IMG/VR virus record: IMGVR_UViG_3300042311_000626 | Location: 1 to 64,000 of that record | Length of the DNA: 64,000 nt | Direction: 5' to 3' (one strand) | Origin: a virus | Lineage: Duplodnaviria > Heunggongvirae > Uroviricota > Caudoviricetes | Shown: positions 1 through 64,000 of the stretch, piece by piece | Layout: the number at the start of each line of letters is the position of its first letter | How positions within the stretch are numbered: position 1 is the stretch's first letter | Position numbers and translations under genes: made by a program | The notes under the pieces: model-generated | Told to the model about the DNA's origin: nothing | The model's database searches: none | What the model saw: the letters and a program-made list of their open reading frames with translations, nothing else

Positions 1-110
1 ATTAAGAGATTAAGAGAAGAAGGAATGCCTTCCTATCAAATTAAGCATATTAATGATAACTTTGAATTTAAGTTATGGCATTTAAAAGAGGAGATAAAAA
101 ATAAAAAGTA

Positions 111-305
111 ATGGCAGGACTATTTGATATGCTTGATCACGGCATTGCCGCAGAATTAGGAGTTGATGTAGAAACATACATCAAAATAATTGATCATAAA
201 TGTACTGAAGAAGAAGCTAATTTTATTATTCTGACTATAATGGAAGAGGATCAAGGTAATTTAGAGAAAGCAAAAGAAACGTTTAATAAGTATTTGAATG
301 AATAG
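111..305 (+). CDS. hypothetical protein
   Basis: 64-aa ORF with AT-rich codon usage like its neighbours; 8-nt overlap with the thyA start suggests translational coupling. Confidence 0.4.
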   Translation: MAGLFDMLDHGIAAELGVDVETYIKIIDHKCTEEEANFIILTIMEEDQGNLEKAKETFNKYLNE

Positions 306-1350
306 TTTAGATAAACAATACATCGATCTTTTAAAAACAATACTAGAACATGGTGTTGATAAGAAAGATAGAACAGGTACAGGAACAAAATCAATCTTCG
401 GTTATACTATCAGACATAACATGAAGGATGGTTTTCCTTTACTTACAACTAAGAAAATGCCATTCAAAACAATTGTAACTGAACTGTTATGGTTTTTACA
501 AGGCAATACTAACATAAAGTACTTAGTTGATAATAGTTGTCACATCTGGGATGGTGATGCTTTTAAGAACTATGTAAACACATACAAAGGAAACTTTCCA
601 ATGGGTATGGAAGAGTTTATTGAAACTATTAAAACAAATGATGAGTTTGCTGAAAGGTGGGGTAAGTTAGGTCCAATCTATGGTAAGCAATGGAGAGATT
701 GGGGAAGTAAAAAAGAATATGGCCAAGGTGAAAGTATAATGTATGGAGGTCAAGATCAAATCCAAAATCTAATCAACGACCTCAAAACAAATCCAGACTC
801 AAGACGAATGATGGTTAATGCTTGGAATGTTGGAGAATTAGACCAAATGGTTCTTCCACCTTGTCATTATGGATTTCAAGTTTATACAAGAGAGTTGAGT
901 CACGAAGAAAGGTATAATGAATATAATATTAAATTTAAAGATAGATGTACTGCAGATTGTTACACTAAAGAAGATTTTGACAGTAAAGGAATACCAACGA
1001 GAGCAATCTCTTTAATGTGGAATCAACGTTCAGTAGATACATTCTTAGGTTTACCATTCAACATTGCTTCTTATGGATTATTATTGATGATGTTAGCAGA
1101 TGAAGTAAATATGGTTCCTGACCAATTGATTGGTAATTTAGGAGATGTTCATTTGTATTCAAATCATATTGAACAAGCAAAACAACAAATAGAAAGAGAG
1201 CCAATGAAACTTCCAACATTCGATTGTCCTGCTATGAATGAAATTCCTCATACAACATTTGATGAACTGGTATTTAGATTACAACCATGTGATTTTTACA
1301 TGGATGACTACGAATCACATCCAACAATTAAAGCACCTTTAAGCAACTAA
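298..1350 (+). CDS. thyA: thymidylate synthase (ThyA-type, folate-dependent)
   Basis: Motifs DRTGTGT, catalytic Cys in VLPPCH, NQRSVD, FLGLPFNIASY; ~35-aa in-frame insertion after QVYTRE. Confidence 0.92.
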   Translation: MNSLDKQYIDLLKTILEHGVDKKDRTGTGTKSIFGYTIRHNMKDGFPLLTTKKMPFKTIVTELLWFLQGNTNIKYLVDNSCHIWDGDAFKNYVNTYKGNFPMGMEEFIETIKTNDEFAERWGKLGPIYGKQWRDWGSKKEYGQGESIMYGGQDQIQNLINDLKTNPDSRRMMVNAWNVGELDQMVLPPCHYGFQVYTRELSHEERYNEYNIKFKDRCTADCYTKEDFDSKGIPTRAISLMWNQRSVDTFLGLPFNIASYGLLLMMLADEVNMVPDQLIGNLGDVHLYSNHIEQAKQQIEREPMKLPTFDCPAMNEIPHTTFDELVFRLQPCDFYMDDYESHPTIKAPLSN

Positions 1351-1352
1351 AT

Positions 1353-1691
1353 ATGAAATTTTTAATAGGTTTTAGTTTTGGGGTATTAGCCCAAATACTT
1401 ACATTCGTCCAATTACAAGGACAATTCAGATGGGAATGGTTTAAACAACATCCATGGACGGTTTCATTAATGGGTGTTCCATTATCATTCCTGTATATTA
1501 TGTCTGTTAAATACTTAGTTGATTATTTTGGAGGTGAATTATGGCCATCAAGATTGATGGGATTTTCTATAGGAGCTATGGTGTTTAGTTTTATGGCTTA
1601 TTCTTGGTTTAATGAACCATTTACACTTAAAACAGGTGTAAGTTTATTCTTAGCGTTTTGTATAATGATGATTCAATTATTTTGGAAATAG
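1353..1691 (+). CDS. small integral membrane protein
   Basis: 112 aa with 3-4 hydrophobic helices. Confidence 0.5.
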   Translation: MKFLIGFSFGVLAQILTFVQLQGQFRWEWFKQHPWTVSLMGVPLSFLYIMSVKYLVDYFGGELWPSRLMGFSIGAMVFSFMAYSWFNEPFTLKTGVSLFLAFCIMMIQLFWK

Positions 1692-1692
1692 T

Positions 1693-1995
1693 ATGGAAAG
1701 TAAATTAGAAACATGCCATCACTGCGGTGAACAGAAAGAAAATTGCTATCATGGATTTATAGCAATGACAATGCCACATCCTGACTGGGAAGCAAAACTT
1801 GAAAAATGGGGTAGAAAAGATTGGTGGAAAAATTTAGAACGAACAGATCTAACACCAGAACAAATGGAAGAACTAGATCATATCTGCTCTTATGATCAAG
1901 CACTAAACACAGTTGGACGAGGTGTTCAATGTGATGACTGTGGAAGGAAAGAAGCTGAATTATATGAGAAATATTATCCAAGAGTTGAAGAATAG
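1693..1995 (+). CDS. Cys/His-rich zinc-ribbon-like protein
   Basis: CHHCGEQKENCYHG ... CDDCGRKE paired Cys motifs. Confidence 0.45.
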   Translation: MESKLETCHHCGEQKENCYHGFIAMTMPHPDWEAKLEKWGRKDWWKNLERTDLTPEQMEELDHICSYDQALNTVGRGVQCDDCGRKEAELYEKYYPRVEE

Positions 1996-2001
1996 ATTTA
2001 T

Positions 2002-2028
2002 TCATTGTAATTTTACAAAAGATTTAAA
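2002..2028 (+). promoter_or_regulatory. early promoter motif, variant form (..GTAATTTTACAAAAGATTTAAA)
   Basis: Same variant recurs at 2694-2720; 10 nt upstream of ATG 2038. Confidence 0.4.
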
Positions 2029-2037
2029 GCATATAGT

Positions 2038-2130
2038 ATGAAACGAGATTATACAAAAGCAATTGTTTGGATAGGATTAGCTTTAATCACAATTGCTATA
2101 TGGACAACAATTTACAATTTAATATTTTAG
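2038..2130 (+). CDS. small membrane peptide (30 aa)
   Basis: ATG 10 nt downstream of an early-promoter variant; single TM helix; below ORF-track cutoff. Confidence 0.25.
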   Translation: MKRDYTKAIVWIGLALITIAIWTTIYNLIF

Positions 2131-2134
2131 GATT

Positions 2135-2281
2135 ATGTCGAAGGAAAAAACAACTACAAAGAAACAAAGCAAACCATTTTGGGAATTAGGATTAAACCCA
2201 ATCACAATGTGGGAACCAATTAAAGATAATTACCTTGAAATCCAGAAAAAAACTAAAAAATACGTTAAATCAGAAGAATAA
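2135..2281 (+). CDS. small Lys-rich protein (48 aa)
   Basis: ORF filling the gap to the next gene; stop overlaps next ATG (taATG). Confidence 0.25.
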   Translation: MSKEKTTTKKQSKPFWELGLNPITMWEPIKDNYLEIQKKTKKYVKSEE

Positions 2282-2481
2282 TGAATGATACAGTAAAAGA
2301 CTTATTTGATTTAAAAAATAGACAAATAAGTGAGCTTCAAGAAAAATTATCAATAGCTCAAAACAGAATAACACAGTTAGAGACTTATATATTCGAGTTA
2401 TGTGATAAGGATTGTCCTAAAGAATATAAACACGTAGTTAAACAAGAAGTATTTCAACATTTAAAACAATACAATGGATAG
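2281..2481 (+). CDS. hypothetical coiled-coil protein
   Basis: 66-aa ORF. Confidence 0.4.
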   Translation: MNDTVKDLFDLKNRQISELQEKLSIAQNRITQLETYIFELCDKDCPKEYKHVVKQEVFQHLKQYNG

Positions 2482-2686
2482 TATAGTAAGAAGCGTTATT
2501 GATAAATTTATTCAAAGAGCTGAATTTGGAAAACAAAAGTATGGAACTGATTTAGATCGTACTGATTTAGATTTAGAAGATTATTTACAACATGCATTGG
2601 AAGAACATATGGATGCTATCTTGTATTTGACTAAAGCATTAAAATTAGAAAGAGAAAGAAAAGAGCGAGAAAAGCTTGGTGAATAG
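2474..2686 (+). CDS. hypothetical protein
   Basis: 70-aa ORF, 8-nt overlap with previous. Confidence 0.4.
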   Translation: MDSIVRSVIDKFIQRAEFGKQKYGTDLDRTDLDLEDYLQHALEEHMDAILYLTKALKLERERKEREKLGE

Positions 2687-2693
2687 ATTCTCT

Positions 2694-2720
2694 CATCGTA
2701 ATTTTACAAAAGATTTAAAA
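2694..2720 (+). promoter_or_regulatory. early promoter motif, variant form
   Basis: catCGTAATTTTACAAAAGATTTAAAA, 12 nt before ATG 2732. Confidence 0.4.
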
Positions 2721-2731
2721 AAATAAAGGTT

Positions 2732-3523
2732 ATGCCAATTACAAACGAAAGAAACCCGATGACATTAGCGCAGTTAAATGCCGTATGTCCAAGTGCATTT
2801 ACAAGAGTAGCTGCACCTAATGTATCAACTAATTATACTCATATCCCAACATCACAAGTGATTGAGGATATGATTGAATTAGGATGGACACCAGTAAGTG
2901 CTCAAGAAGTAAAATCAAGAAAATTAGTAGGTTTTCAAAAACACATCATCAGATTTCAAAATCAAAACATTACGATTACTGGAACTAATAATGATAATGT
3001 ATTTCCTGAGTTATTATTAACTAATTCACACGATGGTAAAAATGCATTCCATTTAAGAGTTGGATTGTATAGAACTGTATGTTCTAATGGTCTAGTAGTT
3101 GCTGATGCTGAATTTAGCAATGTTTCAATTCGTCATATGGGTTATACATTTGAAGAATTACGTACAAAAGTTGTAAATTTAATTGAAACTTTACCAAATT
3201 TAGTAAATAAAATCAACCAATTCAGAGATATATCATTATCAGATGAACAAATGATTGAATTTGCAACACAAGCAGCAATGGCTAGATGGAACAATTCAGA
3301 TATTACTGTTAATCCAAATGAATTATTAGTAGCAGAACGTAATTTAGATATGGGTAATGATTTATGGGCTGTGTTTAATAGAGTTCAAGAAAAATTAGTA
3401 AATGGTGGGTTCAATTACAATAACGGTAGAAAAACACGTAAGGTAAGAGCATTAAAGAATTTTACAGCTGACATGCAATTTAATGGGAAATTGTGGGAAT
3501 TAGCAGAGAGTTATTTAAACTAG
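2732..3523 (+). CDS. hypothetical protein (263 aa)
   Basis: ORF preceded by early motif variant and aaaggttATG context. Confidence 0.5.
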   Translation: MPITNERNPMTLAQLNAVCPSAFTRVAAPNVSTNYTHIPTSQVIEDMIELGWTPVSAQEVKSRKLVGFQKHIIRFQNQNITITGTNNDNVFPELLLTNSHDGKNAFHLRVGLYRTVCSNGLVVADAEFSNVSIRHMGYTFEELRTKVVNLIETLPNLVNKINQFRDISLSDEQMIEFATQAAMARWNNSDITVNPNELLVAERNLDMGNDLWAVFNRVQEKLVNGGFNYNNGRKTRKVRALKNFTADMQFNGKLWELAESYLN

Positions 3524-3550
3524 TATATTTATTTTAAAAATTTAGCAACT

Positions 3551-3811
3551 ATGAACATTTACGATCAATTAGCAGACATTCATTCACAATTAACACATGA
3601 TGAAATGTGGTTATCAATCATTGAAGAATACTTTGAAGAATTCGAAGTAGAAAACATGGATGAATTAATCGATAAAACATCAACACAAGAAAATGATGGT
3701 GTTGTGTATCGTCTTATTAGAGAAGGAGAAGATTTATTAGAATTAAAAGATGACGTCGATGATTACTTCTCAGATGATGATGACGATGAAGATTACAATT
3801 ACAATTATTAA
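3551..3811 (+). CDS. acidic hypothetical protein
   Basis: 86 aa with poly-Asp tail DDDDDEDYNYNY. Confidence 0.45.
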   Translation: MNIYDQLADIHSQLTHDEMWLSIIEEYFEEFEVENMDELIDKTSTQENDGVVYRLIREGEDLLELKDDVDDYFSDDDDDEDYNYNY

Positions 3812-3826
3812 TTAAAAACAAAGGTT

Positions 3827-4435
3827 ATGAAATTTACAAGAAAAGCTGCATTTAATTATGTACAGTTGAGAGGATTACAAAAGTATGTAAAAGACACTAA
3901 AGGATTTATAGCTGGAGGGTGCTTTAAAGATTTATTTCTAGGTAAGAAACTTCGAGACGTAGATGTATTCTTCCAAAACGAAGACGACTACAACGAAGCA
4001 GTTCAAATCTATAATCATAAATGTAGTCGTAAAGATAGTAAAATAAAGAAAATTTACACTAACGACAATTGTACTGGGTATAGAAATTCTAAAACAGGAC
4101 TTAACATTGAATTAATTAAATCGATATTTGGAACACCTGAAGAAATTATAACACAATTCGACTTTACAATTGTGCAAGCGGTATACTTCAATCCACAAAC
4201 TGAGGAAGAAACACAATTCATATACCACCCAGACTTCTTCGAACACTTAACATTAAGACGATTAGTAGTTAATCCAGATATGCCTAAAGCAGTAGCTACT
4301 TTAAACAGAGCATTCAAATATGCTGGGTATGGATTTGGGTTATGTAGAGAAAGTAAGATAATATTGACACAAGCTGTTATTGAACGTGGTGTAGTTGAAG
4401 ATATTAATGGTGATCTTTATTTCGGATTTGATTAA
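3827..4435 (+). CDS. Pol-beta-superfamily nucleotidyltransferase, divergent CCA/poly(A)-polymerase head-domain paralog
   Basis: IAGGCFKDLFLGKKLRDVDVFF matches GGxVRDxxLG..DxDxxx; QFDFTIVQA is a degenerate RRDFTxNA motif. Confidence 0.5.
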   Translation: MKFTRKAAFNYVQLRGLQKYVKDTKGFIAGGCFKDLFLGKKLRDVDVFFQNEDDYNEAVQIYNHKCSRKDSKIKKIYTNDNCTGYRNSKTGLNIELIKSIFGTPEEIITQFDFTIVQAVYFNPQTEEETQFIYHPDFFEHLTLRRLVVNPDMPKAVATLNRAFKYAGYGFGLCRESKIILTQAVIERGVVEDINGDLYFGFD

Positions 4436-4460
4436 AAATATTTGGAGGGGCAAAAGCCCC

Positions 4461-4487
4461 TTCGTAATTTTATAGCATAATTAAAAA
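4461..4487 (+). promoter_or_regulatory. early promoter motif TTCGTAATTTTATAGCATAATTAAAAA
   Basis: Near-identical copy; preceded by ggggcaaaagcccc hairpin. Confidence 0.5.
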
Positions 4488-4496
4488 TAATAGGTT

Positions 4497-4793
4497 ATGA
4501 AACAGTTAGAAAAATTAGTAACACCATTAGTAATATTGTTTATATATTATTGGGCTTGTGAAGGTATGACTAAATTAATATGGAATAAAAAAGATAGTGA
4601 ACAATTTAAGGGTATGGTTAAATTCTTAGGTTTATCTTTAATTTTAGGTTCTATATTGTACATATTTGGAACGTATGCTATGTTCGGTCCTGCACCTTCA
4701 CATATGAAAATATGGTATCAATTATTCTTAGGATTTCATTTATTCTATTTAGGTTTTGGAAACTTATTAAATGTCATTTTAAAACGTAACTAA
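4497..4793 (+). CDS. small membrane protein
   Basis: 98 aa, 3 hydrophobic helices; early motif upstream. Confidence 0.45.
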   Translation: MKQLEKLVTPLVILFIYYWACEGMTKLIWNKKDSEQFKGMVKFLGLSLILGSILYIFGTYAMFGPAPSHMKIWYQLFLGFHLFYLGFGNLLNVILKRN

Positions 4794-4927
4794 CATATGT
4801 CACAAGATCTAAACAAAGAACAAATCCAAAAAGAAATTTTAGAATTAAAATTAAAAAAACCTCTTACATCTGAGGACAAAAAACGTATTCAAAAATTACA
4901 ACAATTATTAGATAAAAAATAAAAGTT

Positions 4928-5116
4928 ATGGCAGATTCAAAGTCAAGCAGCAGTGGATTAGGATTAGGAACGGTATTGTTTCTAATATTCATGGTATTAA
5001 AATTAACAAACTACATTGACTGGTCATGGTGGTGGATAACTGCTCCATTATGGATTCCAATTATAATTTTAGGAGTTGTAGGGTTAATAGCAATATTTTA
5101 TATAAAAAAGTTTTAA
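4928..5116 (+). CDS. small membrane protein
   Basis: 62 aa, 2 TM helices, Trp-rich. Confidence 0.4.
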   Translation: MADSKSSSSGLGLGTVLFLIFMVLKLTNYIDWSWWWITAPLWIPIIILGVVGLIAIFYIKKF

Positions 5117-5117
5117 A

Positions 5118-5348
5118 ATGAAAACAGTAATTAAAATTTTAGCAGGGTTAATACTAGCATTTGGGTTAATCCAATTAACCGATTTAGGTTTGTATTTAAT
5201 GAATCGACCTGACAGTTACCTATTCAACTTAGGTATCATAGTATTAGCTATAGTGGGTGTTGCGTTTGCATTCTTAGGATTATATATGATGAAAGTATTA
5301 AAACCTGAAGAAGTAAAAGAAGAAATTAAACAAGAAAAAGAAGAATAG
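5118..5348 (+). CDS. small membrane protein
   Basis: 76 aa, 2 TM helices, charged C-terminus. Confidence 0.4.
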   Translation: MKTVIKILAGLILAFGLIQLTDLGLYLMNRPDSYLFNLGIIVLAIVGVAFAFLGLYMMKVLKPEEVKEEIKQEKEE

Positions 5349-5350
5349 TT

Positions 5351-5740
5351 ATGGTAGTGTTAATTATAATAGCAATTGTAGGTTTAGTAGTTTTAGGTAT
5401 TATTGAAACCGTCACAACATGTGAATTAGGATCTCCAATCTCTGAAAAAGACATCTCAGATTATTTAGATAGAATTGAGAAAGAAAATCTTATAGAGGGA
5501 GTAACTAAAAGATGGAATGATAAGTTTGTTTTGAATGTAAGGGGGTATAGTCATAGACATACAAGTAATCCTAATATCTATCAAACCCAATACTCACTAT
5601 TATTCCCATACCACATCAGTGATGTAGGAGTGATTCCAGTATGGAGTAAATCTTATACAAGACTTAGAACTATATTTAAAGAGAATATCGAAAACTCTTC
5701 ATATAAAACAGATAAAAGAAAAAAATTAGGACTAGATTAA
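5351..5740 (+). CDS. membrane-anchored hypothetical protein
   Basis: N-terminal TM helix; 129 aa. Confidence 0.4.
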   Translation: MVVLIIIAIVGLVVLGIIETVTTCELGSPISEKDISDYLDRIEKENLIEGVTKRWNDKFVLNVRGYSHRHTSNPNIYQTQYSLLFPYHISDVGVIPVWSKSYTRLRTIFKENIENSSYKTDKRKKLGLD

Positions 5741-5782
5741 AACAAAAACACTTAATTATAAATCAAATTTAAAAACCAAGTT

Positions 5783-6610
5783 ATGAACAGAATTTTAGTA
5801 GCATTAGGATTAATCCTAACAATTTTCGCAATTACAATGTCATGTGAAAACATCGACTCAGGAAACATCGGTATCAAAGTAAACAAGTTTGGTACAGGAC
5901 GAGGAGTAAGTGGGGTTACAGAGTGTACCGGAACAGTATTTTACAATCCGATCACAACAAACATTTATGAATTTCCAATCAACATCAGACATAAAGAGTA
6001 CACAGACGAAGGATCGTTTGTAGTAAACTCTAAAGACGGATCAGAATTTCATGTTAGCCCAATTGTCAACTATAGAATTAATCCTGACAAAGCAACACAA
6101 ATCTTTGCAAAATATAGAAAAGACTTAGATGGTATTGAGAATGGATTCTTAAAGACAGCTGTAACAGAAGCATTTAGAATTGTTACAAATAGTTATACTG
6201 CTGATCAATTAATTTCAAGTAGAGAATCTTTTGATAATAAAGTAAAAGCCACATTAAGAAAACAATTAGAACCTGAAGGATTTGTATTAGATCAGTTTAC
6301 AACTAATTTAGAATATCCAACATCATTTAAGAACGCTATTAACGCTAAAAACAATGCCGTACAAAAAGCATTAATGGCTGAAAATAGAGTTAAACAAGCA
6401 GAAGCTGAAGCTAAAATTAAAGTAGCAACCGCTGAAGGAGATGCTCAAGCGACACTTACAAGAGCGAAAGCTGAAGCTGAAGCAAATGCTTTAAAACAAA
6501 GAACATTAACACCTCTATTAATTCAACAACAATGGATTGAAAAATGGAGAGGAAATGTACCTACAACAACGTTAGGTTCAGGTACAAATGTGATGTATGG
6601 TTTAAAATAA
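5783..6610 (+). CDS. SPFH/band-7 (prohibitin/HflK-C-like) domain lipoprotein
   Basis: Signal plus lipobox (ILTIFAITMSC); SPFH-type core followed by Ala/Glu/Lys coiled-coil (AEAEAKIKVATAEGDAQATLTRAKAEAEANALKQ). Confidence 0.75.
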   Translation: MNRILVALGLILTIFAITMSCENIDSGNIGIKVNKFGTGRGVSGVTECTGTVFYNPITTNIYEFPINIRHKEYTDEGSFVVNSKDGSEFHVSPIVNYRINPDKATQIFAKYRKDLDGIENGFLKTAVTEAFRIVTNSYTADQLISSRESFDNKVKATLRKQLEPEGFVLDQFTTNLEYPTSFKNAINAKNNAVQKALMAENRVKQAEAEAKIKVATAEGDAQATLTRAKAEAEANALKQRTLTPLLIQQQWIEKWRGNVPTTTLGSGTNVMYGLK

Positions 6611-6635
6611 AAAATAATAAAAAACATTTGATTAA

Positions 6636-6661
6636 AGGCTTGCTAACGCGAGCCTTTTTTC
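6636..6661 (+). terminator. rho-independent terminator
   Basis: aggcttgctaacgcgagcc hairpin plus T6. Confidence 0.5.
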
Positions 6662-6687
6662 GTATCTTTATAGCATAGTTTAAAAAA
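6659..6687 (+). promoter_or_regulatory. early promoter motif TTCGTATCTTTATAGCATAGTTTAAAAAA
   Basis: Abuts T-run of terminator 6636-6661; 9 nt before ATG 6696. Confidence 0.5.
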
Positions 6688-6695
6688 TAAAGGTT

Positions 6696-7079
6696 ATGGA
6701 TAAACACACATTACTACAGAAGATCAAATCAGGTAATTACAATCAGCAACAGCTACTAAGTTGGGTAGGATGCTTACCAGGGACTTCAGCAAGTAGAAAG
6801 CCTAAGTTTACTAAAGTAGGAGACATTTATATGCATCCTATATTTCAACATCCATATCTTATCTTGGATAAAAGAGATGGATATTACATCTGCGGATTGA
6901 TTACAAGTGAGAGTAGCTGTCCTGAGATATTAGAAGCATGCAGATCCAGGTTCATGGAAGGGTATATTACAAAGACATTATTTACAGCAAGTGAAATCTC
7001 AGGTAGTTTTATAAACAACTACGACAATACAAGACACTTGAAGAAAGTATTAGTTAAATTAAGAGAAACATTAAAATAG
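6696..7079 (+). CDS. MazF/PemK-like (CcdB/MazF-fold) endoribonuclease-toxin-like protein
   Basis: VGDIYMHPIFQHPYLILD...YICGLITSES parallels PemK/MazF GDIWxVxxxP...RPxLVL...xVxPxTS. Confidence 0.4.
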   Translation: MDKHTLLQKIKSGNYNQQQLLSWVGCLPGTSASRKPKFTKVGDIYMHPIFQHPYLILDKRDGYYICGLITSESSCPEILEACRSRFMEGYITKTLFTASEISGSFINNYDNTRHLKKVLVKLRETLK

Positions 7080-7084
7080 AAGTT

Positions 7085-7318
7085 ATGATAGAGAGAATAG
7101 CAACAGCAATTACAGCCATTATTTTTTTAGGATCTTTAGTAGTAGGGCTTATAACAAGTACTATAGATCTAATCTCAGTAGCTCTTACAGGAAATAGTTT
7201 AACAGGAATACCTATAGAGTTCTTTTTACTTTTAATCGTATGTACACCTCCAATAGCATTAATTACAATCTATTCAGGAGTAGTATTAGATAAAATATTT
7301 AACTTAGAAAATAAATAA
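7085..7318 (+). CDS. small membrane protein
   Basis: 77 aa, 2 TM helices; immediately after the MazF-like gene. Confidence 0.4.
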   Translation: MIERIATAITAIIFLGSLVVGLITSTIDLISVALTGNSLTGIPIEFFLLLIVCTPPIALITIYSGVVLDKIFNLENK

Positions 7319-7321
7319 ATT

Positions 7322-8056
7322 ATGCCAAAAATATTTAAAGTAGGAGGATGCGTCAGAGATGGACTCCTAGGAGTAAAAACAAAAGATATCGACTTCACAT
7401 TTGTATTAGATGATCTAAACAAGACAGTTGAAGAAGGATTCAAAGAGATGGAGCAATGGATGATAGATCAAGGATTTACAATCTTCCTATCCGTTCCAGA
7501 GATGTTTACAATCAGAGCTAAATTTCCAAGTGATCATAAATTTGCTAAATTGGATGCAGACTTTGTAATGGCTAGAAAGGAAGTTAGTTATATTGAAGGA
7601 ACAAGACGTCCAATACTAGAATTAGGAACATTGGGAGATGATTTAGTTCGTAGAGACTTTACAGTCAATGCTATGGCTGAAGATGAGGATGGTAATTTAA
7701 TTGATTTGTTTGACGGTATATGGGCTTTAGAAAGTAAGATGCTTCTCACACCTCTTGAACCAACACAAACGTTTCTAGATGATCCTTTAAGAATGATAAG
7801 AGCACTTAGATTTTCAATCACTAAAGGATTTACAATAGCACCTAAGGTTTGGGCAGCGATGTTTATTCCGACTCTAATTGATAAACTACAACAAGTAGTA
7901 AGTGGTGAGAGAATAAGAGAAGAAATTATAAAGATGATGAAAGTAGATACTGTAGCAACTCTACGATTATTAGCTGAAATTGATAAAATAGAACCTAAAT
8001 TCCTAGAAGCTGTATTTAGTGACGGAATGTGGTTAAAACCAACATTTGAACAATAA
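7322..8056 (+). CDS. CCA tRNA nucleotidyltransferase / poly(A) polymerase family protein (head domain, 244 aa)
   Basis: VGGCVRDGLLGVKTKDIDFTF (GGxVRD...DxD) and RRDFTVNAMA signature motifs. Confidence 0.75.
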   Translation: MPKIFKVGGCVRDGLLGVKTKDIDFTFVLDDLNKTVEEGFKEMEQWMIDQGFTIFLSVPEMFTIRAKFPSDHKFAKLDADFVMARKEVSYIEGTRRPILELGTLGDDLVRRDFTVNAMAEDEDGNLIDLFDGIWALESKMLLTPLEPTQTFLDDPLRMIRALRFSITKGFTIAPKVWAAMFIPTLIDKLQQVVSGERIREEIIKMMKVDTVATLRLLAEIDKIEPKFLEAVFSDGMWLKPTFEQ

Positions 8057-8663
8057 AGTTATGATAAATAATATAGAATTGATTAAGCCATTGCTTAATT
8101 TTGAAAATGAAGGTGACTTTTACATGTTATACGTTTTAAAACGTAAAAAAGATCAACCTGAAGGTGAAAGAGATAATCATCAATCAGTAAGAACACTTCG
8201 TTCATATTGTATCAATTCAATTGAACAATTAGAAAAGAAGTATGACGAGATACAATTGTTATGTGAGACATTTAAAGCAAGAGCTTATATTCACGTTCAA
8301 AAACAAAACCATAAAGATGTTTCTCTAAATATGATGGTTGCTTTAGCACAACGTATACAAGACGGAAACCACCAACAACAATCATTATTTGATTCAGTTG
8401 TAGGTCAATTAAAGACTTATGAAAAGAGATGGATTGTTGATATTGATACTCAAGATGTTGAAGAATTAGTTGAGGTTGCTGAATTTATCTATAATCTTAG
8501 ACCAATTGGACATAAAGTTATAACTACAATTCCAACCAAAAACGGGTTTCATCTGATAACCGAACGATTTGATGTTTTATCTTTTAAAAATAGATATTCA
8601 GATATTGACATTCAAAAGAAAAATCCAACACTACTTTATTTACCAAATAGTTTGGATGATTAA
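8046..8663 (+). CDS. hypothetical protein (205 aa)
   Basis: ORF between nucleotidyltransferase and ligase. Confidence 0.45.
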   Translation: MNNKVMINNIELIKPLLNFENEGDFYMLYVLKRKKDQPEGERDNHQSVRTLRSYCINSIEQLEKKYDEIQLLCETFKARAYIHVQKQNHKDVSLNMMVALAQRIQDGNHQQQSLFDSVVGQLKTYEKRWIVDIDTQDVEELVEVAEFIYNLRPIGHKVITTIPTKNGFHLITERFDVLSFKNRYSDIDIQKKNPTLLYLPNSLDD

Positions 8664-8670
8664 ATTACCA

Positions 8671-8697
8671 TTCGTAATTTTATAGCATAATTTAAAA
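8671..8697 (+). promoter_or_regulatory. early promoter motif TTCGTAATTTTATAGCATAATTTAAAA
   Basis: Consensus copy upstream of ligase gene. Confidence 0.5.
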
Positions 8698-8709
8698 CAA
8701 ATAAAAGTT

Positions 8710-9819
8710 ATGACATTACCAATTTTGTACAAACGTTCAAACAGTAAAGAACACATCAATCAATGGCAAATTGAGGTTGAAGGAAACAAATTCAGAACAA
8801 CTACAGGATTTGTAAATATGAAAATGTTTACAGGTGATTGGACCGAATGTACTCCTAAAAATGTAGGTAAAAAGAACGCTACAACAGCGGAAGAACAAGC
8901 ATTGTTCGAAGCACAAGCACTATGGCAAAAACGTAAAGATTTAGGTTATTGGGAAGACATAAATGATTGTGATAAGAAAGTATTCTTTCAACCTATGTTA
9001 GCTCAAGACTATGACAAACGTAAGGATAAAGTACAGTTCCCAATTTTATCACAACCAAAACTAGACGGAGTAAGATGTATAGTTAAATCAGATGGTATGT
9101 GGACACGAACAGGAAAGGAAATTATATCTGCTCCTCACATATTTGAAGGACTAAAACACGTATTTGAAACACAACCTGATTTAGTATTGGATGGTGAATT
9201 ATATACTTCAAATACAGAAGTAGATTTCAACACAATCATATCATGTGTTAGAAAAACAAAACCAACACAAGCCGATTTAGATTTATCTACTCGATATATT
9301 GAGTATTGGATGTATGACATGTATGAAGGTGAAGATTTAATATATGCTTCAAGACGAGGTAAATTGTTAAGTTTATTTCTTACATATGATATATCAATTC
9401 TTTATTATAAAATTGTTGAAACAACTAATGTAATTTCATTTGAACAGATTAATCTAAAATTACAAGAATATATTGAACAAGGTTTTGAAGGTCAAATGTT
9501 AAGAGATCCAAACACACCTTATGAAAATAAACGTTCAAATGGTTTATTAAAACATAAAACATTCTTTGATGAAGAGTTTACAATAATAGATTATTCCGAA
9601 GGTATAGGTAAATTTAGTGGTAAAGTAGCAACATTAAAAGTAAATGTTAGTGGTGTAGAAGTGGATTGTACCATAAATGGAACGATGGAGTATTTAGAAG
9701 AATTATTTCAAATCAAAGACACATTAATTGGTAAACAAGCAACAGTTAAGTATTTTGAAAAAACGGTAGATGGTTCATTAAGATTTCCAAAAGTAATAGC
9801 GATACGAGATTATGAATAA
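8710..9819 (+). CDS. ATP-dependent DNA ligase with ~100-aa N-terminal extension
   Basis: Motif I KLDGVR, motif III LDGELY, motif IV EGQMLR, motif V LLKHK. Confidence 0.8.
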   Translation: MTLPILYKRSNSKEHINQWQIEVEGNKFRTTTGFVNMKMFTGDWTECTPKNVGKKNATTAEEQALFEAQALWQKRKDLGYWEDINDCDKKVFFQPMLAQDYDKRKDKVQFPILSQPKLDGVRCIVKSDGMWTRTGKEIISAPHIFEGLKHVFETQPDLVLDGELYTSNTEVDFNTIISCVRKTKPTQADLDLSTRYIEYWMYDMYEGEDLIYASRRGKLLSLFLTYDISILYYKIVETTNVISFEQINLKLQEYIEQGFEGQMLRDPNTPYENKRSNGLLKHKTFFDEEFTIIDYSEGIGKFSGKVATLKVNVSGVEVDCTINGTMEYLEELFQIKDTLIGKQATVKYFEKTVDGSLRFPKVIAIRDYE

Positions 9820-9879
9820 AAAATTACAAGAAAGCTTGCGGTACACAACATCAATACAAACATACGTATATACAAGAAT

Positions 9880-10068
9880 ATGAAACGATTATTATACAAC
9901 ATAGCATTTTGGATTGGTTATACAATCGTAATTGAAGATACTCTAATGAGTTGGGAAAAGTGGGAGATAAAAAAATACACTCACATTGTGGTATACAAGT
10001 ATTATGGTAGATTTAAACATGACAATAGCATTAAGTTAAGACGTGTGTGGGCGCTTAAAATAAGATAA
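9880..10068 (+). CDS. hypothetical protein
   Basis: 62-aa ORF; CGTATATACAA motif 5 nt upstream. Confidence 0.3.
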   Translation: MKRLLYNIAFWIGYTIVIEDTLMSWEKWEIKKYTHIVVYKYYGRFKHDNSIKLRRVWALKIR

Positions 10069-10070
10069 AC

Positions 10071-10301
10071 ATGACAGTAGCAGAAGTAATAGAAAAACTA
10101 AGCACTATTGAAAATCAAGACGCCTTAGTGATGACAAGAGGATATGAAGGAGGGTATGATGATATGGATTATGATATTATAGAAACAGATATGGTTCTAA
10201 ATGTAAATTCAGAATGGTATTATGGTAAACATGAAAGAGCAGAAAATGTATATCATGAAGATAGGGAAAAATATGAAATAGTAAAAGCAATTATACTTTA
10301 G
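10071..10301 (+). CDS. hypothetical protein
   Basis: 76-aa acidic ORF. Confidence 0.35.
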   Translation: MTVAEVIEKLSTIENQDALVMTRGYEGGYDDMDYDIIETDMVLNVNSEWYYGKHERAENVYHEDREKYEIVKAIIL

Positions 10302-10321
10302 GTTGGCTTATAGGAATTGTA

Positions 10322-10348
10322 TTCGTAATTTTATAGCATAATTTAAAA
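10322..10348 (+). promoter_or_regulatory. early promoter motif (consensus copy)
   Basis: Identical 27-mer to 8671-8697. Confidence 0.5.
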
Positions 10349-10351
10349 CAA

Positions 10352-10567
10352 ATGGTTATGACAAATTTAGACATTATTGAAAAATTTATTCAAAGTGAAA
10401 TTGATAAGAACAATTCATCTAATGAATATATTTTAGCATTAAATGAGTGTGCAACATTAGAGGACTTAATTTATGAAGTTGATATGTGGAAATCACCAAT
10501 TATAATTGAAAAATATGGAAATGTGGAAAATTATATTTTGATGAGTTTAGATAATTTAAAACAATAA
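10352..10567 (+). CDS. hypothetical protein
   Basis: ORF after early motif; second ATG at 10358 fits the conserved ggttATG context better. Confidence 0.35.
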   Translation: MVMTNLDIIEKFIQSEIDKNNSSNEYILALNECATLEDLIYEVDMWKSPIIIEKYGNVENYILMSLDNLKQ

Positions 10568-10572
10568 AGGTT

Positions 10573-10767
10573 ATGGAAGTAAAAATTAACATCCCAGAAG
10601 GAATCATTCGCACATGTACAAAATGTGGTTGGAATGAAGAACAAACAAGAAAGGTATTTGTTGAGTACTTACAAGAGGTTACTAATCATGTATACAATCA
10701 CTTTGAAATAGGTTTTGATAATTGGATAAATGACGAAGATACTCAGGAATTTTTAGATAACTTATAA
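10573..10767 (+). CDS. hypothetical protein
   Basis: 64-aa ORF. Confidence 0.35.
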   Translation: MEVKINIPEGIIRTCTKCGWNEEQTRKVFVEYLQEVTNHVYNHFEIGFDNWINDEDTQEFLDNL

Positions 10768-10772
10768 AACAA

Positions 10773-10994
10773 ATGGTTATGAGAACAAAACGATCAGAAT
10801 TAGTAGAAGGTAAAAAATATTTCATGAATGGTGAAAGAGACGTCATAGGAGTATTTAAAGGTAGAGATGAAGATTTAAACTCAATTTTCTTTGATTGTGG
10901 TGAACAAAACAAATATTTCACTTCATTATATAGAGAAGGTCTTGTAATGTTTTGGAGTGATGATGATTATGAAGGGTTTGTAGAAGTAAAATAA
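10773..10994 (+). CDS. hypothetical protein
   Basis: 73-aa ORF; alternative start 10779. Confidence 0.35.
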   Translation: MVMRTKRSELVEGKKYFMNGERDVIGVFKGRDEDLNSIFFDCGEQNKYFTSLYREGLVMFWSDDDYEGFVEVK

Positions 10995-10999
10995 GCGTT

Positions 11000-11224
11000 A
11001 TGAAAAGATTAGTCACAATACAAGATGGAGTAATAGGAGGGGTGGAGAAAGAGCTTATAGAGAAATTGCTCCCTCAATTAATAGGATCATTTAGACAACG
11101 TAAAGAATACTTTGAATACTATTTTAATGAAACGGAAGTTGAAATCACCTTAGATGATATTGAGCGTTTATCTAAAGAATTTACTATAGAAATAAATTGG
11201 AGTGAATTAGAAATTTTCATTTAA
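11000..11224 (+). CDS. hypothetical protein
   Basis: 74-aa ORF. Confidence 0.35.
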   Translation: MKRLVTIQDGVIGGVEKELIEKLLPQLIGSFRQRKEYFEYYFNETEVEITLDDIERLSKEFTIEINWSELEIFI

Positions 11225-11235
11225 TAATAAAAGTT

Positions 11236-11601
11236 ATGGCAACACCAAGTAGAATAGGAATCGAGAACGAAAACGGATCAATAACATCAATTTACTGTCA
11301 TTGGGATGGTTATACAGAAGGTGTAGGTGCAATGTTAAAAGAGCATTATTTGAGCACTCAAAAAGTAAGAATGCTACTTAATTTAGGTGATATTAGTATT
11401 TTAGGAGAACAGGTAGCAACTATGGATGAACATACTTTTGATAATCCAAAGCAAGGTGTAACAGTGGCTTATCATAGAGACAGAGGTGAGGAAAAGAATG
11501 AGGCGAGAACGGATGTTTCAATTGAACAATTTAAAAATCGTTTAAGTGATTGTTATGGTTATGTTTATACTAAAGGTGGAAATTGGTTAACAGTAAGATA
11601 A
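11236..11601 (+). CDS. hypothetical protein
   Basis: 121-aa ORF. Confidence 0.4.
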   Translation: MATPSRIGIENENGSITSIYCHWDGYTEGVGAMLKEHYLSTQKVRMLLNLGDISILGEQVATMDEHTFDNPKQGVTVAYHRDRGEEKNEARTDVSIEQFKNRLSDCYGYVYTKGGNWLTVR

Positions 11602-11606
11602 GTGAT

Positions 11607-11894
11607 ATGAAACAGACAGCAGTAGAATGGTTAGCGAATGAGCTATATGAAAAATTTGAAATGAAAGGTGATGGTGCTTTGTTTAATGACTTGTTAAATC
11701 AAGCCAATAAAATGTTTGAGCAACAGATTATTGATGCCTTTGATAATGGTGTAGAAGATGATGGAATTATTGATAATGCAGAACAATACTATAATGAAAC
11801 ATTTGGTAAATCAACTCCGTGGTATGATGAAGATAAGACAACAGAAAGAATGAATATAATAGGACAAAATGGAAATAATGGTGAACACTATTAA
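11607..11894 (+). CDS. hypothetical acidic protein
   Basis: ORF in track from a TTG at 11583; first ATG at 11607 (MKQTAVEW...). Confidence 0.35.
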   Translation: MKQTAVEWLANELYEKFEMKGDGALFNDLLNQANKMFEQQIIDAFDNGVEDDGIIDNAEQYYNETFGKSTPWYDEDKTTERMNIIGQNGNNGEHY

Positions 11895-11928
11895 ATCCAA
11901 AGCACCAAATACATAATCCAGCTAAAAT

Positions 11929-11986
11929 AAAACGTACGACGGAAGAAACGAAACGTACGACGGAATAGAATAATAACGTACGGGCG
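11929..11986 (+). repeat. direct repeats AAACGTACGACGG (x2) plus AACGTACGGGCG
   Basis: Exact 13-mer at 11929 and 11951; related copy 11975; further copies at 12732 (direct) and 13243 (inverted). Confidence 0.7.
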
Positions 11987-12347
11987 AAAGGGCGATTACT
12001 AAATAATAGGAGCTGGGTGCTTCGGGTATGAAATATCGCATTTAAACGCATTGTTTTTTTACCACGGCATTATGTGATTATGGGGAGGTAATGCAAAATT
12101 ACGCGTTTTTTTGCGCAAATAATCGCGATTTTTTTGTTGCTTAAAGGAATAGGTGAGGATGGAAAACAAGGGTTAAGGGTGGAAAACATTACAATATTTT
12201 TTTTGTTGCTTAAAGTTTTTGTACTTAACATGTGGAACGAATGGAGATAATGTGTGATGGAGTTTTGTGACAAGGGAAAAGGTCCCGCCATGCCACGCCC
12301 CGTTTCTCCACTTTCGAAACGTATATACAAAACATAACATAACTACT

Positions 12348-12545
12348 ATGCTATATTACATAAACATTTACGTATTCATTGGCGCCATTGTGTCCGTATT
12401 GGCCATATTAATGAATAATTATTTTGTTAAGTACGACGACGGGACTCCTTTAACCAATAAAGACGTCGTTATAATAATTTTTTTCTGGCCAATATTTCTT
12501 TTGTTCTTGTTTTATTACTTTTTTGTTAAAGATTGGGATAACTAA
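12348..12545 (+). CDS. small membrane protein (65 aa)
   Basis: ATG inside track ORF 12267..12545 where AT-rich codon usage resumes; 2 TM helices. Confidence 0.3.
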   Translation: MLYYINIYVFIGAIVSVLAILMNNYFVKYDDGTPLTNKDVVIIIFFWPIFLLFLFYYFFVKDWDN

Positions 12546-12586
12546 GAATTTTTTTGTACATTCATATAAATAAAAAATTTAAAATT

Positions 12587-12733
12587 ATGATTGTACCTTT
12601 TTGGATTCAAGGCTTAGCATTTGGTGTTTATTATGTTCCGGACGACGACGGAGTAGATTACGACGACGAGACACATATGGTCCAATTGGCGTTAGGTTTT
12701 TTTGGTATATCGTTTATGTGGTGGAACGACTAA
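12587..12733 (+). CDS. small membrane protein (48 aa) with acidic loop
   Basis: MIVPFWIQGLAFGVYYVPDDDGVDYDDE...FFGISFMWW; below track cutoff. Confidence 0.25.
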   Translation: MIVPFWIQGLAFGVYYVPDDDGVDYDDETHMVQLALGFFGISFMWWND

Positions 12734-12852
12734 AACGTACGACGACGAAAGTTTTTTGTCTTTTTTTGCGATAATATTTGGTTGCGTGGTTTTTTGTTAT
12801 TAATTTTATGCCAGAGTTAAAAACATAAACATTAACATTAAAAATCAAGGTT

Positions 12853-13185
12853 ATGACGCGTACAGAAGTATTAGCAAAAGTAAAAGAGTTAGGTATCAAA
12901 ACAGAAAGACCAGCTCATCAGATGAAAACAGAAGCATTAGTTGCTTTAATTCACAAAACAGTTGTGATTGAAGATCACAAAGCACGTGGACGTAAAATCA
13001 ATCCAACGAGCGCTAGACAACAAAGATTAGCTACCCGAGCTATGTTGTTAGAAAATGGTCCAATTCAAAAAGGACGTAAACCGAACTTAACCAGTGCCAG
13101 ACAACAAAGATTGGCTGCATGGGAAGCTAGAAAGGCTGCCGGTGAGGTAATAAAACGAGGCCGTCCAGCAATGGTGGTTGCGTAA
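12853..13185 (+). CDS. HeH/Rho-N (SAP-like) domain DNA-binding protein with tandem basic repeats
   Basis: N-terminal LAKVKELGIKT...MKTEALVALI fits the Rho-N/HeH signature; two GRKxNxTSARQQRLA repeats; strong terminator follows. Confidence 0.5.
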   Translation: MTRTEVLAKVKELGIKTERPAHQMKTEALVALIHKTVVIEDHKARGRKINPTSARQQRLATRAMLLENGPIQKGRKPNLTSARQQRLAAWEARKAAGEVIKRGRPAMVVA

Positions 13186-13207
13186 TTTAATTGTTAAACT
13201 AGGAACT

Positions 13208-13237
13208 GACCCGACAGAAATGTCGGGTCTTTTTTTT
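13208..13237 (+). terminator. rho-independent terminator
   Basis: gacccgaca-gaaa-tgtcgggtc 9-bp stem plus T8. Confidence 0.75.
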
Positions 13238-13428
13238 CCTCCGTCGTACGTTTTATTATTTGGGGACAACTATTTCTAATATCCAAGTTGGTTGTTAATT
13301 TTTTTATTCGTACCTTTATGGGGGGGTCCGTTTTTTTTTTATAAAAACGTTACAACATTTTTTGTTTATCATTTGGATATTGGTTTTTTTGTTTGTATAT
13401 TTACGACGTTAATTAAAACAATAGAGTT

Positions 13429-13680
13429 ATGAGAGTACAAATTAAATCCATCTTCGAGCAAATTGCAGAGCAAGTATTTAAAATGACTGATGCAACTAAA
13501 GCTAAAACGTTCATTACTGAATTCGTTAATGAAAAGAATATTAACGACGACGACAAAAGAACGATCCTAAACAACATAGAGAACCTTAAATCGATTGCCC
13601 AGATCCAGAAATACATCTGTAACTCACTTCTTCAGTATGAGGGGCTAGGTGTTGGTGCTAGAAAGGATCCAAATGAGTGA
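13429..13680 (+). CDS. hypothetical protein; 3' end runs into a GC-rich segment
   Basis: 83-aa ORF; last ~15 codons lie in the GC-rich island 13635-13765. Confidence 0.35.
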   Translation: MRVQIKSIFEQIAEQVFKMTDATKAKTFITEFVNEKNINDDDKRTILNNIENLKSIAQIQKYICNSLLQYEGLGVGARKDPNE

Positions 13681-13948
13681 GCTGGATCATCTGGCCCAGT
13701 GGGAGCAGTTCCTCTGGCTTCAGGGGCTCGATCCGGGGCCTGAAATTGGGAACACCATTTCGTTAGTATGTATGTCGGAAGACATTAAACATTATAATTA
13801 TGAAGACTATCCAAGTAACACTTCAAGAGCGATGGGCTGCTTCTAGGCACCAGATCCACAAGACAAAGAAAACATATACCCGTAAGGATAAACACAAAAA
13901 CAAGAGTCGTAAAGACTCTTCATTTGTCTTTGGTTACCAGAATTATGT

Positions 13949-13975
13949 GTCGTAATTTTATAGCATAGTTAAAAA
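13949..13975 (+). promoter_or_regulatory. early promoter motif
   Basis: gtCGTAATTTTATAGCATAGTTAAAAA upstream of ATG 13993. Confidence 0.45.
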
Positions 13976-13992
13976 CATTAAAAATAAAAGTT

Positions 13993-14238
13993 ATGGCTTA
14001 TAGAGAAACATTTAGAATGAATCAAAGAGATTTTGATGAAGAAAATGAAGAAACAATTAATGACATTAGAAGTTATTTAGTTTACAATTACAATCATGTA
14101 AGTTCAGACCAACTATCAGATGGTTTTATTCTGGAGTTTATGTCCAGAGATTACTTAGTAAGGTTGCCGTTTGAGAGAAAGATGGATTGCCTTTATGATC
14201 ACATTTTGGCTCAAGGTTTATGTGATGTAGAAGAATAG
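13993..14238 (+). CDS. hypothetical protein
   Basis: 81-aa ORF between early motif and terminator. Confidence 0.4.
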   Translation: MAYRETFRMNQRDFDEENEETINDIRSYLVYNYNHVSSDQLSDGFILEFMSRDYLVRLPFERKMDCLYDHILAQGLCDVEE

Positions 14239-14241
14239 ATT

Positions 14242-14262
14242 AAGCGCTTAGGCGCTTTTTTT
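14242..14262 (+). terminator. rho-independent terminator
   Basis: aagcgc-ttag-gcgctt plus T7. Confidence 0.5.
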
Positions 14263-14290
14263 GTCTTTCACTAGGATACCTAAAAAATTT

Positions 14291-14318
14291 TTCGTACCTT
14301 TATACCAAATTTAAATTA
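14291..14318 (+). promoter_or_regulatory. early promoter motif, degenerate
   Basis: TTCGTACCTTTATACCAAATTTAAATTA upstream of the GC-rich ORF. Confidence 0.4.
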
Positions 14319-14326
14319 AAAACAAA

Positions 14327-14887
14327 ATGAAAACATTAGTAATACACCCTAACGATCGATCAACTGATTTTCTTAAGCCGATCTATAACGAGCTAGACGA
14401 TGTTACTCTGGTGACTGGCAACTGGACACGTGGGGAAATAATAGAGGGCATCCAGGCACACGATCAAGTAATGATGATGGGACATGGGAGCCCAGGTGGA
14501 TTGTTTGCTATGGGGCAGTTTTGGCCTCAAGACGTCCTTAGTGCCTATATTATAGGGGCTGACATGGTTGAGGCGTTGAGCCAGAAGGACAACAACATTT
14601 TTATCTGGTGTAATGCCGATCAATTTGTTACTAGACACATGCTGAAGGGGTTTTACACTGGGATGTTTATCTCTGAGACGGGCGAGGCTGCTTATTGTGG
14701 ATTGCCTGGTACACCTCAAGACATGGTGGATGAATCGAACCACGGGTTTGTTAAAATACTTGGCGATGCACTTCAGGGCACCAGAGACACTAGTGTTCTA
14801 TTTGAGCAGACTAGCAACACATACAGCCTAATAGCCGACATTAATCCAGTAGCTAAATACAATCATAATAGACTTTATTTAAGATAG
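14327..14887 (+). CDS. hypothetical protein, compositionally foreign
   Basis: 186-aa ORF with clearly higher GC than neighbours; GHGSPGG and hydrophobic-strand-Cys (IFIWCNAD) elements. Confidence 0.5.
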   Translation: MKTLVIHPNDRSTDFLKPIYNELDDVTLVTGNWTRGEIIEGIQAHDQVMMMGHGSPGGLFAMGQFWPQDVLSAYIIGADMVEALSQKDNNIFIWCNADQFVTRHMLKGFYTGMFISETGEAAYCGLPGTPQDMVDESNHGFVKILGDALQGTRDTSVLFEQTSNTYSLIADINPVAKYNHNRLYLR

Positions 14888-14908
14888 ATTTGGTTGCCTA
14901 AAATATTA

Positions 14909-14937
14909 TTCGTACTTTTATATCAAAGTTTAACAAT
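14909..14937 (+). promoter_or_regulatory. early promoter motif, degenerate
   Basis: TTCGTACTTTTATATCAAAGTTTAACAA. Confidence 0.4.
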
Positions 14938-14952
14938 TAAAATATTCTTATT

Positions 14953-15252
14953 ATGAGTGAAAAAATTAACAGCGACTGTTTATTCCGCCTTGAGGCGAAA
15001 GGTGAAGACATTAGTGCTTCAGTTGAAGGTAAAGCTAGAGATATAGCAGAATTACTTGCTAACGCAGCTATAAATTCAGAAGAAATAAACATGGTTTTAA
15101 AATTTGCTATGTTAATGTTGGCTCAACATGAAATGAACCAAGACGAAGACGAAGACGAAGACCGAATCAGCGAAGAAAGATTCCAAGCTGGTAAAGAAGC
15201 TGCTGTTGACTTAGCTCAGGCATTATTCCCTCTTAAAATGGAGGAAGCATAA
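14953..15252 (+). CDS. acidic hypothetical protein
   Basis: 99 aa with QDEDEDEDR run; flanked by motif and terminator. Confidence 0.45.
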   Translation: MSEKINSDCLFRLEAKGEDISASVEGKARDIAELLANAAINSEEINMVLKFAMLMLAQHEMNQDEDEDEDRISEERFQAGKEAAVDLAQALFPLKMEEA

Positions 15253-15287
15253 GATTTCTCATTATTTATTGTTTTTAATTAGTGAAT

Positions 15288-15315
15288 TGACTCATCAGAA
15301 ATGGTGAGTCTTTTC
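15288..15315 (+). terminator. rho-independent terminator
   Basis: tgactcatc-agaaat-ggtgagtc plus TTTT. Confidence 0.5.
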
Positions 15316-15326
15316 TATTTATCATC

Positions 15327-15545
15327 ATGAAAAAGTTTATATTATATTTGATCACATGGGTAGCAGGCAATCTGTCTATTCCATTCTGGATGGTAGGGCA
15401 CGTCCACCTGACAACTAATGTGTATGAGGACATACATGAGATAATTGCCTCATTCGGGATGAACATTATAGTGGCCCTTGGGTTCTGGCTAGAATGGAAA
15501 AACTACGATGCGGCTACTAAGCCAAATAACGATAAAGACAATTAA
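15327..15545 (+). CDS. small membrane protein
   Basis: 72 aa, 2 TM helices. Confidence 0.4.
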   Translation: MKKFILYLITWVAGNLSIPFWMVGHVHLTTNVYEDIHEIIASFGMNIIVALGFWLEWKNYDAATKPNNDKDN

Positions 15546-15571
15546 ATAATACTTGGTTATACGGTTTATAG

Positions 15572-15598
15572 TTTGTAATTTTATAGCATAATTTAAAA
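15572..15598 (+). promoter_or_regulatory. early promoter motif
   Basis: TTTGTAATTTTATAGCATAATTTAAAA, 11 nt before ATG 15610. Confidence 0.5.
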
Positions 15599-15609
15599 CA
15601 ACAAATAAA

Positions 15610-15777
15610 ATGAGCACATTAAAATTTACAGACGGAGAAACATTTGATTTATCAGGTGAATTAAGAGCCGAAGAGCGTTATGATGGATGGTACGTGTTAG
15701 GTGAAAACCGAATGATACCTGTTAACGACGAGTTTGATGCTTTAAACACAATAGATAAACTTAACGCCCTTAAATAA
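15610..15777 (+). CDS. hypothetical protein (55 aa)
   Basis: ORF 11 nt downstream of early motif 15572-15598; below cutoff. Confidence 0.35.
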   Translation: MSTLKFTDGETFDLSGELRAEERYDGWYVLGENRMIPVNDEFDALNTIDKLNALK

Positions 15778-15778
15778 G

Positions 15779-15964
15779 ATGAATAAGTTACTACTTAGAT
15801 ATAAAAATGAAAACAACAAGCAAGTAGACGTTGTAATGGATCCCAGAGAGCTATCCCATATGGAGTTTATTAAGGGGAACAGAACGTTATATAAGGTATA
15901 TGATGCTGAAGATGAGTTTAATGTTGAATTAGAACGTCTAACTAAATTAAGTAACAGTAATTAA
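15779..15964 (+). CDS. hypothetical protein
   Basis: 61-aa ORF. Confidence 0.35.
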   Translation: MNKLLLRYKNENNKQVDVVMDPRELSHMEFIKGNRTLYKVYDAEDEFNVELERLTKLSNSN

Positions 15965-15991
15965 AAGTAGACGTGTATACGCTACTTACCG

Positions 15992-16018
15992 TTCGTAATT
16001 TTATAGCATAGTTTAACA
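15992..16018 (+). promoter_or_regulatory. early promoter motif
   Basis: TTCGTAATTTTATAGCATAGTTTAACA. Confidence 0.5.
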
Positions 16019-16034
16019 ATTAAAAACATATAAA

Positions 16035-16220
16035 ATGAAAACATTAGACATCTTAATTAAAGTATTATTAGTTACCTTAATGTTATTAAGTGTAATACGA
16101 ATGTTCTTCTACCCTAGTACATTAGAACATTTTGCAATGTGTTGGTTCTTGCTTATGGCATCTGGTGTTGGTGCATTAGCTTACTACAAACAAAGCACCA
16201 AATGGAACCTAAACAAATAA
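16035..16220 (+). CDS. small membrane protein
   Basis: 61 aa, 2 TM helices. Confidence 0.35.
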   Translation: MKTLDILIKVLLVTLMLLSVIRMFFYPSTLEHFAMCWFLLMASGVGALAYYKQSTKWNLNK

Positions 16221-16363
16221 AAGCAATGAATACGATAACACAGACGATAGAGCAAGATGGATTCAGCTGGTTCGAATATAATACAGGATCGATCACATTA
16301 ATCGAATTTTCATTGAGTGAGCTAGTAAAGCGTATAGTAGCCATTAACCCGACGCTAAATTAA
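16202..16363 (+). CDS. hypothetical protein (53 aa)
   Basis: First ATG of the hydrophilic part of track ORF 16139..16363; 19-nt overlap in a different frame. Confidence 0.3.
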   Translation: MEPKQIKAMNTITQTIEQDGFSWFEYNTGSITLIEFSLSELVKRIVAINPTLN

Positions 16364-16439
16364 GCATGTACGGTAGATACTAAACAAACAACAACAACTA
16401 ACATGAGGCGGCCAAAAGGTCGCCTTCCTTAATCTAAAT

Positions 16440-16690
16440 GCATGTGTGCGCGCGCGTGACAAAAAAAGCGGGCAGGGCTCTGGCTTCAGGCGGGTCTGGC
16501 GTGTGTGACAAAAAAGAACACTCTCCTTCAATCTATCGATCCGCTAGCGCTGCGCGCGCGGAGCGACAGCGAAGTGGGCCCACGGTAATTGCGGTCCATC
16601 GACGATGCGACAAAAACGCGCCCGAAGGCCCCGGCTTTACAACAAGACAACAAAATTCACCCCGCGCCCCCCGTATATACAAATATATTG
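16440..16690 (+). other. GC-rich non-coding island (~60% GC in a ~31% GC genome)
   Basis: GTGACAAAAAA / GCGACAAAAAC repeats, (CG)n runs, ends in CGTATATACAA; track ORFs here look spurious. Confidence 0.6.
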
Positions 16691-16835
16691 CAAAATCCAT
16701 TATAACCCATTCGATATAAAATCCAAGACCCCGAAATCTCTCTCTTTAACGATCTTTTTCCCACTTCAAAGCGTATATACGAGAGGTTGGAAACAAGAAA
16801 AAACATTCGTATATTTAGACTTAAATTAAAAAGTT

Positions 16836-16979
16836 ATGATAATATACATGGATAAAACCATTGAGTTATTAGGTAAACTAGACCCCAAGGGAACCCAGGC
16901 CTTAATCGACTCAGGTGAAGTTAAATACTTAGAAGAAAAAACTGCTTATTTAGTAATTAAAGATAAAGAAGATGAGTAA
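16836..16979 (+). CDS. hypothetical protein (47 aa)
   Basis: aaaagttATG context; stop overlaps next start. Confidence 0.25.
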   Translation: MIIYMDKTIELLGKLDPKGTQALIDSGEVKYLEEKTAYLVIKDKEDE

Positions 16980-17976
16980 AATTGAAGAATTAAAACAGCA
17001 CAATCCTTATTACGGAAAATCAGCCATCGATATAATGCATTGGCTTTTTGATAAACCCAAATACGTCGAGCTAGCCGTTTCATTGTTTAAAAACGCAGAA
17101 AACGCGCGTACTTACCATAATGATGTTATTGAGATATTAGCAGATTGGGAAATACCTCAGGAAAAAATAGATGCTCTATCTATCTACGAATTACACTTTA
17201 TATACGTTTTCTTAGATTCAGTAGGTAGAGAAAATATTACTAATCTACTTAAATTTGCCGAATATAACGAGCGAAAATTAATTGTTCGAAATGATATTTC
17301 CACGTATAAGAATTTTGATGAATTGGAGAATCAAATAAATCTAGCAGAGATAAAAATAATGGGTAAAGAATTACAATCCCAAACCCAAATCCTACATGAT
17401 ACGGATGAATGGTTGGTTTTAAAACCATTATCATTCGAAGCATCTTTAAAATATGGTGCCTCTACTAAGTGGTGTACCGCCATGAAGAATGACCCCGAGT
17501 ATTTTATTCGTTATTCTAAACGTGGAATTGTGATTTATTGTATAAATCGCTCCACGGGTGAAAAAATAGCCGCATTTAAGAATCTTAATACTGATTATGA
17601 GTATGAAACATCATTCTGGGATGCTAAAGATATTCGTGTAGATTCTATGGATACTAATCTTCCTGAACGTATTTTAATTCTTATACGTAGTGAGTTTACT
17701 AATACTAAATTAACTAATTGGGAATTATTTTCAGATGAATATAAAGCTCAGTATCTTTCAAATACAACTATGACAACAAATACATGGCATGATGAACCAA
17801 ACGTAGCACCAAATCAGGGTGGTTTAGGATTAGCCATTCGTAACGCTATTACGTATGATGAAGACATTAATGTTGAAGAATTAGTAGAAAGGCAAATGGA
17901 AGAACGAGTAGTAGCTTGTAATACTGCTCCACCCCCATTTATGGGTGACATGGTTGAACAAGCTTGGAGAGACTAA
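16972..17976 (+). CDS. hypothetical protein (334 aa)
   Basis: Long ORF first after the GC-rich island; no recognisable motif. Confidence 0.5.
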   Translation: MSKIEELKQHNPYYGKSAIDIMHWLFDKPKYVELAVSLFKNAENARTYHNDVIEILADWEIPQEKIDALSIYELHFIYVFLDSVGRENITNLLKFAEYNERKLIVRNDISTYKNFDELENQINLAEIKIMGKELQSQTQILHDTDEWLVLKPLSFEASLKYGASTKWCTAMKNDPEYFIRYSKRGIVIYCINRSTGEKIAAFKNLNTDYEYETSFWDAKDIRVDSMDTNLPERILILIRSEFTNTKLTNWELFSDEYKAQYLSNTTMTTNTWHDEPNVAPNQGGLGLAIRNAITYDEDINVEELVERQMEERVVACNTAPPPFMGDMVEQAWRD

Positions 17977-17980
17977 TAGT

Positions 17981-18454
17981 ATGGGAGAATTTAAACACAT
18001 AACATTAGACGAAGCTAAATCGGATTATTATCCTAAACCCGAAGGAGTAAATTGTTTTTACTCTGATGCTTATACTTTAACACCTGATCCTAATGATCCA
18101 ACTAATGATTATGTACATTATTGGGTAAAGAATAATAAATTTAATGCTTCCTTATCATTTAACGAAGGATACATTTATATTTTGGAGAATAAAGGTCAAC
18201 CTGGTGTGTTGAAAATTGGATATACGGATAGGACGCCACAGGAGAGAGTCCGAGAGATTAACGGGGCAACAGGTGTTATAACACCTTGGTACATAGTTAA
18301 CGCATTCGCATGTAGAGCGCCTTTACAAATTGAATCTTTGATACATAAGAAACTTAAACCATTTCATGTTAATAAAGAAGGATTTGCTGTAACTATACCC
18401 TATGCTGAGGAAACAATTGCTGGTGTTATTTCCGATAATAATGCAAGTATTTAG
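17981..18454 (+). CDS. T5orf172/MUG113-type GIY-YIG-superfamily domain protein
   Basis: GYIYILENKGQPGVLKIGYTDRTPQERVREIN matches the T5orf172 core (YxYxL...KIGxT...R); ATG at 17981 preferred over track start 17945. Confidence 0.5.
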   Translation: MGEFKHITLDEAKSDYYPKPEGVNCFYSDAYTLTPDPNDPTNDYVHYWVKNNKFNASLSFNEGYIYILENKGQPGVLKIGYTDRTPQERVREINGATGVITPWYIVNAFACRAPLQIESLIHKKLKPFHVNKEGFAVTIPYAEETIAGVISDNNASI

Positions 18455-18494
18455 TAATACTAATATATTTATACCTAAATTAATACAACCACAC

Positions 18495-18758
18495 ATGGCT
18501 GAATATTTATTACAAGACAAAGACAAAGCAGCATTTATTAATAAAATGAATAAAGTATTATCTCAATTACAACCAGGATTGGGTGTGGATAATACTAGTT
18601 TTGTTGATGTACCTGAAAATAAAGATGATGATAAATGCATTTTTGTAACAGGTGATCCTGTAGAGGAGAAAGTGTTAGATCAACTTATTGATCAAAAGAC
18701 TTTTAATTTTAGAGTTAAGAAAATTAGTTTAAAAGAAATATTACAATCAATAAAATAA
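18495..18758 (+). CDS. hypothetical protein
   Basis: MAEYLLQDKDK...; in-frame internal ATG of track ORF 18402..18758. Confidence 0.35.
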   Translation: MAEYLLQDKDKAAFINKMNKVLSQLQPGLGVDNTSFVDVPENKDDDKCIFVTGDPVEEKVLDQLIDQKTFNFRVKKISLKEILQSIK

Positions 18759-18764
18759 ATAACA

Positions 18765-19361
18765 ATGAAAAAACAATTTATTACAGAGGCAGCTCGCCTT
18801 CAAAAACTAGCAGGTATTATCAATGAATCTCAATATAGAGAATTGAGTGAAAACCCCGATTTAAAGAAATATGATGGGCCAACTAAAATTTTTAATGGTA
18901 TACCTCATACATGGTTAGGTAATGGATATTTCCCCTCAGACCAAGGAGGTATAGATGCATTAAAAGCTTCATTTGTACAAAGTGAAAAGGATAAAGTTGA
19001 TAAAATACTTAAACAACAATTAGCAGGTAAAAGAGGAATTAAAGATAACAGTAAAGTAAAATATTTTATAGCTAATCCTAATTATGATCCTGCTCAGGAT
19101 GATTATGATACTGATAATGATGACCATAAATATGAGATTAACATACAAGGTATAGTAGATGCTATAAAAAAATATGCTGCTCAAAACAATTTAAAAATTA
19201 ATCCTGAGAGTTTAGCATATTATATAGAGGGTCTTGAAGGTTTTGGTTATGATTATGGTTCTGGGGATTTTGGAGACTTTGAAAGAATGGGAGGGTATAA
19301 TAGAGAATTAACTCCTATGGAATTATATAGCGAATTTTTGTCTATTACTTATGATCTTTAA
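18765..19361 (+). CDS. hypothetical protein (198 aa)
   Basis: ORF followed by strong terminator. Confidence 0.45.
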   Translation: MKKQFITEAARLQKLAGIINESQYRELSENPDLKKYDGPTKIFNGIPHTWLGNGYFPSDQGGIDALKASFVQSEKDKVDKILKQQLAGKRGIKDNSKVKYFIANPNYDPAQDDYDTDNDDHKYEINIQGIVDAIKKYAAQNNLKINPESLAYYIEGLEGFGYDYGSGDFGDFERMGGYNRELTPMELYSEFLSITYDL

Positions 19362-19393
19362 TCTTAAAAATTAATTAAATCTTAAAAATATGA

Positions 19394-19420
19394 CCCGCCC
19401 CTAAAAAGGCGGGTTTTTTT
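19394..19420 (+). terminator. rho-independent terminator
   Basis: cccgcc-cctaaaaa-ggcggg plus T7. Confidence 0.7.
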
Positions 19421-19507
19421 GTCCTTCACCATCTTATATATATGTATCTATTGATAGCGGTATGAAATGCATTACTTTTAAAGAAAACTTGGCTACCGCC
19501 TTCCCCA

Positions 19508-19540
19508 TTCGTATAATACATTATAACTATAAAATTTAAA
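19508..19540 (+). promoter_or_regulatory. early promoter motif, degenerate
   Basis: TTCGTATAATACATTATAACTATAAAATTTAAA before ATG 19545. Confidence 0.35.
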
Positions 19541-19544
19541 CAAG

Positions 19545-19730
19545 ATGAAATACAAAACACAAGCCCTTAAGAAAATTGAGAAAATTGAGCACAAAGTTGC
19601 TGCTTTAGAAAGTGCTATTAGCCGTAATGAAGACAGAAGTGTTATCGCTGGTGCCTTTAGAGACATGAGAGAAGCTGTAGCAAGTTTAAGAGATACTATC
19701 TCTATTGAAAACGACGAAATGAATTATTAA
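19545..19730 (+). CDS. hypothetical coiled-coil protein
   Basis: 61-aa ORF after a degenerate early motif. Confidence 0.4.
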   Translation: MKYKTQALKKIEKIEHKVAALESAISRNEDRSVIAGAFRDMREAVASLRDTISIENDEMNY

Positions 19731-19731
19731 T

Positions 19732-20013
19732 ATGACAACATTTGTAATTATTTTAATTAGTATCGTCCTTATTTTAGGATATATTTCTTACAATTTATTT
19801 AAAAAAGTTGAACAATTAGAAAGGATAGTAGATTCTCAAGAACAATACATATCTAAATTTTCTAATACAGTAGATTTTACTAATAAACGATTAGGAGAAA
19901 TTGATGAAAAAGGAACATTTCAATCCGATGACGAAATAGGATGGTTTTTTGAGAGTGTAAAGACATTACAGAGTGAATTAGATGATTTTAATTTGAATGG
20001 AGTTAGAAGATAA
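19732..20013 (+). CDS. membrane-anchored hypothetical protein
   Basis: N-terminal TM helix, 93 aa. Confidence 0.4.
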   Translation: MTTFVIILISIVLILGYISYNLFKKVEQLERIVDSQEQYISKFSNTVDFTNKRLGEIDEKGTFQSDDEIGWFFESVKTLQSELDDFNLNGVRR

Positions 20014-20752
20014 TGTAATAACGGTCGAGCTTACCAAGTCTGGTAAGCCCCGTAAACGTAAACCCAAAACATCTCACACATACTTTACTGAAGACACTCA
20101 GAATGCTATTGTAGAATATGTAGCATCTCAGGATCAAAAATTTAGAGATAAAGTTTATCGTGAACGTATTGAGTATGGATTTTTTAAATTGACTCAAAAC
20201 ATCATTCACACTTTTAAATTTTACTATACTGATGGTGAATCTGTTGAAGATGTACAACAAGAAGTAATTGCTTTTTTACTTGAAAAACTTAAATTATACA
20301 AACCTGCTAAAGGTAAGGCATATTCCTATTTTGGAACTATAGCTAAACGTTATTTAATTTTAAAGAATAAGAAAAACTATCAAAAACTTCAAGATAAAGG
20401 AGATTTATTAGAGATTGAAGAAGATAAAACTATACGAGAAGAAATAATAAATGACCATTATGGACAAGACTATAGTGTAAGTGAATTTATGTCTTTATAT
20501 ACTCGTTATGTAGATAAAAATCTTCATAAATTGTTTCCTAAAGAAATAGATGCTAAAACAGCAGATGCCGTAGTTGAATTATTCCGTAAATGTGAATCAT
20601 TGGATATATTTAACAAAAAAGCATTATACATCTATATTCGTGAAATGATAGACGTAGATACTCCTCAAATTACTAAAATTATTAAAAAATTAAAAGTTAT
20701 ATACATTGATTTATATAATAGATATTATGAAGATAATTACATCAATGTGTAA
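19997..20752 (+). CDS. putative late-transcription sigma factor (T4 gp55-like, sigma-70 region-2-like only)
   Basis: ESVEDVQQEVIAFLLEKLKLYKPAKGKAYSYFGTIAKRYLILKNKKN parallels T4 gp55 and sigma region 2; sits just upstream of the late module. Confidence 0.5.
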   Translation: MELEDNVITVELTKSGKPRKRKPKTSHTYFTEDTQNAIVEYVASQDQKFRDKVYRERIEYGFFKLTQNIIHTFKFYYTDGESVEDVQQEVIAFLLEKLKLYKPAKGKAYSYFGTIAKRYLILKNKKNYQKLQDKGDLLEIEEDKTIREEIINDHYGQDYSVSEFMSLYTRYVDKNLHKLFPKEIDAKTADAVVELFRKCESLDIFNKKALYIYIREMIDVDTPQITKIIKKLKVIYIDLYNRYYEDNYINV

Positions 20753-20767
20753 TTTTTGTTAATTTTT

Positions 20768-20776
20768 ATATTTATA
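20768..20776 (+). promoter_or_regulatory. late-type motif ATATTTATA(A)
   Basis: 15 nt upstream of first late gene; recurrent in late intergenic regions. Confidence 0.4.
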
Positions 20777-20791
20777 ATAAAATAAATTTAT

Positions 20792-21148
20792 ATGGATTTT
20801 GATAAAACTATATGGGGTAATAAAAAATTCTCCGATTTGTTAAAAGATATTTATGCCAATTCTAAAGAAAAGGAAAAACAAATCAAAGAATTAATAGGTA
20901 CTCTAAAACCATTTATTACAGATAACCATTCTGCTCTTACTATAGTTCCATTAATTGCAAATTACCTTAACATTAGTGTTAAGAATGATGAGCAACTAAT
21001 TAAATTAGCTAGTATAGTTCAACGTGCTGCTTCTTTAGGTGAAGGAGATAGCATTGGTGGTTTTATATTAAGTGAAGCCGAAAAAGAACAACTATTTTCC
21101 GCCGTAAATGAAATAGGAAATGAAGTAGAAGGACCTTCTAAAGAATAA
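20792..21148 (+). CDS. hypothetical protein (first gene with late-type upstream motif)
   Basis: 118-aa ORF, ATATTTATA 15 nt upstream. Confidence 0.45.
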   Translation: MDFDKTIWGNKKFSDLLKDIYANSKEKEKQIKELIGTLKPFITDNHSALTIVPLIANYLNISVKNDEQLIKLASIVQRAASLGEGDSIGGFILSEAEKEQLFSAVNEIGNEVEGPSKE

Positions 21149-21151
21149 AAC

Positions 21152-22354
21152 ATGACTAGAGTTAGAACAGGATTATCTAATATTACAGCCAATATGGGCT
21201 TTAATAATTATACTGCTCCCCAAGGATACAAAGTAGGGAAAGTATATGCGGTTATATTAGATGAACAAAGTGTTCCTCAACAAGTATGGATTAATAATGG
21301 AGGATGGGCTGGTGTCGGTACTATTTTATATGCTGAATATAGAGAAGATACTGAATTACCATTAGAATCACTAAGTGATTCTCAATTAATTGATTTACCT
21401 ACCGCCTTACCATTATATCCTAACCAAAAATATTTTCCTTTACCTGGAGAAATTGTCATGTTGATGGATTTACCATCGGCACCTTCTCCTATTACTAATA
21501 AAACTGAGGAAAGTTATTACGTAAGTGTTATTAATGCGTGGAATAGTCCCCAATTTAATGGTTTATTTTTAAATGAAGATAAAGACGTATTATATAATTC
21601 ATTCAATCAAAACTCAGATTTTAGAGGATTACAAACATTTGAAGGAGATTATTTATTAGAAGGTAGATTTGGAAATTCTATTCGTTTTGGTAGTACTAAT
21701 AGAGCAGGAAGTCAAGATTTATCTCCATGGTCTACTAATCCTAATGAATTAGAAAACAATCCTATTACATTATTAACTAATCAACATAATTCAAAATTAC
21801 CTAATTCTGATTTATATGTTGAAAATATTAATAAAGATGGTGCGTCTGTTTATTTAACTTCAAATCAATCTATACCTTTAGATACAGGAAATGTAGTATT
21901 AAGTAATATTACTAACCCGATTAATGTTAAAGATTTTACAAACCCGCAAGTAATAATAAATGCTGATCGAACTATTATATCATCTAAATCAGATGAAGTA
22001 TTAATATTTGGTAAGACTGGAGTAGAAGCTTATTCTCAAGGACCTATTTATCTGCAAAGTAACAAAGTAGGGATTGTATTACAAGATAATCAAGTATTTT
22101 TAGGACCATATACTAATAGTAATATTACTCCGCAACCATTAATATTAGGATGTTCATTAAATGTATGGTTATCCGATTTAATATTAACGTTAAGTGATTT
22201 TTCATCCAATCTAGCTAACACAGTATCGCAACCCGAAGGTACCCCATTAATGACTATAAACGATGCTACTATTACTCTTCAAGATAAATTAGAAGTATTA
22301 AATAAAACATTACTTAATGAAAGTTTACTTTCAAAAACTACTAATACAATATAA
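21152..22354 (+). CDS. putative baseplate/tail structural protein
   Basis: 400-aa Asn/Ser/Thr-rich ORF heading the structural block. Confidence 0.4.
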   Translation: MTRVRTGLSNITANMGFNNYTAPQGYKVGKVYAVILDEQSVPQQVWINNGGWAGVGTILYAEYREDTELPLESLSDSQLIDLPTALPLYPNQKYFPLPGEIVMLMDLPSAPSPITNKTEESYYVSVINAWNSPQFNGLFLNEDKDVLYNSFNQNSDFRGLQTFEGDYLLEGRFGNSIRFGSTNRAGSQDLSPWSTNPNELENNPITLLTNQHNSKLPNSDLYVENINKDGASVYLTSNQSIPLDTGNVVLSNITNPINVKDFTNPQVIINADRTIISSKSDEVLIFGKTGVEAYSQGPIYLQSNKVGIVLQDNQVFLGPYTNSNITPQPLILGCSLNVWLSDLILTLSDFSSNLANTVSQPEGTPLMTINDATITLQDKLEVLNKTLLNESLLSKTTNTI

Positions 22355-23658
22355 TGGCTGAAGTTACTAACCAGGATAAAATAAAAGCAGCTAAAAAATC
22401 ACTTGATGAATCTAAAAAATTATATCAAGATGCTGAGAGACAATATGCTAAAGCCGAAGCACTTTATAATAAAGCTAAAGTACAAGCTAATGCTATTAAA
22501 TCTTTAGTACCCTCTGCTCCCTCCCTTAATGTAAGCTCACCAGAAGCTATTGCTGCCTTAGGTACTGCTGCTATAACCGCATTAGCTGCTAATATAACAC
22601 CTGAACAACGAGCAAAAACTATTAATGATAGAAAGGAAGCTCTTAGAAAATTAGAAAGAAAAGCAGAACAAGAATTAGAAAAAGCTAAAGCTGCTATTGC
22701 GGGTGCTCAAAAACGTATTGAAGTACTTCAAGAACAAATTGGAGTATTAACAACACAACGCTCATTAAAAGAAAAAAAAGACAAACAACAAATTAAAGAT
22801 AAAGTTAAAGTAGCAAAAGATACTAAAAAAATAAAAACAAATAAAGCTAAAATTAAAAAAGCCTTAACACAAATAATAAAATCATCAGGACCGGCTGCTA
22901 TTACATTGGTTTTTGGTAGAATACTAAGTAATCAGGTTAATAAATTAGCTCAAACTATTTCTAAATTAAATGAATTAGTAAATAAAACTAATGAAATAAT
23001 TACAAATGCTACAACTAAAGCAGATATAGAAAAAGCAAGAGTAGCTAGAGACGCAGCTTTAGTTTCATTAAGATCTGCTGAGGATCAGGTTAATAATTTT
23101 AATAGAACACTTAGATCTATAAGTACTACTTTAACAATATTGACATTAACAGTATCTGTATTAACAGCTATTCCATACACACCATATCAGATATCACCTA
23201 TTGGTATTAAAACAACAAGAACAATAGCAAAATACGCACCTATAATAATATCTCTTAATATACTATTACAAATTGCAATAGGAACTTTAAATAGATTTAA
23301 ATCAACTATTCAATATGAACGTTCTAGATTACTTCCTTTAAATAAAGTACTAGATGATGCTGCTACTAATGATTTAACTCCTCAAGAAGTAAGAGATTTA
23401 TTAGATGCTTCTGGTACTGGTTTAGATGGTGGTGGTTTAGGTCCTGTACTTGGAGTTGAATATAATGGATTTACATTCTCTATATTAGAAGAAGATGATC
23501 CTAGATTTGTAGTAGCTGGTAATAAACGAAGATATGCTGTTGCCTTAGACAGAAGTGGATTTATAGCTCTACAATCTGAACCGTCCTTTACATTAGATCC
23601 TGAGGTTCTAATTGAGGAATTAAGATTAGAAATTGACAAACGAAGACTTGAAGCTTAA
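22354..23658 (+). CDS. coiled-coil structural protein with hydrophobic segments (tape-measure-like?)
   Basis: Ala/Lys/Glu coiled-coil N-half, TM-like TILTLTVSVLTAIPY and IIISLNILLQIAIG, Gly-rich C-terminal part. Confidence 0.4.
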   Translation: MAEVTNQDKIKAAKKSLDESKKLYQDAERQYAKAEALYNKAKVQANAIKSLVPSAPSLNVSSPEAIAALGTAAITALAANITPEQRAKTINDRKEALRKLERKAEQELEKAKAAIAGAQKRIEVLQEQIGVLTTQRSLKEKKDKQQIKDKVKVAKDTKKIKTNKAKIKKALTQIIKSSGPAAITLVFGRILSNQVNKLAQTISKLNELVNKTNEIITNATTKADIEKARVARDAALVSLRSAEDQVNNFNRTLRSISTTLTILTLTVSVLTAIPYTPYQISPIGIKTTRTIAKYAPIIISLNILLQIAIGTLNRFKSTIQYERSRLLPLNKVLDDAATNDLTPQEVRDLLDASGTGLDGGGLGPVLGVEYNGFTFSILEEDDPRFVVAGNKRRYAVALDRSGFIALQSEPSFTLDPEVLIEELRLEIDKRRLEA

Positions 23659-23669
23659 TATTTATTGAC

Positions 23670-24032
23670 ATGAAAACATTAGAATTAAAAAAATTAATTA
23701 AAGAAGCCGTAAGAGAGGTTTTAAAAGAAGAATTAGCAGAATTAGGTAAACAGAAACTTTCTGAATCTGTTTCGTATGGTTTACCTTATACACCACCACC
23801 TGCATCTAGTAATAATGAAGCGTGGCCTACTATGAATTTTAATACTAGTAACACAAACCCTGCTTTACGAAATAGTTTAATGGAAAAAATGGGTATAGCA
23901 GATGCTATGAAACCAGAACCACCTAAAACATTCGGTGAAAAACAAGCAGTATACTCAGATTTATTATCTCAAGTAGCAGCAGAAATGAGATCAAACCCAG
24001 CTGATTTAAATAATTTTAGAAGTGTACAGTAA
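23670..24032 (+). CDS. hypothetical structural protein
   Basis: 120-aa ORF in baseplate block. Confidence 0.4.
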   Translation: MKTLELKKLIKEAVREVLKEELAELGKQKLSESVSYGLPYTPPPASSNNEAWPTMNFNTSNTNPALRNSLMEKMGIADAMKPEPPKTFGEKQAVYSDLLSQVAAEMRSNPADLNNFRSVQ

Positions 24033-24448
24033 TGGCTTACGTTAGAAGTACTAGAGTTGACCCGAGAGATTTTCAAGTCAATACCGCTATTGGTGTTGGT
24101 TTGCCTTTTAATGCTCCCGGAGTTTTTAATAGTATTTATTCTACAAGGGAGCAAATAAAATTTAATGTAATTAATTTAGTATTAACTTCTAAAGGAGAAA
24201 GAATAGAAAATCCAAACTTTGGTACCACTTTAAGGAGTCAATTATTTGGACAAATGACAGAAGAAACTTTAGATAACGTTAGAGAAGATATAATTAATAG
24301 CGTTGCAACATACATCCCAGAAGTAAACATTCAAAATATTGAATTATTAATAGAACCTAATGAATCTTCTAATACATTACTTGTAAAAATAGCATACATA
24401 ATACTCCTATCAGGAGAAACAGATAATATAACAGTTAACTTTGTATAA
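24032..24448 (+). CDS. baseplate wedge protein, GPW/gp25 family
   Basis: INLVLTSKGERIENPNFGTTLRSQLFGQ matches the gp25 core (IxxLLxTxxGERxxxPxFG). Confidence 0.7.
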   Translation: MAYVRSTRVDPRDFQVNTAIGVGLPFNAPGVFNSIYSTREQIKFNVINLVLTSKGERIENPNFGTTLRSQLFGQMTEETLDNVREDIINSVATYIPEVNIQNIELLIEPNESSNTLLVKIAYIILLSGETDNITVNFV

Positions 24449-26259
24449 TGACAGAGCAAAAAAACATATCTTATTTAAATAAGAATTTCCTTCAGTATAA
24501 AGCATCTCTTATAGAGTTTGCTAAAAATTATTTTCCTAATACTTATACCGATTTTTCAGAAGCGTCACCAGGTACGATGTTTATTGAAATGTCATCATAC
24601 GTTGGAGATGTTTTGTCTTTTTACACAGATACTCAAATACAAGAAAACTTTGTATTAACCGCTAGAGAAAAAGAAAATTTATTAAATATGGCGTATTCAT
24701 TAGGATATCGTCCTAAATCGTCATATGCATCTGTTACTACAATTGATTTTTATCAAAGAATTCCTATAGTAGCAGGACAACCTAATCTAGATTATGCATT
24801 AATAATCCCAGAAAATTTATCTTTAAGATCAGTAAGTACTAATGTTGACTTTTTAACTTTAGATCCTGTTGATTTTTCTAAAACAGAATCAGTTGAAATA
24901 ACATTGTACGATGGTAATAATTACTTATTCAAAAAATCAGTTAGAGCTATATCAGCAACAGTACAAAATCAAACATTTACGTTTGGGGCACCTGTAAAAT
25001 TTACCTCAGTTGAAATAAATGATCCAACCTTCCTTCAAATACTTCAAGCTACAGGAAGTGATGGTAGCCAATGGTATGAAGTACCTTATTTAGCTCAATC
25101 TAACATAATTAATAGAACAACTAATACTGGGCCTTCTTCTAATCAAGTACCTTATCTTTTAAGTTATTTAGAAACACCTAATAGATTTGTATCAAGAATT
25201 AGAACTGATGATGTTGTAGAACTGCAATTTGGTTCGGGTATGTATGTTAATGATAACGATGATATTATCATACCAACACCAGACAATATTCAATTAGGAT
25301 TAGTACCATCAGTTGATACTTCGGATTTAGTTAACAATTATAATCAAGCAGCTGTATTTTACACAAAACAGTACGGTACTGTACCTTCAAATATATCAAT
25401 GAATGTCCAATACCTTTCAGGTGGAGGAGTAACAGCTAATGTACCAGCAAATGATATTACTATTATTAATTCAAACGCTGGAATAAATGCTGTTAACCCA
25501 ATATATAATAACGTATCTTTAGCGACTTTAATCGCAAATAATCCATTACCTGCTGTAGGTGGCAGGAGTGGTGATACTACAGAAGAAATACGTTTAAACA
25601 CGCTAAATGCGTTCTCGGCACAATTAAGAGCTGTAACAAAAGACGATTATATGAATCGTGCTTTAAGTATGCCTTCTGATTTTGGTACCATAGCTAAAGT
25701 ATATGTTGAACAAGCATCTGCTTTATCTGTTAATTCAGGAAATGATCCTTTAATAGATAATAATCCACTTGCACTTTCAATGTATGTGTTAGCATATAAT
25801 TCTACTAAAAAATTAGAAAATGCTACTTTAAATTTAAAAACGAATTTAAAAGAATATATGGAGCCATTTAGAATGGTTACAGATGCTATTACTATTAAAG
25901 ACGCATTCTATATAAATTTAGGATTAAATTTTGATATAACTGTTATTCCTGGTTTAAGTAATAATCAAATACTAACAGATTGTATTACTGCTATTACTAA
26001 CTATTTTGATACAGATAAATGGCAGGTAAATCAACCTATAATCTTATCTAATATTAATTCATTACTGTTACAGATTAAAGGAGTACAATCGGTAGTTAAA
26101 ATAGAATTTACAAATAAATCAGGCGGAAATTATTCTCCATATAGCTATGATGTAGCAGGAGCTATTCAAAATGGAATCTTATACCCTTCATTAGATCCTT
26201 CTATATTTGAAATAAGATATCCTGAATTAGACATTCAAGGTAGAGTTGTAACTTTTTAA
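24448..26259 (+). CDS. baseplate J-like (gp6-like) wedge protein
   Basis: 603-aa ORF directly after gp25-like gene with start/stop overlap, matching gp25-gp6 synteny. Confidence 0.5.
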   Translation: MTEQKNISYLNKNFLQYKASLIEFAKNYFPNTYTDFSEASPGTMFIEMSSYVGDVLSFYTDTQIQENFVLTAREKENLLNMAYSLGYRPKSSYASVTTIDFYQRIPIVAGQPNLDYALIIPENLSLRSVSTNVDFLTLDPVDFSKTESVEITLYDGNNYLFKKSVRAISATVQNQTFTFGAPVKFTSVEINDPTFLQILQATGSDGSQWYEVPYLAQSNIINRTTNTGPSSNQVPYLLSYLETPNRFVSRIRTDDVVELQFGSGMYVNDNDDIIIPTPDNIQLGLVPSVDTSDLVNNYNQAAVFYTKQYGTVPSNISMNVQYLSGGGVTANVPANDITIINSNAGINAVNPIYNNVSLATLIANNPLPAVGGRSGDTTEEIRLNTLNAFSAQLRAVTKDDYMNRALSMPSDFGTIAKVYVEQASALSVNSGNDPLIDNNPLALSMYVLAYNSTKKLENATLNLKTNLKEYMEPFRMVTDAITIKDAFYINLGLNFDITVIPGLSNNQILTDCITAITNYFDTDKWQVNQPIILSNINSLLLQIKGVQSVVKIEFTNKSGGNYSPYSYDVAGAIQNGILYPSLDPSIFEIRYPELDIQGRVVTF

Positions 26260-26266
26260 CAACTTT

Positions 26267-26275
26267 ATATTTATA
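26267..26275 (+). promoter_or_regulatory. late-type motif ATATTTATAA
   Basis: 17 nt upstream of ATG 26293. Confidence 0.4.
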
Positions 26276-26292
26276 ATAAACAAATAACATAG

Positions 26293-27435
26293 ATGGCAGT
26301 TTATAAGATATTCCCTGAGAAGGATACAACAATTTATTCCAAATACCCAGACATGAATACTGGGTTGGATCAGATTCTAGAAATCTCTAATGAAAATTCT
26401 TTATTAGCGGGTTCAACTCCTTATGCTTCTCGTGTATTAATAAAATTTCCTACTGATGAAATAGAGGGAGTATTAAATACAATAGTGTTGCCTACAGTTA
26501 ATACAGAAAGTATAAATTCTTTAACTCCTATAATTTCAACAAATGGCCTCTACTCAGCCTCTTTAAGATTATATTTAGCAGACGCTTCAAATTTACCAGA
26601 CACTTATTCATTAGAATGTTATAGTGTATCTCAATCTTGGGAACAAGGTACAGGACGTTTTTTATATAACCCATATGATACAGAAAATGCAACTTGGAGA
26701 AATAGAGATAATACTAATGAATGGTTAACAGCTAGTTTTTATACTGATACAACAGCATCTTTTCAATCTCAAAATCCAGGTGGAGGTACATGGTGGTTTA
26801 GTTACGCCGGTTCTCAAACATTTGGTATAAATCAAAGTAAAGATATTAATTTAAATGTAACCAATATTACAGATGGTTATAATAGTAATACTTTAATAAA
26901 TGATGGGTTCTTGTTAAAAATGACAAGTAATTATGAACTTACTAATACATCATCATATTCATTAAAATATTTTTCTAGAGATACTCACACAATATATCTA
27001 CCACAATTAGAAATAAAATGGGATGATAGTGTCTATAATACAGGTTCGTTAAATGTTTTAACTAATGAAAACATAGCAATTACATTAGGAAATAATATAG
27101 GTAAATATAATCGAAATGATGTTTATAGATTTAGAGTAAATGCTAGAGATATATACCCTGCTAGACAATTTACAACTGTATCTGTTTATACATTAAATAA
27201 AGCATTACCTTCTAGCTCATATTGGGCTTTACAAGATTTAGATACAGGTGAATATGTTATAGATTTTGATCCAAGTTGCACTAAATTAAGTTGTGATGGA
27301 TCTGGAAATTATTTTGACATGTACATGGCTGGTTTACAACCTGAAAGATATTATAAAATATTAGTAAAATCTTCATTTGAAAATGGTTCAACAGTAGTTT
27401 ATGATAATTCATATATTTTTAAACTTAATAAATAA
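26293..27435 (+). CDS. baseplate/tail structural protein
   Basis: 380-aa Asn/Thr/Ser-rich ORF with late motif upstream. Confidence 0.45.
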   Translation: MAVYKIFPEKDTTIYSKYPDMNTGLDQILEISNENSLLAGSTPYASRVLIKFPTDEIEGVLNTIVLPTVNTESINSLTPIISTNGLYSASLRLYLADASNLPDTYSLECYSVSQSWEQGTGRFLYNPYDTENATWRNRDNTNEWLTASFYTDTTASFQSQNPGGGTWWFSYAGSQTFGINQSKDINLNVTNITDGYNSNTLINDGFLLKMTSNYELTNTSSYSLKYFSRDTHTIYLPQLEIKWDDSVYNTGSLNVLTNENIAITLGNNIGKYNRNDVYRFRVNARDIYPARQFTTVSVYTLNKALPSSSYWALQDLDTGEYVIDFDPSCTKLSCDGSGNYFDMYMAGLQPERYYKILVKSSFENGSTVVYDNSYIFKLNK

Positions 27436-27785
27436 TGGCTGAAGTAATTCCAATTAGAAATTTAGTTTATAACAAAGACACGTTTGCTAAAGTAATTAAT
27501 ACTCAATTTAGTGAACTTAATGCTGTTCCACCAACAACACCTGAAACAACTTTAGAAAATTTTTTTGAATTATATGATGAATTATTTACTGAAATACCTA
27601 GAGAGGGAGATGTAGATTCACATAGATTTATTTTAGAACGTGAAGCAGAGTATTTGGGAGTAAGAATATCAGATGATAATGAAATACAAGCTTTATTACA
27701 AGAAATAACAGATTTAAGACAACAACTGTTGGAGGCCGAAACAACTAATGCTACATTGGAAGCCCAAACAGGTAGAATTGAATAA
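27435..27785 (+). CDS. hypothetical protein (fibre assembly?)
   Basis: 116-aa ORF with coiled-coil C-terminus, just upstream of giant fibre gene. Confidence 0.35.
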   Translation: MAEVIPIRNLVYNKDTFAKVINTQFSELNAVPPTTPETTLENFFELYDELFTEIPREGDVDSHRFILEREAEYLGVRISDDNEIQALLQEITDLRQQLLEAETTNATLEAQTGRIE

Positions 27786-27802
27786 TAAATAATTGATGGT
27801 TA

Positions 27803-30800
27803 ATGGCCGATAATATTAAAATAGTAGGACAAGTTACAGATATTGAGCGTATAAATCGTTATACTGCTCAAGAGGAACAATTACTTAATCCTATCTTAAA
27901 CCAGGAAACCTTTGGTTTACCTCAGGATTATATTGAATACTTTTTATTTGATCAAGGAGGAAACATCCTTAATTCAGATTACAATTATAATTCATATAAA
28001 TTACCATCCAATTCAGCATATTCACAAAGCTTACTTCCTGATATTGAAATAGATCCTATTAAAGATATACAGGATTTAGGATATGAGTCTGGGGAAGTTG
28101 TATCTCGTTATAATTTCTTTAGAAAAATATCAGGTGAACCATTTAGTAATCAATTGTTTATTCAACAAATATCTACAGATAGAACTGAATTACGTGTAGA
28201 TTCTACTGAGTTAACTGATGAAGCCTTAATTGACATAGCTGAAAATTTTGCTACTAAACAGCTTGATGTTCCTTATTATTACTATGTTATTTTAAATTTC
28301 GGTGATAATAATCAAGTAGTAGCTGTAAATATAGTAAGTGAAGTAGATCAAACAGGTAATGTTAGCATATTATTTAAATTATATGAACCATTACCAGCTA
28401 ATATTTCTTTAAAATCAACATTTTGGATTGTAGAAGAAATTGTTAATCCTTATGTGTTTGATCTTAATTTAGATAAGTTAACAACTCCACTTCCTCAACC
28501 TTTTTTAAAAGGACCTAATTTTGATATTGATTTAGAAATTAAAGAAGTAGTACCTACTCCATATAGTAATTTAAATCAGTTAGTAACATCTTTTACAGGC
28601 TCATCTTATCAAGCCGTATTAAATTCATTAACAAATCAAAATGTAAATATAAATGTAGATTATAGTGCATTTAATGAATTTGTTCACTACAGTTCAGCTA
28701 CAAGTAGAGTAAATAATTTTTTAAATAAGATAGGTGAAATTGAAGGATACCAATATGAAATTAGTACTCTTTCACCATTAACATCTAGTAATGCTTCTTT
28801 AGTAAATCAAGTAACAAGAGCAAGTTCTAGTTTAAATACAGTAATAGGTGGTTTTGATGGATTTGAAACTTACTTATACTATACTTCTAGTTCTTTAACT
28901 TCAAGTATAACAACATATGCTTTAGAATCAGGATCATATTTTATTTATAACGTTGCTCCTTATCCAAAATCTAACAGTACAAAACCATACACATTATATG
29001 CTTCATCATCAGTTATAGTTCAATCTTGGTATAACGATACTATTGAAGTAGCTGGTGAGTTTGATTTAACAAATAAAGATATATTAGTTAACACAATACC
29101 ATCATATATAACAGATGATCCAGACAATTATCTACCATATATTGTATTTGTTGAAATGATAGGTCAATATTTTGATAATGTTTGGATTTATATAGATAAA
29201 TTAACAGATGTATGGGATAATAATAACAATCTAAATGAAGGTATATCTCAAGATTTAGTATATGATTGGTTACAATCGTTTGGGATGAAATTATACAATT
29301 CTCAAGGTAACCAAAGTGTATTAGATTATAATGTAGGTGGATTTAGTGGTAGTGTTGATTTTGCTCCTAATTGTGTTAGCTACCGATTTACTAACACCTC
29401 AGGTAATTTTCTATTTCAAACTTATACCTCATGTAATGGAACCCCAGATGCTGTATCCGTACCACCATTTAATGGAACTTCAGAAGTATGCGCTATATCG
29501 GGAAGCTATTTACCATTAACTTCAGGAATTACAGTAACAGATTTAGGACCTTGTTATAATGGGGATTATTCACCATCAAGTAGTTTTTTAAATAATGTAC
29601 CTAGAAAAGATTTAGTACTAGATACTTATAAAAGACTTTATCATAATTTACCTTACTTATTTAAAGGAAAAGGTGCACATGGTGGTTTACAAGGCTTAAT
29701 TACCTTATTTGGTATTACTGGTTCAATTCTTCCTATTAAAGAATATGGTGGGATGAACGACTACCAAGATTTAAAAGGATATACAACAGATAAAATATCA
29801 ATTGGTTCTAATAACATCACAGGAAGTATTTTATCTCCTATAAAACGTTTAGAAACCACTACAACATCATCTAGAGCAATTAAAAGTCAAGATTTACATT
29901 TTATTGATGTATCTTTTTCACCTCAAACACAAATAGATGAGGCTGTATCTGCTTCTATAGCTGCTTCTAACCCATCATGGGTTATAGATGACTATATAGC
30001 ATATCCTCAAGCTTTATATTTAGATAATTATCCTTCTTTATCATACCAAAGAGATTATTGGTTTGGTCAAACATTTACACATCCAAATGAAGGATTCGAC
30101 TATGCTGGGTTTATTAGATTAATTCAATTCTTTGACAATTCATTATTTAAAATGGTTAAAGATTTTACTCCTGCTAGAGGTAATACTTGGACAGGGGTAT
30201 CTATTAAATCACCAGTATTAGAACGCCCTAAAGTACCAGAAGCTAGACCTGTATCCAATGTTCAGATAGATTTAGATGGTGCTATAACGGGTGCTGCTAT
30301 AATCCCTATATATGATCCATATTACGAATATCTATCAGGAGATAAAGTAGCTTACTATAATGGTGAAATTACAGGTTCATTTATTGATACTTACATATAT
30401 TTTGAAGAAAACAATATAAATCCTTATTTAGTCAACAATACAGCAGGAGTAGTACCTCCTGGGTTTATGGGTGGGAATACTGATTTTATATTAGATTATA
30501 ATGCCGTATTTTATGAGAATTTTTTCTATAATTCAAGTTTTAATGCTTTATTTAATAATGTAAGTAAAAGTTTAGAATCTAGCTTTAGAAAAAAATTAAC
30601 TCCTATTATGTCAACTGATAGTTTAGGAAGAGTTTTTACATCATATTCTATTGAAGAACCTGTAGATCTACAAGATTCATATTTAAGCTTACATGCACAT
30701 GTAAATTCAAGATATAATGGAGTTCAATTATTTGGTAGATTTTATAATGTATGGACACCAGGAGATGTAGCATATGGTCAATCTCCAGTTATTACTCATA

Positions 30801-32650
30801 ATACTAAAAAATTAGGATTATTTACAGAAGTTGTAAACAGTATATTACCTTATAAATCAAATGTTAAATTAAAATATCTAGTTAATGAAGTTGGAGGATT
30901 TACTGAATTAAACCAGAGAAACAGAAACTGGCAAGAAGTACAAAACACATTTAAAGCAGGTAATTCATTAAACGTATCTTTATTTAATTCACAACAATAT
31001 TCAAATCAAGCACAAACTAATGGTAATAAAGTTATTTACGAAAGTGGATATTCTTATTTCCCTACTTTTTACATGTTTGGTTTTGAATCTGCAAGTTATG
31101 AATCACAATCTATATTTAATACTGTAGGAGGAGGAAACTCAGCAATTGTTGATAGATTTTTTACTCTATATCCCTCTGGAGGTCTTATAGTATCAGGTGG
31201 AGTAAATCCATCAACCCAATATGTTTCTTCAAGTTATTTAGGAACAGGAAATAAGTATGAAGTCTGGAATATGTTTAGTTTAACGGCTCCTAACTCCAAT
31301 CTAGGATTATATTATAATTTTGGAACTGGTCCGGGTGCTGGAAATGTATTAACTTCTTCATATTATACATTAGCTACAGAAGGGGACTATATGTTCACAT
31401 ACAATTTTAGTATTTTTGTAGAAGGTCCTTTAAACTCAGAATTAACAGCTAGTATGCAATTATGGAAAAGTGGCTCTTCAGGTATAAGTATGTTAACAGA
31501 AAGTACTCAAAGCTTAACAGCTAAAATGAGAACTAATTACTATAATGGAACTTTGTCTTCTTTTGAAGATTTTTCAGGACCGGCCCAATACGTACCAGAT
31601 CCTACTCAAAATAAAACACTATTAAATGGGTATATATTATATTCATATGATGGAATAAACCCAAATCCAATAAGCACGGAGACGTTTTTAGCAGATACTC
31701 TATATTCTGCTTATAATGTTTATGTTTATATTGGTAATGCTCTTGATGACTCCTCTAACAGTGATATTGGTGGTAGTGATATTGATGGTGTTGGTGTTGG
31801 TAATCCTGTACTTATAGATCAAAATAATGTTCCTATTCAAAGCTATTTTGCTGGGACCATTTGGATAAAAGATGGGTCAGGAATACCAGGAAGTCCTACT
31901 ACTCCTAAATATACATTTATATCACGACCATTTTCAGGACCTCAACCTCAAACATTAAACTTTAATAGAAATTTCCTAGTAGAAATTGACCAATTTAATT
32001 ATGTAGTAGGTGATAAAATTGGATTTAGATTTTTTGTAGAATCTAATGTAGGCCCAGTAACAGCTTCTCTTCTTAGAACTAATAATAGCATATTACAGGT
32101 AGTTCCTACTAATGACTCTTTATTAGTGACAACTTCGTCTGTATGTGTTAATCAAGCTGCTAATTCTTTTTATCTATCACCTCAGTTATCCCCTTTCTTT
32201 AGTACTAATTATATATTTAACCCGTTAGATACTTTAATATCTTCATCATATGCTAATTTATATTTAGAATATGGAGATATTTTATATCCATTTGCTTTAC
32301 AAGAAAATGATAAAATTATTGTTCAAGTAATAGATGAAAATGGACCTTTCTTGGAATACACAGTTAGTAATATTATATATAGTGGAAATGGTATTGTTTA
32401 TATACAAACTAAAGAAGATATAAGTGGGTATTTTGAGGATCGTTGTAATAAATTTTTTAAAATTATTTTCTTAAAACGTGTAAATGACGAAACCAATATT
32501 ATAGTTAACCTAATTAAACCAAATGGAAAAACATCTTATGGATTTTCAATCCCTCAAAACATAGCACAAAATGTTTTAAACAATATAGATGTCATAACAG
32601 TTAATACTAAACAACAATTAATTGACGCAGGAATCAATTTAACTCAATAA
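27803..32650 (+). CDS. giant tail fibre / receptor-binding structural protein (1615 aa)
   Basis: Very long Asn/Ser/Thr/Tyr/Gly-rich ORF in baseplate/fibre position. Confidence 0.6.
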   Translation: MADNIKIVGQVTDIERINRYTAQEEQLLNPILNQETFGLPQDYIEYFLFDQGGNILNSDYNYNSYKLPSNSAYSQSLLPDIEIDPIKDIQDLGYESGEVVSRYNFFRKISGEPFSNQLFIQQISTDRTELRVDSTELTDEALIDIAENFATKQLDVPYYYYVILNFGDNNQVVAVNIVSEVDQTGNVSILFKLYEPLPANISLKSTFWIVEEIVNPYVFDLNLDKLTTPLPQPFLKGPNFDIDLEIKEVVPTPYSNLNQLVTSFTGSSYQAVLNSLTNQNVNINVDYSAFNEFVHYSSATSRVNNFLNKIGEIEGYQYEISTLSPLTSSNASLVNQVTRASSSLNTVIGGFDGFETYLYYTSSSLTSSITTYALESGSYFIYNVAPYPKSNSTKPYTLYASSSVIVQSWYNDTIEVAGEFDLTNKDILVNTIPSYITDDPDNYLPYIVFVEMIGQYFDNVWIYIDKLTDVWDNNNNLNEGISQDLVYDWLQSFGMKLYNSQGNQSVLDYNVGGFSGSVDFAPNCVSYRFTNTSGNFLFQTYTSCNGTPDAVSVPPFNGTSEVCAISGSYLPLTSGITVTDLGPCYNGDYSPSSSFLNNVPRKDLVLDTYKRLYHNLPYLFKGKGAHGGLQGLITLFGITGSILPIKEYGGMNDYQDLKGYTTDKISIGSNNITGSILSPIKRLETTTTSSRAIKSQDLHFIDVSFSPQTQIDEAVSASIAASNPSWVIDDYIAYPQALYLDNYPSLSYQRDYWFGQTFTHPNEGFDYAGFIRLIQFFDNSLFKMVKDFTPARGNTWTGVSIKSPVLERPKVPEARPVSNVQIDLDGAITGAAIIPIYDPYYEYLSGDKVAYYNGEITGSFIDTYIYFEENNINPYLVNNTAGVVPPGFMGGNTDFILDYNAVFYENFFYNSSFNALFNNVSKSLESSFRKKLTPIMSTDSLGRVFTSYSIEEPVDLQDSYLSLHAHVNSRYNGVQLFGRFYNVWTPGDVAYGQSPVITHNTKKLGLFTEVVNSILPYKSNVKLKYLVNEVGGFTELNQRNRNWQEVQNTFKAGNSLNVSLFNSQQYSNQAQTNGNKVIYESGYSYFPTFYMFGFESASYESQSIFNTVGGGNSAIVDRFFTLYPSGGLIVSGGVNPSTQYVSSSYLGTGNKYEVWNMFSLTAPNSNLGLYYNFGTGPGAGNVLTSSYYTLATEGDYMFTYNFSIFVEGPLNSELTASMQLWKSGSSGISMLTESTQSLTAKMRTNYYNGTLSSFEDFSGPAQYVPDPTQNKTLLNGYILYSYDGINPNPISTETFLADTLYSAYNVYVYIGNALDDSSNSDIGGSDIDGVGVGNPVLIDQNNVPIQSYFAGTIWIKDGSGIPGSPTTPKYTFISRPFSGPQPQTLNFNRNFLVEIDQFNYVVGDKIGFRFFVESNVGPVTASLLRTNNSILQVVPTNDSLLVTTSSVCVNQAANSFYLSPQLSPFFSTNYIFNPLDTLISSSYANLYLEYGDILYPFALQENDKIIVQVIDENGPFLEYTVSNIIYSGNGIVYIQTKEDISGYFEDRCNKFFKIIFLKRVNDETNIIVNLIKPNGKTSYGFSIPQNIAQNVLNNIDVITVNTKQQLIDAGINLTQ

Positions 32651-32667
32651 AAAAATTAAAATATATA

Positions 32668-32676
32668 ATATTTATA
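32668..32676 (+). promoter_or_regulatory. late-type motif ATATTTATAA
   Basis: 16 nt upstream of ATG 32693. Confidence 0.4.
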
Positions 32677-32692
32677 AACAAATTAATTAATA

Positions 32693-33355
32693 ATGGCTAT
32701 ATTAAACAATAATACAGTAACCGTAGATGCTATTTTAACAGCTAAAGGAAGAGAATTATTAGCTAGAAATGATGGTTCATTTAGAATCACTCAATTCTCT
32801 TTGGCAGACGACGAAGTAGATTATACATTATACAATCCACAACACCCTTCAGGATCAGCTTTTTATGGACAAGCTATTGAAGCTATGCCTGTAATGGAAG
32901 CATTTCCTGATGATACGCAGATAATGATTTACAAATTAGCAACTTTACCTAGAGGTACATCTAAATTACCTGTTATTAATGTTGGTTATAACAGTATATC
33001 ATTGAAACAAGGAGCTACTTTAACAATTACTCCTCAAACATTGAATTACTTAGGTGCTACTAGTACATTTGAAGCTAACGGGTACGCTGTTACAATTGCG
33101 GATGTTAGATTCTTATCTACATTCTCAGCAACGGGTGTTGCTGGTTCTGAAACTACACCAACAGGTATTACATCAACAGTAGGTTCACAATTAAGTCAAA
33201 CTATTATAGGTACTTCGTTTACATTAACTGGTACTACTATTAATACATTATTTGGTTCTGGTTTAAATCAAATCACAACTACAATTACAGTATTAGGTAG
33301 AGATAGTGGAGCTAGAATAACAATACCATTAACAATAACTAAATCAAACTCATAA
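32693..33355 (+). CDS. structural protein (220 aa)
   Basis: Thr/Ser/Gly-rich beta-type composition, late motif upstream. Confidence 0.45.
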   Translation: MAILNNNTVTVDAILTAKGRELLARNDGSFRITQFSLADDEVDYTLYNPQHPSGSAFYGQAIEAMPVMEAFPDDTQIMIYKLATLPRGTSKLPVINVGYNSISLKQGATLTITPQTLNYLGATSTFEANGYAVTIADVRFLSTFSATGVAGSETTPTGITSTVGSQLSQTIIGTSFTLTGTTINTLFGSGLNQITTTITVLGRDSGARITIPLTITKSNS

Positions 33356-33361
33356 TAATAT

Positions 33362-34384
33362 ATGTCATTCGTAAGATACACACCAGAAGATTCTGTAGTA
33401 AGTACTGAGGCTATTGTAAGACCAATGTGGAGTGGTGATGAAAATGTATTATCTACATTTTACACTTCTAGTGCTATTACAAGTCCTTTTTACTTAAATG
33501 TCTACTCCAATTATCCAGGAGCTTTAACTTCTACTACGGAGTCAGTTCAATTAGCTATTCAATATGGTAACAAATATGGAAGTGGTTCTAGTTATATAAA
33601 TAACGGAGTTACAACTGTCTTACCGGATGGTTCATCACTTACAACTTCTAGAGTTGTATATGGTCAATATAGGACATTATTATTAGGGACTGAAAGTGGT
33701 AGTTTTGAGTTTAATAATGACAACCCAAATGGTATTTACATCATAAATGTTGCTAGAAATAGATATAAAGAACACATTCAACCAGGTTCAATGACATTAA
33801 AATTGAAAAATGGATTTAATGAAATTTCTTTAACAGATAATAGTCAAATATCTAGTACAACAAATTATACAACAGCAGGTACTTTATATTATACTTTAAT
33901 TTCAGGTAGTGCAGGTACGGCAGCTACAGCAGCTACTAATGCTTCTGTGTATGGTTACTTATACCCAGATAGTGATATTATTATTTTAAATCCTACAGCT
34001 TTAAGTAAATCTATTGTAGATGGAGGTATATCTTATAATCCTACAGTAAATGCACCTGGAACTAATAACAATATTCAAACAGGAATATATCAGATAATGT
34101 CTGGGAGTTCTTATTTTGCTTTACAATCTGAGGAGAATGTCTCTTCTCATTTGTTCTTTACTAGAGTTAAAAATCAAGACTTTAATTACACTACTAACCC
34201 ATCTATTATTGATGCTAATGGTAATTTAATATATACTACATTAATTAACAATCCTCAAACATACATTACTACTGTAGGTATGTATAATGATCAGAATGAG
34301 TTATTAGCTGTTGCTAAATTAAGTAGACCATTGGTAAAAGATTTTACAAAAGAAGCATTAATTCAAGTAAAATTAGATTACTAA
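33362..34384 (+). CDS. tail fibre-like structural protein (intact copy of a duplicated gene)
   Basis: N-terminal region parallels 34410..37025; C-terminal YITTVGMYNDQNELLAVAKLSRPL nearly identical to the C-terminus of 37813..38163. Confidence 0.5.
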   Translation: MSFVRYTPEDSVVSTEAIVRPMWSGDENVLSTFYTSSAITSPFYLNVYSNYPGALTSTTESVQLAIQYGNKYGSGSSYINNGVTTVLPDGSSLTTSRVVYGQYRTLLLGTESGSFEFNNDNPNGIYIINVARNRYKEHIQPGSMTLKLKNGFNEISLTDNSQISSTTNYTTAGTLYYTLISGSAGTAATAATNASVYGYLYPDSDIIILNPTALSKSIVDGGISYNPTVNAPGTNNNIQTGIYQIMSGSSYFALQSEENVSSHLFFTRVKNQDFNYTTNPSIIDANGNLIYTTLINNPQTYITTVGMYNDQNELLAVAKLSRPLVKDFTKEALIQVKLDY

Positions 34385-34409
34385 TTTAATCAATAACAAA
34401 TGTTAATAA

Positions 34410-37025
34410 ATGGGTTCATTCAAAAAGTTAAAATCTTCGGATGTTATAACAGTACCTGTTGTAGCAAATAAAAGTTGGAACTTTAATTATTGTCCGGTTC
34501 CAACTAATGACCCTTATGTTTCGTATTATAATGGTATAAATTCAACAGATCTATTTAATCCTAATGAGGATTGGATAACTAATGGACATTATGATAGGTT
34601 AACGTATAGACAGATTAACCAATTATTTTACCATGACTTTTCAGGTAGTTTAAATACATCTTCATTAGCATCATCATTATATTATGAATCAGCTAGCAGT
34701 AGTCACCCTACTGCTTCATATTTTAACTATAACAATGACCCTGCTTTTATTTCTAATTTCCCAACAGGAGCAAATGAGGAAATAAAGGTAATACAAATAT
34801 CACCTAAAGCTTACGGAAGTAGATTATTACCTTATACTTTCCAAATGTCATCATCTCAGTATAATTTTTATGATGATGGTAAGGGTAATGTTTATGATAA
34901 CTTTAATAGTAATCCACCAGCTCACGTAGGTAATATTTTTTATGAACAAGGTACAGTAGTAATTACTAGTCAAGATTTTCAAACATTATTTGTATTACCT
35001 CCAGTAGCGTACGATGATAATTACACAATTATACGAAGTGACTACCCTAACCCAGCAACATTCTCATTTAATCCTTTAATAAATGATGATTTAAGGGGTA
35101 ATACATTAGTAAATCAATCTATTACTTTATTTGGAGGGGATATATCATTCTTTAGTACAGGTTCTAGTAACACTGTATCTATGTCTTTCTCTGGTTTAGG
35201 AGTAGGGACATATCAAACTTTTTATACATTTTTAGTTACTGGTTCTTATTGTGCTCCTTTACGTAGTGGTACAGGAAGTATAACAGTAAATGTAACAGAT
35301 CCAGAATGTGAATTTGAAATAGGTATTATAGAAATTTCACCACCAGCACCATCTGTAACACCAACACCAACTATATCTGTTACTCCAACTGTTACACCAA
35401 CAACAACACCAACTATATCTGTTAGTAGAACTCCATCGGCTACACCGTCAGTAAGTCCTACACCAAGTATAAGTGTTAGTAGAACACCATCAGTAACACC
35501 AAGTAGAACACCTAGTATAACACCATCAATAACGCCTTCGATTTCAATTAGTGCAACACCTAGTGTAACACCATCAATTTCAATAAGTGCTACACCAAGT
35601 GTAACTCCAAGTGTAACGCCTTCAATTTCGATAACGCCATCGATTTCGATTAGTGCTACTCCTAGTACAACACCATCGATTACACCTTCGATTTCGATAA
35701 GTGCTACTCCAAGTGTAACACCATCAATTTCGATAAGCGCTACACCAAGTATAACGCCGAGTATAACACCGTCTATTAGTATAACACCTTCAATTTCGAT
35801 AAGTGCAACACCATCTGTTACACCATCTGCTACTCCTAGTATTACGCCTAGTATTAGTATAAGTGCAACACCATCTGTTACACCATCAATTTCTATAAGT
35901 GTTACTCCTAGTATAACGCCATCGATTTCAATTACACCTAGTATATCGATTAGCGCAACACCATCTGTTACTCCTAGTATTTCTATTTCTAATACTCCAA
36001 GTGTAACGCCTAATATATCAAGTACACCATCGATTAGTATTACACCATCTATTAGTATTACACCATCGATTAGTATAAGCAAAACACCTAGTGTTACACC
36101 AAGTGTAACGCCTTCAATTTCGATAACACCATCGATTTCGATTAGTGCTACACCATCTGTTACTCCTAGCATAACACCAAGTATATCGATTAGTGTTACA
36201 CCAAGTATAACACCATCAATATCGGTTAGTAAAACACCTAGTGTAACACCAAGTAGAACACCTTCTACTTCATCACCATCAGTTATTCGCCAAGCAATAA
36301 GTTGTTGTGATTCTAGAAAAGAAGGAATGGTAATACCAGCGGCATTTATAGGAACAGTAGTAACATCAACAACAGATGAATGTTTCTTTATAAACAGTAA
36401 TATTGAACCAGTTGCAACTATAACGTGGAGTGGTGATTTAGGGTTTGAAGATTGTAATGCATGTACAGCATTTAATCCATGCCCTGCTCCACCATCACCA
36501 TCTACTACTCCAAGTATTAGTGTAAGTAGAACACCTAGTGTTACTCCAAGTATAACACCATCGATTAGTATAACGCCATCTATTAGTGTAAGTAGAACAC
36601 CTAGTGCTACTCCAAGTGTAACACCATCAATATCGGTTAGTAAAACACCAAGTGTAACGCCTTCAATTAGTATTAGTAAAACACCAAGTGTAACGCCTTC
36701 AATTAGTATTAGTAAAACACCATCAATTACACCAAGTATAACACCATCAGTATCAGGTATATCATATACATTCTATGCTAATGATTGGACTCCTGGTACA
36801 CCTTGTGGTCCTGCTTATGGTATATGGTTAGGTAGTGACGGTTATTATTATGCTACTGATGATGGTGCCGTTACATTTACATTAATGTATTCTTTAGCAG
36901 AATTTTGGTACCAATATCAATATTATGACCCATTTTTTGGATTTGATGTATATGATGAGTATTCAGTAAATTTTACATCAACAATAATAAACTATGAGGG
37001 ACAATTACCGTTCACATGTTTTTAA
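34410..37025 (+). CDS. structural protein with two long Thr-Pro-Ser tandem-repeat linkers and Cys-rich modules
   Basis: N-domain paralogous to 33362 ORF; ~310 aa of TPSISISATPSV-type repeats, Cys-rich island, second repeat block, aromatic-rich C-terminal domain. Confidence 0.6.
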   Translation: MGSFKKLKSSDVITVPVVANKSWNFNYCPVPTNDPYVSYYNGINSTDLFNPNEDWITNGHYDRLTYRQINQLFYHDFSGSLNTSSLASSLYYESASSSHPTASYFNYNNDPAFISNFPTGANEEIKVIQISPKAYGSRLLPYTFQMSSSQYNFYDDGKGNVYDNFNSNPPAHVGNIFYEQGTVVITSQDFQTLFVLPPVAYDDNYTIIRSDYPNPATFSFNPLINDDLRGNTLVNQSITLFGGDISFFSTGSSNTVSMSFSGLGVGTYQTFYTFLVTGSYCAPLRSGTGSITVNVTDPECEFEIGIIEISPPAPSVTPTPTISVTPTVTPTTTPTISVSRTPSATPSVSPTPSISVSRTPSVTPSRTPSITPSITPSISISATPSVTPSISISATPSVTPSVTPSISITPSISISATPSTTPSITPSISISATPSVTPSISISATPSITPSITPSISITPSISISATPSVTPSATPSITPSISISATPSVTPSISISVTPSITPSISITPSISISATPSVTPSISISNTPSVTPNISSTPSISITPSISITPSISISKTPSVTPSVTPSISITPSISISATPSVTPSITPSISISVTPSITPSISVSKTPSVTPSRTPSTSSPSVIRQAISCCDSRKEGMVIPAAFIGTVVTSTTDECFFINSNIEPVATITWSGDLGFEDCNACTAFNPCPAPPSPSTTPSISVSRTPSVTPSITPSISITPSISVSRTPSATPSVTPSISVSKTPSVTPSISISKTPSVTPSISISKTPSITPSITPSVSGISYTFYANDWTPGTPCGPAYGIWLGSDGYYYATDDGAVTFTLMYSLAEFWYQYQYYDPFFGFDVYDEYSVNFTSTIINYEGQLPFTCF
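35341..36285 (+). repeat. coding tandem repeat array of Thr-Pro-Ser units (first block)
   Basis: Dozens of 18-36-nt units such as acaccatcgatttcgataagtgctacaccaagtgtaacgcct; in-frame within 34410..37025. Confidence 0.85.
36490..36762 (+). repeat. coding Thr-Pro-Ser tandem repeats (second block)
   Basis: [16 protein letters not shown]... units. Confidence 0.8.
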
Positions 37026-37048
37026 AAATATTTAATATAAAATAATTT

Positions 37049-37789
37049 ATGCCAGATTTTCAAATATACTATCAAGAAGGAAATTCACCTGGACCATTTG
37101 ATATTTACTTATCAGGAACTTCAGGATTGCAATTATATGCTTCAGGAGTAACTCAAGCTCAATTGGATGGAGGATATTTTATTACTCTTCCTAGTGGGTT
37201 TACTTCATCGTCTATTGTTGTAGTTAATATGTCATTTGGTTGTGCTACACAAGATATAGTACCGTTTCCAACGCCATCTATATCTATTACACCATCGATT
37301 AGTATAACACCTAGTATAACACCAACTGTTACTGTAACACCAACTAGAACTGTAACTCCTAGTCCAACTATTAGTGTAACACCTAGTGTAACACCACCAC
37401 CTAGTAATACACCAAGTGTTACCCCAAGTGTTACCCCAAGTGAAACACCTCTTATTTCATTAACACCAACTCCTTCTATATCAATTAGCAGAACACCATC
37501 AGTTACACCACCCGCATCTAGTTTGTTGTATATAGGTACTCCTTCTGGAGCTTATACTCAAGCTTATTTAGCTTGTAATGCATATCCAGCATTTGCATAC
37601 GCTGCCTATTATGTTAATTCAGTGGGAGGTATAGCACCTGGAAATTATGTATATGGAGATGCAGCTCTTACAATACCTGTTAATGGATTTGACAGATGGG
37701 TTGCATTATCATATCTAGGAATTGGACCCATAGTAGGTGTAATCCAAATAGGCACTTCAGGACTTATTTTAAATTCTACTATTTGTTAA
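37049..37789 (+). CDS. structural protein with Thr-Pro-Ser repeat linker
   Basis: Same TPSISI(T/S) repeat family between two globular segments. Confidence 0.5.
37270..37515 (+). repeat. coding Thr-Pro-Ser/Val tandem repeats
   Basis: [24 protein letters not shown]... in 37049..37789. Confidence 0.75.
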
Positions 37790-37812
37790 TATAATTATAA
37801 TAAAATAATAAT

Positions 37813-38163
37813 ATGGGATATTCTCCACCGCCACCAAGTTTTAACATTTCGTTTCAAAACGAAGTGATAATCTATGAGCAAAACGTAATATGTCATGTTA
37901 AGGATAATGAATTTAATGCTTCATATAACCCAACATTATTACAAAATAATTTATTTACAGGAAGTACTTTTATATCACAATCATTAAATACACCTTTACC
38001 TGAATTAAAATATTTTGCAACATCTTCATATTTTGAACCTTATGTTACAACTATAGGATTATATAATGAACAAAACGACTTATTAGCTGTTGCTAAATTA
38101 TCTCAAGCATTACCTATATCACAAAATACAGATATGACTTTTGTCATAAAATACGATAAATAA
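37813..38163 (+). CDS. small protein carrying the conserved fibre C-terminal module
   Basis: YVTTIGLYNEQNDLLAVAKLSQAL matches the C-terminus of 33362 ORF. Confidence 0.5.
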   Translation: MGYSPPPPSFNISFQNEVIIYEQNVICHVKDNEFNASYNPTLLQNNLFTGSTFISQSLNTPLPELKYFATSSYFEPYVTTIGLYNEQNDLLAVAKLSQALPISQNTDMTFVIKYDK

Positions 38164-38177
38164 AATAAATTAACGTT

Positions 38178-38609
38178 ATGGAAAATAAATGGTTACACTC
38201 GGAGGAATTTGATCCTCAAGACTACTTTGGATTTGTATATAAAATTACAAATCTTACTAACAGTAAATTCTATATTGGTAAGAAATATTTCTACCATACT
38301 TCCAATGTTAAATTGGGGAAAAAAGAATTAGCAGCACTTCCCGTGACTCGAGGAAGAAAATCGACTACAAAGCAAGTAATTAAGGAAAGTGACTGGAGAT
38401 CTTATTGGGGTTCATCTAAAGAATTACAACAAGATGTTAAAGAATTAGGAACTGAAATGTTTGAATGTATTATTCTAAAACTTTGTAAAGATAAAAAAGA
38501 ATTAACATATTACGAATTACATTATCAGTGCATAAATGAATGCTTACTTAATTATAATTCATATAATGACAATATATTAGGTAAATTCTTCCGCAAAGAC
38601 TTAATTTAA
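38178..38609 (+). CDS. GIY-YIG endonuclease, catalytic domain only (free-standing homing-endonuclease-like)
   Basis: GFVYKITNLTNSKFYIGKK (GIY...YIG), FECIILK and ELHYQCINECLLNYNSYN parallel I-TevI FECSILEE and ELNSKINGYN. Confidence 0.6.
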   Translation: MENKWLHSEEFDPQDYFGFVYKITNLTNSKFYIGKKYFYHTSNVKLGKKELAALPVTRGRKSTTKQVIKESDWRSYWGSSKELQQDVKELGTEMFECIILKLCKDKKELTYYELHYQCINECLLNYNSYNDNILGKFFRKDLI

Positions 38610-38673
38610 ACCCGCTTGGAAAACCCAGAAATCTTTATTACCTTCGCCCTACAGGGTTTGAAAACATAAAAAA

Positions 38674-39633
38674 ATGGAAATAAAAGAAGAGGGAATAAGA
38701 GAAAAAATGGTTCTAACGGTAATAGAATCGGTATTAGGAAGGAGTAAATCTACGGCACGTCGTAATATTGCCGTCCCATGTCCATTTTGCCATCACTCTA
38801 AACCTAAATTAGAAATTCAACTTCACACCAATGAAAAAAAGGAAAATCCTTGGCATTGTTGGGTATGTGGTGAAAAAGGTAAGACACTTATTTCATTATT
38901 TAAAAAAGTAAAGGCACCTTCTCACCGAATTCAAGAATTAAATAATTTAATTAAACCGGGTAGTAAAATGGTAGAAGTTAACCAAACGGTTTCTCTACCT
39001 AAAGAATTTATTTCTTTATATAATGTTGATTCTTTAGATACTATAACGGCTATTGAAGCTAAACACGCTATTAAATTTTTAAAAAAGCGAGGAATTACCG
39101 AAAACGACATTTTAAAATATAATATTGGTTTTTGCCCTAGTGGTCCATATGATCATCGCATTGTAGTACCTTCTCATGATGCTAATGGTGATTTAAATTA
39201 TTTTAGCACTCGAACTTATCGTGATGATGAATCTCAAAAATACAAAAATCCATCTGTAGGAAGAAATATTATTGGTTGGGAATATTATATTAACTGGGAT
39301 GTTCCTTTGATTTTAGTTGAAGGTATATTTGATGCTTTAACCATTAAACGAAATGTTATACCATTATTTGGTAAAGATATTTCTGAAACATTAATGAAGA
39401 AAATAGTTGGTTCTCAAGTACAAAAAATATATATTGCTCTAGATAATGATGCTTTAAAACAAGCCATCAAACATTGTGAAACACTACTTTCTTATGGTAA
39501 GGAAGTATATCTAGTTGAACTAGGAGGTAAAGATGCTAATGAAATAGGATTTGAAAATTTCCTAAATACCATTGAACAAACCCAGCCTCTTAATTTTTCA
39601 ACACTTATAAATAAAAAAATAGAATTGATATGA
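38674..39633 (+). CDS. DnaG-type DNA primase (zinc ribbon + TOPRIM)
   Basis: CPFCHH...WHCWVCGEKGKTLISLFKK CHC2 zinc ribbon; TOPRIM acidic motifs ILVEGIFDALT and IALDNDA. Confidence 0.7.
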   Translation: MEIKEEGIREKMVLTVIESVLGRSKSTARRNIAVPCPFCHHSKPKLEIQLHTNEKKENPWHCWVCGEKGKTLISLFKKVKAPSHRIQELNNLIKPGSKMVEVNQTVSLPKEFISLYNVDSLDTITAIEAKHAIKFLKKRGITENDILKYNIGFCPSGPYDHRIVVPSHDANGDLNYFSTRTYRDDESQKYKNPSVGRNIIGWEYYINWDVPLILVEGIFDALTIKRNVIPLFGKDISETLMKKIVGSQVQKIYIALDNDALKQAIKHCETLLSYGKEVYLVELGGKDANEIGFENFLNTIEQTQPLNFSTLINKKIELI

Positions 39634-40415
39634 TCGACAGAAATGCCAACGTCATAAAAGACGTTAAAATAAAAAGAATCGTTGAGTATAGCGCAGATAA
39701 TAAACAAATTAACGTGTTAGACCAACGTTTTTATAGACGAAATGGAGAATATTACCCATCTGTATCCAGTATTTTAAATTATTTCCCTAAAAACCAATTT
39801 TTTCATTCTTGGTTAAAAGATGTAGGACATAATTCAGACATTATTGCATCTAAAGCAGCAGCCGAAGGTACTCAAGTACACACTGCTATTGATGATTTTT
39901 TAAATGGAGAAGAAATTAATTGGTTAGATGAATGGGGTAATGCTAAATATTCTCTTGACGTTTGGAAAATGATTTTAAAATTTGCTGACTTTTGGAACAC
40001 ACACAAACCAGAATTAGTAGCGACAGAATATCATTTATTTTCAGATGAACATAAATACGCAGGTACAACAGACATTGTATGTCGTTTAAATGAACAATTA
40101 TGGTTATTAGATAATAAAACATCTAATTCATTACATACATCAATGGATTTACAATTAGCATCTTATGCTAAAGCATGGAACGAAACCCATGATGAAAAAA
40201 TTGAGCGAACTGGTATTTTATGGTTAAAAGCAGCCACTCGTGGTGAAGATAAAAGCGGTAAGAAAATACAAGGTAAAGGATGGCAATTAAAAGAGATAGA
40301 CGAAATTGAACGAAATTTTGAAATGTTTCTTAAGATATATGACATTTATACCTTAGAAAACCCTGACGCTAAACCGGCAACGGAAACGTTACCAACAACT
40401 TGTAAGATAGAATAG
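39630..40415 (+). CDS. PD-(D/E)XK-type nuclease (RecB/Cas4/lambda-exonuclease-like)
   Basis: AGTTDIVCR...LWLLDNKTS fits D...(D/E)xK after a hydrophobic strand; co-located with primase. Confidence 0.45.
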   Translation: MIDRNANVIKDVKIKRIVEYSADNKQINVLDQRFYRRNGEYYPSVSSILNYFPKNQFFHSWLKDVGHNSDIIASKAAAEGTQVHTAIDDFLNGEEINWLDEWGNAKYSLDVWKMILKFADFWNTHKPELVATEYHLFSDEHKYAGTTDIVCRLNEQLWLLDNKTSNSLHTSMDLQLASYAKAWNETHDEKIERTGILWLKAATRGEDKSGKKIQGKGWQLKEIDEIERNFEMFLKIYDIYTLENPDAKPATETLPTTCKIE

Positions 40416-40454
40416 TTCCGTAGATATTTATATGTAGCACTTACTACACATTAA

Positions 40455-41456
40455 ATGAAAAAACAAGGACATATTTCGGATCATATGAGTTTACTTAACA
40501 TAGCTAAAAAGCATGGTGTTAAAGATAGTGAACTTAGGTCTGAACTTAAAAAAGGAATAAAAGTAGAACAAGAGCATACTAGTAACATTAAAACCGCTAC
40601 TAGAATTGCTCTTGATCATTTATTTGAAGATCCTAAATATTATACTAAATTAGCTAAAATTAAATTGGAAGAAAATAAATCTTCATTAAATAAAGATCTA
40701 GTTAAAGAATTCATGAGACATGTTATGAGTGAACTTAAATTAGATTCTTTACCTCAAATAAATTTTTCTAATGACTCCCAAGAAGCTATTAATAATAAAT
40801 CATGGGGTGGTTATATGCCTGGTGAACAGTCTATTCAAATTGTAATAGCTAAAAGACACCCGGCTGATATATTTAGAACATTGGCACATGAATTAGTTCA
40901 TTACAAACAAGATATTACTGGACGTTTAAATCCAGGTGATGGTAAAACAGGTAGTGATGTTGAAAATGAAGCAAATTCTAGAGCAGCTATTATTATGCGT
41001 AATTTTGCCCAAGCAAAACCTAGTTTATTTGAACATTTAGTTACTGAATTAGGTGGTGATTTAAGTAAAGCTTTACCATTCGAATACATTGGAGGTAAAT
41101 ACAACGAATATAGATTTAAAACAGAAAACAACGATTATACTGTAGCATTTAAACCAGATGGTGAAAGCACATATGAACGCGTATATCATACAACAAATAG
41201 ACCTTTAGGTACTAATTACGAAGATACTAAAGAAGGAAAACCGTTACAAATTAATGCTACTGTAATGGCTATTACTTTAGATTTTATGAAACGTACTCCT
41301 GATTTTACTATGATTTATATAGTACCTTTAGATAGAAGAAGATTTAATATAGTATCAACATACATAAAAAATAATTTACCTTCTCAATATTCATTTGAAG
41401 CAGAAGCCAATGATGGAGAAGATATAATTGCAATATACAACAAACCTCAGTTATGA
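40455..41456 (+). CDS. hypothetical protein with HExxH zinc-metallopeptidase-like motif
   Basis: LAHELVHYKQD. Confidence 0.4.
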   Translation: MKKQGHISDHMSLLNIAKKHGVKDSELRSELKKGIKVEQEHTSNIKTATRIALDHLFEDPKYYTKLAKIKLEENKSSLNKDLVKEFMRHVMSELKLDSLPQINFSNDSQEAINNKSWGGYMPGEQSIQIVIAKRHPADIFRTLAHELVHYKQDITGRLNPGDGKTGSDVENEANSRAAIIMRNFAQAKPSLFEHLVTELGGDLSKALPFEYIGGKYNEYRFKTENNDYTVAFKPDGESTYERVYHTTNRPLGTNYEDTKEGKPLQINATVMAITLDFMKRTPDFTMIYIVPLDRRRFNIVSTYIKNNLPSQYSFEAEANDGEDIIAIYNKPQL

Positions 41457-42025
41457 AAGAAACACAATTAAAAAAACAATTCTCAGAACGTGATTTAAAA
41501 CGTATAAGAAACATTATACAGAAGAAATACAATGATAAAACTGTAACTTCTGTAGGTTATACTAAAGCAGATGAATTACATGAAGATGGGGATGTGTGGG
41601 AAGAAAATGGGCGTACGTGGACCATTAAAAATGGTATAAAGCGTAATGTAAGAAAAACAGCTTCGTTAGCTATGCCTTTATTATGTCCTAATTGCGGTAC
41701 ACCTATGAATCATCATTTAGATAAAAGAATGTATAACATTCATCAAATGTGTTTACATTGTGTTACTGAAATGGAAAGTGAATTAAAAATGAAGGGCGAA
41801 TACGAAGAGTATGAACGTAATATGATAATGAATAATGCTCGTTATGCTGCTGAAACAGTATCAAATGGATTAGATGATTTTTTAGATGATTTAGTTAATG
41901 GTGCTTATGTTATGGAAGATGGAACTATTCAAAATTGGGTTGGTAATGGATTGGATACTGTTCAATTAAAACAACAAATTTTAGAGAAACTTCAAAAAAT
42001 TAAAGAAGCAACTAAAACAGAATAA
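41453..42025 (+). CDS. zinc-ribbon protein
   Basis: CPNCGTPMNHH...CLHC. Confidence 0.4.
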   Translation: MKETQLKKQFSERDLKRIRNIIQKKYNDKTVTSVGYTKADELHEDGDVWEENGRTWTIKNGIKRNVRKTASLAMPLLCPNCGTPMNHHLDKRMYNIHQMCLHCVTEMESELKMKGEYEEYERNMIMNNARYAAETVSNGLDDFLDDLVNGAYVMEDGTIQNWVGNGLDTVQLKQQILEKLQKIKEATKTE

Positions 42026-42026
42026 A

Positions 42027-42437
42027 ATGATAAAATTATTTAATATTTTAAATGAGGTAGAGTTAAATAAATGCCCTGCTCCAACCCAAAATATAAAACT
42101 TAATCTTGATAATAGACAGAAAGCTATTAATGAATATGGATATGGACCTTTAAATCCAAATGAACCAAACGAAAAATTTTGGCAAGCCAAAATGAATATG
42201 TGGAAGTTAGATTCGGTCGAAGAAGCTAAAAAATCATTATGTGCTAACTGTGCTGCTTTTGATATTACACCTAAAACATTAAACTGCATTGCTACAGGAA
42301 TCGGAAATGATGAAGGATCAGAAGATCCATTTGATGTAATTAAAGCAGGTAAATTAGGGTATTGCAGATTTTTAAAATTTAAATGTGCTGCAGCTCGAAC
42401 ATGTGATGCTTGGGTTGTTGGTGGTCCTTTAACATAA
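42027..42437 (+). CDS. hypothetical Cys-containing protein
   Basis: 136-aa ORF. Confidence 0.4.
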   Translation: MIKLFNILNEVELNKCPAPTQNIKLNLDNRQKAINEYGYGPLNPNEPNEKFWQAKMNMWKLDSVEEAKKSLCANCAAFDITPKTLNCIATGIGNDEGSEDPFDVIKAGKLGYCRFLKFKCAAARTCDAWVVGGPLT

Positions 42438-42446
42438 TAATAAAAT

Positions 42447-43082
42447 ATGAATAATATAACTCCTATTGACGACTGTGGATGTAATGGTCCTAAATTAATG
42501 CTTAACGAAGGTAAAAATAATATTTTACTTTCTGAAGGGCTAAGTTATCACATACAAGAAGGTAGAATGTTAATACATAACATTTATAGACCTTTATCTT
42601 CTAACTACATGGCTCTAGTTAGAGAAACCAGAGCATTATATAATGAAGGATTATTATCCGTAGTAGAAGATGATGCTGAATTATTAGAATCAAATTTAGG
42701 TGAATATGGTATTTATGAAGGTATAAAAGTACCTTTAGATTATCCTATATCACTTGATGAATTGTTAGAACTACATGAATCACAAGAAATAGATGAAGCT
42801 GAATTTAAAGGTAAAAAAGTATCTATTGGGAAACCTAAACGCGGTGGTTCTAAAAAATTCTATGTTTACGTTAAAGACGGAGACAAAGTTAAAAAAGTAT
42901 CATTTGGTGACACTACTGGATTAAAAGCTAAATTAAATAATTCTAAAGCACGTCAAGCATTTGCTAAACGTCATGATTGTGCTAATAAAAAAGATAGAAC
43001 CAAAGCATCATATTGGTCTTGTAGATTACCACGTTATGCTAAAATGCTAGGATTTAAAACAACATTTTCAGGTTATTGGTAA
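42447..43082 (+). CDS. hypothetical protein (211 aa)
   Basis: ORF with basic C-terminal half. Confidence 0.4.
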   Translation: MNNITPIDDCGCNGPKLMLNEGKNNILLSEGLSYHIQEGRMLIHNIYRPLSSNYMALVRETRALYNEGLLSVVEDDAELLESNLGEYGIYEGIKVPLDYPISLDELLELHESQEIDEAEFKGKKVSIGKPKRGGSKKFYVYVKDGDKVKKVSFGDTTGLKAKLNNSKARQAFAKRHDCANKKDRTKASYWSCRLPRYAKMLGFKTTFSGYW

Positions 43083-43345
43083 TGGAACCATATACAAATA
43101 TAGAAACTACAGACGAATATATAATTCGTAAATTTGATGAGAATATAGATCCTGTAGAACTTATGTGGCATATGGATAATGAAGATAGATTAGTAGAAGC
43201 TTTAGAGTCAACTGATTGGCTAGTACAATTAGATGACTCTCTTCCTATATTACTAGATAAACCAATATTTATACCTAAACATGTGTATCACCGTACTATA
43301 AAAGGTACAGGACCTTTACTTGTTAAGATAAAAAAGTATGATTAA
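43076..43345 (+). CDS. hypothetical protein
   Basis: 89-aa ORF. Confidence 0.35.
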   Translation: MVMEPYTNIETTDEYIIRKFDENIDPVELMWHMDNEDRLVEALESTDWLVQLDDSLPILLDKPIFIPKHVYHRTIKGTGPLLVKIKKYD

Positions 43346-43727
43346 ACTCTCCGAAATATTAGAACAAATAATCCAAGAAAAAGAGGACAGATGTAAACGC
43401 ATTGCAGATCGTAAATACGATAAACCATCTGCTTACAAATCTGGTGCTATTGTTAGATGCCGTAAAGGTGATATTTGGAAAGGTGTTAAAGAACAGTTAG
43501 ATCAATTAGACGAAAAACAAAAAGAAACACTTCGCACTTGGTTCAAACGTAAAGGAGCACCAGGTAAAGAAGGAGGTTGGGTTGATTGTAATACATGTCG
43601 AGATGGTAAATGTAAATCATGTGGACGTAAAGCAGGTGAACAACGTTCAAAATACCCATCTTGCAGACCAACGCCAGCTGCTTGTAAGGATAAAGGTAAA
43701 GGTGACTCTTGGGGTAAAACAAAATAA
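43338..43727 (+). CDS. basic Cys-rich (zinc-binding?) protein
   Basis: CNTCRDGKCKSCGRK...SCRPTPAACKDKGKG. Confidence 0.4.
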   Translation: MIKLSEILEQIIQEKEDRCKRIADRKYDKPSAYKSGAIVRCRKGDIWKGVKEQLDQLDEKQKETLRTWFKRKGAPGKEGGWVDCNTCRDGKCKSCGRKAGEQRSKYPSCRPTPAACKDKGKGDSWGKTK

Positions 43728-43739
43728 TTAAATTATAAT

Positions 43740-44225
43740 ATGAAAACATCACAATTAAAAGAAGCTATAAGAAATATAGTTAAATCTAAATTAAATGAAA
43801 TAAATGGTGTAGGGTCGGTTTCTAATAAAGAAGGATCTTTAGACGCTACATTATATAATAACGGAAGTGTTAAACTTGCAATTCACAACCCAGGATTAGG
43901 AGCTATTCCTAATAGAACATTAATATCATCCCCATCTGCTGTTGATATTGATCAATTTACATTTGAGTATGTAAAAAATCAACTAGAAAAAGAGGGAGTA
44001 AGTGGTTATAAAGATGAAGAAATTCAAAACTTAATAGATAGAGTAAATACAACTTTACGCCCTAAACTTACAGAAGGTGAAGAAACATCTGATTATGTTA
44101 AAGCAATGGATATATGGAAACGAGTAAAACAACATTCTAATATGAGTGATGAAGAAAAAGAAACATATAAACAAAAACTTTTACAAGCAGCAAAAAAAGC
44201 AGGTATTGAATTAGATTTAAAATAA
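43740..44225 (+). CDS. hypothetical protein
   Basis: 161-aa ORF. Confidence 0.4.
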   Translation: MKTSQLKEAIRNIVKSKLNEINGVGSVSNKEGSLDATLYNNGSVKLAIHNPGLGAIPNRTLISSPSAVDIDQFTFEYVKNQLEKEGVSGYKDEEIQNLIDRVNTTLRPKLTEGEETSDYVKAMDIWKRVKQHSNMSDEEKETYKQKLLQAAKKAGIELDLK

Positions 44226-44231
44226 TATTGA

Positions 44232-47200
44232 ATGAGACCAATAGATAAATTTATATTACATGTTATTCATAACTGGGAGAATGGGCTGAATGAAGCTTAT
44301 GCTCCTTCTGTTATGACTAAATTAATGGATAAATTTAAAGAGGAAGCAGATGATTTAAATATAGAAATCAATGACGAACAATTAAAAAAATATATTGAAC
44401 GTTTTGATGTTTTAAAAAATTCCCCTAAAATTCCTGAAAAAGATTTATTTAAATATTCATTATCACAACTAATTCGATTAGTTACTTCTTCTAAAGGAGC
44501 AGAAACACCTGAAACAGTAGATATTACTCCTGATGTAGTATATCATAATGATGATGATACTATTATTGTTTATAATGGTTCTAAAGAAGACAATTGTGTC
44601 AATTATGGTCGAGGTGAAAGATGGTGTATTACAAGAGGTTCTTATGGAAACTACAGATACAGTGGGGATAGATCATATCCAACATTCTATTTAGCTCAAA
44701 ATAATAATTTATCAAATAATGATCCTTTAAGCTTTGTTGCTATACAAGTCAGAGACCCCAAAACAACTTCAGAAAACCAAAGATACGTTTATACAAACCG
44801 ATCTAATTCTCCTCATGAATCTCAACCAATGAGTTTTACTCAATTAGAGAGAGAAGTTCCTTGGTTACGTGAAATACCAAACGTTCAACAAGTACTTAAA
44901 TATATACCACTAAATACAGGAGAAAAAGTAACCCAACAATATAAAAATAAACCTATTGGGATTAGAGAATGGATTAAATTACCATTTGAGGTTAAACAAC
45001 AATATTTAGTAGTTAGAAAAGGCAGAAAATTATTTGATGATATTTCAAATGATGAATTTTTATCTAAATATTTATCTAAATTACCTCAACTAGCTGAATT
45101 TATTGCTATTACTCCTGGGATAATAGAAACTGAAGAATTATTAAAACATTTAGAAAGTTTTTCAAATAGTGATAGAAGATCTATTATCGCAAACATGCGA
45201 GACAAAATAGATACATCTGAACTAAAAGCAGATAAATTACCATTTGATGTTAAAAAATTATTAACAACATTAGATAAATGGAAATTAAACAATAATGAAA
45301 GAATATACGTTACTAAAGATGGTAACGCTATTGTTAAATTAGAACTAGGAGATAATATTACAGCGGGTATTTATACTGCTGAAGATGATTATCCTAGTAT
45401 TAAATTAAATAAAAGAACATCAAAATATATAACAGATTATCCTGAATTAGATAAAATACCATTTAGAGATTTAGCTAAATTAGTCTCTGATGAAATAATA
45501 GACCAGACACTTTTAGACCAAACTTTAGAAACAGCTAAAAACAATCCAAATTCTGCTATTATAGTTAAAGATACCGATAATGGACAGATTATTGTTGATT
45601 CAAATTCATTTGCTTCATATAAAATAGAAAATGGTAAGATAAATCAAATACCATTTGATAGTGAAGAAGTACAAGCTATATTTGACGAACAAGACGACAA
45701 TGAATCTTTTCAACAAAATGTAATAAATTTATTTACTTCTCGAGAAAATATACCTTCTCAAATAGATAGAGTAGGTTTAACTTCTATTTTAAAATCAACT
45801 TCAAATGAAAAAAGGATAATTAGTAATACTGATTATTCTAATTATCCCCTAGTTATACTAACAACGGATGAAGAAAATCCATTAATATTTACAACTACTG
45901 CTCTTCCTAATGTTCGAGGAGAAAATCCTTTTTATTCTAAAACAGTATATGGAAAAAAAAGCGATTGGAGAAATGTATCTATCAATGAACGCTTCACCCC
46001 CGAAATGTTAGATGCTTATTTTGCTTATTTAAGAGGATTAAATCAAACATTTACAGATGAAGGTTTAATTAATGCTCTTTCATCATATGGGATGCCAACT
46101 GATCTTAAAAGATCAATATTAACAAACCCAAATTTACCTTTACAAGACACAAACATATATCGTCCTGTAGAATATAATGATACAGTATATTTAATTAATA
46201 CTAGAAACCCCGCTGATAGTAAAAAATTATCTGATACATCAGGTAAACTAATTAAAGCAAATATTAATGCTACTGCTGCTAGACGTTTATTAGGAGCACA
46301 AGCACAACAAGCAGAACCAGAAGCGCCAGCAGCCGCTCAACAAACAGCACCTCAAGCACCAGTAGCACCACAAGATGGGGCTCCTAGGAGAGGAAGACCA
46401 GCTGGTGTAGGGAATACACCTCGTGTTCCACAAGAAAGACAAAGAGGTGATGTAAACATAGCAGATGCTTTTAGTGAAAGAGGTTTAAGAATTGGATTTG
46501 GTAGTCTACCTAGAAATGATTTTAGAAGATTAAATGTTACAGATGCTGTTGCTTTAAACAGAATAGGTGATAGAGGAGCTTCGGCTAGAGATAATTTATT
46601 AACTGGACAAGGTCGAGTTACTAATGTTATTAGTGTAGGACCAAGTAAAATATACTTCATTAGATTAAATAATGATACACGAATAGCATCTATAAACATA
46701 CAACCAGGAAATAGAAATTATGTAGTAGTGGGTGATAGATCATATTCTTTAAATTCACCACGTGAATTAGTAAGTTTCTTACAAAACAGAAATATACTAG
46801 AGACTTTGAGAACATCATTAGTTAAATTACATTTACAAGAAAATCCATATATGATAGAGGAAATGAAAAATTTAAAAAATAAAACACCAATGAAAGAAAC
46901 ATATAGCGCAGAAGAAAGTTTTAAAGATTATTCAAATGACGCTTTAACAGATATGATCATAAACCTTTCAAGATATGAAGGTAATGAAAAAGAAATACAA
47001 GGTGTTAAGGATGAATTAGCAAGACGTAAACAATCTAACAATAAAAACATGAAAATAAATGAGTTTAAATCTCTAGTTAGGGAAGTAATTAAGAAAAAAC
47101 TAGCAGAAAACCAACCAGCACCTTCAAGAGAAACACCTGAACGTGGGACTGAAACTATTCCTGATAGAGGTACTGAAGAAGAGAAAAAACGTCGTAGAAT

Positions 47201-47297
47201 TGGTAACCCAAATGTGGAACCAAGACCTAAAGCGATGAATGAAAATGAGCAAGAAATTATTAAACAAATTGTAGCACGTTTTAAATCTAAAAAATAA
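44232..47297 (+). CDS. large hypothetical protein (1021 aa)
   Basis: Ala/Pro/Gln low-complexity hinge (AQAQQAEPEAPAAAQQTAPQAPVAPQDGAPRRGRPAGVG), RGD tripeptide, basic C-terminus. Confidence 0.5.
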   Translation: MRPIDKFILHVIHNWENGLNEAYAPSVMTKLMDKFKEEADDLNIEINDEQLKKYIERFDVLKNSPKIPEKDLFKYSLSQLIRLVTSSKGAETPETVDITPDVVYHNDDDTIIVYNGSKEDNCVNYGRGERWCITRGSYGNYRYSGDRSYPTFYLAQNNNLSNNDPLSFVAIQVRDPKTTSENQRYVYTNRSNSPHESQPMSFTQLEREVPWLREIPNVQQVLKYIPLNTGEKVTQQYKNKPIGIREWIKLPFEVKQQYLVVRKGRKLFDDISNDEFLSKYLSKLPQLAEFIAITPGIIETEELLKHLESFSNSDRRSIIANMRDKIDTSELKADKLPFDVKKLLTTLDKWKLNNNERIYVTKDGNAIVKLELGDNITAGIYTAEDDYPSIKLNKRTSKYITDYPELDKIPFRDLAKLVSDEIIDQTLLDQTLETAKNNPNSAIIVKDTDNGQIIVDSNSFASYKIENGKINQIPFDSEEVQAIFDEQDDNESFQQNVINLFTSRENIPSQIDRVGLTSILKSTSNEKRIISNTDYSNYPLVILTTDEENPLIFTTTALPNVRGENPFYSKTVYGKKSDWRNVSINERFTPEMLDAYFAYLRGLNQTFTDEGLINALSSYGMPTDLKRSILTNPNLPLQDTNIYRPVEYNDTVYLINTRNPADSKKLSDTSGKLIKANINATAARRLLGAQAQQAEPEAPAAAQQTAPQAPVAPQDGAPRRGRPAGVGNTPRVPQERQRGDVNIADAFSERGLRIGFGSLPRNDFRRLNVTDAVALNRIGDRGASARDNLLTGQGRVTNVISVGPSKIYFIRLNNDTRIASINIQPGNRNYVVVGDRSYSLNSPRELVSFLQNRNILETLRTSLVKLHLQENPYMIEEMKNLKNKTPMKETYSAEESFKDYSNDALTDMIINLSRYEGNEKEIQGVKDELARRKQSNNKNMKINEFKSLVREVIKKKLAENQPAPSRETPERGTETIPDRGTEEEKKRRRIGNPNVEPRPKAMNENEQEIIKQIVARFKSKK

Positions 47298-48307
47298 TGG
47301 CTCATTTATTAGAAATAGAATACGAAAAAATATTCAAACCAGAAACCATGGCTGCCTTAAAAGGTAAGTCAGGTGAATCATTAAGACAAATGTTAGGGGA
47401 TAAAAATCTTCAACAAGCTATAATGCGTTCTTCTGGTTTAGTACCTGAATTAGTTGAAGCTGAAGAGGGATATCGTGATAGTTTAGAATTTTTAGCAGCT
47501 GATATTGTAACACAAGCATATCCTATTATTGATTATGCTAATATTAAAATCGATGCTAAAATAGTTCCTATGAACGACATTCAAATCCCACCACCAAGTG
47601 AGGATGAAGTTCCAGCGGATGAAGCACCACCTGAAGCGCAACAAGCAAAACGTCGTATTATAAACGGTATTACTCAAGGTGCCTCTATTAGAGGTTCATT
47701 TGCATTTTTATTGTTTAGAGATTATCTAGATGCTATTGATGAAGCTTTAGTAGCTAAATATAGTGAAATATTAAAATTATCATTTGGTATCTATGATAGT
47801 GAGGAAGCTATTGCTATGTTATTAGCAATGATTGCTCAAAAACAAAACATCCCTGGAGGTGAAAGCGAAATGGTGTATGATGAAGATGAAGATCAATTCA
47901 TTATTAAAGCTAGAGCTATTTGTTTTCCTATGTTAGTTCATGAAATCGTAAAAGGATTATATGAAATAGTAGGTACTGAAGGATTTGGATCTGATAAAGA
48001 AAAAAATCAAGCAATCGTAGGTGCTGTAGATAAATTAGAAAACGAACCTAGAGATTTTCAATATGGAAAATTCATTTATGATGCAATTTCAGACATATAT
48101 AATGACAGTAATATAAATGATCCACGAGTTAGAGAATTATTATTTACAGAAATATATAGGTTACCTGAAGACGAATTTATTGAATTTATAGAAAATGCTA
48201 TAAACAATGAATTAACAAACGATCAAAAGAAATGGGCTAGTGATTCAATGCGTGATATTGTAGATGACCTTAAAAAAGATGATACTGGATTATCTGATTT
48301 AGATTAA
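47297..48307 (+). CDS. hypothetical protein (336 aa)
   Basis: Stop/start overlap with previous gene. Confidence 0.45.
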   Translation: MAHLLEIEYEKIFKPETMAALKGKSGESLRQMLGDKNLQQAIMRSSGLVPELVEAEEGYRDSLEFLAADIVTQAYPIIDYANIKIDAKIVPMNDIQIPPPSEDEVPADEAPPEAQQAKRRIINGITQGASIRGSFAFLLFRDYLDAIDEALVAKYSEILKLSFGIYDSEEAIAMLLAMIAQKQNIPGGESEMVYDEDEDQFIIKARAICFPMLVHEIVKGLYEIVGTEGFGSDKEKNQAIVGAVDKLENEPRDFQYGKFIYDAISDIYNDSNINDPRVRELLFTEIYRLPEDEFIEFIENAINNELTNDQKKWASDSMRDIVDDLKKDDTGLSDLD

Positions 48308-48315
48308 TATTTATA
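48307..48315 (+). promoter_or_regulatory. late-type motif ATATTTATAA
   Basis: 14 nt upstream of ATG 48330. Confidence 0.35.
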
Positions 48316-48329
48316 ACAAAATAACAATT

Positions 48330-48911
48330 ATGTTTAATTTAGAAAATATACTTAATGAAAGTAAATTCCCTGATTTAACAGGTGATGGTAAAGTAACTAG
48401 AGCAGATATCTTAAAAGGTAGAGGAGTTAAACTTAAAAGTGAAGACTTAGACGTAGGTCATCAAGACGACGAACCAAAAATGCTTAAAAGCGATGTATAT
48501 AGAATAGCTAAAATGGCTTCTATGTTATACAAGCAGTTAGATAACTATGATAAAATAGGAGGAGAAGTAGATTTTCCCCATTGGTGGCAAGCTAAAATCA
48601 TTAAAGCATATGATTATTTACAAAGCGCTTATGGATATCTAGACGGCGAAGAAAAAGTAGCAGCTATTGACTCATTACAAGAAATGAAAGGACCAGAACT
48701 AGTAAATACAATCCGTATGATCGGAGGTATGTTATCTAGAGTAGAACAAACAATGGATTTTGGTGTAGAACAACCTGATGATATTGCTGAAGGTTTAAAT
48801 ACTGTTTTAGGTATATTAACTAATATACAAAGTAAATTAGAAAGTGATAGAAGAGCATACGCTGGACCTGCATCAGACTATCAATTAGAAAATATAATAA
48901 AACGTAAATAA
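48330..48911 (+). CDS. hypothetical protein
   Basis: 193 aa, late-type motif upstream. Confidence 0.45.
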   Translation: MFNLENILNESKFPDLTGDGKVTRADILKGRGVKLKSEDLDVGHQDDEPKMLKSDVYRIAKMASMLYKQLDNYDKIGGEVDFPHWWQAKIIKAYDYLQSAYGYLDGEEKVAAIDSLQEMKGPELVNTIRMIGGMLSRVEQTMDFGVEQPDDIAEGLNTVLGILTNIQSKLESDRRAYAGPASDYQLENIIKRK

Positions 48912-49390
48912 TGGAATTTAATTCAAAACAAGAATTAGAAGATTACGTAAGAGGTAGAGTTCGTCAACTGTTAGGAAAAACAGCAGAAGAAGCATATCAA
49001 GGTGATCCAAATTCACCTATGAATTTAATACTTCAACGTTTTCCTCAATTGAGACAAACATTAGAAAAATTATTAACAATGCAATTTAGATTGTTTGTTG
49101 ATGATATTCAATGGGTTGCTCCAAGACCTACTACATTTAAAGTAATATTACCTAATAAACAGTATTTTAATTTAATTTGGAATACAGAAGACTTTATTGT
49201 TAAAGTAGCCGGTAAAAAATATGACATGCTAACACTTCAAGAAAGAGAAAGAGCAATCAAATCCATATCTGAACTAATACAATACGGTCCTATAAATGCT
49301 AACATGTCACCTGAAGACTTAGCACAACAAAATTTAACACCAGCTAAAGGAGAATCATCAACACCTCCAGTAGAACCGGAAGAATTATAA
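48911..49390 (+). CDS. hypothetical protein
   Basis: 159 aa, followed by strong terminator. Confidence 0.45.
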   Translation: MEFNSKQELEDYVRGRVRQLLGKTAEEAYQGDPNSPMNLILQRFPQLRQTLEKLLTMQFRLFVDDIQWVAPRPTTFKVILPNKQYFNLIWNTEDFIVKVAGKKYDMLTLQERERAIKSISELIQYGPINANMSPEDLAQQNLTPAKGESSTPPVEPEEL

Positions 49391-49398
49391 GAAAATTT

Positions 49399-49420
49399 GG
49401 CTCCCTCAGGGAGCCTTTTT
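49399..49420 (+). terminator. rho-independent terminator
   Basis: ggctccc-tca-gggagcc plus T5. Confidence 0.7.
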
Positions 49421-49450
49421 ACATTTAAACTCTAATTTTATAATTACGTT

Positions 49451-50230
49451 ATGAATAAAAAGAAAAGATTATTTTTCGACATTGAAACAAGTCCAAACAT
49501 TGGCTTTTTCTGGCAATCAGGATACAAATTAAATGTCCCATATACCAATATAATTAAAGAAAGAGCTATTATTTGCATTTGCTATAAATGGGCAGATGAT
49601 GATAAAGTATATTCTTTACATTGGGATAAAAATCAAAACGATAAATCTATGTTAGAAAAATTCATGGTTGTAGCTAACGAAGCTCATGAATTAGTAGGAC
49701 ATAATGGTGATCGATTTGATTTACCTTGGATCAGAACACGTTGTTTATTTCATGGTATACCATGTTTCCCAAACTACACTACACTTGACACTTTAAAACA
49801 TGCAAGATCTAAATTTAGATTTAATAGTAATCGTTTAGATTATATTGCTCAATACTTAGGTGTGGGTGAAAAATCTGAAACAGGTGGTTTTGATTTATGG
49901 AAAAACATCGTTTTAAACAACGATAAAGACGCAATGACAACAATGGTTGATTATTGTAAGAATGACGTTATAATACTTGAAAAAGTATATAATCACATTA
50001 AAAATTATGTACCACATAAAACACATTATGGTGCTTTAGAGACAGGAGAAAAAACATGTTGTCCTGAATGTGGATCAACTGATTTAAGACATTCACAAAC
50101 TCGTTATTCTGCTGCTGGAACTCCACGTATTCAAATGCAATGTAATGATTGTCACAAATATCATACTGTTGCTAGTAGAACATATGATGCAATAATTGCT
50201 AAACAGTTTGAAGGGGAAGAGGAAGAGTAA
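49451..50230 (+). CDS. DnaQ-like (DEDDy) 3'-5' exonuclease with C-terminal zinc ribbon
   Basis: Exo I LFFDIET, Exo II GHNGDRFDLPWI, Exo III YCKNDVIILEKVY; C-terminal CCPECGS...CNDCHK. Confidence 0.65.
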   Translation: MNKKKRLFFDIETSPNIGFFWQSGYKLNVPYTNIIKERAIICICYKWADDDKVYSLHWDKNQNDKSMLEKFMVVANEAHELVGHNGDRFDLPWIRTRCLFHGIPCFPNYTTLDTLKHARSKFRFNSNRLDYIAQYLGVGEKSETGGFDLWKNIVLNNDKDAMTTMVDYCKNDVIILEKVYNHIKNYVPHKTHYGALETGEKTCCPECGSTDLRHSQTRYSAAGTPRIQMQCNDCHKYHTVASRTYDAIIAKQFEGEEEE

Positions 50231-50239
50231 ATATTTATA
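50231..50239 (+). promoter_or_regulatory. late-type motif ATATTTATA
   Basis: 23 nt upstream of ATG 50263; followed by TGTAAATA. Confidence 0.35.
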
Positions 50240-50262
50240 TGTAAATAATTAAACAATAAATA

Positions 50263-50910
50263 ATGGATAATTTTGACTTAAAACGTTTTCTAGTTGAAAA
50301 TAAAATGACTAGAAACTCACAAATACTAAACGAACAACCAGAAGCAGAAGGAATACCAGCTGATGACCCATTAGCTCAAATTCCTGCTGTACCAGCTGAA
50401 ACACCGTCTGAACCATCAGGTGAAATAGATAAAGAAACTGCTAAAGAATTAATATTCGATACTAAAGGTAAATTCTTTACTGTAACATTTATTAAAAAAG
50501 ATGGTAGTGAGCGTGTAATGAATGCTCGTTTAGGTGTTAAAAAATATCTAAAAGGAGGAACATTAGCATATGACCCAGCTGAATTCAATTACATCACAGT
50601 ATATGATATGGGTGCTAAAGGGTATAGAATGGTTAATGCTAATACTATTAAAAACCTTAAAATTGGTAAAAACGAATACATTATTCCTGATGCCATAGCG
50701 GAATCAGATGAACCTGAATTAGATGAAAACGCTAAACCAGAAGATATAGGTAAAGGTACTCGTTTATTTTTTAAAGATGATAAAACTACTTATTACGCTA
50801 AAAACGTAGCTGGTGATAAGAAAAATGTATTTGTAACTAGAGATAATGATGATAGAATTTATAAAAAATCTATAGCTAAAATTATTCAAATCAATAATAA
50901 AAAATTCTAA
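50263..50910 (+). CDS. hypothetical protein (215 aa)
   Basis: Late-type motif upstream, strong terminator downstream. Confidence 0.45.
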   Translation: MDNFDLKRFLVENKMTRNSQILNEQPEAEGIPADDPLAQIPAVPAETPSEPSGEIDKETAKELIFDTKGKFFTVTFIKKDGSERVMNARLGVKKYLKGGTLAYDPAEFNYITVYDMGAKGYRMVNANTIKNLKIGKNEYIIPDAIAESDEPELDENAKPEDIGKGTRLFFKDDKTTYYAKNVAGDKKNVFVTRDNDDRIYKKSIAKIIQINNKKF

Positions 50911-50961
50911 CATACAGACTAGATTCATATCCTAGTCGCTCGTAAGAGATAAATTTTAGAG

Positions 50962-50998
50962 AGATGTGGCCTCAGTTTTTGAGACCACATCTTTTTTT
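50962..50998 (+). terminator. rho-independent terminator
   Basis: agatgtggcctca-gtttt-tgagaccacatct (13-bp stem, 1 mismatch) plus T7. Confidence 0.7.
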
Positions 50999-51026
50999 CG
51001 TATATTTAACAGTTCAAAAGATATAA
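50997..51026 (+). promoter_or_regulatory. early-type promoter motif, degenerate, upstream of FAD oxidoreductase gene
   Basis: TTCGTATATTTAACAGTTCAAAAGATATAAA directly after terminator T-run. Confidence 0.35.
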
Positions 51027-51028
51027 AC

Positions 51029-52354
51029 ATGAGTAAAAAAATAGTAATAGTAGGTGCAGGAGTAGCAGGTATTAATGCTGCTACTAAATTAGTAGACAAT
51101 GGCTATCCTGGTCATTTAATTACAATTATTGATATGGGGAAAGATCCTCATAAAAGATTACCAAGTGAAGTAATGACTGGTATGTTAGGTGCTGGTGGTT
51201 GGTCTGATGGTAAATTAACTTATCATACAGCCATTGGAGGTCAACTTTCTAAATACTGTGGTGAAGATAAAGCAATGGAATTGATGGATCAAGTTATAAC
51301 TAACTTTAAACGTTTCCATCCTAAACCTGAAGAAGTACAATGTTCAAACCCAGATGCTGAACCTGATTTTATTAAACCATATTTTGGTTTAAGATTGTTT
51401 CCTGTATGGCATGTTGGAACTGATTATCTATTAGAAATTGCTAAAAATTGGTATGAATATTTAGTTGATAAGGGTGTTAACTTTATTTGGGAAACTAAAG
51501 TAACGGAAATTGCATTTGTTAACCAAACATTAAAAGCAGACCCAGTAAACGAAATTACATGGGATCATGGAATTATATCATATGATACACTTATCTTTGG
51601 TGTAGGTAAATCGGGTATTGACTTTGGTAAACAACTAGCTGAAAAATATGATCTACCAACTGAACCTAAATCAGTACAAATTGGTGTTAGATTTGAAGCA
51701 CCACAACACCACTTTCAAAACTTAATTGATATTTCATATGACTTTAAATTATATAGAAAATTCGACAATAAAGGAGTATCATTACGTTCATTCTGTACTA
51801 ATAATAATGCTGCTTATGTTGCAGTAGAAGAAACATACGGAAACTATACTTACAATGGTCATGCTAAAAAAGATGAGAAGTATAGAAACGATATGACTAA
51901 CTTTGGTATTATTATGGAGTTAAATGGTATTGAAAATCCATTTGAATGGTCAAGAAATGTTGTATCACAATTACAATCAGTAGATGGTAAAGGTTTATAT
52001 TACTCTCCATCACGTAAAGTATCACTTACATCTGAAGGAGGACACGTAGAAGCACATCAAATATCAGATGCTGATATGATGGATGTTAGAAGAACATTTG
52101 AAGGGTACTTTGATTATATTGAAGATTTTATCGAAGATATGAAAAAAGTATTCCCAACATTAGAAGACAATTGGGGTATTTATATACCTGAAGTAAAATA
52201 TCTATCACCTGAGCCGCTTGTTGATTATACTAACTTAGCCCTGACCAAGTATCCTAACGTACATTTTGTTGGTGATGCACTTTCCGCTAGAGGTATAACA
52301 GTAAGTGGCGCACATGGGATTTATGTATCAGAAGATATTTTGAAATCTAAGTAA
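51029..52354 (+). CDS. FAD/NAD(P)-binding oxidoreductase
   Basis: N-terminal dinucleotide-binding fingerprint KKIVIVGAGVAGINAATKL; start set at in-frame ATG 51029 because track start 50966 lies inside the upstream terminator. Confidence 0.6.
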   Translation: MSKKIVIVGAGVAGINAATKLVDNGYPGHLITIIDMGKDPHKRLPSEVMTGMLGAGGWSDGKLTYHTAIGGQLSKYCGEDKAMELMDQVITNFKRFHPKPEEVQCSNPDAEPDFIKPYFGLRLFPVWHVGTDYLLEIAKNWYEYLVDKGVNFIWETKVTEIAFVNQTLKADPVNEITWDHGIISYDTLIFGVGKSGIDFGKQLAEKYDLPTEPKSVQIGVRFEAPQHHFQNLIDISYDFKLYRKFDNKGVSLRSFCTNNNAAYVAVEETYGNYTYNGHAKKDEKYRNDMTNFGIIMELNGIENPFEWSRNVVSQLQSVDGKGLYYSPSRKVSLTSEGGHVEAHQISDADMMDVRRTFEGYFDYIEDFIEDMKKVFPTLEDNWGIYIPEVKYLSPEPLVDYTNLALTKYPNVHFVGDALSARGITVSGAHGIYVSEDILKSK

Positions 52355-52368
52355 TTTTTTGTATCTTT

Positions 52369-52786
52369 ATGACAAAAGGTGAAAGCAAATTTACACGTGT
52401 TTATGAAGATGAACATGAAAAAGTAACATGGACTTACGATCTAGATTATTACAGCCACGGACCAATATCAGTAGAAATTAAAAGTAAAAACGAACCAACA
52501 AATGGAAAGAAAAATAAAAACACCAGAGGGACAGATAATGTACCTGTCGAAAACGAGAAAGCTAAAAGAGGGCGTAAAAGACAAGAACGCTGATGATGCT
52601 TATAAAGAAGAATGGGTACTACATAATACAGATGGTCCTGCTTTAATTAAACCTGATGGAAAAAAAGAATACTATTTCTGGGGAATTTATCAAGGTAATA
52701 CACCTGAAGTAATTAGAGAATTAAAACGTAACCACACAGGATTACCACCAGCAAAAAACCCATTGTTTAAAAATAGTTTTAGATAA
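52369..52786 (+). pseudogene. two overlapping ORFs (52369..52593 frame 0, 52502..52786 frame +1) that look like one frameshifted gene
   Basis: Both halves repeat a W/Y...DG...Y motif; A-runs 52481-52490 and 52505-52525 lie in the 52475-52593 stretch where both frames are open. Confidence 0.3.
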
Positions 52787-52787
52787 T

Positions 52788-53318
52788 ATGAAAATAGGAT
52801 TAGTAGGTACTGTATCTGTAGGTAAAACTACATTAGTTAATGCTTTAGCAGAATTACCACAATTTAAAGATTATCATTTTGCTACTGAACGTAGTAAGTA
52901 TTTAAGAGATTTAGGTATCCCATTAAATACAGATTCAACATTAAAAGGTCAAACTATATTTTTAGCTGAACGTGTATCTGAATTAATGCATGAAAATTTA
53001 ATTACAGACAGAACAGTTATAGATGTAATGGCGTTTACTCAATGTGCTGAGTCTATACACCCAACTGATAAAAAATCATTTGACGAATATGCTCGTAATT
53101 TTATTAATGAATATGATTATATTTTTTATGTGTCTCCTGAAGGAGTAGAGATAGAAAATAATGGTGTACGAGAAACAAATGCTGAATATAGAAATTTAAT
53201 TGATTATACTATCAGAGCATTAATTGGTGCTTATCCACACAGAATAAAGAATCTTTTCATGATATCAGGCACAACAGAAGAACGTATAAAACAAATACTA
53301 GAAGTGATTCCTACTTAA
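52788..53318 (+). CDS. P-loop NTPase, nucleotide-kinase-like
   Basis: Walker A GTVSVGKTT at N-terminus; 176 aa. Confidence 0.5.
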   Translation: MKIGLVGTVSVGKTTLVNALAELPQFKDYHFATERSKYLRDLGIPLNTDSTLKGQTIFLAERVSELMHENLITDRTVIDVMAFTQCAESIHPTDKKSFDEYARNFINEYDYIFYVSPEGVEIENNGVRETNAEYRNLIDYTIRALIGAYPHRIKNLFMISGTTEERIKQILEVIPT

Positions 53319-53326
53319 TATTTATA
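53318..53326 (+). promoter_or_regulatory. late-type motif ATATTTATA
   Basis: 25 nt upstream of ATG 53352. Confidence 0.3.
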
Positions 53327-53351
53327 TTAAATTAACATTTATATATAAAAT

Positions 53352-53813
53352 ATGAAAGTAAGTGAATTAAAAGAAAATATTCGCGGTATTATACGTAAAA
53401 AAATGGGTGAAGCTGTAATTATTCAACAAACAGGAGCACCTTTAACAGACCCTCAAATAAGCCAGAAAATAAAAACACTAAGAGCAAAAGAAGGAGACCC
53501 AACAATAGGAACAGAAAAAAACGCTGTTAAAGTTATTAGAGAAGAAGATTTTTTAGATGATGACGATAATACAATTATCGAAGATGTAGAAGATGTTGAT
53601 TCATCAGATGGTGGTGATATTGCTAAAATGTATGATGAAATATACGAAATAAACGCCAATGTAGCACCAGGATCTAGATACCAAATTGAAGTAAGAAAAG
53701 ATGGTAATTTTATTATATTGACACAAGACAACGGACAAGAAATAGTAGTAAATCCGGAAGATGTTAGAGATTTAGTTAAAGTTATTCTTAAAATAGACAA
53801 TGAAGGCAACTAA
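53352..53813 (+). CDS. acidic hypothetical protein
   Basis: 153 aa, Asp-rich centre. Confidence 0.4.
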   Translation: MKVSELKENIRGIIRKKMGEAVIIQQTGAPLTDPQISQKIKTLRAKEGDPTIGTEKNAVKVIREEDFLDDDDNTIIEDVEDVDSSDGGDIAKMYDEIYEINANVAPGSRYQIEVRKDGNFIILTQDNGQEIVVNPEDVRDLVKVILKIDNEGN

Positions 53814-54147
53814 ACAAGACATAGTATTAATAATAATTGCTTTGTTATGTTTGTATAATATATTCAATACAAACAGTATTAGAACTGATGTAAAAGGATA
53901 TGAAGATAAAATTGAAGCTCTTCAAACTAAAGTAGACTCAGCACAAGCAGTTAACGAAAAAATTGATGTCAAAATAGACTCAGTAAAAGATAACGTAATT
54001 AATATTACTAAAGAAATTCACCACATAGATAATAACATATCTATACTTAAACAACAAACAGATGAAAAAATTAATAGTGTTGATAGTTTTACTGCTAACG
54101 AGCTTGAGCAGTTTTTCACAAACAGATACGACAAAGGTTCAAATTAA
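53800..54147 (+). CDS. N-terminally membrane-anchored coiled-coil protein (i-spanin-like)
   Basis: TM helix DIVLIIIALLCLYNIF followed by heptad-rich region. Confidence 0.35.
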   Translation: MKATKQDIVLIIIALLCLYNIFNTNSIRTDVKGYEDKIEALQTKVDSAQAVNEKIDVKIDSVKDNVINITKEIHHIDNNISILKQQTDEKINSVDSFTANELEQFFTNRYDKGSN

Positions 54148-54463
54148 AACACCTGTAGCAAAATTAGTTATTAAAGACATTCTTAAAGGAGATGGATGTG
54201 CTCAAGAATTAAAATTTACTCAAGATAAAGTTATTAAGTTAGAAGCAAGAGAAACTCAAAAAGATACTATCATTTCCCTATTAGAGAGTAAAGATAAAAA
54301 CAACCAATTTATTATCAACACTCAGAAAGATCAATTACAACTATCTAAAGAACTTTCAGAACAATTACATAAAGAGTTAAAAGGACAAAGGACTAAAACA
54401 TTTCTATGGAAAGTAGGAACGTTCGCCGGTATACTTACTACCTCATACCTATTGGTAAAATAA
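54062..54463 (+). CDS. signal-peptide protein with C-terminal TM helix, overlapping previous gene out of frame
   Basis: MKKLIVLIVLLLTSLSSFSQ signal; C-terminal TFLWKVGTFAGILTTSYLLVK; 86-nt overlap; terminator follows. Confidence 0.3.
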   Translation: MKKLIVLIVLLLTSLSSFSQTDTTKVQIKTPVAKLVIKDILKGDGCAQELKFTQDKVIKLEARETQKDTIISLLESKDKNNQFIINTQKDQLQLSKELSEQLHKELKGQRTKTFLWKVGTFAGILTTSYLLVK

Positions 54464-54486
54464 CAAACATATAATAAAATATACAA

Positions 54487-54511
54487 GGTCTGACCAACAT
54501 CAGGCCTTTTG
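54487..54511 (+). terminator. rho-independent terminator
   Basis: ggtctga-ccaaca-tcaggcc (G-U wobble) plus TTTT. Confidence 0.45.
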
Positions 54512-54512
54512 T

Positions 54513-54527
54513 ATATTTATATATAAA
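54513..54527 (+). promoter_or_regulatory. late-type motif ATATTTATATATAAATg (contains T4-like TATAAAT)
   Basis: Immediately after terminator, 7-13 nt before terminase ATG. Confidence 0.4.
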
Positions 54528-54534
54528 TGATTAT

Positions 54535-56127
54535 ATGAGTGAACAAAATCAAAATATAAAAGATATAATTAAACAGGAATACATTAAATGTATGACTGAT
54601 CCTGCCCACTTCATGAAGAAGTATTGTATGATTCAACACCCTACAAAAGGTAGAATTCCATTTAATTTATATCCCTTTCAAGATGGTGTATTACACCAAT
54701 TTCAAAAAAACAATTATAGTATAGTTTTAAAATCTAGACAGCTAGGAATCTCAACTTTAGTAGCTGGTTTTTCTTTATGGATGATGATTTTTCATAGAGA
54801 TAAAAATATACTTTGTATCGCTACAAAACAAGAAACTGCTAAAAACATGGTAACTAAAGTACGATTTATGTACGATAATTTACCTTCTTGGTTAAAAGGA
54901 ACCGAAAAACCCTTGGAGAACAACAAGCTCTTACTTAAATTACCAAATGGTTCTCAAGTAAAAGCAACATCAGCAGCAGGCGATGCTGGTCGATCAGAAG
55001 CCGTTTCTTTACTTATAATTGACGAGGCCGCGTTCATTGATAACATACATGAGATATTTGCTTCTGCTCAACAAACATTAGCAACGGGTGGAGGATGTAT
55101 AGCATTATCTACACCTAATGGTACCGGAAACTGGTTTCATCAAACATGGTCTAAATCAGAATTAGGAGCTAATTCATTCGTTCCTATTAAGTTAAAATGG
55201 AATGTGCATCCTGAAAGAGATCAAGACTGGAGAAGTTTACAGGATCAAGATTTAGGAATTAGAATGGCAGCACAAGAATGTGATTGTGATTTTAGCACAT
55301 CTGGAGATACAGTATTTGAACCTGAATTAATTGATTGGATTGAAGCTAATTTAATGGAACCAATTGAAAAACGTAATGTAGATGGTAACTTATGGGTTTG
55401 GGAACAACCAGATTACAATAGAAGTTATTTAGTAACAGCCGACGTTGCTAGAGGAGACGGAAAAGACCATTCTGCATGTCATGTATTTGATTTAGAAACA
55501 GCAACACAAGTAGCTGAATATAAGGGGCAAATAGGAACTCGTGATTTTGGACATTTATTAGTAGGTTTAGCAGCAGAATACAATGATGCTTTACTCGCTA
55601 TAGAGAATGCTAATGTGGGTTGGGATACAGTGCAAACTGCAATTGATAGAGGATATAAAAATTTATATTACTCACCTAAAACAGAAGCATATACATCAGA
55701 TCAATGGTCTAGACGTAATGAAAATCAAGATAGTTTAGTAGCTGGTTTTACAACATCAGTAAAAACACGTCCTTTAATGATTGAAAAATTTAGAGAATAT
55801 ACTAAAGAAAAAGCATGCTTTATTCGTTCTAAAAGAACACTAGAAGAAATGAAAGTATTTATTTGGAAGAATAGTAAAGCACAAGCACAAGAAGGATATA
55901 ATGATGATTTAGTAATGTCTTTTAGTATGGGTCTATATTTAAGAGACACGGCTTTAAGATTTAGAAAATCAAATATAGAATTTGATAGAGCAATAGTAGA
56001 CTCTATATCAGTAGATAGAGGAACGATGAATCCCTACAACGCTAGAGGATATAATAATAATAATAACCCATGGAAAATTCAAATGGAACAAGGAGGTCAC
56101 GAAGACATTACTTGGCTATTAGGATAA
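54535..56127 (+). CDS. terminase large subunit
   Basis: Walker A VLKSRQLGISTL, Walker B LLIIDEAAF, C-terminal RNase-H-like nuclease half; directly upstream of portal. Confidence 0.9.
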   Translation: MSEQNQNIKDIIKQEYIKCMTDPAHFMKKYCMIQHPTKGRIPFNLYPFQDGVLHQFQKNNYSIVLKSRQLGISTLVAGFSLWMMIFHRDKNILCIATKQETAKNMVTKVRFMYDNLPSWLKGTEKPLENNKLLLKLPNGSQVKATSAAGDAGRSEAVSLLIIDEAAFIDNIHEIFASAQQTLATGGGCIALSTPNGTGNWFHQTWSKSELGANSFVPIKLKWNVHPERDQDWRSLQDQDLGIRMAAQECDCDFSTSGDTVFEPELIDWIEANLMEPIEKRNVDGNLWVWEQPDYNRSYLVTADVARGDGKDHSACHVFDLETATQVAEYKGQIGTRDFGHLLVGLAAEYNDALLAIENANVGWDTVQTAIDRGYKNLYYSPKTEAYTSDQWSRRNENQDSLVAGFTTSVKTRPLMIEKFREYTKEKACFIRSKRTLEEMKVFIWKNSKAQAQEGYNDDLVMSFSMGLYLRDTALRFRKSNIEFDRAIVDSISVDRGTMNPYNARGYNNNNNPWKIQMEQGGHEDITWLLG

Positions 56128-56139
56128 ATATTTATACAT

Positions 56140-58002
56140 ATGATAGACACATCTTTATTTGGTAGATTAAAACGATTATTCTCAAACGACGTAATTATTA
56201 GAAACGTTGGTGGGAGTCAAGTTAAAGTAATCGACAGTGACCACATACAATCCTCTGGGGTAGTACAAACAAACATGTACCCTGAACGATACCAACGTAT
56301 CTATACTGGAGGGTTAGGTACTTATGTTGGTAATGCTCCTCACTCTAACTTTACAATATTAAGACCTCAATTATATAATGATTATGAGGTAATGGATGGT
56401 GATCCAATCATAGCATCTGTATTAGATATTGTTGCTGATGAATCTACACTTAAAAATGGTGCTGGAGAAGTATTAGCTATTAAATCACCAGATGAAAATA
56501 TTCAAAGAATACTATATAATTTATTCTATGATGTACTTAATATCGAATTTAACCTTTGGGGTTGGGTTCGTTCAATGTGTAAATATGGTGACTTTTATTT
56601 ACACCTACACATCGCTGAAAAATATGGTGTATATCAAGTAATTCCTCTTAACGTTTATAACGTAATTAGAGAAGAAGGATTAGATCCTAAAAACCCATCT
56701 TATGTTCAATTTAGAGTTGAACCAAATGCTTCATATACTGGTGTATTAGGAGGACTTGATAAAGATGATATGGTATTCCAAAACTATGAAGTTGCTAACT
56801 TTAGATTATTAGGAGATTACAACTTCTTACCATACGGAAGATCATACATTGAACCAGCTCGTAAAATATTTAAACAATTAGCGTTAATGGAAGACGCTAT
56901 GTTAATTCACCGTATATTAAGAGCACCACAACGTAGAGTTTATTATGTGGATACAGGAAATATTCCACCAAATGAAATTCCTGCATACATGGAGAAATTA
57001 AAAGGACAAACACAACGTACTCCTTATGTTGATCCTAAAACTGGTGAATATAATCTTCGTTATAATATGATGACTGTAAATGAAGATTTTTACATTCCTA
57101 CAAAAGGTGGAAACACATCAACTAAAATAGATACTTTACCTGGTCTTGAATATAATGCTATTGAAGACGTTGTTTACTTAAGAGACAAAATGTTAGCTGC
57201 TGTTAAAGTACCTAAAGCATTTATCGGATATGAAGCTGACGTTGAAGGTAAATCTACATTAGCACAACAAGATATTAGATTCGCTCGTACAATTGAACGT
57301 ATTCAACGTATTGTAGTATCTGAATTAACTAAAATAGCATTAGTACATTTGTATTCTCAAGGATATACTGATGAAAACTTAACAAATTTTGAACTTGAAT
57401 TAACTACTCCATCTATCGTTTATGATCAAGAAAGAGTAGCATTAATGAAAGAAAAAGTTGATTTAGCTAGACAAATCCAAGAAACTGGTTTATTCCCTTC
57501 TGACTACATTTATGATTATATCTTCCATATGAGTGAAGACAAATATGATGATATGAGAGATTTAGTTATCGAAGATAAAAAACGAATGTTCAGATTAGCT
57601 CAAATCGAAAACGAAGGTAATGACCCTGTAACAAGTGGAGAATCATATGGAACACCACATGATTTAGCTTCACTATATGGTAAAGGCAGAAACGATATGG
57701 GAGTTCCACCAGCATATGATGAAACTAACCCAGTTGGAAGACCTCAAGAAAAAACATCAGTTTATAATACTCAAAAACGAGTATTAGGAAAAGATCCATT
57801 AGGAAAAGGAGTAGATATATCACCAGATAGCGCAAAAGCACCGGAACCTAAAGGAGGATCACCATTAGCTTTAGAAGCAACTAAATCAATATACTTGCAA
57901 AATAAAAATATGTTAGAAGAAATGGTTAAAAAATCTAATGTGTTTGATAAGGATAATAAAAAGTCTTCATTATTAGATGAATCAAATATTAAAGGCATAT
58001 AA
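56140..58002 (+). CDS. portal protein (gp20-like)
   Basis: 620-aa ORF between terminase and prohead-core/protease genes. Confidence 0.65.
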   Translation: MIDTSLFGRLKRLFSNDVIIRNVGGSQVKVIDSDHIQSSGVVQTNMYPERYQRIYTGGLGTYVGNAPHSNFTILRPQLYNDYEVMDGDPIIASVLDIVADESTLKNGAGEVLAIKSPDENIQRILYNLFYDVLNIEFNLWGWVRSMCKYGDFYLHLHIAEKYGVYQVIPLNVYNVIREEGLDPKNPSYVQFRVEPNASYTGVLGGLDKDDMVFQNYEVANFRLLGDYNFLPYGRSYIEPARKIFKQLALMEDAMLIHRILRAPQRRVYYVDTGNIPPNEIPAYMEKLKGQTQRTPYVDPKTGEYNLRYNMMTVNEDFYIPTKGGNTSTKIDTLPGLEYNAIEDVVYLRDKMLAAVKVPKAFIGYEADVEGKSTLAQQDIRFARTIERIQRIVVSELTKIALVHLYSQGYTDENLTNFELELTTPSIVYDQERVALMKEKVDLARQIQETGLFPSDYIYDYIFHMSEDKYDDMRDLVIEDKKRMFRLAQIENEGNDPVTSGESYGTPHDLASLYGKGRNDMGVPPAYDETNPVGRPQEKTSVYNTQKRVLGKDPLGKGVDISPDSAKAPEPKGGSPLALEATKSIYLQNKNMLEEMVKKSNVFDKDNKKSSLLDESNIKGI

Positions 58003-58009
58003 AAAGTAT

Positions 58010-58018
58010 ATATTTATA
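58010..58018 (+). promoter_or_regulatory. late-type motif ATATTTATAA
   Basis: 17 nt upstream of start 58036. Confidence 0.35.
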
Positions 58019-58035
58019 ACCAGTAAATTAACATC

Positions 58036-58887
58036 GTGAAGCCAAAACATAATAAATATAAAAACACGGGTATATTATTTGAATTGTTAACTAGACAGAT
58101 AACATCGGATATCATGTCTAATAAAGAATCATCTGCTGTTAACATTGTTAAAAAATACTTTTCTAAAGGAGAATTAGTAAAAGAATATAAAATATACCAA
58201 GCATTAACTAAAGCTACTTCATTAAATGAAGCAAAAGCTGAAAGTATCATTTCTTCTACTGTTAAATTAGCTGAACGTTTAAATCGTACTGCTCTTCGTA
58301 AGGAAAAGTATAATTTAATTAAAGAAATTAAACAACATTATGATTTAGAAGAATTTTTTAAAGCTAAAATTCACAACTATAAGGCATATGCTGCTGTTTC
58401 TAATTTATTGGAGGCACAAACTAGTTTAGAATTTATAGATCCTTCATTTATCATTACAAATAAAGTAACTTTACTTGAATTTTTAACTAAACAAGACATA
58501 GATAAAAATAAAGTAGAAGACCAAGTAATAAAAGAATATGCTTCTCAAGATAAAGCAACTCGTGCTTTAATTTCTAAAATAATGATTGAGAAATTTAATG
58601 AGAAATATGCTGATTTACTTCCTGAGCAACGTAGTGTATTAAAAACATACATTAATAATATAACAAATACTGTATCATTACGTGAATTCATTAATCAAGA
58701 GTTAGACCATATTAAAAATTCTTTAACGTCTTTACAATCATTTGTACAAGATAAAAGAACTCAAATCAAATTGACTGAGTTAATATCAATTATTCGACCT
58801 CTAGAAAAAACAGAATCAGCTAAAGATGAAGATATATTAAATATCTTACAGTTTCATGAATTAATCCATGAAATCAAATCAACATGA
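58036..58887 (+). CDS. prohead-associated protein
   Basis: 283-aa Lys/Glu-rich ORF; GTG start per track. Confidence 0.4.
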   Translation: MKPKHNKYKNTGILFELLTRQITSDIMSNKESSAVNIVKKYFSKGELVKEYKIYQALTKATSLNEAKAESIISSTVKLAERLNRTALRKEKYNLIKEIKQHYDLEEFFKAKIHNYKAYAAVSNLLEAQTSLEFIDPSFIITNKVTLLEFLTKQDIDKNKVEDQVIKEYASQDKATRALISKIMIEKFNEKYADLLPEQRSVLKTYINNITNTVSLREFINQELDHIKNSLTSLQSFVQDKRTQIKLTELISIIRPLEKTESAKDEDILNILQFHELIHEIKST

Positions 58888-59444
58888 CACCAGAAGATTT
58901 AAAAAAATTCATAGAAGAAACAGTAAATAAATTAATGTCTGAAGATGGTGTTAGTACAACTGGTGCTGGGGAAGCTTACAACAGTAAATTTTTCCTTAAA
59001 AAACCAGAAAAACTAGAAGGAAAAACACCTACAACAGCTGCAGGAAAAGCTAATATTAGTTCTTATACTAAAGACGGATTTAAAAAAGCCCCAGAAGGAA
59101 TGCCATCTGATTCTAAAGTATACGATTACAAACAATTCCCCGCAGATCCAAAACCTAAAAGATATAAACTTTATAAAGAAGAACAACTTAACGAAATATC
59201 ATACAGACGTTTTAGTGAAAGTGTTAATAAAGTTTCCCCTGAACGTAAAATTACACGTGCTTTAAGTGAAGTTAATAAACGTGTTAAAGAAATAGAACAA
59301 GTCATTGAATATTCTAATCGATTAAAAACTGAAAATGTTATCAAACGTGGTAATTTTTGGGATTCTAAATTAGAACAATTAAATGTGTTATCAGAAAAGT
59401 TAAACCAATTATCTAAAAACATAAAAAAACTATCTAATGGATAA
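58884..59444 (+). CDS. prohead core protein candidate
   Basis: 186-aa Lys/Glu-rich ORF, position analogous to T4 gp67/68. Confidence 0.4.
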   Translation: MTPEDLKKFIEETVNKLMSEDGVSTTGAGEAYNSKFFLKKPEKLEGKTPTTAAGKANISSYTKDGFKKAPEGMPSDSKVYDYKQFPADPKPKRYKLYKEEQLNEISYRRFSESVNKVSPERKITRALSEVNKRVKEIEQVIEYSNRLKTENVIKRGNFWDSKLEQLNVLSEKLNQLSKNIKKLSNG

Positions 59445-59937
59445 CGAGAAAAAAAAGTTAACTAAAGAACAACTTAAAGGAAAATTAGATACTTTAGGTG
59501 AAGAAATAAAATACCGTGTAGCTGAAGCCAAAAAAGGTAATGGTACTGAAGGTGCTCATAAAACTGATATCGCTGAATTAATGAAGGGATATCGTAATAT
59601 GAAAGAAGCATATGATAGATTATTAAGAACTGAACAAGAATCATTACAGTTAGAAGATATTTTATCATCGTTAGCTGAAGAAAAAGAGGAAGATCCTAAA
59701 AAAGCTAAAGAAAGAGATGAATTACAAAAATCTCGTATTGAATCTTTTGGTGAGTTAATTGAACTTGTAACTAAATTGAAACAAGCACTACCTAAAGCTA
59801 AAAAAGAAACAGAAAAATTCTATAAAGATAATCCAAATTCATTCGCTGTTGTTTTCCCTACAGACGAAATAAAAGATACTTTAACGGCTATATTAGAGAA
59901 ATTAACAGGAATTAAAGAAAACCAAGAAGAAGAATAA
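59437..59937 (+). CDS. prohead core protein candidate
   Basis: 166-aa charged coiled-coil ORF. Confidence 0.4.
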   Translation: MDNEKKKLTKEQLKGKLDTLGEEIKYRVAEAKKGNGTEGAHKTDIAELMKGYRNMKEAYDRLLRTEQESLQLEDILSSLAEEKEEDPKKAKERDELQKSRIESFGELIELVTKLKQALPKAKKETEKFYKDNPNSFAVVFPTDEIKDTLTAILEKLTGIKENQEEE

Positions 59938-60707
59938 TGAAAAATATAAGCGGACAATATCAGGACCTATTAGAAGGTAAAATGAACAAAGCTCAATTTT
60001 TGCGTAACGCAAGAATGATGTTTCCTAATTTTGTAACTAATCATAATTCATTTGATGATTCGGTTGCAATTCTAAAACAAAAAGGAATGCTTAATGAAGG
60101 TGATGCTGTAAAAGGAACACCAGATAAAGAACCAACATATGATTCATTAACTCCAGATGATAAAATCAAATATAAAAAAGTTGAGCAATCACCTGAAGTA
60201 GATGAACAAGATGGTATTTATCCTGCTACAACAATAACTGATATTCCTAAGACAAAAACTTATAAAAAAGTTAAAAATACTTCTGACGGTTTAGAACCAA
60301 TTAAAGATAATGACACTAAAAACGAATTAAAAAAAGTTAAAGTCGTTAAAGAAAATATGGCACCTGAAGAAATCGAAACTGCTGAAGTTGAAATTTCTCA
60401 AAACAGATCATCTATTCAAGCAATGGCTGATAAAATGGGTATATCTCAAGAGGAATTATTTAAACTTTTACTAAAAAAATTAGGTGGTTTAGATGAAGCG
60501 CGTTTCAAAAAAGGTACTGACATAGGCAAACCAGGTAAAGGATTTGAAAAAATAGCTAAGGCAGCAGGTAAAGAATATGGTTCAGAAGAAGCAGGAAAAC
60601 GTGTAGCTGGAGCCGTATTAAATAAAGTACTTAAAAAAGAATCAGTTTTAGAACGTTTAGTTAATAAAGTAATGAACGAAACATTATCGAAAAAATCTGC
60701 GAGATAA
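59937..60707 (+). CDS. prohead core/internal protein candidate
   Basis: 256-aa Lys-rich ORF. Confidence 0.4.
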   Translation: MKNISGQYQDLLEGKMNKAQFLRNARMMFPNFVTNHNSFDDSVAILKQKGMLNEGDAVKGTPDKEPTYDSLTPDDKIKYKKVEQSPEVDEQDGIYPATTITDIPKTKTYKKVKNTSDGLEPIKDNDTKNELKKVKVVKENMAPEEIETAEVEISQNRSSIQAMADKMGISQEELFKLLLKKLGGLDEARFKKGTDIGKPGKGFEKIAKAAGKEYGSEEAGKRVAGAVLNKVLKKESVLERLVNKVMNETLSKKSAR

Positions 60708-61342
60708 TGAGCAAAGAACTATTAATAGAACGAGTATCCACCTTTACACTGACCCCGCAGTTACTGCAAGAATCTGCGGTAAAAAACAACGGGCGTTTGA
60801 TTGTTGAGGGAGTAGTACAACGTGCAGATGCTAAAAATGGTAATGGTCGCGTTTATCCTAAAGATACTTTAGAAAGAGAAATTGATAAGTATAAAGCTAC
60901 ATATATTAAAGAAAATAGAGCATTAGGAGAATTAGATCATCCTGAGTCTCCAATTATTAATTTAAAAAATGTATGTCATAACATCTTAGATTTATGGTGG
61001 AATGGTGATGATGTAATGGGTAAAATTGAAATATTACCTACACCATCAGGAAATATATTAAAAGCACTATTGATAGCTGGTATTACTGTTGGTATTTCAT
61101 CTCGTGCTATGGGTTCTGTAAAACAAATCGGAGAAACTGTTGAAGTACAAGACGATTTAGAGTTAGTATGTTGGGATTTTGTTTCAACACCATCAACTCA
61201 AGGTGCATTTATGGAAATTGTAAATGAATCACTTAATCCAAATGCTGTTAAAACAGACAAATACCAAAAAGTAAACGAATTAATAACAGAAATATTATGT
61301 AACAGAGCAGGATTTTGCTCATGTGAATTACCAGGACAATAA
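60707..61342 (+). CDS. prohead core protease (T4 gp21-like)
   Basis: GELDHPES (His region) and GISSRAMGSV (Ser region) parallel gp21 family motifs; position before the scaffold gene. Confidence 0.6.
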   Translation: MSKELLIERVSTFTLTPQLLQESAVKNNGRLIVEGVVQRADAKNGNGRVYPKDTLEREIDKYKATYIKENRALGELDHPESPIINLKNVCHNILDLWWNGDDVMGKIEILPTPSGNILKALLIAGITVGISSRAMGSVKQIGETVEVQDDLELVCWDFVSTPSTQGAFMEIVNESLNPNAVKTDKYQKVNELITEILCNRAGFCSCELPGQ

Positions 61343-61344
61343 TT

Positions 61345-61716
61345 ATGGAAGAATTAGCATCAATTTTATTACACTCACAAACACAAACTCATATATTTCA
61401 TTTAGGAGTAAGTGGACCAGGAGCATACGCTGCTCATAAAGCACTTCAAAAATATTATGAAAGTATCGATGGTGTAGTAGATGGATTAGTAGAAACTTAC
61501 CAAGGTAAATACGGCTTAATCCAATTCAAACCAGTAATCAATTTAGATAATAACTGTGATACTAGAAATATCATAGATTATTTTGATAAATTATGTATGA
61601 TTGTTAAAACATTAAGACAAGCACCTAATTTAGCTGATAGTTATTTACAAAATCAAATAGATGCTGTTGACGAACTTATTTACTCTACTAAATACAAACT
61701 AACTAATTTACAATAA
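61345..61716 (+). CDS. hypothetical protein
   Basis: 123-aa ORF. Confidence 0.4.
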   Translation: MEELASILLHSQTQTHIFHLGVSGPGAYAAHKALQKYYESIDGVVDGLVETYQGKYGLIQFKPVINLDNNCDTRNIIDYFDKLCMIVKTLRQAPNLADSYLQNQIDAVDELIYSTKYKLTNLQ

Positions 61717-61717
61717 T

Positions 61718-61984
61718 ATGGCATCGTATTTTCCATCAGCCGGCCTTCTAATGAATGGTCAATCTATAACAGGTTCATTTTATAAAATGCAAGTAATGGC
61801 TTCAGGTTCTGTAGTAGGAGCATCAGCGGGTGCTGTAGCTCATTTTACAGCTTTAAAAGATGTCAGAGGTAATAATATTACTCCAGCAGGTGGGATGTTT
61901 GTGCCTCCCGGAACTGTAATAGAACTTACAATAACTAGCGCTTCATTAGATGCTACAAGCGCTCCAGTATTATTCTTCTCATAA
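61718..61984 (+). CDS. hypothetical protein
   Basis: 88-aa ORF. Confidence 0.35.
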   Translation: MASYFPSAGLLMNGQSITGSFYKMQVMASGSVVGASAGAVAHFTALKDVRGNNITPAGGMFVPPGTVIELTITSASLDATSAPVLFFS

Positions 61985-62000
61985 ATTAATATATTAAATA

Positions 62001-62147
62001 ATGGCAGCAAAGGCAAAAACCAGTTCCGTTAATAGTTATATAGCGAAACCAAAAAGAAAAAGACCAGGTGTTCATGCAAAAAGTAAAACATCTAAGTTAA
62101 AAAATTCAAAGAATTACAAAAAACTATATACAGGTCAAGGAAATTAA
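62001..62147 (+). CDS. very basic small protein (48 aa)
   Basis: MAAKAKTSSVNSYIAKPKRKRPGVHAKSKTSKLKNSKNYKK...; strong terminator follows; below track cutoff. Confidence 0.3.
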   Translation: MAAKAKTSSVNSYIAKPKRKRPGVHAKSKTSKLKNSKNYKKLYTGQGN

Positions 62148-62152
62148 AAAGA

Positions 62153-62177
62153 ACCGCAACGATGTTGCGGTTTTTTG
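62153..62177 (+). terminator. rho-independent terminator
   Basis: accgcaac-gat-gttgcggt plus T6. Confidence 0.75.
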
Positions 62178-62300
62178 TTTCTTGTACATATTTATGCTTG
62201 ACTAATGAATCATTTCTATATGATTCGTCATTAAACTATAATCCCTATTAAGCTTTTTAATCAATAAGCTTATTTCCAAAACAAAATTTTAGGACAAAAA

Positions 62301-63392
62301 ATGAAAGACACAAAAGCACTTTTAAAAGAGGCTATTGCTGATGCTAAAACTGTACGTGAGACAGCCTTAGCTCAAGCTAAACTTGCTCTTGAAGAAGCGT
62401 TTACTCCACGTTTACAATCTATGTTTCAAACTAAATTACAAGAAGCATATGACGATGAAGAGGAATTAGACGAAATGAAAGACAAGATGGCCAAAGAAAA
62501 CATGATGGATGACATCCCTATGGAAGAAGAGACTCAGGAAGAATTTGCTGATCGCGATAATTCTATAGATGAAATCGACCTTGATGAAATCTTAGCAGAA
62601 TTAGAAAACGAATTAAACGAAGCTAAAGGCGAAGAAGACGAAGAAGAAATCGAAGCTGAAGAAGAAGTTGAAGACGTAGCAGACGATGCTAAAGAAGACG
62701 AAGAGGAAGACAAAGAAGTTAAAGACTTATCTATGGATGAGTTAGAAAGTTTAATTAGAGACATCATTTCACAAGAAACAGGCGATGGCGAAGGCTACGA
62801 AGACGAAATGGCTGTAGATGCTATGGATGACATGGGAGACGCAGAAATGGCAGTTGACGGAGCTGAAGAAGATTTCGATTTAGAAGAAATCTTAGCTGAG
62901 TTAATGGGTGAAAAAGATGATTTAGACGAACGTAAAAAATACGGCGGTAATAAAGGAGATGTTCCTAATGCTAAACGTGGTGATAAAAAAGACACTGCTG
63001 AAGAAGAAGGAGTTGAAGACTACAAAAAGAAAAAAATGGAAGAAGATTTAAAATTAGCTTTAGAAGCTGTTAATACTCTTCGTTCAGAACTTAACGAAGT
63101 TAACTTGTTAAACGCTAAATTATTATACGTTAATAAAATCTTTAAAGCTAAAAACTTAAACGAATCTCAAAAATTAACAGTTATTAAAGCATTTGATAAA
63201 GCAGAATCTGCTAAAGAAGCTAAACTTGTTTACGAATCATTGTCAACAACGTTTAATGCTAGAACAGAAAAACGCCAAATCAAAGAGTCACTAGGATTTG
63301 CATCTAAAGCCGCTGGTGTAGCTGCAAAACCAACAATTGTAGAAAGTAACGAATTTGTTACTAGAATGCAAAAATTAGCAAATATTAAATAA
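62301..63392 (+). CDS. prohead scaffolding protein (gp22-like)
   Basis: 363-aa highly acidic coiled-coil ORF between protease and major capsid gene. Confidence 0.55.
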   Translation: MKDTKALLKEAIADAKTVRETALAQAKLALEEAFTPRLQSMFQTKLQEAYDDEEELDEMKDKMAKENMMDDIPMEEETQEEFADRDNSIDEIDLDEILAELENELNEAKGEEDEEEIEAEEEVEDVADDAKEDEEEDKEVKDLSMDELESLIRDIISQETGDGEGYEDEMAVDAMDDMGDAEMAVDGAEEDFDLEEILAELMGEKDDLDERKKYGGNKGDVPNAKRGDKKDTAEEEGVEDYKKKKMEEDLKLALEAVNTLRSELNEVNLLNAKLLYVNKIFKAKNLNESQKLTVIKAFDKAESAKEAKLVYESLSTTFNARTEKRQIKESLGFASKAAGVAAKPTIVESNEFVTRMQKLANIK

Positions 63393-63415
63393 AAATTTAA
63401 AAATTATTCTTAAAA

Positions 63416-64000
63416 ATGGAAAATTTAAACACTCTTTTAGAAGGAGTAAATCCATGGAAAAGCCAACAAGCAGAAGCTGCAAAAACAGCTAACAAATGGG
63501 CTAAAAGTGGACTTCTTGAAGGATTAACAAGTGATATTGAGAAAAACAATATGGCTGTTATCCTTGAAAACCAAGCAAAACAGTTAGTTGTTGAAACTAA
63601 CGTAACTGCTGGTACAAATTCAATGTTAGGTGGTACAGGTGAAAACTGGGCTGGTATTGCATTACCATTAGTACGTAGAGTATTCGCTGAAATCGTAGCT
63701 AAAGACTTCGTTTCAGTACAACCAATGGCTATGCCTTCTGGTCTTGTATTCTACTTAGACTTTCAATATGGTGATAACAAAAACCCATTCGTAGCTGGAC
63801 AATCACTTTACGGTTCATTAGCTGATGTTCAAGCTACTGACTATGATATTACAAACGTTAACCCAACAGGTGGTCTTTACGGTCAAGGTAGATATGGTTA
63901 CTCTATGAACCAGTTCTCTGCTTCTGTAACAGTAACTACAGCATCTTATGCTACTGCTGCTTCTGATTCATTAGCACCATACGTAAACTACGATTCTCGT
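63416..64000 (+). CDS. major capsid protein, gp23-like (partial; continues past window end)
   Basis: LLEG...ENQAKQ...LVRRVF...VSVQPMAMPSGLVFYLDF parallels T4 gp23 N-terminal region; frame open to position 64000. Confidence 0.8.
   Translation, partial: MENLNTLLEGVNPWKSQQAEAAKTANKWAKSGLLEGLTSDIEKNNMAVILENQAKQLVVETNVTAGTNSMLGGTGENWAGIALPLVRRVFAEIVAKDFVSVQPMAMPSGLVFYLDFQYGDNKNPFVAGQSLYGSLADVQATDYDITNVNPTGGLYGQGRYGYSMNQFSASVTVTTASYATAASDSLAPYVNYDSR

Follow-up and report, generated by a model that had tools for sequence, protein, structure and literature searches.

A 27-base element occurs 18 times in the window (the whole 64-kb stretch of phage DNA analysed here), and each copy is probably the core of an early promoter for the host housekeeping holoenzyme (Bacteroidota sigma-A/sigma-ABfr) that doubles as a crossover point for gene cassettes, as judged from sequence comparison. 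The label 'early' is drawn from gene content and from analogy. The stretch most likely belongs to an uncultured Flavobacterium-type phage.

Copies of the element and their surroundings

At least 12 copies plus a degenerate one at 50997 had been claimed in an earlier note on this DNA. The motif is present at all 13 positions listed there, and the motif search proposed in that note, run across the 64-kb window, added five more, every copy lying on the + strand. The best in-register alignment of the copies listed at 2002 and 2694 begins at 2004 and 2695 respectively. A weight-matrix scan, with matches confined to the + strand, yielded the new copies 12797, 13392 and 16806, and a generic pattern scan those at 13307 and 49416; the generic pattern TTG-N19-21-TAhhTTT[AG] was found 22 times on the + strand vs 8 times on the − strand. 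Seven copies differ from the 27-mer by at most three mismatches, against 0.00 expected from 100 dinucleotide-preserving shuffles. All 18 are on the coding strand shortly 5' of an open reading frame (ORF), and in 16 of them 3–29 nt separate the 27-mer from the ATG, which bears out the claimed placement just 5' of start codons. The downstream ORFs are mostly without a Pfam or PHROG match (ORFans). Sixteen of the 18 copies fall within 2–19.5 kb, and the copy at 50997 is degenerate in its downstream part. The copies and the features around them are as follows.

1984..2030, +, putative E-class promoter copy, sub-variant C (GTTG ... ATTG TAATTTTA caaa A); a 30-codon ORF follows at 2038
2675..2721, +, E-class copy, sub-variant C (CTTG ... 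ATCG TAATTTTA); ORF 2732-3523 follows
4441..4487, +, E-class copy; the -33/-7 spacer contains hairpin GGAGGGGCAAAAGCCCCTTC (4444-4463); ORF 4497 follows
6634..6685, +, E-class copy (6659); terminator AAAGGCTTGCTAACGCGAGCCTTT (6634-6657) includes the -33 TTG, its T-run ending TTCG; left repeat of a 2-kb block absent in the relative L131
8651..8697, +, E-class copy matching the 27-mer perfectly; the DNA ligase gene (8710-9819) follows; right-hand repeat of the 2-kb block
10302..10348, +, E-class copy, perfect 27-mer; ORF 10352/10358 follows
12777..12823, +, E-class copy, newly added, sub-variant D (TTAT TAATTTTA tgcc AGAGTTAAAAACA); ORF 12853 follows
13287..13333, +, E-class-like copy, newly added (GTTG ... 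TTCG TACCTTTA); G7 and T11 runs follow
13372..13418, +, weaker E-class copy, newly added (TTTG ... TTTG TATATTTA); ORF 13429 follows
13902..13975, +, terminator hairpin (13902-13920), then E-class copy (13929-13975); ORF 13993 follows
14242..14317, +, terminator hairpin (14242-14257) and T-run, then E-class copy (14271-14317), sub-variant B, -33 box CTAG; ORF 14327 follows
14889..14935, +, E-class copy, sub-variant B; ORF 14953 follows; in L131 a 210-nt insertion lies between duplicated copies
15552..15598, +, E-class copy, single in the window; L131 has two copies around an extra 1.8 kb
15972..16018, +, E-class copy, -33 box CGTG; ORF 16035 follows
16786..16832, +, weaker E-class copy, newly added; ORF 16836 follows
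19488..19534, +, deviant copy (CTTGG ... TTCG TATAATAC) in front of the operon whose last gene is the sigma-like one; deviant form kept in relatives L005 and L002
19997..20752, +, phage gene for a divergent sigma-70-family protein, located where the early region gives way to the structural genes
20768..20776, +, first intergenic copy of the second motif class ATATTTATA, directly 3' of the sigma-like gene
49396..49442, +, generic copy, newly added (TTTGG, hairpin 49399-49415, TTTT TACATTTA); the DNA polymerase exonuclease-subunit gene follows at 49451
50963..51023, +, terminator hairpin (50963-50991) with a T7 run and the degenerate copy (TTCG TATATTTA); an oxidoreductase-like gene follows at 51029
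18465, 26267, 32668, 40424, 43265, 48307, 50231, 53318, 54513, 56128 and 58010 (starts), +, other copies of ATATTTATA

The distinct sub-variant said to be common to the first two copies proved real: TTTTACAAAAGATTTAAA occurs at 2004 and 2695, and contig L006, which is 99.8% identical, has a third copy about 5.9 kb 5' of the window. Sub-variants are kept at orthologous positions among relatives.

Anatomy of the element

A TTTG(G) box is found 20 nt 5' of a TAhhTTTA box (motif positions 5–12), the layout of the -33 TTTG and -7 TAnnTTTG boxes in promoters of the Bacteroidota housekeeping sigma factor, sigma-ABfr (Bayley 2000; Vingadassalom 2005; PMC6847099; PMC9723704; Ryan 2020, PMC7366714). The revised -7 consensus of F. 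johnsoniae is TAHHTTTG at -12 to -5, with 4–5 nt between the box and the start site and a nearly invariant G at -5 (PMC6847099), and the -33 box of its promoters is barely detectable (Baez 2019, PMC6847099); in F. psychrophilum the -7 box also lies at -12 to -5 and the median leader is 24 nt (Guerin 2021, PMC9723704). Given the two-box layout and the published box-to-start distance, the predicted start is motif position 17, so that the last 11 nt of the 27-mer would be leader. The predicted +1 is an A in 11 of the 15 copies at 1–17 kb (12 of 18 overall), and the predicted leaders are 14–40 nt long (median about 21).

The main reading of the earlier note, an early-type promoter of Bacteroidota and not sigma-70 character, is favoured by every computational line of evidence. 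That note had taken the 27-mer as the promoter element. It does appear to hold the promoter core, but the -33 box falls 16–20 nt 5' of it, outside the 27-mer. Similarly, the likeness of its TAnnTTT segments to Bacteroidota -7 elements holds for the first segment (positions 5–12) and not for the second. Presence of the element in mRNA leaders had been named as grounds for rejecting a promoter; the last 11 nt are indeed predicted to be transcribed, which does not overturn the promoter reading.

Across the 15 copies at 1–17 kb, information content peaks at -35 to -32, -16 to -13, -12/-11 and -8 to -5, and is low at -10/-9 and through the spacer. TA and TTT of the -7 box (T-12, A-11, T-8, T-7, T-6) are present in 17 of the 18 copies, the exception being the 19508 copy (TATAATAC), which retains TTCG and TTGG despite the loss of TTT. 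The -10/-9 dinucleotides are AT, TA, CC, TC, CT and CA, with G in none of the 18. TTG sits exactly at -35 to -33 in 14 copies, giving TTTG-N20-TA, inside the scan window TTG-N19-21-TA. The element thus resembles sigma-ABfr promoters in box positions (-36 to -33 and -12 to -5), in TTTG-N20-TA spacing, in fixed TA and TTT around variable, non-G -10/-9 positions, and in short leaders. It differs from them in the base at -5, which is A in 17 copies and C in the 19508 copy in place of the host-type G; in the F. johnsoniae promoter table TATATTTG is listed 69 times vs 0 for TATATTTA, and TAATTTTG 42 times vs 0 for TAATTTTA (PMC6847099). The -33 box is also far better conserved in the phage than in the host, and the phage element adds a conserved TTCG (-16 to -13) and a -4 to +11 segment. 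The form with G, TTG-N19-21-TAhhTTTG, occurs at only two sites in the window, each inside a gene. Matches to sigma-70-type promoters are not enriched in the window (100 vs 104 expected), in agreement with the claim that the motif is unlike sigma-70 -35/-10 elements.

Terminator hairpins and cassette layout

Terminator hairpins lie beside or within six of the 18 window copies (4461, 6659, 13949, 14291, 49416 and 50997), and terminator-like sites are enriched at 1–20 kb (19 vs 6.8 expected). Across the phage family the hairpin falls within the -33/-7 spacer at 26 of 129 sites, about a fifth. The sequence of putative promoter, leader and ATG is present in all window copies. The terminator-promoter-gene arrangement described earlier therefore holds as an arrangement, but several hairpins are nested in the spacer and do not precede the promoter. 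Where a terminator stands directly 5' of the element or nested in it, a new transcription start is needed at that point.

Relatives and recombination at the copies

The closest cultured relative is Flavobacterium phage immuto (terminase identity 58%), which has a polymerase of family A and, as helicase, DnaB. With the terminases of T4-like cyanophages the identity is only about 30%. The Bacteroidota host proposed earlier is upheld by this relationship, by Shine-Dalgarno cores in only one of 96 genes and by the lack of sigma-70-type enrichment. The same architecture, with lineage-specific flanks, was found in 10 related loci including immuto, which has about 27 element copies in 16 kb. An A at -5 is also present in about 38 immuto sites, and TTG-N19-21-TAhhTTTG was not found on the + strand in 100 kb of its genome. 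Lineage L155 carries the canonical TAhhTTTG, that is with G at -5, in the same kind of repeat.

Nine of the 12 synteny breaks between the window and L131 touch a copy, five of them with both edges inside copies or within about 40 nt of them; by our own rough estimate about five would be expected from gene junctions alone, a modest excess. In one junction alignment (A1) the single L131 copy consists of the upstream half of copy 6659 and the downstream half of copy 8671, between which the window holds four genes, and a second (A2) gives the reciprocal case at copy 15572. These two alignments indicate that crossover within element copies has added or removed blocks of genes; being long co-oriented direct repeats, the copies would also be crossover points for cassette gain, loss and exchange.

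A sigma-like gene and a second motif class

The protein encoded at 19997-20752 (251 amino acids; Pfam Sigma70_r2, E=1.7e-5) is modelled as helical throughout, and a fold search aligned it over nearly its full length with multi-domain sigma factors, whole sigma factors being matched weakly. The gene has >7,900 metagenomic homologues, and it lies directly 5' of the first late unit in both the window and immuto. The second motif, ATATTTATA, occurs 12 times, always on the + strand and never before 18.4 kb, mostly 4–26 nt 5' of the ATGs of structural and replication genes; the 9-mer is also present in relatives and immuto and is probably a late promoter. The T4-type late motif TATAAATA shows no coding-strand enrichment (3 on + vs 15 on −).

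Proposed organisation

The anatomy of the element, its conservation and placement and the recombinant junctions are observed; the sigma factor that reads it, the start site, the early timing and the cascade are inferred. The full element is a cassette of about 50–70 nt whose 27-mer spans -16 to +11. TTTG(G), the -33 box, occupies -36 to -32. After it comes a variable spacer of 16 nt, which in about a fifth of copies contains the terminator hairpin of the preceding unit. TTCG at -16 to -13 follows, roughly at the place of the extended -10 in sigma-70 promoters, and then TAhhTTTA as the -7 box (-12 to -5). Transcription is predicted to start at the A of motif position 17, giving a conserved, A/U-rich leader without a Shine-Dalgarno sequence, often ending AAARGTTATG. 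The copies would drive short units, mostly of ORFan and nucleotide-metabolism genes. The copy at 19508 probably drives the operon of the phage sigma-like factor, which may then shift transcription to ATATTTATA before the structural genes, and crossover between copies would gain, lose and exchange gene cassettes in a PeSL-like manner.

Alternative readings

Two features count against reading by the host holoenzyme: no copy has the G at -5, and TTCG and the -4 to +11 segment are outside the described host consensus. A phage sigma-like protein could, in principle, read such a two-box promoter. It is nevertheless rather unlikely that the phage factor, or a phage-modified host polymerase, reads the element as a middle-class promoter while the unmodified holoenzyme does not, or that the strong TTGG box, together with TTCG and the A at -5, is in that sense a private recognition code. 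This reading would account for the encoded sigma-70-family protein, for the departure of all copies from the host G, for the survival of TTCG and TTGG in the 19508 copy, and for the G-containing form being absent from the + strand of immuto and only intragenic in the window. However, the sigma gene itself lies behind an element of the same class, so a host-readable promoter would be needed first, and no such promoter of another type was found. ATATTTATA, identical across lineages and beginning right after the sigma gene, is the more natural sigma target; moreover, the geometry and the variable positions fit the host rule exactly, and lineage L155 has the canonical box in a like repeat. On a further and more novel reading, which is on balance improbable, the A at -5, TTCG, the strong TTGG and the conserved but lineage-specific -4 to +11 segment would not be products of drift and would form a private code by which a phage factor distinguishes phage early promoters or transcripts from those of the host. 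Candidates are the sigma-like protein, a DksA/TraR-like protein (one is annotated in the early region of immuto), or a repressor or RNA-binding protein; the timing of early expression, or its shut-off, could be the role of such a factor.

We consider it quite improbable that the conservation mainly reflects a signal in the RNA, such as a translational operator or 5' leader common to early messages, with transcription starting further 5'. The 3' 11 nt of the 27-mer do resemble the A/U-rich aTT(T)AAAAnAATAAARGTTATG found before internal, promoter-less early genes, GTT occupies -3 to -1 relative to the start codon in 17 of 51 early vs 3 of 45 late genes, and the block resembles the T4 and RB69 RegA SELEX targets aaAAUUGUUAUGUAA and AAUAAUAAUAAnA (PMC3014915). 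The best-conserved parts (TTGG, TTCG, TA and TTTA), however, are spaced fixedly relative to each other and not to the ATG; over leaders of 14–40 nt, the long ones carry the A/U block twice, near the box and near the ATG. The terminators directly 5' of or inside the element likewise demand a new start, and a RegA homologue was not found in the window. Least credible of all is that the repeat serves as promoter for a single-subunit or virion RNA polymerase of the phage, or that it has no part in transcription and is a recombination site, an iteron or a mobile miniature element. The long, near-identical 27-mer is superficially T7-promoter-like and crossovers inside it do occur, yet no RNA polymerase domain was detected in the ORFs scanned, including the large 44232-47297 and 27803-32650, and whereas promoters of phage polymerases form a single block, the element has two parts and a variable spacer between them. 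As for a repeat, the copies are dispersed, co-oriented with genes and just 5' of start codons, unlike iterons or transposable repeats, and the 19-mer core has four single matches in bacterial genomes, none repeated, about the chance level by a rough estimate assuming uniform base composition.

Comparison with known systems and significance

The element is a Bacteroidota variant of an already known kind. Among its closest counterparts are the PeSL (promoter-early stem-loop) cassettes that T4-like myoviruses carry (Arbiol et al. 2010, PMC2839356; Comeau et al. 2014, PMC4122927), for which excision of mini-circles by recombination between tandem copies is a further trait. Each combines a stem-loop with an early promoter of host type, a region for translation start and an ATG. 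Copies of either kind are numerous, co-oriented and clustered among small ORFan genes with lineage-specific consensus flavours, and in both the indel or replacement junctions between close relatives fall in or beside the element. The phage element differs in using the Bacteroidota -33/-7 code instead of sigma-70 -35/-10 boxes and in lacking a Shine-Dalgarno sequence. Its geometry is also different, because the stem-loop, which in PeSL lies 5' of the -35 box, here usually sits inside the promoter spacer, its 5' arm containing or adjoining the -33 TTG. The hairpin is present in only about 20% of the phage-family copies, and the carrier, by its terminase and the replication genes of immuto, is not a true T4-like phage. 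T4 and PST early promoters keep the host frame with an extended consensus of their own, TTTACW-N17-TAYWAT (PMC2839356; PMC4122927). The early promoters proposed here do the same.

The late system of T4 pairs the gp55 sigma factor with a single short A/T-rich motif, TATAAATA. The sigma-like gene and short A/T-rich putative late motif of the window mirror this logic, with the difference that the 9-mer is ATATTTATA. gp55 is shorter than the 251-residue protein and essentially a region-2 protein, whereas the model of the latter aligns almost in full with multi-domain sigma factors. Long conserved intergenic repeats of halovirus HF2 are reported to be promoters (PMC8707807), and to that extent are comparable to the repeats reported here; HF2 is an archaeal virus with other transcription machinery, and homology is not implied.

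Promoters of Bacteroidota-infecting phages are almost undescribed, and a full-text literature search for TAnnTTTG with 'phage' brought up no phage promoter family evident from titles among the matches listed. In the copies, nature offers a small series of variants of what is probably a strong Flavobacteriia promoter, already joined to terminator and leader; this would be useful for genetic engineering in Bacteroidota, in which E. coli parts fail. They suggest that cassette shuffling at promoter-terminator repeats, known from T4-like phages, also takes place in an unrelated and abundant aquatic phage lineage. Together, the element, the sigma-like gene and ATATTTATA make up a testable two-stage transcription programme, for which immuto and its host Flavobacterium sp. 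LMO8 are a suitable cultured system. If the private code exists, no regulated promoter class would have been defined before it for Bacteroidota phages.

Copies of the early element

The 27-mer TTCGTAATTTTATAGCATAATTTAAAA occurs in seven copies at ≤ 3 mismatches, against none in 100 dinucleotide-preserving shuffles, and a recognisable copy of the motif was found at all 13 positions (13/13) at which an earlier note, made by reading the sequence, had placed it; the best register for two of these, 2002 and 2694, is 2004 and 2695 respectively. A weight-matrix scan of both strands returned matches on the + strand only and added new copies at 12797, 13392 and 16806, while a generic pattern scan added those at 13307 and 49416. 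This early promoter-like element (E-class; copies are named by the start of the 27-mer) is thus present 18 times; 16 copies lie within 2–19.5 kb, and the other two, at 49.4 and 51.0 kb, are weaker. Directly 3′ of copy 13307, a run of seven Gs is followed by a run of eleven Ts (13323–13355; TGGGGGGGTCCGTTTTTTTTTTTATAAAAACG), the next promoter copy being 80 nt further along; this stretch may be a remnant, or may act as an attenuator or give rise to a tiny transcript.

A degenerate scan of IMG/VR with TTGG-N17-CGTAnnTTTATA hit at least 120 loci, mostly as single matches judged compatible with chance, and was set aside. An origin of the motif as a copy of a host repeat found no support: the exact 19-mer gave four single matches in 185,579 bacterial genomes, approximately the chance level by our own rough estimate, and these shared no common context.

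Predicted promoter architecture

Alignment of the flanks of the copies revealed a box outside the 27-mer, TTTG(G), at a fixed distance of 20 nt upstream of TAATTTTA (motif positions 5–12). Across the 15 copies at 1–17 kb, information content peaks at TTGG, at the TTCG immediately before the TAATTTTA box and at the TA and TTTA of this box, and falls at its two middle positions, where G is absent in 18/18 copies, and over the spacer. The housekeeping promoters of Bacteroidota carry TTTG at −33 and TAHHTTTG over −12 to −5, with the start site 4–5 nt further on (PMC6847099; PMC9723704; PMC7366714) and, judged by sequence, the E-class architecture is that of this published rule. In the Bacteroidota register the predicted start falls on motif position 17 (A in 11/15 copies at 1–17 kb), so that the 27-mer spans −16 to +11. 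The predicted leaders are 14–40 nt long (median near 21), compared with a median of 24 in F. psychrophilum (PMC9723704).

The earlier view that the element is unlike sigma-70 promoters stands; sigma-70-type matches in the window are at chance level. The likeness to Bacteroidota −7 elements, proposed for the TAnnTTT segments in general, holds for the first segment (positions 5–12) but not for the second (TAATTTAA, positions 18–25), the TA of which varies among sub-variants of the element and which lacks a TTG at the appropriate upstream distance. An ECF-sigma promoter with a CGT box was rejected given that the −13 G is variable in the Flavobacterium phage immuto, that there is no conserved AAC-type −35 and that the copies checked by eye have the wrong spacing. 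Likewise, a sigma-54 reading of TTGGC was abandoned, no TGC being found at the −12 distance in the copies inspected from a related locus, L151.

Predicted terminators and leaders

The 1–20 kb region contains 19 terminator-like hairpins compared with 6.8 expected. The terminator–promoter cassette described previously is found in that form at 13949 and 14291, where a hairpin lies just upstream, whereas at 4461, 6659, 49416 and 50997 the hairpin sits between the −33 and −7 boxes. In copy 6659 (AAAGGCTTGCTAACGCGAGCCTTTTTTCG), for example, the 5′ arm of the hairpin includes TTG, and TTCG forms the end of the T-run. Such nested hairpins were found at 26/129 sites family-wide.

An A/U-rich block, aTT(T)AAAAnAATAAARGTTATG, takes in the 3′ end of the 27-mer and recurs before early genes that lack a promoter copy, its terminal part forming an early-gene start context:

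2732, 3827, 4497, 6696, 8710, 10573 and 13993, examples from 20 genes in the window: AAARGTTATG start context

GTT occupies −3 to −1 in 17/51 early genes vs 3/45 late genes; in F. johnsoniae, G at −3 lowered expression of the single reporter tested (PMC6847099). The block resembles SELEX targets of the RegA translational repressors of T4 and RB69 (PMC3014915), with AAARGTTATG itself being similar to the T4 RegA target aaAAUUGUUAUGUAA; a scan of ~70 window ORFs revealed no RegA homologue. Long leaders contain the block twice, once at a fixed position from the promoter and once from the ATG, and the promoter-proximal block thus seems to be under a constraint of its own; it might serve in promoter escape, as an operator or as a 5′ RNA tag.

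The phage and its probable host

Metagenomes are so far the sole source of this phage, and two segments of the window gave no megablast match to INPHARED phages. The window has a G+C content of 31% and carries nearly all genes on the + strand, with thymidylate synthase, nucleotidyltransferases and DNA ligase encoded in the first 10 kb, numerous ORFans up to ~19 kb, a replication block at 38–53 kb, terminase and portal genes at 54–58 kb, and genes for baseplate and other structural proteins. Among cultured phages, vB_FspM_immuto, a Flavobacterium myovirus of 160 kb, is the closest (terminase identity 58%), and a 105.8-kb IMG/VR contig is 99.8% identical to the first 2.65 kb of the window. Shine-Dalgarno cores are absent (1/96 genes) and positions −13 and −12 ahead of the start codons are A-rich, both of which fit a Bacteroidota host (PMC6847099).

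Other features of the window are:

298–1350: thymidylate synthase gene, missing from the syntenic place in L131, the closest distinct relative (1,043 nt vs 7 nt); neither edge of the difference carries a promoter copy
11895–12850: ~0.95 kb with only two short ATG-initiated ORFs of at least 35 codons and a higher G+C (~0.36), within a stretch (11874–14010) that aligns to L131 at 88% identity
17981–18454: HNH or homing-like ORF
38178–38609, + strand: SegE-type GIY-YIG homing endonuclease (Pfam E=5e-29), adjoining the primase gene

The region at 11895–12850 may contain a non-coding RNA, or genes that start with GTG or TTG; searches for tRNAs and Rfam families were without match both there and in the window as a whole.

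Versions in related phages

A few IMG/VR contigs contain the exact core of the motif, each locus with several copies, and the window-type motif was detected in 4 of 31 related loci anchored on the ligase gene, with ligase identities of 46–95%. Other relatives have their own versions:

L136: TTTGG-N-TTCG-TATATTTA-AGTATAATTTAAAA
L151: TTTGGCTACCC...TATATTTA-GGTGTAATTAAAAA
immuto: AGTTGC-N-TTCn-TATATTTA-GGTATCAATAATTAAAACA, ~27 copies among small ORFs over 16 kb
L155 lineage: canonical TAhhTTTG, without TTCG

Because these are versions of one architecture, both boxes, with their spacing, are shared by the whole family; within a genome the −4 to +11 segment is conserved, but it differs from lineage to lineage. 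In the more distant L155 (IMGVR_UViG_3300042451_000939), repeated promoters lie at 5013, 8276, 11502 and 20578, and in two of these four (8276 and 11502) the ATG comes just 4–5 nt after the box, so that the early messages are predicted to be leaderless.

A predicted sigma factor and a second motif class

A sigma-like gene and a second repeated motif were found further downstream:

19997–20752, + strand: ORF of 251 aa, sigma-like
18465, 20768, 26267, 32668, 40424, 43265, 48307, 50231, 53318, 54513, 56128 and 58010, + strand: ATATTTATA

The ORF product matched Pfam Sigma70_r2 above the cut-off (E=1.7e-5) and NCBIfam sigma-factor families weakly, and the best structural matches of its AlphaFold model (mean pLDDT 71) were almost all sigma factors, albeit with weak E-values (0.02–1). 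It is predicted to be a divergent sigma-70-family protein. More than 7,900 metagenomic homologues were found, and immuto encodes one at the equivalent position (L162 28151–28852; 42% identical), annotated as hypothetical.

All 12 copies of ATATTTATA are on the + strand and none lies before 18.4 kb, the first intergenic one directly following the sigma-like gene. Ten of the 12 lie ahead of structural or replication genes, ending 4–26 nt before the ATG, and the identical 9-mer is present in the related loci L005 and L002 and in immuto. ATATTTATA is probably a late promoter class, and hardly overlaps with the E-class along the genome. The T4 late motif TATAAATA was discarded as a candidate, with no coding-strand enrichment (3 on + vs 15 on −).

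The promoter of the sigma operon (19440–19545) is a conserved deviant E-class copy, TTGG-N-TTCG-TATAATAC, represented in relatives by TATAATAT and TATATATC (L005, about 7600–7450; L002, about 5900–5740) and preceded by a conserved block, TATATATATGTATCTATTGATA. This promoter also gives the region's best match of sigma-70 type (TTGGCT-N17-TATAAT). As the simplest scheme, we infer that host polymerase would read the E-class copies, including the one at the head of the sigma operon, and that the phage sigma, once made, would read ATATTTATA.

Which polymerase reads the element

Position −5, a nearly invariant G in the host consensus, is A in every copy apart from the deviant 19508, which has C. 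The described host rule also includes neither TTCG nor the −4 to +11 segment. Over 100 kb of the immuto coding strand there are no TTG-N19-21-TAhhTTTG sites but 38 with A at −5, implying that either A is tolerated by the host enzyme at this position or the true immediate-early promoters of the family lie elsewhere. The sigma-like protein might itself read two-box promoters, but we consider a phage-dependent reading rather unlikely. Reading of the E-class promoters by host sigma-A is the explanation we favour with reasonable confidence.

DpdA and a preQ0/queuosine pathway are annotated in immuto (NC_055915.1), suggesting that its DNA contains 7-deazaguanine, and its early region includes a DksA/TraR-like zinc-finger protein, for which no homologue was found in the window. 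Either might conceivably bear on the avoidance of G at −5 in the promoters.

Apparent recombination at copies of the element

Nine of the 12 synteny breaks between the window and L131 (95% ligase identity) touch a copy of the element, an excess that is modest (~9 vs ~5 expected from gene junctions alone, by our own estimate), and five have both edges in or within ~40 nt of copies. Junction alignment showed that the single pre-ligase copy of L131 comprises the upstream half of copy 6659 and the downstream half of copy 8671, between which the window contains four genes (6696–8663). Reciprocally, the single window copy 15572 has the left flank of one L131 copy and the right flank of another, the two lying 1.8 kb apart in L131. 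This pattern is like that of the junctions described at promoter-early stem-loop (PeSL) cassettes of T4-like phages (PMC4122927).

Significance

The E-class motif is a genuine regulatory element found throughout the family. Its best description is an early promoter of the Bacteroidota type to which a terminator and a leader are fused, and which doubles as a recombination point. PeSL cassettes and phage early promoters of the host type are already known, and the element is a variant of these kinds, not a new category. The system is little studied, it deviates from the host consensus in a systematic way that can be tested, and a cultured relative is at hand for experiments.

Follow-up and report, generated by a model that had tools for sequence, protein, structure and literature searches.

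The window analyzed here, a 64,000-nucleotide stretch of the Caudoviricetes record IMGVR_UViG_3300042311_000626, encodes two small nucleotidyltransferases that, on balance, are best read as functionally separate. ORF2 has the features of a tRNA CCA-type enzyme, and ORF1 corresponds to a stand-alone catalytic N-terminal domain of Gad2 (Table 1). The two would thus belong to separate systems that have an ancient fold in common and would not act as partners. The first-pass annotation had reported both reading frames as members of the class II CCA/poly(A) polymerase (CCA/PAP) structural family that lack the body and tail tRNA-binding domains. These features were all recovered, and the quoted motif strings are exact: GGCFKDLFLG (residues 30-39), DVDVFF (44-49) and QFDFTIVQA (110-118) in ORF1, and GGCVRDGLLG (8-17), DIDF (22-25) and RRDFTVNAMA (110-119) in ORF2. 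The catalytic carboxylates of the DxD motif, whose loss would have argued against nucleotidyl transfer, are retained in both proteins on alignment. Relative to the full-length class II CCA-adding enzymes of Escherichia coli (Cca), T. maritima (3H37) and B. stearothermophilus (1MIV), both proteins are without the body and tail, and both also lack the HD domain that E. coli Cca carries.

Table 1 Coordinates of the features discussed in the text.
Feature	Position	Strand	Details
DUF932 protein	2732..3523	+	PF06067, E 2e-34
Very acidic 86-aa protein	3551..3811	+	pI 4.05, 30/86 acidic residues
ORF1, predicted stand-alone Gad2-family nucleotidyltransferase, class II CCA/PAP-like head+neck fold	3827..4435	+	202 aa
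Terminator-like GC-rich hairpin + T-run	4443..4464	+	8 nt past ORF1 stop codon
127-aa protein, earlier called MazF-like	6696..7079	+	no family match
ORF2, predicted short class II CCA-type tRNA nucleotidyltransferase, head+neck only	7322..8056	+	244 aa
200-aa protein, phrog_14949	8061..8663	+	start 4 nt after ORF2 stop codon
ATP-dependent DNA ligase	8710..9819	+	PF01068 E 9.2e-17, PF14743; phrog_114 E 2.6e-81; NCBIfam PRK09125 'DNA ligase'

ORF1 and the Gad2 family

Gad2 is predicted to be a nucleotidyltransferase; Bacillus phage SPbetaL7 becomes sensitive to the Gabija defence when the gene is knocked out, and expression of the protein is toxic (bioRxiv 10.1101/2023.05.01.538930). It blocks Gabija by a mechanism that is not settled (PMC12904381). 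A precomputed PF26128 (Gad2) label, given without a score, is attached to the identical protein on three contigs (L001, L002 and L012) and to 120 of the 120 listed homologues of ORF1. In direct alignment, ORF1 matches residues 18-173 of SPbetaL7 Gad2 with 26% identity (E 1e-11), and the PHROG cross-matches of the two proteins are reciprocal. Both are phage-encoded predicted nucleotidyltransferases with the IAGG...DxDxxF and FDFT motifs, and residues G30, G31, D44 and D46 of ORF1, which are invariant in 87 sequences, align with the AGG...DVD of Gad2. Taken together, these sequence matches point to membership of ORF1 in the Gad2 family and to a function apart from tRNA repair, an assignment that the first-pass annotation had missed.

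SPbetaL7 Gad2 has 400 residues, whereas ORF1 stops at a position that corresponds to approximately Gad2 residue 190-215 and is without the whole C-terminal half, for which (~190 residues) no match was found anywhere in the window. This missing half may be required for anti-Gabija action. The likely host phylum of the ORF1 phage also differs from that of SPbetaL7. In a search with the ORF1-family profile, the short stand-alone form accounts for nearly all of the best 150 of 5144 representative clusters.

The fold of ORF1 matches CCA/PAP enzymes, and fold is all that ORF1 has in common with this family: the PolyA_pol head model (PF01743) scores 18.1 bits, below its cut-off of 23, in a match limited to residues 27-53. 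The motif B arginines (RRD) of full-length CCA enzymes are replaced by QFD in ORF1, in agreement with a family in which FDF is invariant (xFDF). The motif D template (E/D-D-x-x-R, EDxxR) is also absent, and the family consensus at this position reads PFPVSTFxRxxKY. In other phages, ORF1-type genes recurrently neighbour SSB, DnaB, RecT and DNA methylase genes and not RNA-repair genes, and members of the family occur frequently in S. thermophilus and Listeria phages of ~35 kb. An AAA_33 kinase gene directly follows the ORF1 homologue in one close relative, L018. In the window, the genes for the DUF932 protein and the acidic protein lie directly upstream of ORF1 with short intergenic gaps. They possibly belong to a block of accessory or counter-defence genes, for which we can only infer a functional tie to ORF1. 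On the downstream side, the terminator-like hairpin (9-bp stem, 6 G-C pairs) weakly suggests that ORF1 closes a transcription unit, since it comes solely from a consensus scan that found 4 sites where 2.0 ± 1.5 are expected.

With its DxD centre intact, ORF1 most likely would transfer a nucleotide onto some substrate, and this reaction could disarm a Gabija-type host defence or act on the host in another way. One tentative form of the former is that ORF1 serves as a minimal Gad2 catalytic core that, without a template for CTP or ATP, counters nuclease-helicase defences such as Gabija by untemplated addition of nucleotides to the 3' ends of nucleic acid, for instance to DNA ends, of which Gabija is a proposed sensor. 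About equally possible, and likewise well short of favoured, is a host-directed toxic enzyme that would work in the manner of MenT: host tRNA or other RNA would be extended or blocked at its 3' end, and host translation would be shut down without any specificity for a defence system. Such an enzyme would fit the toxicity of expressed SPbetaL7 Gad2 and the solved folds closest to ORF1, all of which act on RNA 3' ends. It has a counterpart in Gp22 of Klebsiella phage fHe-Kpn01, a 182-aa CCA-enzyme-like nucleotidyltransferase that is toxic in E. coli (PMC7291057). The likeness of Gp22 to ORF1 is one of motif pattern, with similar spacings of hG[GS], [DE]h[DE]h and h[DE]h. MenT and AbiEii toxins, which are small and extend tRNAs at the 3' end by nucleotidyl transfer, offer a possible model for how ORF1 might work; no qualifying structural or sequence similarity of ORF1 to MenT or DUF1814 was found.

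ORF2 and the phage RNA-repair neighbourhood

Alignment of ORF2 with E. coli Cca shows conservation of all five motifs: motif A (G8, G9, R12, D13, D22 and D24, with both catalytic carboxylates), motif B (R110, R111 and D112), motif C (G124, D128 and G132), the motif D nucleotide template (D154, L156, R157, R160, R163 and F164) and motif E (S194, E196, R197 and E201). The loop falls short of its E. coli Cca counterpart by just 3 residues. Both the PolyA_pol head model (PF01743, 65.6 bits against a cut-off of 23, E 7e-18) and the PolyA_pol_RNAbd neck model (PF12627, 25.4 bits against a cut-off of 22, E 1.2e-5) of Pfam recognize ORF2, and its best PDB sequence match is cca2 (9ns4, E 3.5e-23). The absence of the body and tail is real, because the alignment spans only residues 43-258 of a 487-aa CCA enzyme and the C-terminus of ORF2 lies ~40 residues past motif E. 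As these domains hold the tRNA in full-length enzymes, neither tRNA specificity nor a stop after three nucleotides is assured for ORF2.

This architecture is that of an established group of phage proteins. ORF2 matches phrog_24229 'tRNA nucleotidyltransferase' (E 2.2e-65; residues 3-218 against profile positions 5-217 of 245), examples of which are gp032 of Cellulophaga phage phi4:1, gp238 of Microbacterium phage Zooman and gp209 of Synechococcus phage B23. These phage enzymes have 243-249 residues, 40-52% identity to ORF2, the same motifs and the same head and neck, and as judged by these comparisons ORF2 is a member of the group without substantial difference. A total of 4507 homologues were found, and the best 120 are all 239-248 aa in length save one 184-aa fragment. 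Members in isolated phages carry the annotation tRNA nucleotidyltransferase, and some homologues have been named 'poly(A) polymerase' by JGI. A literature search yielded neither a characterization of this head-plus-neck-only CCA-type phage family, which is abundant in large phages, nor a biochemical study of the short form.

The first 11 kb of the window are identical to contig Ga0453950_0000001, which extends farther upstream and carries at least five tRNA genes, starting ~9.6 kb upstream of the window. Among five of these, tRNA-Ala alone encodes CCA and the other four do not. The tRNA genes are followed by genes for a Metallophos phosphoesterase, an AAA_33 kinase, an RNA ligase and a cREC protein, the first three of which lie beside the tRNA cluster, 6-8 kb before the first position of the window. 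The phosphoesterase, P-loop kinase and RNA ligase resemble the Pnkp/Rnl tRNA-repair system of T4, from which they differ in having a calcineurin-type phosphatase and a PF09414 ligase with a PHA02142 OB domain. These genes sit outside the window, and it is gene neighbourhood that links them to ORF2. The RNA damage and repair toolkit proposed by the first-pass annotation is thus present in this phage, although not in the window and not with the members named. The gene at 8710 does encode an ATP-dependent ligase, as had been stated, but its DNA-ligase OB domain, together with PF01068, phrog_114 and PRK09125, identifies it as a DNA ligase and not an RNA ligase. For the supposed MazF-like protein, sequence-level searches of Pfam, PHROGs, NCBIfam, PADLOC and PDB sequences returned no match, to MazF/PemK or otherwise.

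In other phage contigs, homologues of ORF2 adjoin genes for such kinases, ligases and phosphoesterases at distances of 14-235 bp; 5-6 of 37 de-replicated groups show this adjacency. Genes for tRNAs seem overrepresented around ORF2-type loci (33/80 versus 8/80), but the excess disappears after de-replication (14/37 versus 6/12 groups, p = 0.51). The phrog_14949 protein encoded immediately downstream is found repeatedly beside ORF2-type and RNA-repair genes; that it provides the missing RNA-binding function to the short ORF2 in trans is a less likely possibility.

The best reading of ORF2 from these sequence features is the tRNA 3'-end role that had been suggested for it: it most likely would add or restore C, C and A on tRNA 3' ends. 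Probable substrates are the phage tRNAs, mostly encoded without CCA, and tRNAs with tails trimmed by host nucleases, and the phosphoesterase, kinase and RNA ligase cassette would supply its partners. An unlikely alternative is that ORF2 is a general RNA tailer, a poly(A) or poly(C) polymerase that acts on mRNA or small RNA. The missing body and tail 'ruler', the match to pcnB models and the JGI names agree with such an activity. Against it, the whole ORF2 family has invariant motifs D (DDPLRxxRxxRF) and E (SxERxxxE) of the CCA type, tRNA genes without CCA and RNA-repair genes lie nearby, and the CCA equivalogs of NCBIfam (110 and 101 bits) outscore pcnB (76 bits), with none of the equivalog cut-offs reached (110 bits versus 438.8).

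Relationship between ORF1 and ORF2

The two proteins had been described as paralogues that might form a split pair, possibly a heterodimer, in which a CC-adding and an A-adding enzyme jointly rebuild tRNA CCA ends. Paralogy finds no support in comparisons of the two: BLASTP aligns 36 residues, confined to motif A, profile-profile comparison (hhalign) aligns 38 columns with a probability of 15%, and the ORF1-family HMM gives ORF2 9 bits. In IMG/VR, an ORF2-type gene occurs within 10 kb of 2 of 80 ORF1-type loci, and an ORF1-type gene within 10 kb of 1 of 80 ORF2-type loci. Because motif A is all that the proteins have in common and co-occurrence is nearly absent, a split pair is not supported, and we consider it very improbable. 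Both proteins do have the class II head and neck fold with an intact DxD, enzymes split in this way exist in nature (S. pombe cca1 and cca2, both among the PDB matches of ORF2), and the kinase gene in L018 would suit a repair role for ORF1. However, ORF1 has neither the motif B arginines nor the motif D template that selects CTP and ATP, whereas ORF2 by itself has every motif and a loop of near E. coli Cca length. The frequency of the ORF1 family in phages of ~35 kb also speaks against a pair, as does the 2.9 kb that separates the two genes, with seven listed ORFs and two terminator-like hairpins. Least probable of all is that ORF1, ORF2 or both produce a nucleotide that acts as a second messenger or mimics a signal, a proposal that draws on both being nucleotidyltransferases and on the prevalence of nucleotide signals in defence and counter-defence.

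Implications for the two families

What appeared to be a pair of paralogues is better viewed as two systems, a routine phage enzyme of tRNA maturation and repair and a member of an anti-defence family. Since ORF1 combines a CCA/PAP head and neck fold with the loss of the nucleotide-selecting template, its short form offers a compact protein with which to find the targets of Gad2-type enzymes. If the tailing activity considered above were correct, it would represent counter-defence by 'tailing' without a C-terminal targeting domain. For the head-plus-neck-only CCA-type family of large phages, a concrete question is whether, in the absence of the body and tail, tRNA can be recognized and addition can end after CCA.

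Relationship between the two nucleotidyltransferase genes

Both reading frames, ORF1 (a stand-alone nucleotidyltransferase with similarity to Gad2) and ORF2 (a short class II CCA-type enzyme), are present on the + strand at the coordinates and lengths given in the first-pass annotation, and all of the motif strings quoted there are exact. The same annotation treated the two as paralogs that might divide CC and A addition between them. Beyond motif A, paralogy was rejected: BLASTP aligned 36 residues around this motif, hhalign aligned 38 columns at 15% probability, and an HMM of the ORF1 family gave just 9 bits for ORF2, in contrast to 56 bits for Gad2, the Gabija anti-defence protein of Bacillus phage SPbetaL7. 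In the window, ORF2 is found 2.9 kb downstream of ORF1, with seven further listed ORFs and a second hairpin in between. An ORF2-type gene was located within 10 kb of 2 of 80 ORF1-type loci, both from close relatives of this phage, and the reverse was observed for 1 of 80. The two genes are uncoupled, distant members of one fold family and constitute neither a duplicated pair nor a conserved module.

The window has a G+C content of ~30%, and nearly all of its larger ORFs are on one strand. Genes for a T4-like terminase, portal and prohead protease are found further along, and a Gp23-type capsid gene is expected just beyond the window end based on its placement in related contigs. Over its first 11 kb, the window matches the JGI metagenome contig Ga0453950_0000001 (152,446 bp) at 100% identity. 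A megablast search of positions 3000..10000 against INPHARED gave zero matches to near-identical phage DNA, which places relatives among deposited phages at the protein level only. Within the window, searches for tRNA genes and Rfam families returned none, and the PADLOC defence-system models had zero matches for ORF1, ORF2 or the tested neighbours. Near the window start, a thymidylate synthase of 350 aa covers the whole 266-position Pfam model and thus has insertions that add up to roughly 80 residues.

Features of the window and its relatives, with ORF2 motif residues and example neighbour gaps (L-numbers denote related contigs; window start corresponds to L012 position 9704)
Feature	Position	Strand	Remarks
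Thymidylate synthase	298..1350	+	
DUF932 and acidic-protein genes	2732..3811	+	upstream of ORF1
ORF1	3827..4435	+	202 aa
Four small ORFs, then SPFH gene	4497..6610	+	small ORFs 62-129 aa, hydrophobic membrane-like segments; between ORF1 and ORF2
SPFH/Band-7 protein	5783..6610	+	
ORF first called MazF-like	6696..7079		
ORF2	7322..8056	+	244 aa
ORF2 motif A			G8, G9, R12, D13, D22, D24
ORF2 motif B			R110, R111, D112
ORF2 motif C			G124, D128, G132
ORF2 motif D			D154, R157, R160, R163, F164
ORF2 motif E			S194, E196, R197, E201
200-aa protein	8061..8663	+	starts 4 nt after ORF2 stop codon
ATP-dependent DNA ligase	8710		
T5orf172/MUG113-domain gene	~17981..18454	+	downstream of early region; precomputed Pfam, identical contig
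tRNA genes Gly-UCC, Glu-UUC, Ala-UGC, Asp-GUC, Met-CAU	within 9.7 kb directly upstream of window		identical contig
tRNA cluster and repair genes	L012 63..5174		outside window, upstream; cluster may extend past retrieved DNA
Kinase next to ORF2-type genes			gaps -54, -59, -79 bp
RNA ligase next to ORF2-type genes			gaps -104, +235 bp
Phosphoesterase next to ORF2-type genes			gaps -18, +51 bp
cREC next to ORF2-type genes			gap +14 bp
PARP-domain protein (PF00644, record annotation), small hypothetical protein, ATP-dependent DNA ligase	L005 5728..6879; L176 5358..6509		Cellulophaga phi4:1; phi17:2; after short tRNA nucleotidyltransferase
AAA_33 kinase	L018 10610..11014		68%-identical relative; locus of the Gad2-like gene directly followed by this kinase

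ORF2 and its tRNA-repair context

ORF2 passes the Pfam cut-offs for both the PolyA_pol head (65.6 bits, cut-off 23) and the PolyA_pol_RNAbd neck (25.4 bits, cut-off 22), and phrog_24229, a 245-residue "tRNA nucleotidyltransferase" profile, matches it end to end (E 2.2e-65). The best solved-structure match is S. pombe cca2, with ORF2 residues 7-216 aligned to residues 43-258 of 487. In an alignment that included E. coli Cca, one full-length phage Cca and short phage homologues, five of five class II motifs are kept. CC-only enzymes have a larger deletion in the region before motif B; the stretch ahead of motif B in ORF2 is just 3 residues shorter than that of E. coli Cca, which would argue against ORF2 being a CC-only enzyme. 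ORF2 ends ~40 residues past motif E and so comprises head and neck only. This short form is not a truncation artefact, since the best 120 of 4507 homologues are all 239-248 aa in length, except for one 184-aa fragment, and many are on contigs of 150-430 kb. The same short gene, named tRNA nucleotidyltransferase, is present in isolated phages such as Cellulophaga phi4:1 and phi17:2, Microbacterium Zooman and Synechococcus B23. ORF2 belongs to an already annotated phage family, and a literature search for biochemical studies of short phage CCA enzymes found none.

Among the at least five tRNA genes upstream of the window, CCA is encoded in tRNA-Ala only, and four are without it. These genes are followed by a calcineurin-like (Metallophos) phosphoesterase, an AAA_33 P-loop kinase, an RNA ligase (PF09414 with a PHA02142 OB domain) and a cREC (cREC_REC) "cyclic-phosphate processing" protein, an arrangement that looks like a complete tRNA-repair cassette. 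In 80 ORF2-type loci from IMG/VR, homologues of the repair genes are often immediate neighbours of the ORF2-type gene, and this adjacency is kept in 5-6 of 37 groups following de-replication at 70% identity. On raw loci, tRNA genes are found within 10 kb of 33 of 80 ORF2-type versus 8 of 80 ORF1-type loci (p = 8.6e-6). After de-replication at 70% identity the counts become 14 of 37 versus 6 of 12 groups (p = 0.51), and tRNA genes were for this reason dropped as a discriminator of the two locus types.

For the two neighbours initially named as possible parts of an RNA damage and repair or anti-defence toolkit, that reading found no support. The gene at 8710 does encode an ATP-dependent ligase, but it is a DNA ligase rather than an RNA ligase, and the supposed MazF-like protein has no detectable match, to MazF or otherwise, in Pfam, PHROGs, NCBIfam, PADLOC or PDB sequences. 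In Cellulophaga phages phi4:1 and phi17:2, the order nucleotidyltransferase-X-DNA ligase is kept and X changes. The 200-aa protein encoded after ORF2 has 6699 homologues, belongs to no Pfam family and was uninformative in a fold search; conserved motifs of its family are R.KD, ARAYIN, W[IV][IV]D[IV]D, IP[TS]K.G.H[LI]I and K[KN]..T. In 28 of 80 loci, a homologue of it is found no more than 10 kb from an ORF2 homologue, in several cases just 23-250 bp away, and in phi17:2 only 10 bp separate the homologue from the tRNA nucleotidyltransferase gene downstream of it. In related contigs, these homologues recur beside phosphoesterase, kinase, cREC and SPFH genes together with short CCA-type enzymes, and SPFH homologues are within 10 kb of them in 34 of 80 related loci.

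Based on its motifs and gene context, ORF2 would most likely finish or repair the CCA ends of tRNAs from the phage, and possibly from the host, as one of the phage functions for supplying and repairing tRNAs. Since the defence system Cas12a3 cuts tRNA 3' tails (PMC12851939), a phage CCA enzyme could plausibly act in counter-defence.

ORF1 and the Gad2 family

ORF1 gives a sub-threshold match to the Pfam head domain (residues 27-53, 18.1 bits, cut-off 23) and is matched by phrog_4400, a family of unknown function (E 4.8e-52). Precomputed PF26128 assignments are present on all 120 listed ORF1 homologues, and in the gene annotation of the identical contig this family bears the name Gad2. Gad2, described by Yirmiya et al. 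as their second Gabija anti-defence protein, is a 400-aa protein in which AlphaFold predicts a nucleotidyltransferase domain; SPbetaL7 without Gad2 becomes Gabija-sensitive, and Gad2 expression is toxic, with a non-toxic homologue abolishing Gabija defence (10.1101/2023.05.01.538930). According to a 2026 review, its mechanism is not yet elucidated (PMC12904381), and our literature search found no biochemical study of it. Queried with ORF1, tblastn recovered the gene annotated as Gad2 in SPbetaL7 (E 5e-5, 2.3 Gb searched), and BLASTP aligned ORF1 17-181 with Gad2 18-173 at 26% identity (E 1e-11). The PHROG matches are reciprocal, from Gad2 to the ORF1 family (7.9e-27) and from ORF1 to the Gad2 family (1.4e-12). 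ORF1 is the counterpart of the Gad2 N-terminal half; the C-terminal ~190 residues are missing from it, and no other part of the window encodes them.

A search with the ORF1-family profile (E <= 1e-3) retrieved 5144 representative clusters; of the 150 that scored best, almost all have lengths of 190-230 aa. ORF1 is assigned to the Gad2 family as a new, short member, and the short form is itself a large family. It is present in small S. thermophilus and Listeria phages and in Bacillus Basilisk-like, Bacteroides, crAss-like and Maribacter phages. An ORF1 homologue is absent from phage 2972, the one phage checked among those tested in S. thermophilus Gabija work (10.1101/2024.10.22.618286), and those experiments are thus uninformative on the short form.

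The AlphaFold model of ORF1 is confident (pLDDT 93.1, pTM 0.87). No PDB chain was matched by the ORF1 sequence alone or by the family profile, and ORF1 is tied to solved structures by fold comparison only. In viral models, the ORF1-type module either stands alone or forms the N-terminal domain of phage proteins of 347-485 aa. Across 87 family members, residues G30, G31, K34, D44, D46, F111, D112, F113 and R161 do not vary and E95 hardly does, which indicates an intact catalytic centre. Motif B in this family is FDF, not RRD, and, as mapped by comparison with ORF2, PFPVSTFxRxxKY appears to replace the E/D-D-x-x-R template. Given these residues, ORF1 probably transfers nucleotides, though not with CCA-type specificity.

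ORF1-type genes have no conserved neighbour; SSB, DnaB, RecT, a DnaC-like loader and DNA methylases are recurrent. In S. thermophilus phage CHPC877, the homologue is located between RecT/exonuclease and SSB/RusA genes. In the window, a DUF932 gene and a gene for a very acidic 86-aa protein (pI 4.05, poly-Asp C-terminus) precede ORF1, ahead of the same terminator-like hairpin that directly follows it. From composition and position, the acidic protein is possibly a DNA mimic, and the genes may represent a small block for counter-defence. Separately, the kinase after the Gad2-like gene of L018 resembles that of the repair cassette; this is the only case seen of an ORF1-type gene touching an RNA-repair gene.

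ORF1 is most likely a Gad2-type counter-defence or host-directed nucleotidyltransferase, and any Gabija block by this short form would proceed without the C-terminal half of Gad2. The main value of the analysis is the corrected interpretation of the two genes, together with a compact Gad2-type enzyme for mechanistic work.

Follow-up and report, generated by a model that had tools for sequence, protein, structure and literature searches.

The 64-kb stretch of DNA analysed here, which we refer to as the window, carries the palindromic core GTATATAC only four times, at sites 1 to 4 (Table 1), where it is embedded in CGTATATACAA at sites 1 to 3 and in CGTATATACGA at site 4, always on the + strand. 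The coordinates and sequences of these sites in the initial annotation are exact, and the palindrome that it placed next to site 2, TTTCGAAA, does abut that site. Its description of the motif as lying right at the 5' ends of small genes holds for sites 1 and 2, but sites 3 and 4 stand 155 and 55 nt before the next gene. For comparison, we used 80 related uncultured phages (T4-like, Flavobacteriia), hereafter the relatives, cited individually by L numbers. Homology between the window and L082 stops precisely at the end of site 1 (9875). The counterpart of site 2 is CGTATATACGA in L081 and TGTATATACAA in L082, and homologous sites are present in L153, L165 and L173. Sites 3 and 4 form a tandem pair in island 3 that was found in 34 distinct relative sequences, 87-153 nt apart and without helical phasing; in an alignment of 19 relatives, TATATAC is invariant at site 3 and GTATATAC is invariant at site 4. 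The early promoter that follows site 4 is absent from the corresponding place in L161 and others, where the motif leads directly into the gene. The degenerate copy further downstream is the counterpart of a GTATATAC-GTATTTATTGA element of the relatives, which lies about 20 nt past a terminator and upstream of the operon with the sigma-like gene.

Table 1. Motif sites of the window and their neighbouring features
Feature	Position	Strand	Remarks
Site-1 cassette, upstream part AAAGCTTGCGGTACACAACATCAATACAAACATA	9820..9864	+	G-poor, CA-rich
Site 1, CGTATATACAA	9865..9875	+	ATG 9880 begins 4 nt downstream; identical in L081 and L082
62-aa gene	9880..10068	+	Directly 3' of site 1
C-rich, G-poor tract and TTTCGAAA	12285..12319	+	Directly 5' of site 2
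Site 2, CGTATATACAA	12320..12330	+	3' end of non-coding island 1; 17 nt to ATG 12348
65-aa predicted membrane protein gene	12348..12545	+	3' of site 2; ortholog in L082
Terminator-like hairpin GGCGGCC aaaa GGTCGCC, then TTCCTT	16407..16430	+	Opens island 3; kept in L081
Site 3, CGTATATACAA	16672..16682	+	Upstream partner of conserved tandem pair, island 3
G-poor spacer, sites 3 to 4	16683..16771	+	89 nt here
Site 4, CGTATATACGA	16772..16782	+	10-bp perfect palindrome CGTATATACG; 6 nt 5' of early-promoter -33 element
Sigma-A-type early promoter TTGG, 19 nt, TATATTTA	16787..16817	+	Between site 4 and ATG 16836
47-aa gene	16836..16979	+	First of cluster 3' of sites 3 and 4
Next gene of the cluster	16972-17976		
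T5orf172 gene	17981-18454		
Degenerate copy, ATATATAT then GTATCTATTGA	19436..19454	+	

Positional analysis found the motif not equally frequent in coding DNA: all four GTATATAC copies are intergenic and fall within 6.9 kb, while intergenic DNA makes up 7.35% of the window (P ~3e-5). The relatives, whose sigma-like protein is only 54-97% identical, contain about 15 independent site classes, and at orthologous sites the core is kept while the flanks drift (identity outside the motifs averages 59%, pairwise, for the island-3 pair). Their copies are unevenly distributed, with 158 in the 382 kb upstream of the sigma-like gene, where GTATATAC is 15- to 25-fold enriched, 18 in the 649 kb downstream and, around the terminase genes, 2 in 736 kb against 11-20 expected. 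This upstream bias and the scarcity near terminase genes imply that the motif is avoided where a stray signal would do harm. Intergenic placement, conservation of the core at orthologous sites and the skewed family distribution together make the motif non-random, and these sequence comparisons show it to be real and under selection. On the same comparative grounds, YGTATATACR is a dedicated cis-acting regulatory signal of the phage lineage, situated at the heads of gene clusters. Members of this lineage are T4-like Flavobacteriia myoviruses, which rely on the host's RNA polymerase together with a phage sigma-like factor. The initial annotation had suggested either a distinct promoter class, perhaps a middle one, or an operator; of this, a dedicated signal distinct from the early and late classes has held up, and promoter and operator are weighed against each other below.

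A family-wide logo of the 15 site classes gives the consensus C-GTATATAC-R (YGTATATACR), behind a G-poor, pyrimidine-rich tract. The C at -1 is mirrored by G/A at +9, so the extended motif is symmetric, and perfect CGTATATACG or TGTATATACA palindromes occur at site 4 and in several relatives. Positions past -1 and +9 carry almost zero information, and the flanks outside the 10 bp are asymmetric. Between -13 and -19, a C/T-rich stretch of seven positions, G reaches at most 4% at six of them and 14% at the remaining one, -18; the upstream sequences of the site classes are unlike one another except in base composition. A purine follows the core in 79% of cases, which fits an initiating nucleotide. 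YGTATATACR itself has not previously been described; the kind of element is already known.

The arrangement of the copies is highly variable. Stand-alone copies lie mostly 3-27 nt before an ATG, in sense orientation throughout and within G-poor, unstructured leaders, and the other settings are tandems with early or late promoters, pairs and portable cassettes of about 50 nt. Among orthologs alone the distance to the ATG varies from -2 to 27 nt, and larger gaps, with 42-217 nt to the nearest start codon, are seen at sites 3 and 4, in class D, in L101 and in others. The core ends 3 nt from the ATG in L095, L089 and some class F sites, and overlaps it in L087/L132; class F copies stand 3-6 nt before a late-gene ATG, within the end of the upstream gene. 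The spacing from motif to -7 box in the relatives is 24, 27 or 29 nt, and about 95 nt in class D, whereas in class E the copy follows a late motif by 4 nt and covers the place where transcription is expected to start, and the copies of site 4 and L144/L161 abut a -33 element. L106 has three copies 24-26 bp apart, and many copies have no other promoter ahead of the next ATG. Variable promoter spacing and unphased pairs are what independently acting elements would show, unlike operator-promoter pairs. The site-1 cassette (about 50 nt plus the motif) recurs in L082, L144, L148 and L161 with unrelated flanking genes on both sides, and one pair of adjacent genes occurs both with and without an intervening 34-nt cassette. 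No target-site duplications or terminal repeats were found around the cassettes.

Several known classes of element were compared with the motif. The phage's own early promoters are of the Bacteroidetes sigma-A type (TTG-N16-19-TAnnTTTA), with the TTG carried in the window and in immuto, a related phage. The Bacteroidetes primary sigma (sigma-ABfr) recognizes -33 TTTG and -7 TAHHTTTG, with near-invariant T-8, T-7, T-6 and G-5 (PMC6847099). The motif is also an AT-rich box starting with TA near gene starts, and the phage early promoters open with the same CGTA (TTCG-TAnnTTTA), but it has A, C and R for T-7, T-6 and G-5. A sigma-A promoter was rejected, as the core TATATAC(R) has A and C for two of the three T residues and so lacks the -7 TTT, and G is nearly absent where the -33 TTG should stand (about 16-19 nt upstream of the -7 box, by the spacing of the phage's own early promoters). 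The late motif ATATTTATA, defined by a position 13-25 nt ahead of structural-gene start codons, has 12 copies in the window, and those checked directly precede late genes; in immuto, too, several late genes have a TATTTATA-type motif ahead of them. GTATATAC was not assigned to this class: it differs from ATATTTATA at 2-3 of 8 positions and is absent upstream of structural genes in the window. T4 middle promoters consist of a MotA box, (a/t)(a/t)TGCTT(t/c)A, near -30 and a sigma-70 -10 element, and the middle mode employs the phage-encoded activator MotA and the co-activator AsiA. Like them, the motif would define a third class beside host-type early and phage-sigma late promoters, is dispersed over the early region, in many cases in tandem with an early promoter, and would serve gene clusters that include the late-sigma-factor one. 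Unlike them, it has neither a MotA box (none appears in the logo upstream of the motif) nor a sigma-70 -10 element, and the Bacteroidota host has a different primary sigma. MotA and AsiA had no Pfam or PHROGs match among about 50 proteins of the window, which covers part of the genome.

PeSL cassettes of T4-like phages combine a terminator stem-loop with a host-type early promoter (PMC2839356, PMC4122927). The motif cassettes resemble them as short conserved regulatory elements in hyperplastic regions, at indel or gene-swap breakpoints between close relatives, as seen in the end of homology at 9875, the gain or loss of the 34-nt cassette and the changing neighbours of the site-1 cassette. They are not PeSL composites, having neither stem-loop nor sigma-A elements and sharing only GTATATAC behind a G-poor tract; the PeSL-like elements of the window are the phage's TTCGTAATTTTATAGC promoters. 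GntR/HutC dre operators have a GTnTAnAC core, some predicted sites containing GTATATAC itself, within a 16-20-bp palindrome with conserved outer positions such as TGGT...ACCA (PMC5110562). GTATATAC matches that core, but the outer positions are not conserved here and no GntR-type domain was found in the scanned window proteins, so a full dre operator was rejected. The Bacteroidetes LexA-like SOS operator is a GGA-N5-TCC or CTAA-N5-TTAG palindrome (PMC8565304), neither of which GTATATAC fits. The phiKZ-type early promoter TATATTAC, which is read by the virion multisubunit RNA polymerase of jumbo phages (PMC7058600), is likewise a very short AT-rich motif ending in AC, and both would be phage-specific start signals, but the likeness does not go beyond sequence. 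As to a phage-encoded RNA polymerase, T7-like or phiKZ-like, no gene for one was detected in the window, nor does the annotation of immuto show any within the 150 kb viewed of its 160-kb genome.

The best explanation, which we put forward tentatively, is that YGTATATACR may be the core element by which a third, middle-like class of promoters is recognized. Such promoters would lie at the head of small-gene clusters in the variable early region and initiate transcription there, or re-initiate it. The TATATAC block would be read by the host core polymerase under the direction of a phage factor or of an alternative sigma, presumably with the aid of the G-free pyrimidine tract 13-23 nt upstream. 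Transcripts would begin at or a few nucleotides past the conserved purine and have very short leaders. We propose that, because it acts autonomously, such an element could stand alone, sit in tandem with early or late promoters, be duplicated and move about in cassettes of about 35-55 nt. The variable spacing, the stand-alone copies, the post-terminator copy before the sigma operon and the portability would favour an autonomous promoter, whereas the symmetry of YGTATATACR and the copies that overlap the ATG or end 3 nt before it speak more for a bound operator or for a signal read in RNA. In T4, middle transcription serves the late sigma gene, to which the motif copy ahead of the relatives' sigma-like operon is a parallel. 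In Flavobacterium johnsoniae, the -7 element is separated from the start site by 4-5 nt (PMC6847099), and if this spacing is applied to the copies nearest to the ATG, their transcripts would start inside the gene. At these copies, either transcription starts within the motif or the motif has another function. A symmetric extended motif is as expected of a dimeric DNA-binding protein rather than of a promoter. No factor able to recognize the motif was identified in the window, where the sole sigma-like protein is a marginal Pfam match (24.9 bits against a cut-off of 24) and most plausibly serves the ATATTTATA class.

The main alternative, possible but doubtful, is that YGTATATACR would be the operator of a dimeric sequence-specific repressor or activator, phage- or host-encoded, that adjusts the activity of nearby promoters or prevents read-through, for instance so that early gene clusters are silenced or properly timed. 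The degenerate 10-bp palindrome with mirrored preferences at -1 and +9, the arrays (the island-3 pair and the three copies of L106), the class E copy over an expected start site, the copies against -33 elements and the GTnTAnAC-type core shared with the inside of dre operators (PMC5110562) all point to such a protein, and copies 3 nt or less from the ATG pose it no difficulty. Yet many copies have no nearby promoter to regulate, and where promoters are near, the motif has no constant place: it stands at about -42 to -47, at about -95 or around +1, its spacing shifts by half helical turns (24 versus 29 nt) and the pairs are unphased; the asymmetry of the flanks also argues against an operator. 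No HTH or GntR-type gene was found among the roughly 50 scanned window proteins. The product of 12853-13185, put forward in the initial annotation as a candidate binder, looks like an AT-hook-type protein, and the binding of such proteins is not sequence-specific.

We consider it improbable that the motif would act in RNA, with GUAUAUAC in short G-poor early mRNA leaders being read by a phage endoribonuclease or translational repressor as a switch-off signal. If true, this signal would be the functional counterpart of T4 RegB/RegA, evolved for hosts without Shine-Dalgarno sequences. A related reading, likewise improbable, is a promoter class that would yield leaderless mRNAs, or mRNAs with 1-5-nt leaders, in Bacteroidota. 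The sense-only, ATG-proximal copies in unstructured leaders and the class F copies before late-gene starts are consistent with such a role, as is the avoidance of the motif in late regions, where RegB sites are avoided in T4. It agrees poorly with the copies 42-217 nt from start codons, with the ATG distance that varies even across orthologs and with the -1/+9 symmetry, which indicates recognition of double-stranded DNA. A structured non-coding RNA was rejected, since there was no Rfam match and no conserved secondary structure with covariation: island 3 has a fold z-score of -1.15, the 19 aligned sequences yield a single predicted pairing, the trivial one that joins the two palindromic copies, and the hairpin upstream of site 2 has weak support.

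A role in DNA transactions, as a replication-origin element or as the site of a recombinase or homing-type nuclease that would shuffle cassettes of the variable region, appears very unlikely. Motif copies close two conserved, unusually GC-rich non-coding islands, the corresponding island of immuto contains ACCCGT repeat arrays with a spacing of about 11 bp that flank one GTATATAC, and the window has a T5orf172 (GIY-YIG-like) gene about 1.2 kb further downstream, with similar genes in L161 and immuto. However, an origin does not fit a motif with roughly 15 dispersed site classes, most of them just ahead of genes, since these are too numerous and too widely spread, and the cassettes lack the duplications and repeats at their ends. 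Homology between relatives does break exactly at the motif and cassettes are gained and lost, but homologous recombination gives breakpoints at conserved regulatory motifs, as for PeSL cassettes (PMC2839356, PMC4122927), and would be expected to do so at any conserved motif, so that a dedicated enzyme is unneeded.

The initial annotation had judged the recurrence to be far above chance because fewer than 0.1 copies were expected. The figure is numerically right, with 0.03-0.05 expected per strand in the window for a pre-specified 11-mer, but this rarity is insufficient: Markov simulations of 64-kb sequences yield means of 15 (order 1) to 34 (order 3) different 11-mers that recur to a comparable degree (at least 3 occurrences, expectation below 0.1), and the real window contains 221. 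Nor is the count of the GTATATAC 8-mer in the window significant, since its 4 copies stand against an expectation of 1.95 and 13 of 100 shuffles give at least that number. Although equally rare triple 11-mers are thus common in random sequence and the core by itself is not enriched within the window, chance recurrence of a functionless AT-rich word is refuted by the comparative data, with every window copy intergenic, dozens of diverged relatives sharing an invariant core at their orthologous sites, and GTATATAC depleted outside the region upstream of the sigma-like gene.

The initial annotation had drawn attention to an 11-mer, CGTATATACAA, at three places and a 9-mer copy at a fourth, where the sequence reads CGTATATACGA, and all four positions proved exact (see the table). 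The 8-mer core of these sites 1–4, GTATATAC, has no further copy in the 64-kb window, and all four sites fall within 6.9 kb. The accompanying argument from rarity holds for the expected 11-mer count (0.03–0.05 per strand, <0.1) but failed a look-elsewhere test: in simulations of 64 kb with matching composition, 15–34 different 11-mers have at least three copies at an expectation <0.1, so the statistic proves little, and the core is not enriched over the whole window. As for the frequency of the motif in coding regions, four of four copies are intergenic, where intergenic DNA makes up 7.35% of the window (P ~3e-5).

Conservation was examined in related phages. Sites 1–4 are all kept in locus L081 (ligase 95% identical), as CGTATATACAA, CGTATATACGA, TGTATATACAA and CGTATATACAA respectively, and sites 1 and 2 are present in L082 (ligase 83% identical). 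In 80 relatives' loci fetched by anchoring on the sigma-like gene, whose product is 54–97% identical to that of the window, GTATATAC has 158 copies in 382 kb upstream of this gene and 18 copies in 649 kb downstream, the latter mostly one conserved intergenic class; near the terminase genes of 80 relatives there are 2 copies in 736 kb versus 11–20 expected. Clustering of the sites gives ~15 independent orthologous site classes. Conservation of the motif spans a large clade of aquatic phages known only from uncultured sequences. The tandem pair formed by sites 3 and 4 was found in 34 distinct sequences; in a 19-sequence alignment of the paired sites, no motif column varies save for the opening base of site 3, which is G or A, and pairwise identity in the other columns averages 59%. 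Chance recurrence is ruled out on comparative grounds; intergenic placement, retention of the core at orthologous sites and a strongly skewed family-wide distribution make the motif non-random. BLAST of the surrounding non-coding islands against cultured phages gave no match, and when viral contigs were screened with CCCCRAAMTCTCTCTCTTT, a block of island 3, the only one recovered was a contig already known.

Positions of the motif sites, putative promoters and candidate factor genes (window coordinates unless relatives are named)
Feature	Position	Strand	Details
Site 1	9865		CGTATATACAA; stand-alone; core end 6 nt before ATG
Site 2	12320		CGTATATACAA; stand-alone; core end 19 nt before ATG
Site 3	16672		CGTATATACAA
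Site 4	16772		CGTATATACGA
Class C (relatives)			stand-alone; 18 nt before ATG
'MKQLFKH' gene (relatives)			stand-alone; motif -2, 3, 8, 9 or 25 nt before ATG
Class F (relatives)			stand-alone; 3–6 nt before ATG
Putative early-type promoters	2696, 4462, 6660, 8672, 10323, 12797, 13305, 13396, 13950, 14291, 14909, ~15572, ~15992, 16806, 19500, 51000, 53093
ATATTTATA copies	18465, 20768, 26267, 32668, 40424, 43265, 48307, 50231, 53318, 54513, 56128, 58010
Sigma-like gene	19997–20752	+	Pfam Sigma70_r2, marginal
110-aa product	12853–13185	+	helix-rich N-terminus resembling Rho-N/HeH folds

A logo in which each site class was given equal weight has TATATAC as its most constant part, C in 52% at position -1 and a purine in 79% at +9, directly after the core. 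Because -1 and +9 are mirror images, the element can be written as YGTATATACR, a degenerate palindrome of 10 bp. It is preceded by an A-rich stretch (-10 to -4) and a pyrimidine-rich tract (-13 to -23); at all but one of the seven positions between -13 and -19, G makes up ≤4%, compared with 14.5% in intergenic DNA. A structured RNA or known RNA family was rejected, as Rfam gave no matches, RNA folding of island 3 is not unusually stable (z = -1.15) and sites 3 and 4 do not covary in the 19-sequence alignment. DNA looping between paired sites was rejected as well, their distances of 87–153 nt lacking helical periodicity, and so was a small RNA running from site 3 to site 4, a stretch with neither conserved structure nor terminator.

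All genes of the window lie on the + strand and include those for thymidylate synthase, an ATP-dependent DNA ligase (8710–9819), baseplate wedge proteins, a large terminase and a T4-type portal. Flavobacterium phage vB_FspM_immuto has a terminase 58% identical to the one encoded here, hundreds of related uncultured contigs occur in the viral collection, G+C is ~30% (36% between 12 and 18 kb), and neither tRNA genes nor Rfam families (at gathering or permissive thresholds) were found in the window. The window can therefore be assigned to a T4-like myovirus, a distant one, that infects Flavobacteriia (Bacteroidota). Many of its small genes have TTG(G)-N16-19-TTCG-TAnnTTTA-TAGCATAATTTAAAAC upstream, often with a hairpin ahead of it (PeSL-like), and immuto has the same class, very regularly at 17600–26300 of its locus (L113). 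These elements, which we read as early promoters, match the Bacteroidetes primary-sigma promoter (-33 TTTG / -7 TAHHTTTG, start 4–5 nt downstream; PMC6847099). The 12 copies of ATATTTATA in the window, where checked, lie 13–25 nt before the start codon of a structural or packaging gene; this word is probably a late promoter, read with the help of the sigma-like protein. A TATTTATA-type motif stands 5' of several immuto late genes. The reverse complement of TATTTATA is the T4 word TATAAATA, but here it is TATTTATA that is found on the sense strand. GTATATAC belongs to neither class: a variant host sigma-A promoter was rejected because the -7 box TTT is missing and no G is tolerated where the -33 TTG would stand, and a variant late promoter because the word is a different one, absent from the structural-gene leaders of the window.

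The contexts of the motif are diverse. Stand-alone copies lie 3–27 nt before ATG with no other promoter; others lie just 5' of an early promoter, 24, 27 or 29 nt from its -7 box (site 4 and loci L144, L161, L151 and L165). In class D, the motif follows a terminator by ~20 nt, upstream of the operon containing the sigma-like gene and ~95 nt upstream of the expected start of an early promoter, and its window counterpart is a degenerate copy only (ATATATAT, 19436–19443). Class E copies stand 4 nt past a late-type motif, paired copies are 87–153 nt apart without helical phasing, and L106 has a triplet spaced at 24–26 bp. In the variable region, the motif also marks the points at which gene cassettes have been exchanged. 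Homology of the window with L082 stops precisely where site 1 ends; a site-1 cassette of ~50 nt has unrelated genes on both sides in L082, L144, L148 and L161; and a 34-nt cassette (C-rich tract plus motif) between orthologous gene pairs is present in L135 and absent from L133 and L134. The portability resembles that of the PeSL cassettes of T4-like phages (PMC2839356, PMC4122927), but stem-loop and host-type promoter are lacking. As a separate observation, the relatives' ortholog of gene 18497–18758 (start MAEYLLQDKDKAAF) has a late-type motif plus GTATATAC in its leader, and the window gene has the late-type motif only (18465).

YGTATATACR belongs to a familiar kind of element, the phage-specific signals for transcription or regulation, of which it is a new example; no description was found in the literature, where the word itself matched only unrelated primers and dre-site examples. 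From sequence patterns, we tentatively favour, at somewhat short of an even chance, a role as the core element of a third type of promoter, resembling the middle type. This is because the element appears to act autonomously (alone, stacked at arbitrary spacing, past terminators, duplicated or mobile as a cassette), because it is excluded from late regions, and because T4 transcribes its late sigma gene in the middle mode. The promoter reading is weakened by copies no more than 3 nt from ATG, by the symmetry of the motif and by the lack of a factor among the proteins scanned: Pfam and PHROGs scans of ~50 window proteins gave only a marginal sigma-70 region 2 and T5orf172 (17981–18454), and the sigma-like protein matched no solved structure. 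All three points fit the main rival, an operator of a dimeric regulator, which we consider less likely than the promoter. An RNA-level signal of the RegB/RegA kind, which accounts for copies near ATG and for avoidance in late genes, is improbable, since it leaves unexplained both the DNA-type symmetry and the copies whose nearest start codon is 42–217 nt away. A replication origin or recombination site is likewise improbable: two conserved GC-rich islands end with the motif, and immuto's corresponding island has repeat arrays, but the dispersed copies are too many for an origin. A LexA/SOS box was rejected, as the motif differs from the Bacteroidetes GGA-N5-TCC and CTAA-N5-TTAG (PMC8565304), and full membership among LexA boxes, GntR/HutC dre operators or phiKZ-type promoters is likewise lacking.

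T4-like Flavobacteriia phages are recurrent in aquatic metagenomes; to our knowledge, almost nothing is known about the timing of their gene expression. Bacteroidota have an unusual primary sigma factor and lack Shine-Dalgarno sequences. If the middle-type promoter reading is true, a phage factor must redirect the Bacteroidota polymerase, and the motif could serve directly as bait for it and help to annotate transcription units in uncultured phage genomes. The signal map of the lineage has three parts, namely early TTG/TAnnTTTA, late ATATTTATA and the new YGTATATACR with its ~15 conserved site classes.

Several observations concern the neighbourhood of the sites. The 110-aa product, without Pfam or PHROG match, carries a GRKxNxxSARQQRLA repeat twice and a C-terminal, AT-hook-like RGRP, and is probably a DNA-binding protein of little sequence specificity. 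AAAACGTACGACGG recurs past stop codons (11926–11953, 13230–13257; also 11931, 11952 and 12734), and a pair of its copies, each 28 nt long and 89% complementary to the other, makes up inverted repeats. These bracket a possibly mobile or swappable 1.3-kb module that holds island 1 with site 2, the gene for the 110-aa product and two genes for small membrane proteins. A basic 51-aa gene (13800–13955, MKTIQVTLQERWAAS...) appears, on side-by-side reading, to have an immuto counterpart (L113 17229–17378, gp147), and its surroundings are highly variable despite this apparent conservation. The non-coding core of island 1 (12020–12200) is better conserved than the adjoining genes in L081 and L082 and has internal repeats (GGATGGAAAACA and GGGTGGAAAACA; TTTTTTGTTGCTTAAAG twice; CGCATTTAAACGCATT); an origin or a protein-binding array are possibilities, and similar TGGAAAA repeats occur in the L084 and immuto islands. 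Island 3 includes ~230 nt of very GC-rich non-coding DNA (16440–16670) in a phage of 30% G+C, with a block, GGGCCCACGGTAATTGCGGTCCATCGACG, kept in L081, L161 and L084, and GTGACAAAAAA twice. Island ORFs were discounted because of frame-breaking indels in close relatives, and that at 16438–16719 is probably spurious. In immuto, two ACCCGT repeat arrays (L113 16315–16425 and 16735–16895, spacing ~11 bp) flank a non-coding segment with one GTATATAC; they are iteron-like, a candidate replication origin or protein-binding array. Elsewhere in the window, which lacks tRNA genes, there are two nucleotidyltransferase-type genes (3827–4435, 7322–8056), one of them resembling a poly(A) polymerase or CCA-adding enzyme with an RNA-binding domain. 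Dense short repeats, among them AGTATAACACC and CCAAGTGTAAC with as many as 8 copies apiece, lie at 35350–37500 within the large late genes 34410–37025 and 37049–37789, overlapped by a long antisense ORF (35246–36172); these genes probably encode a repetitive fibre or collagen-like structural protein.
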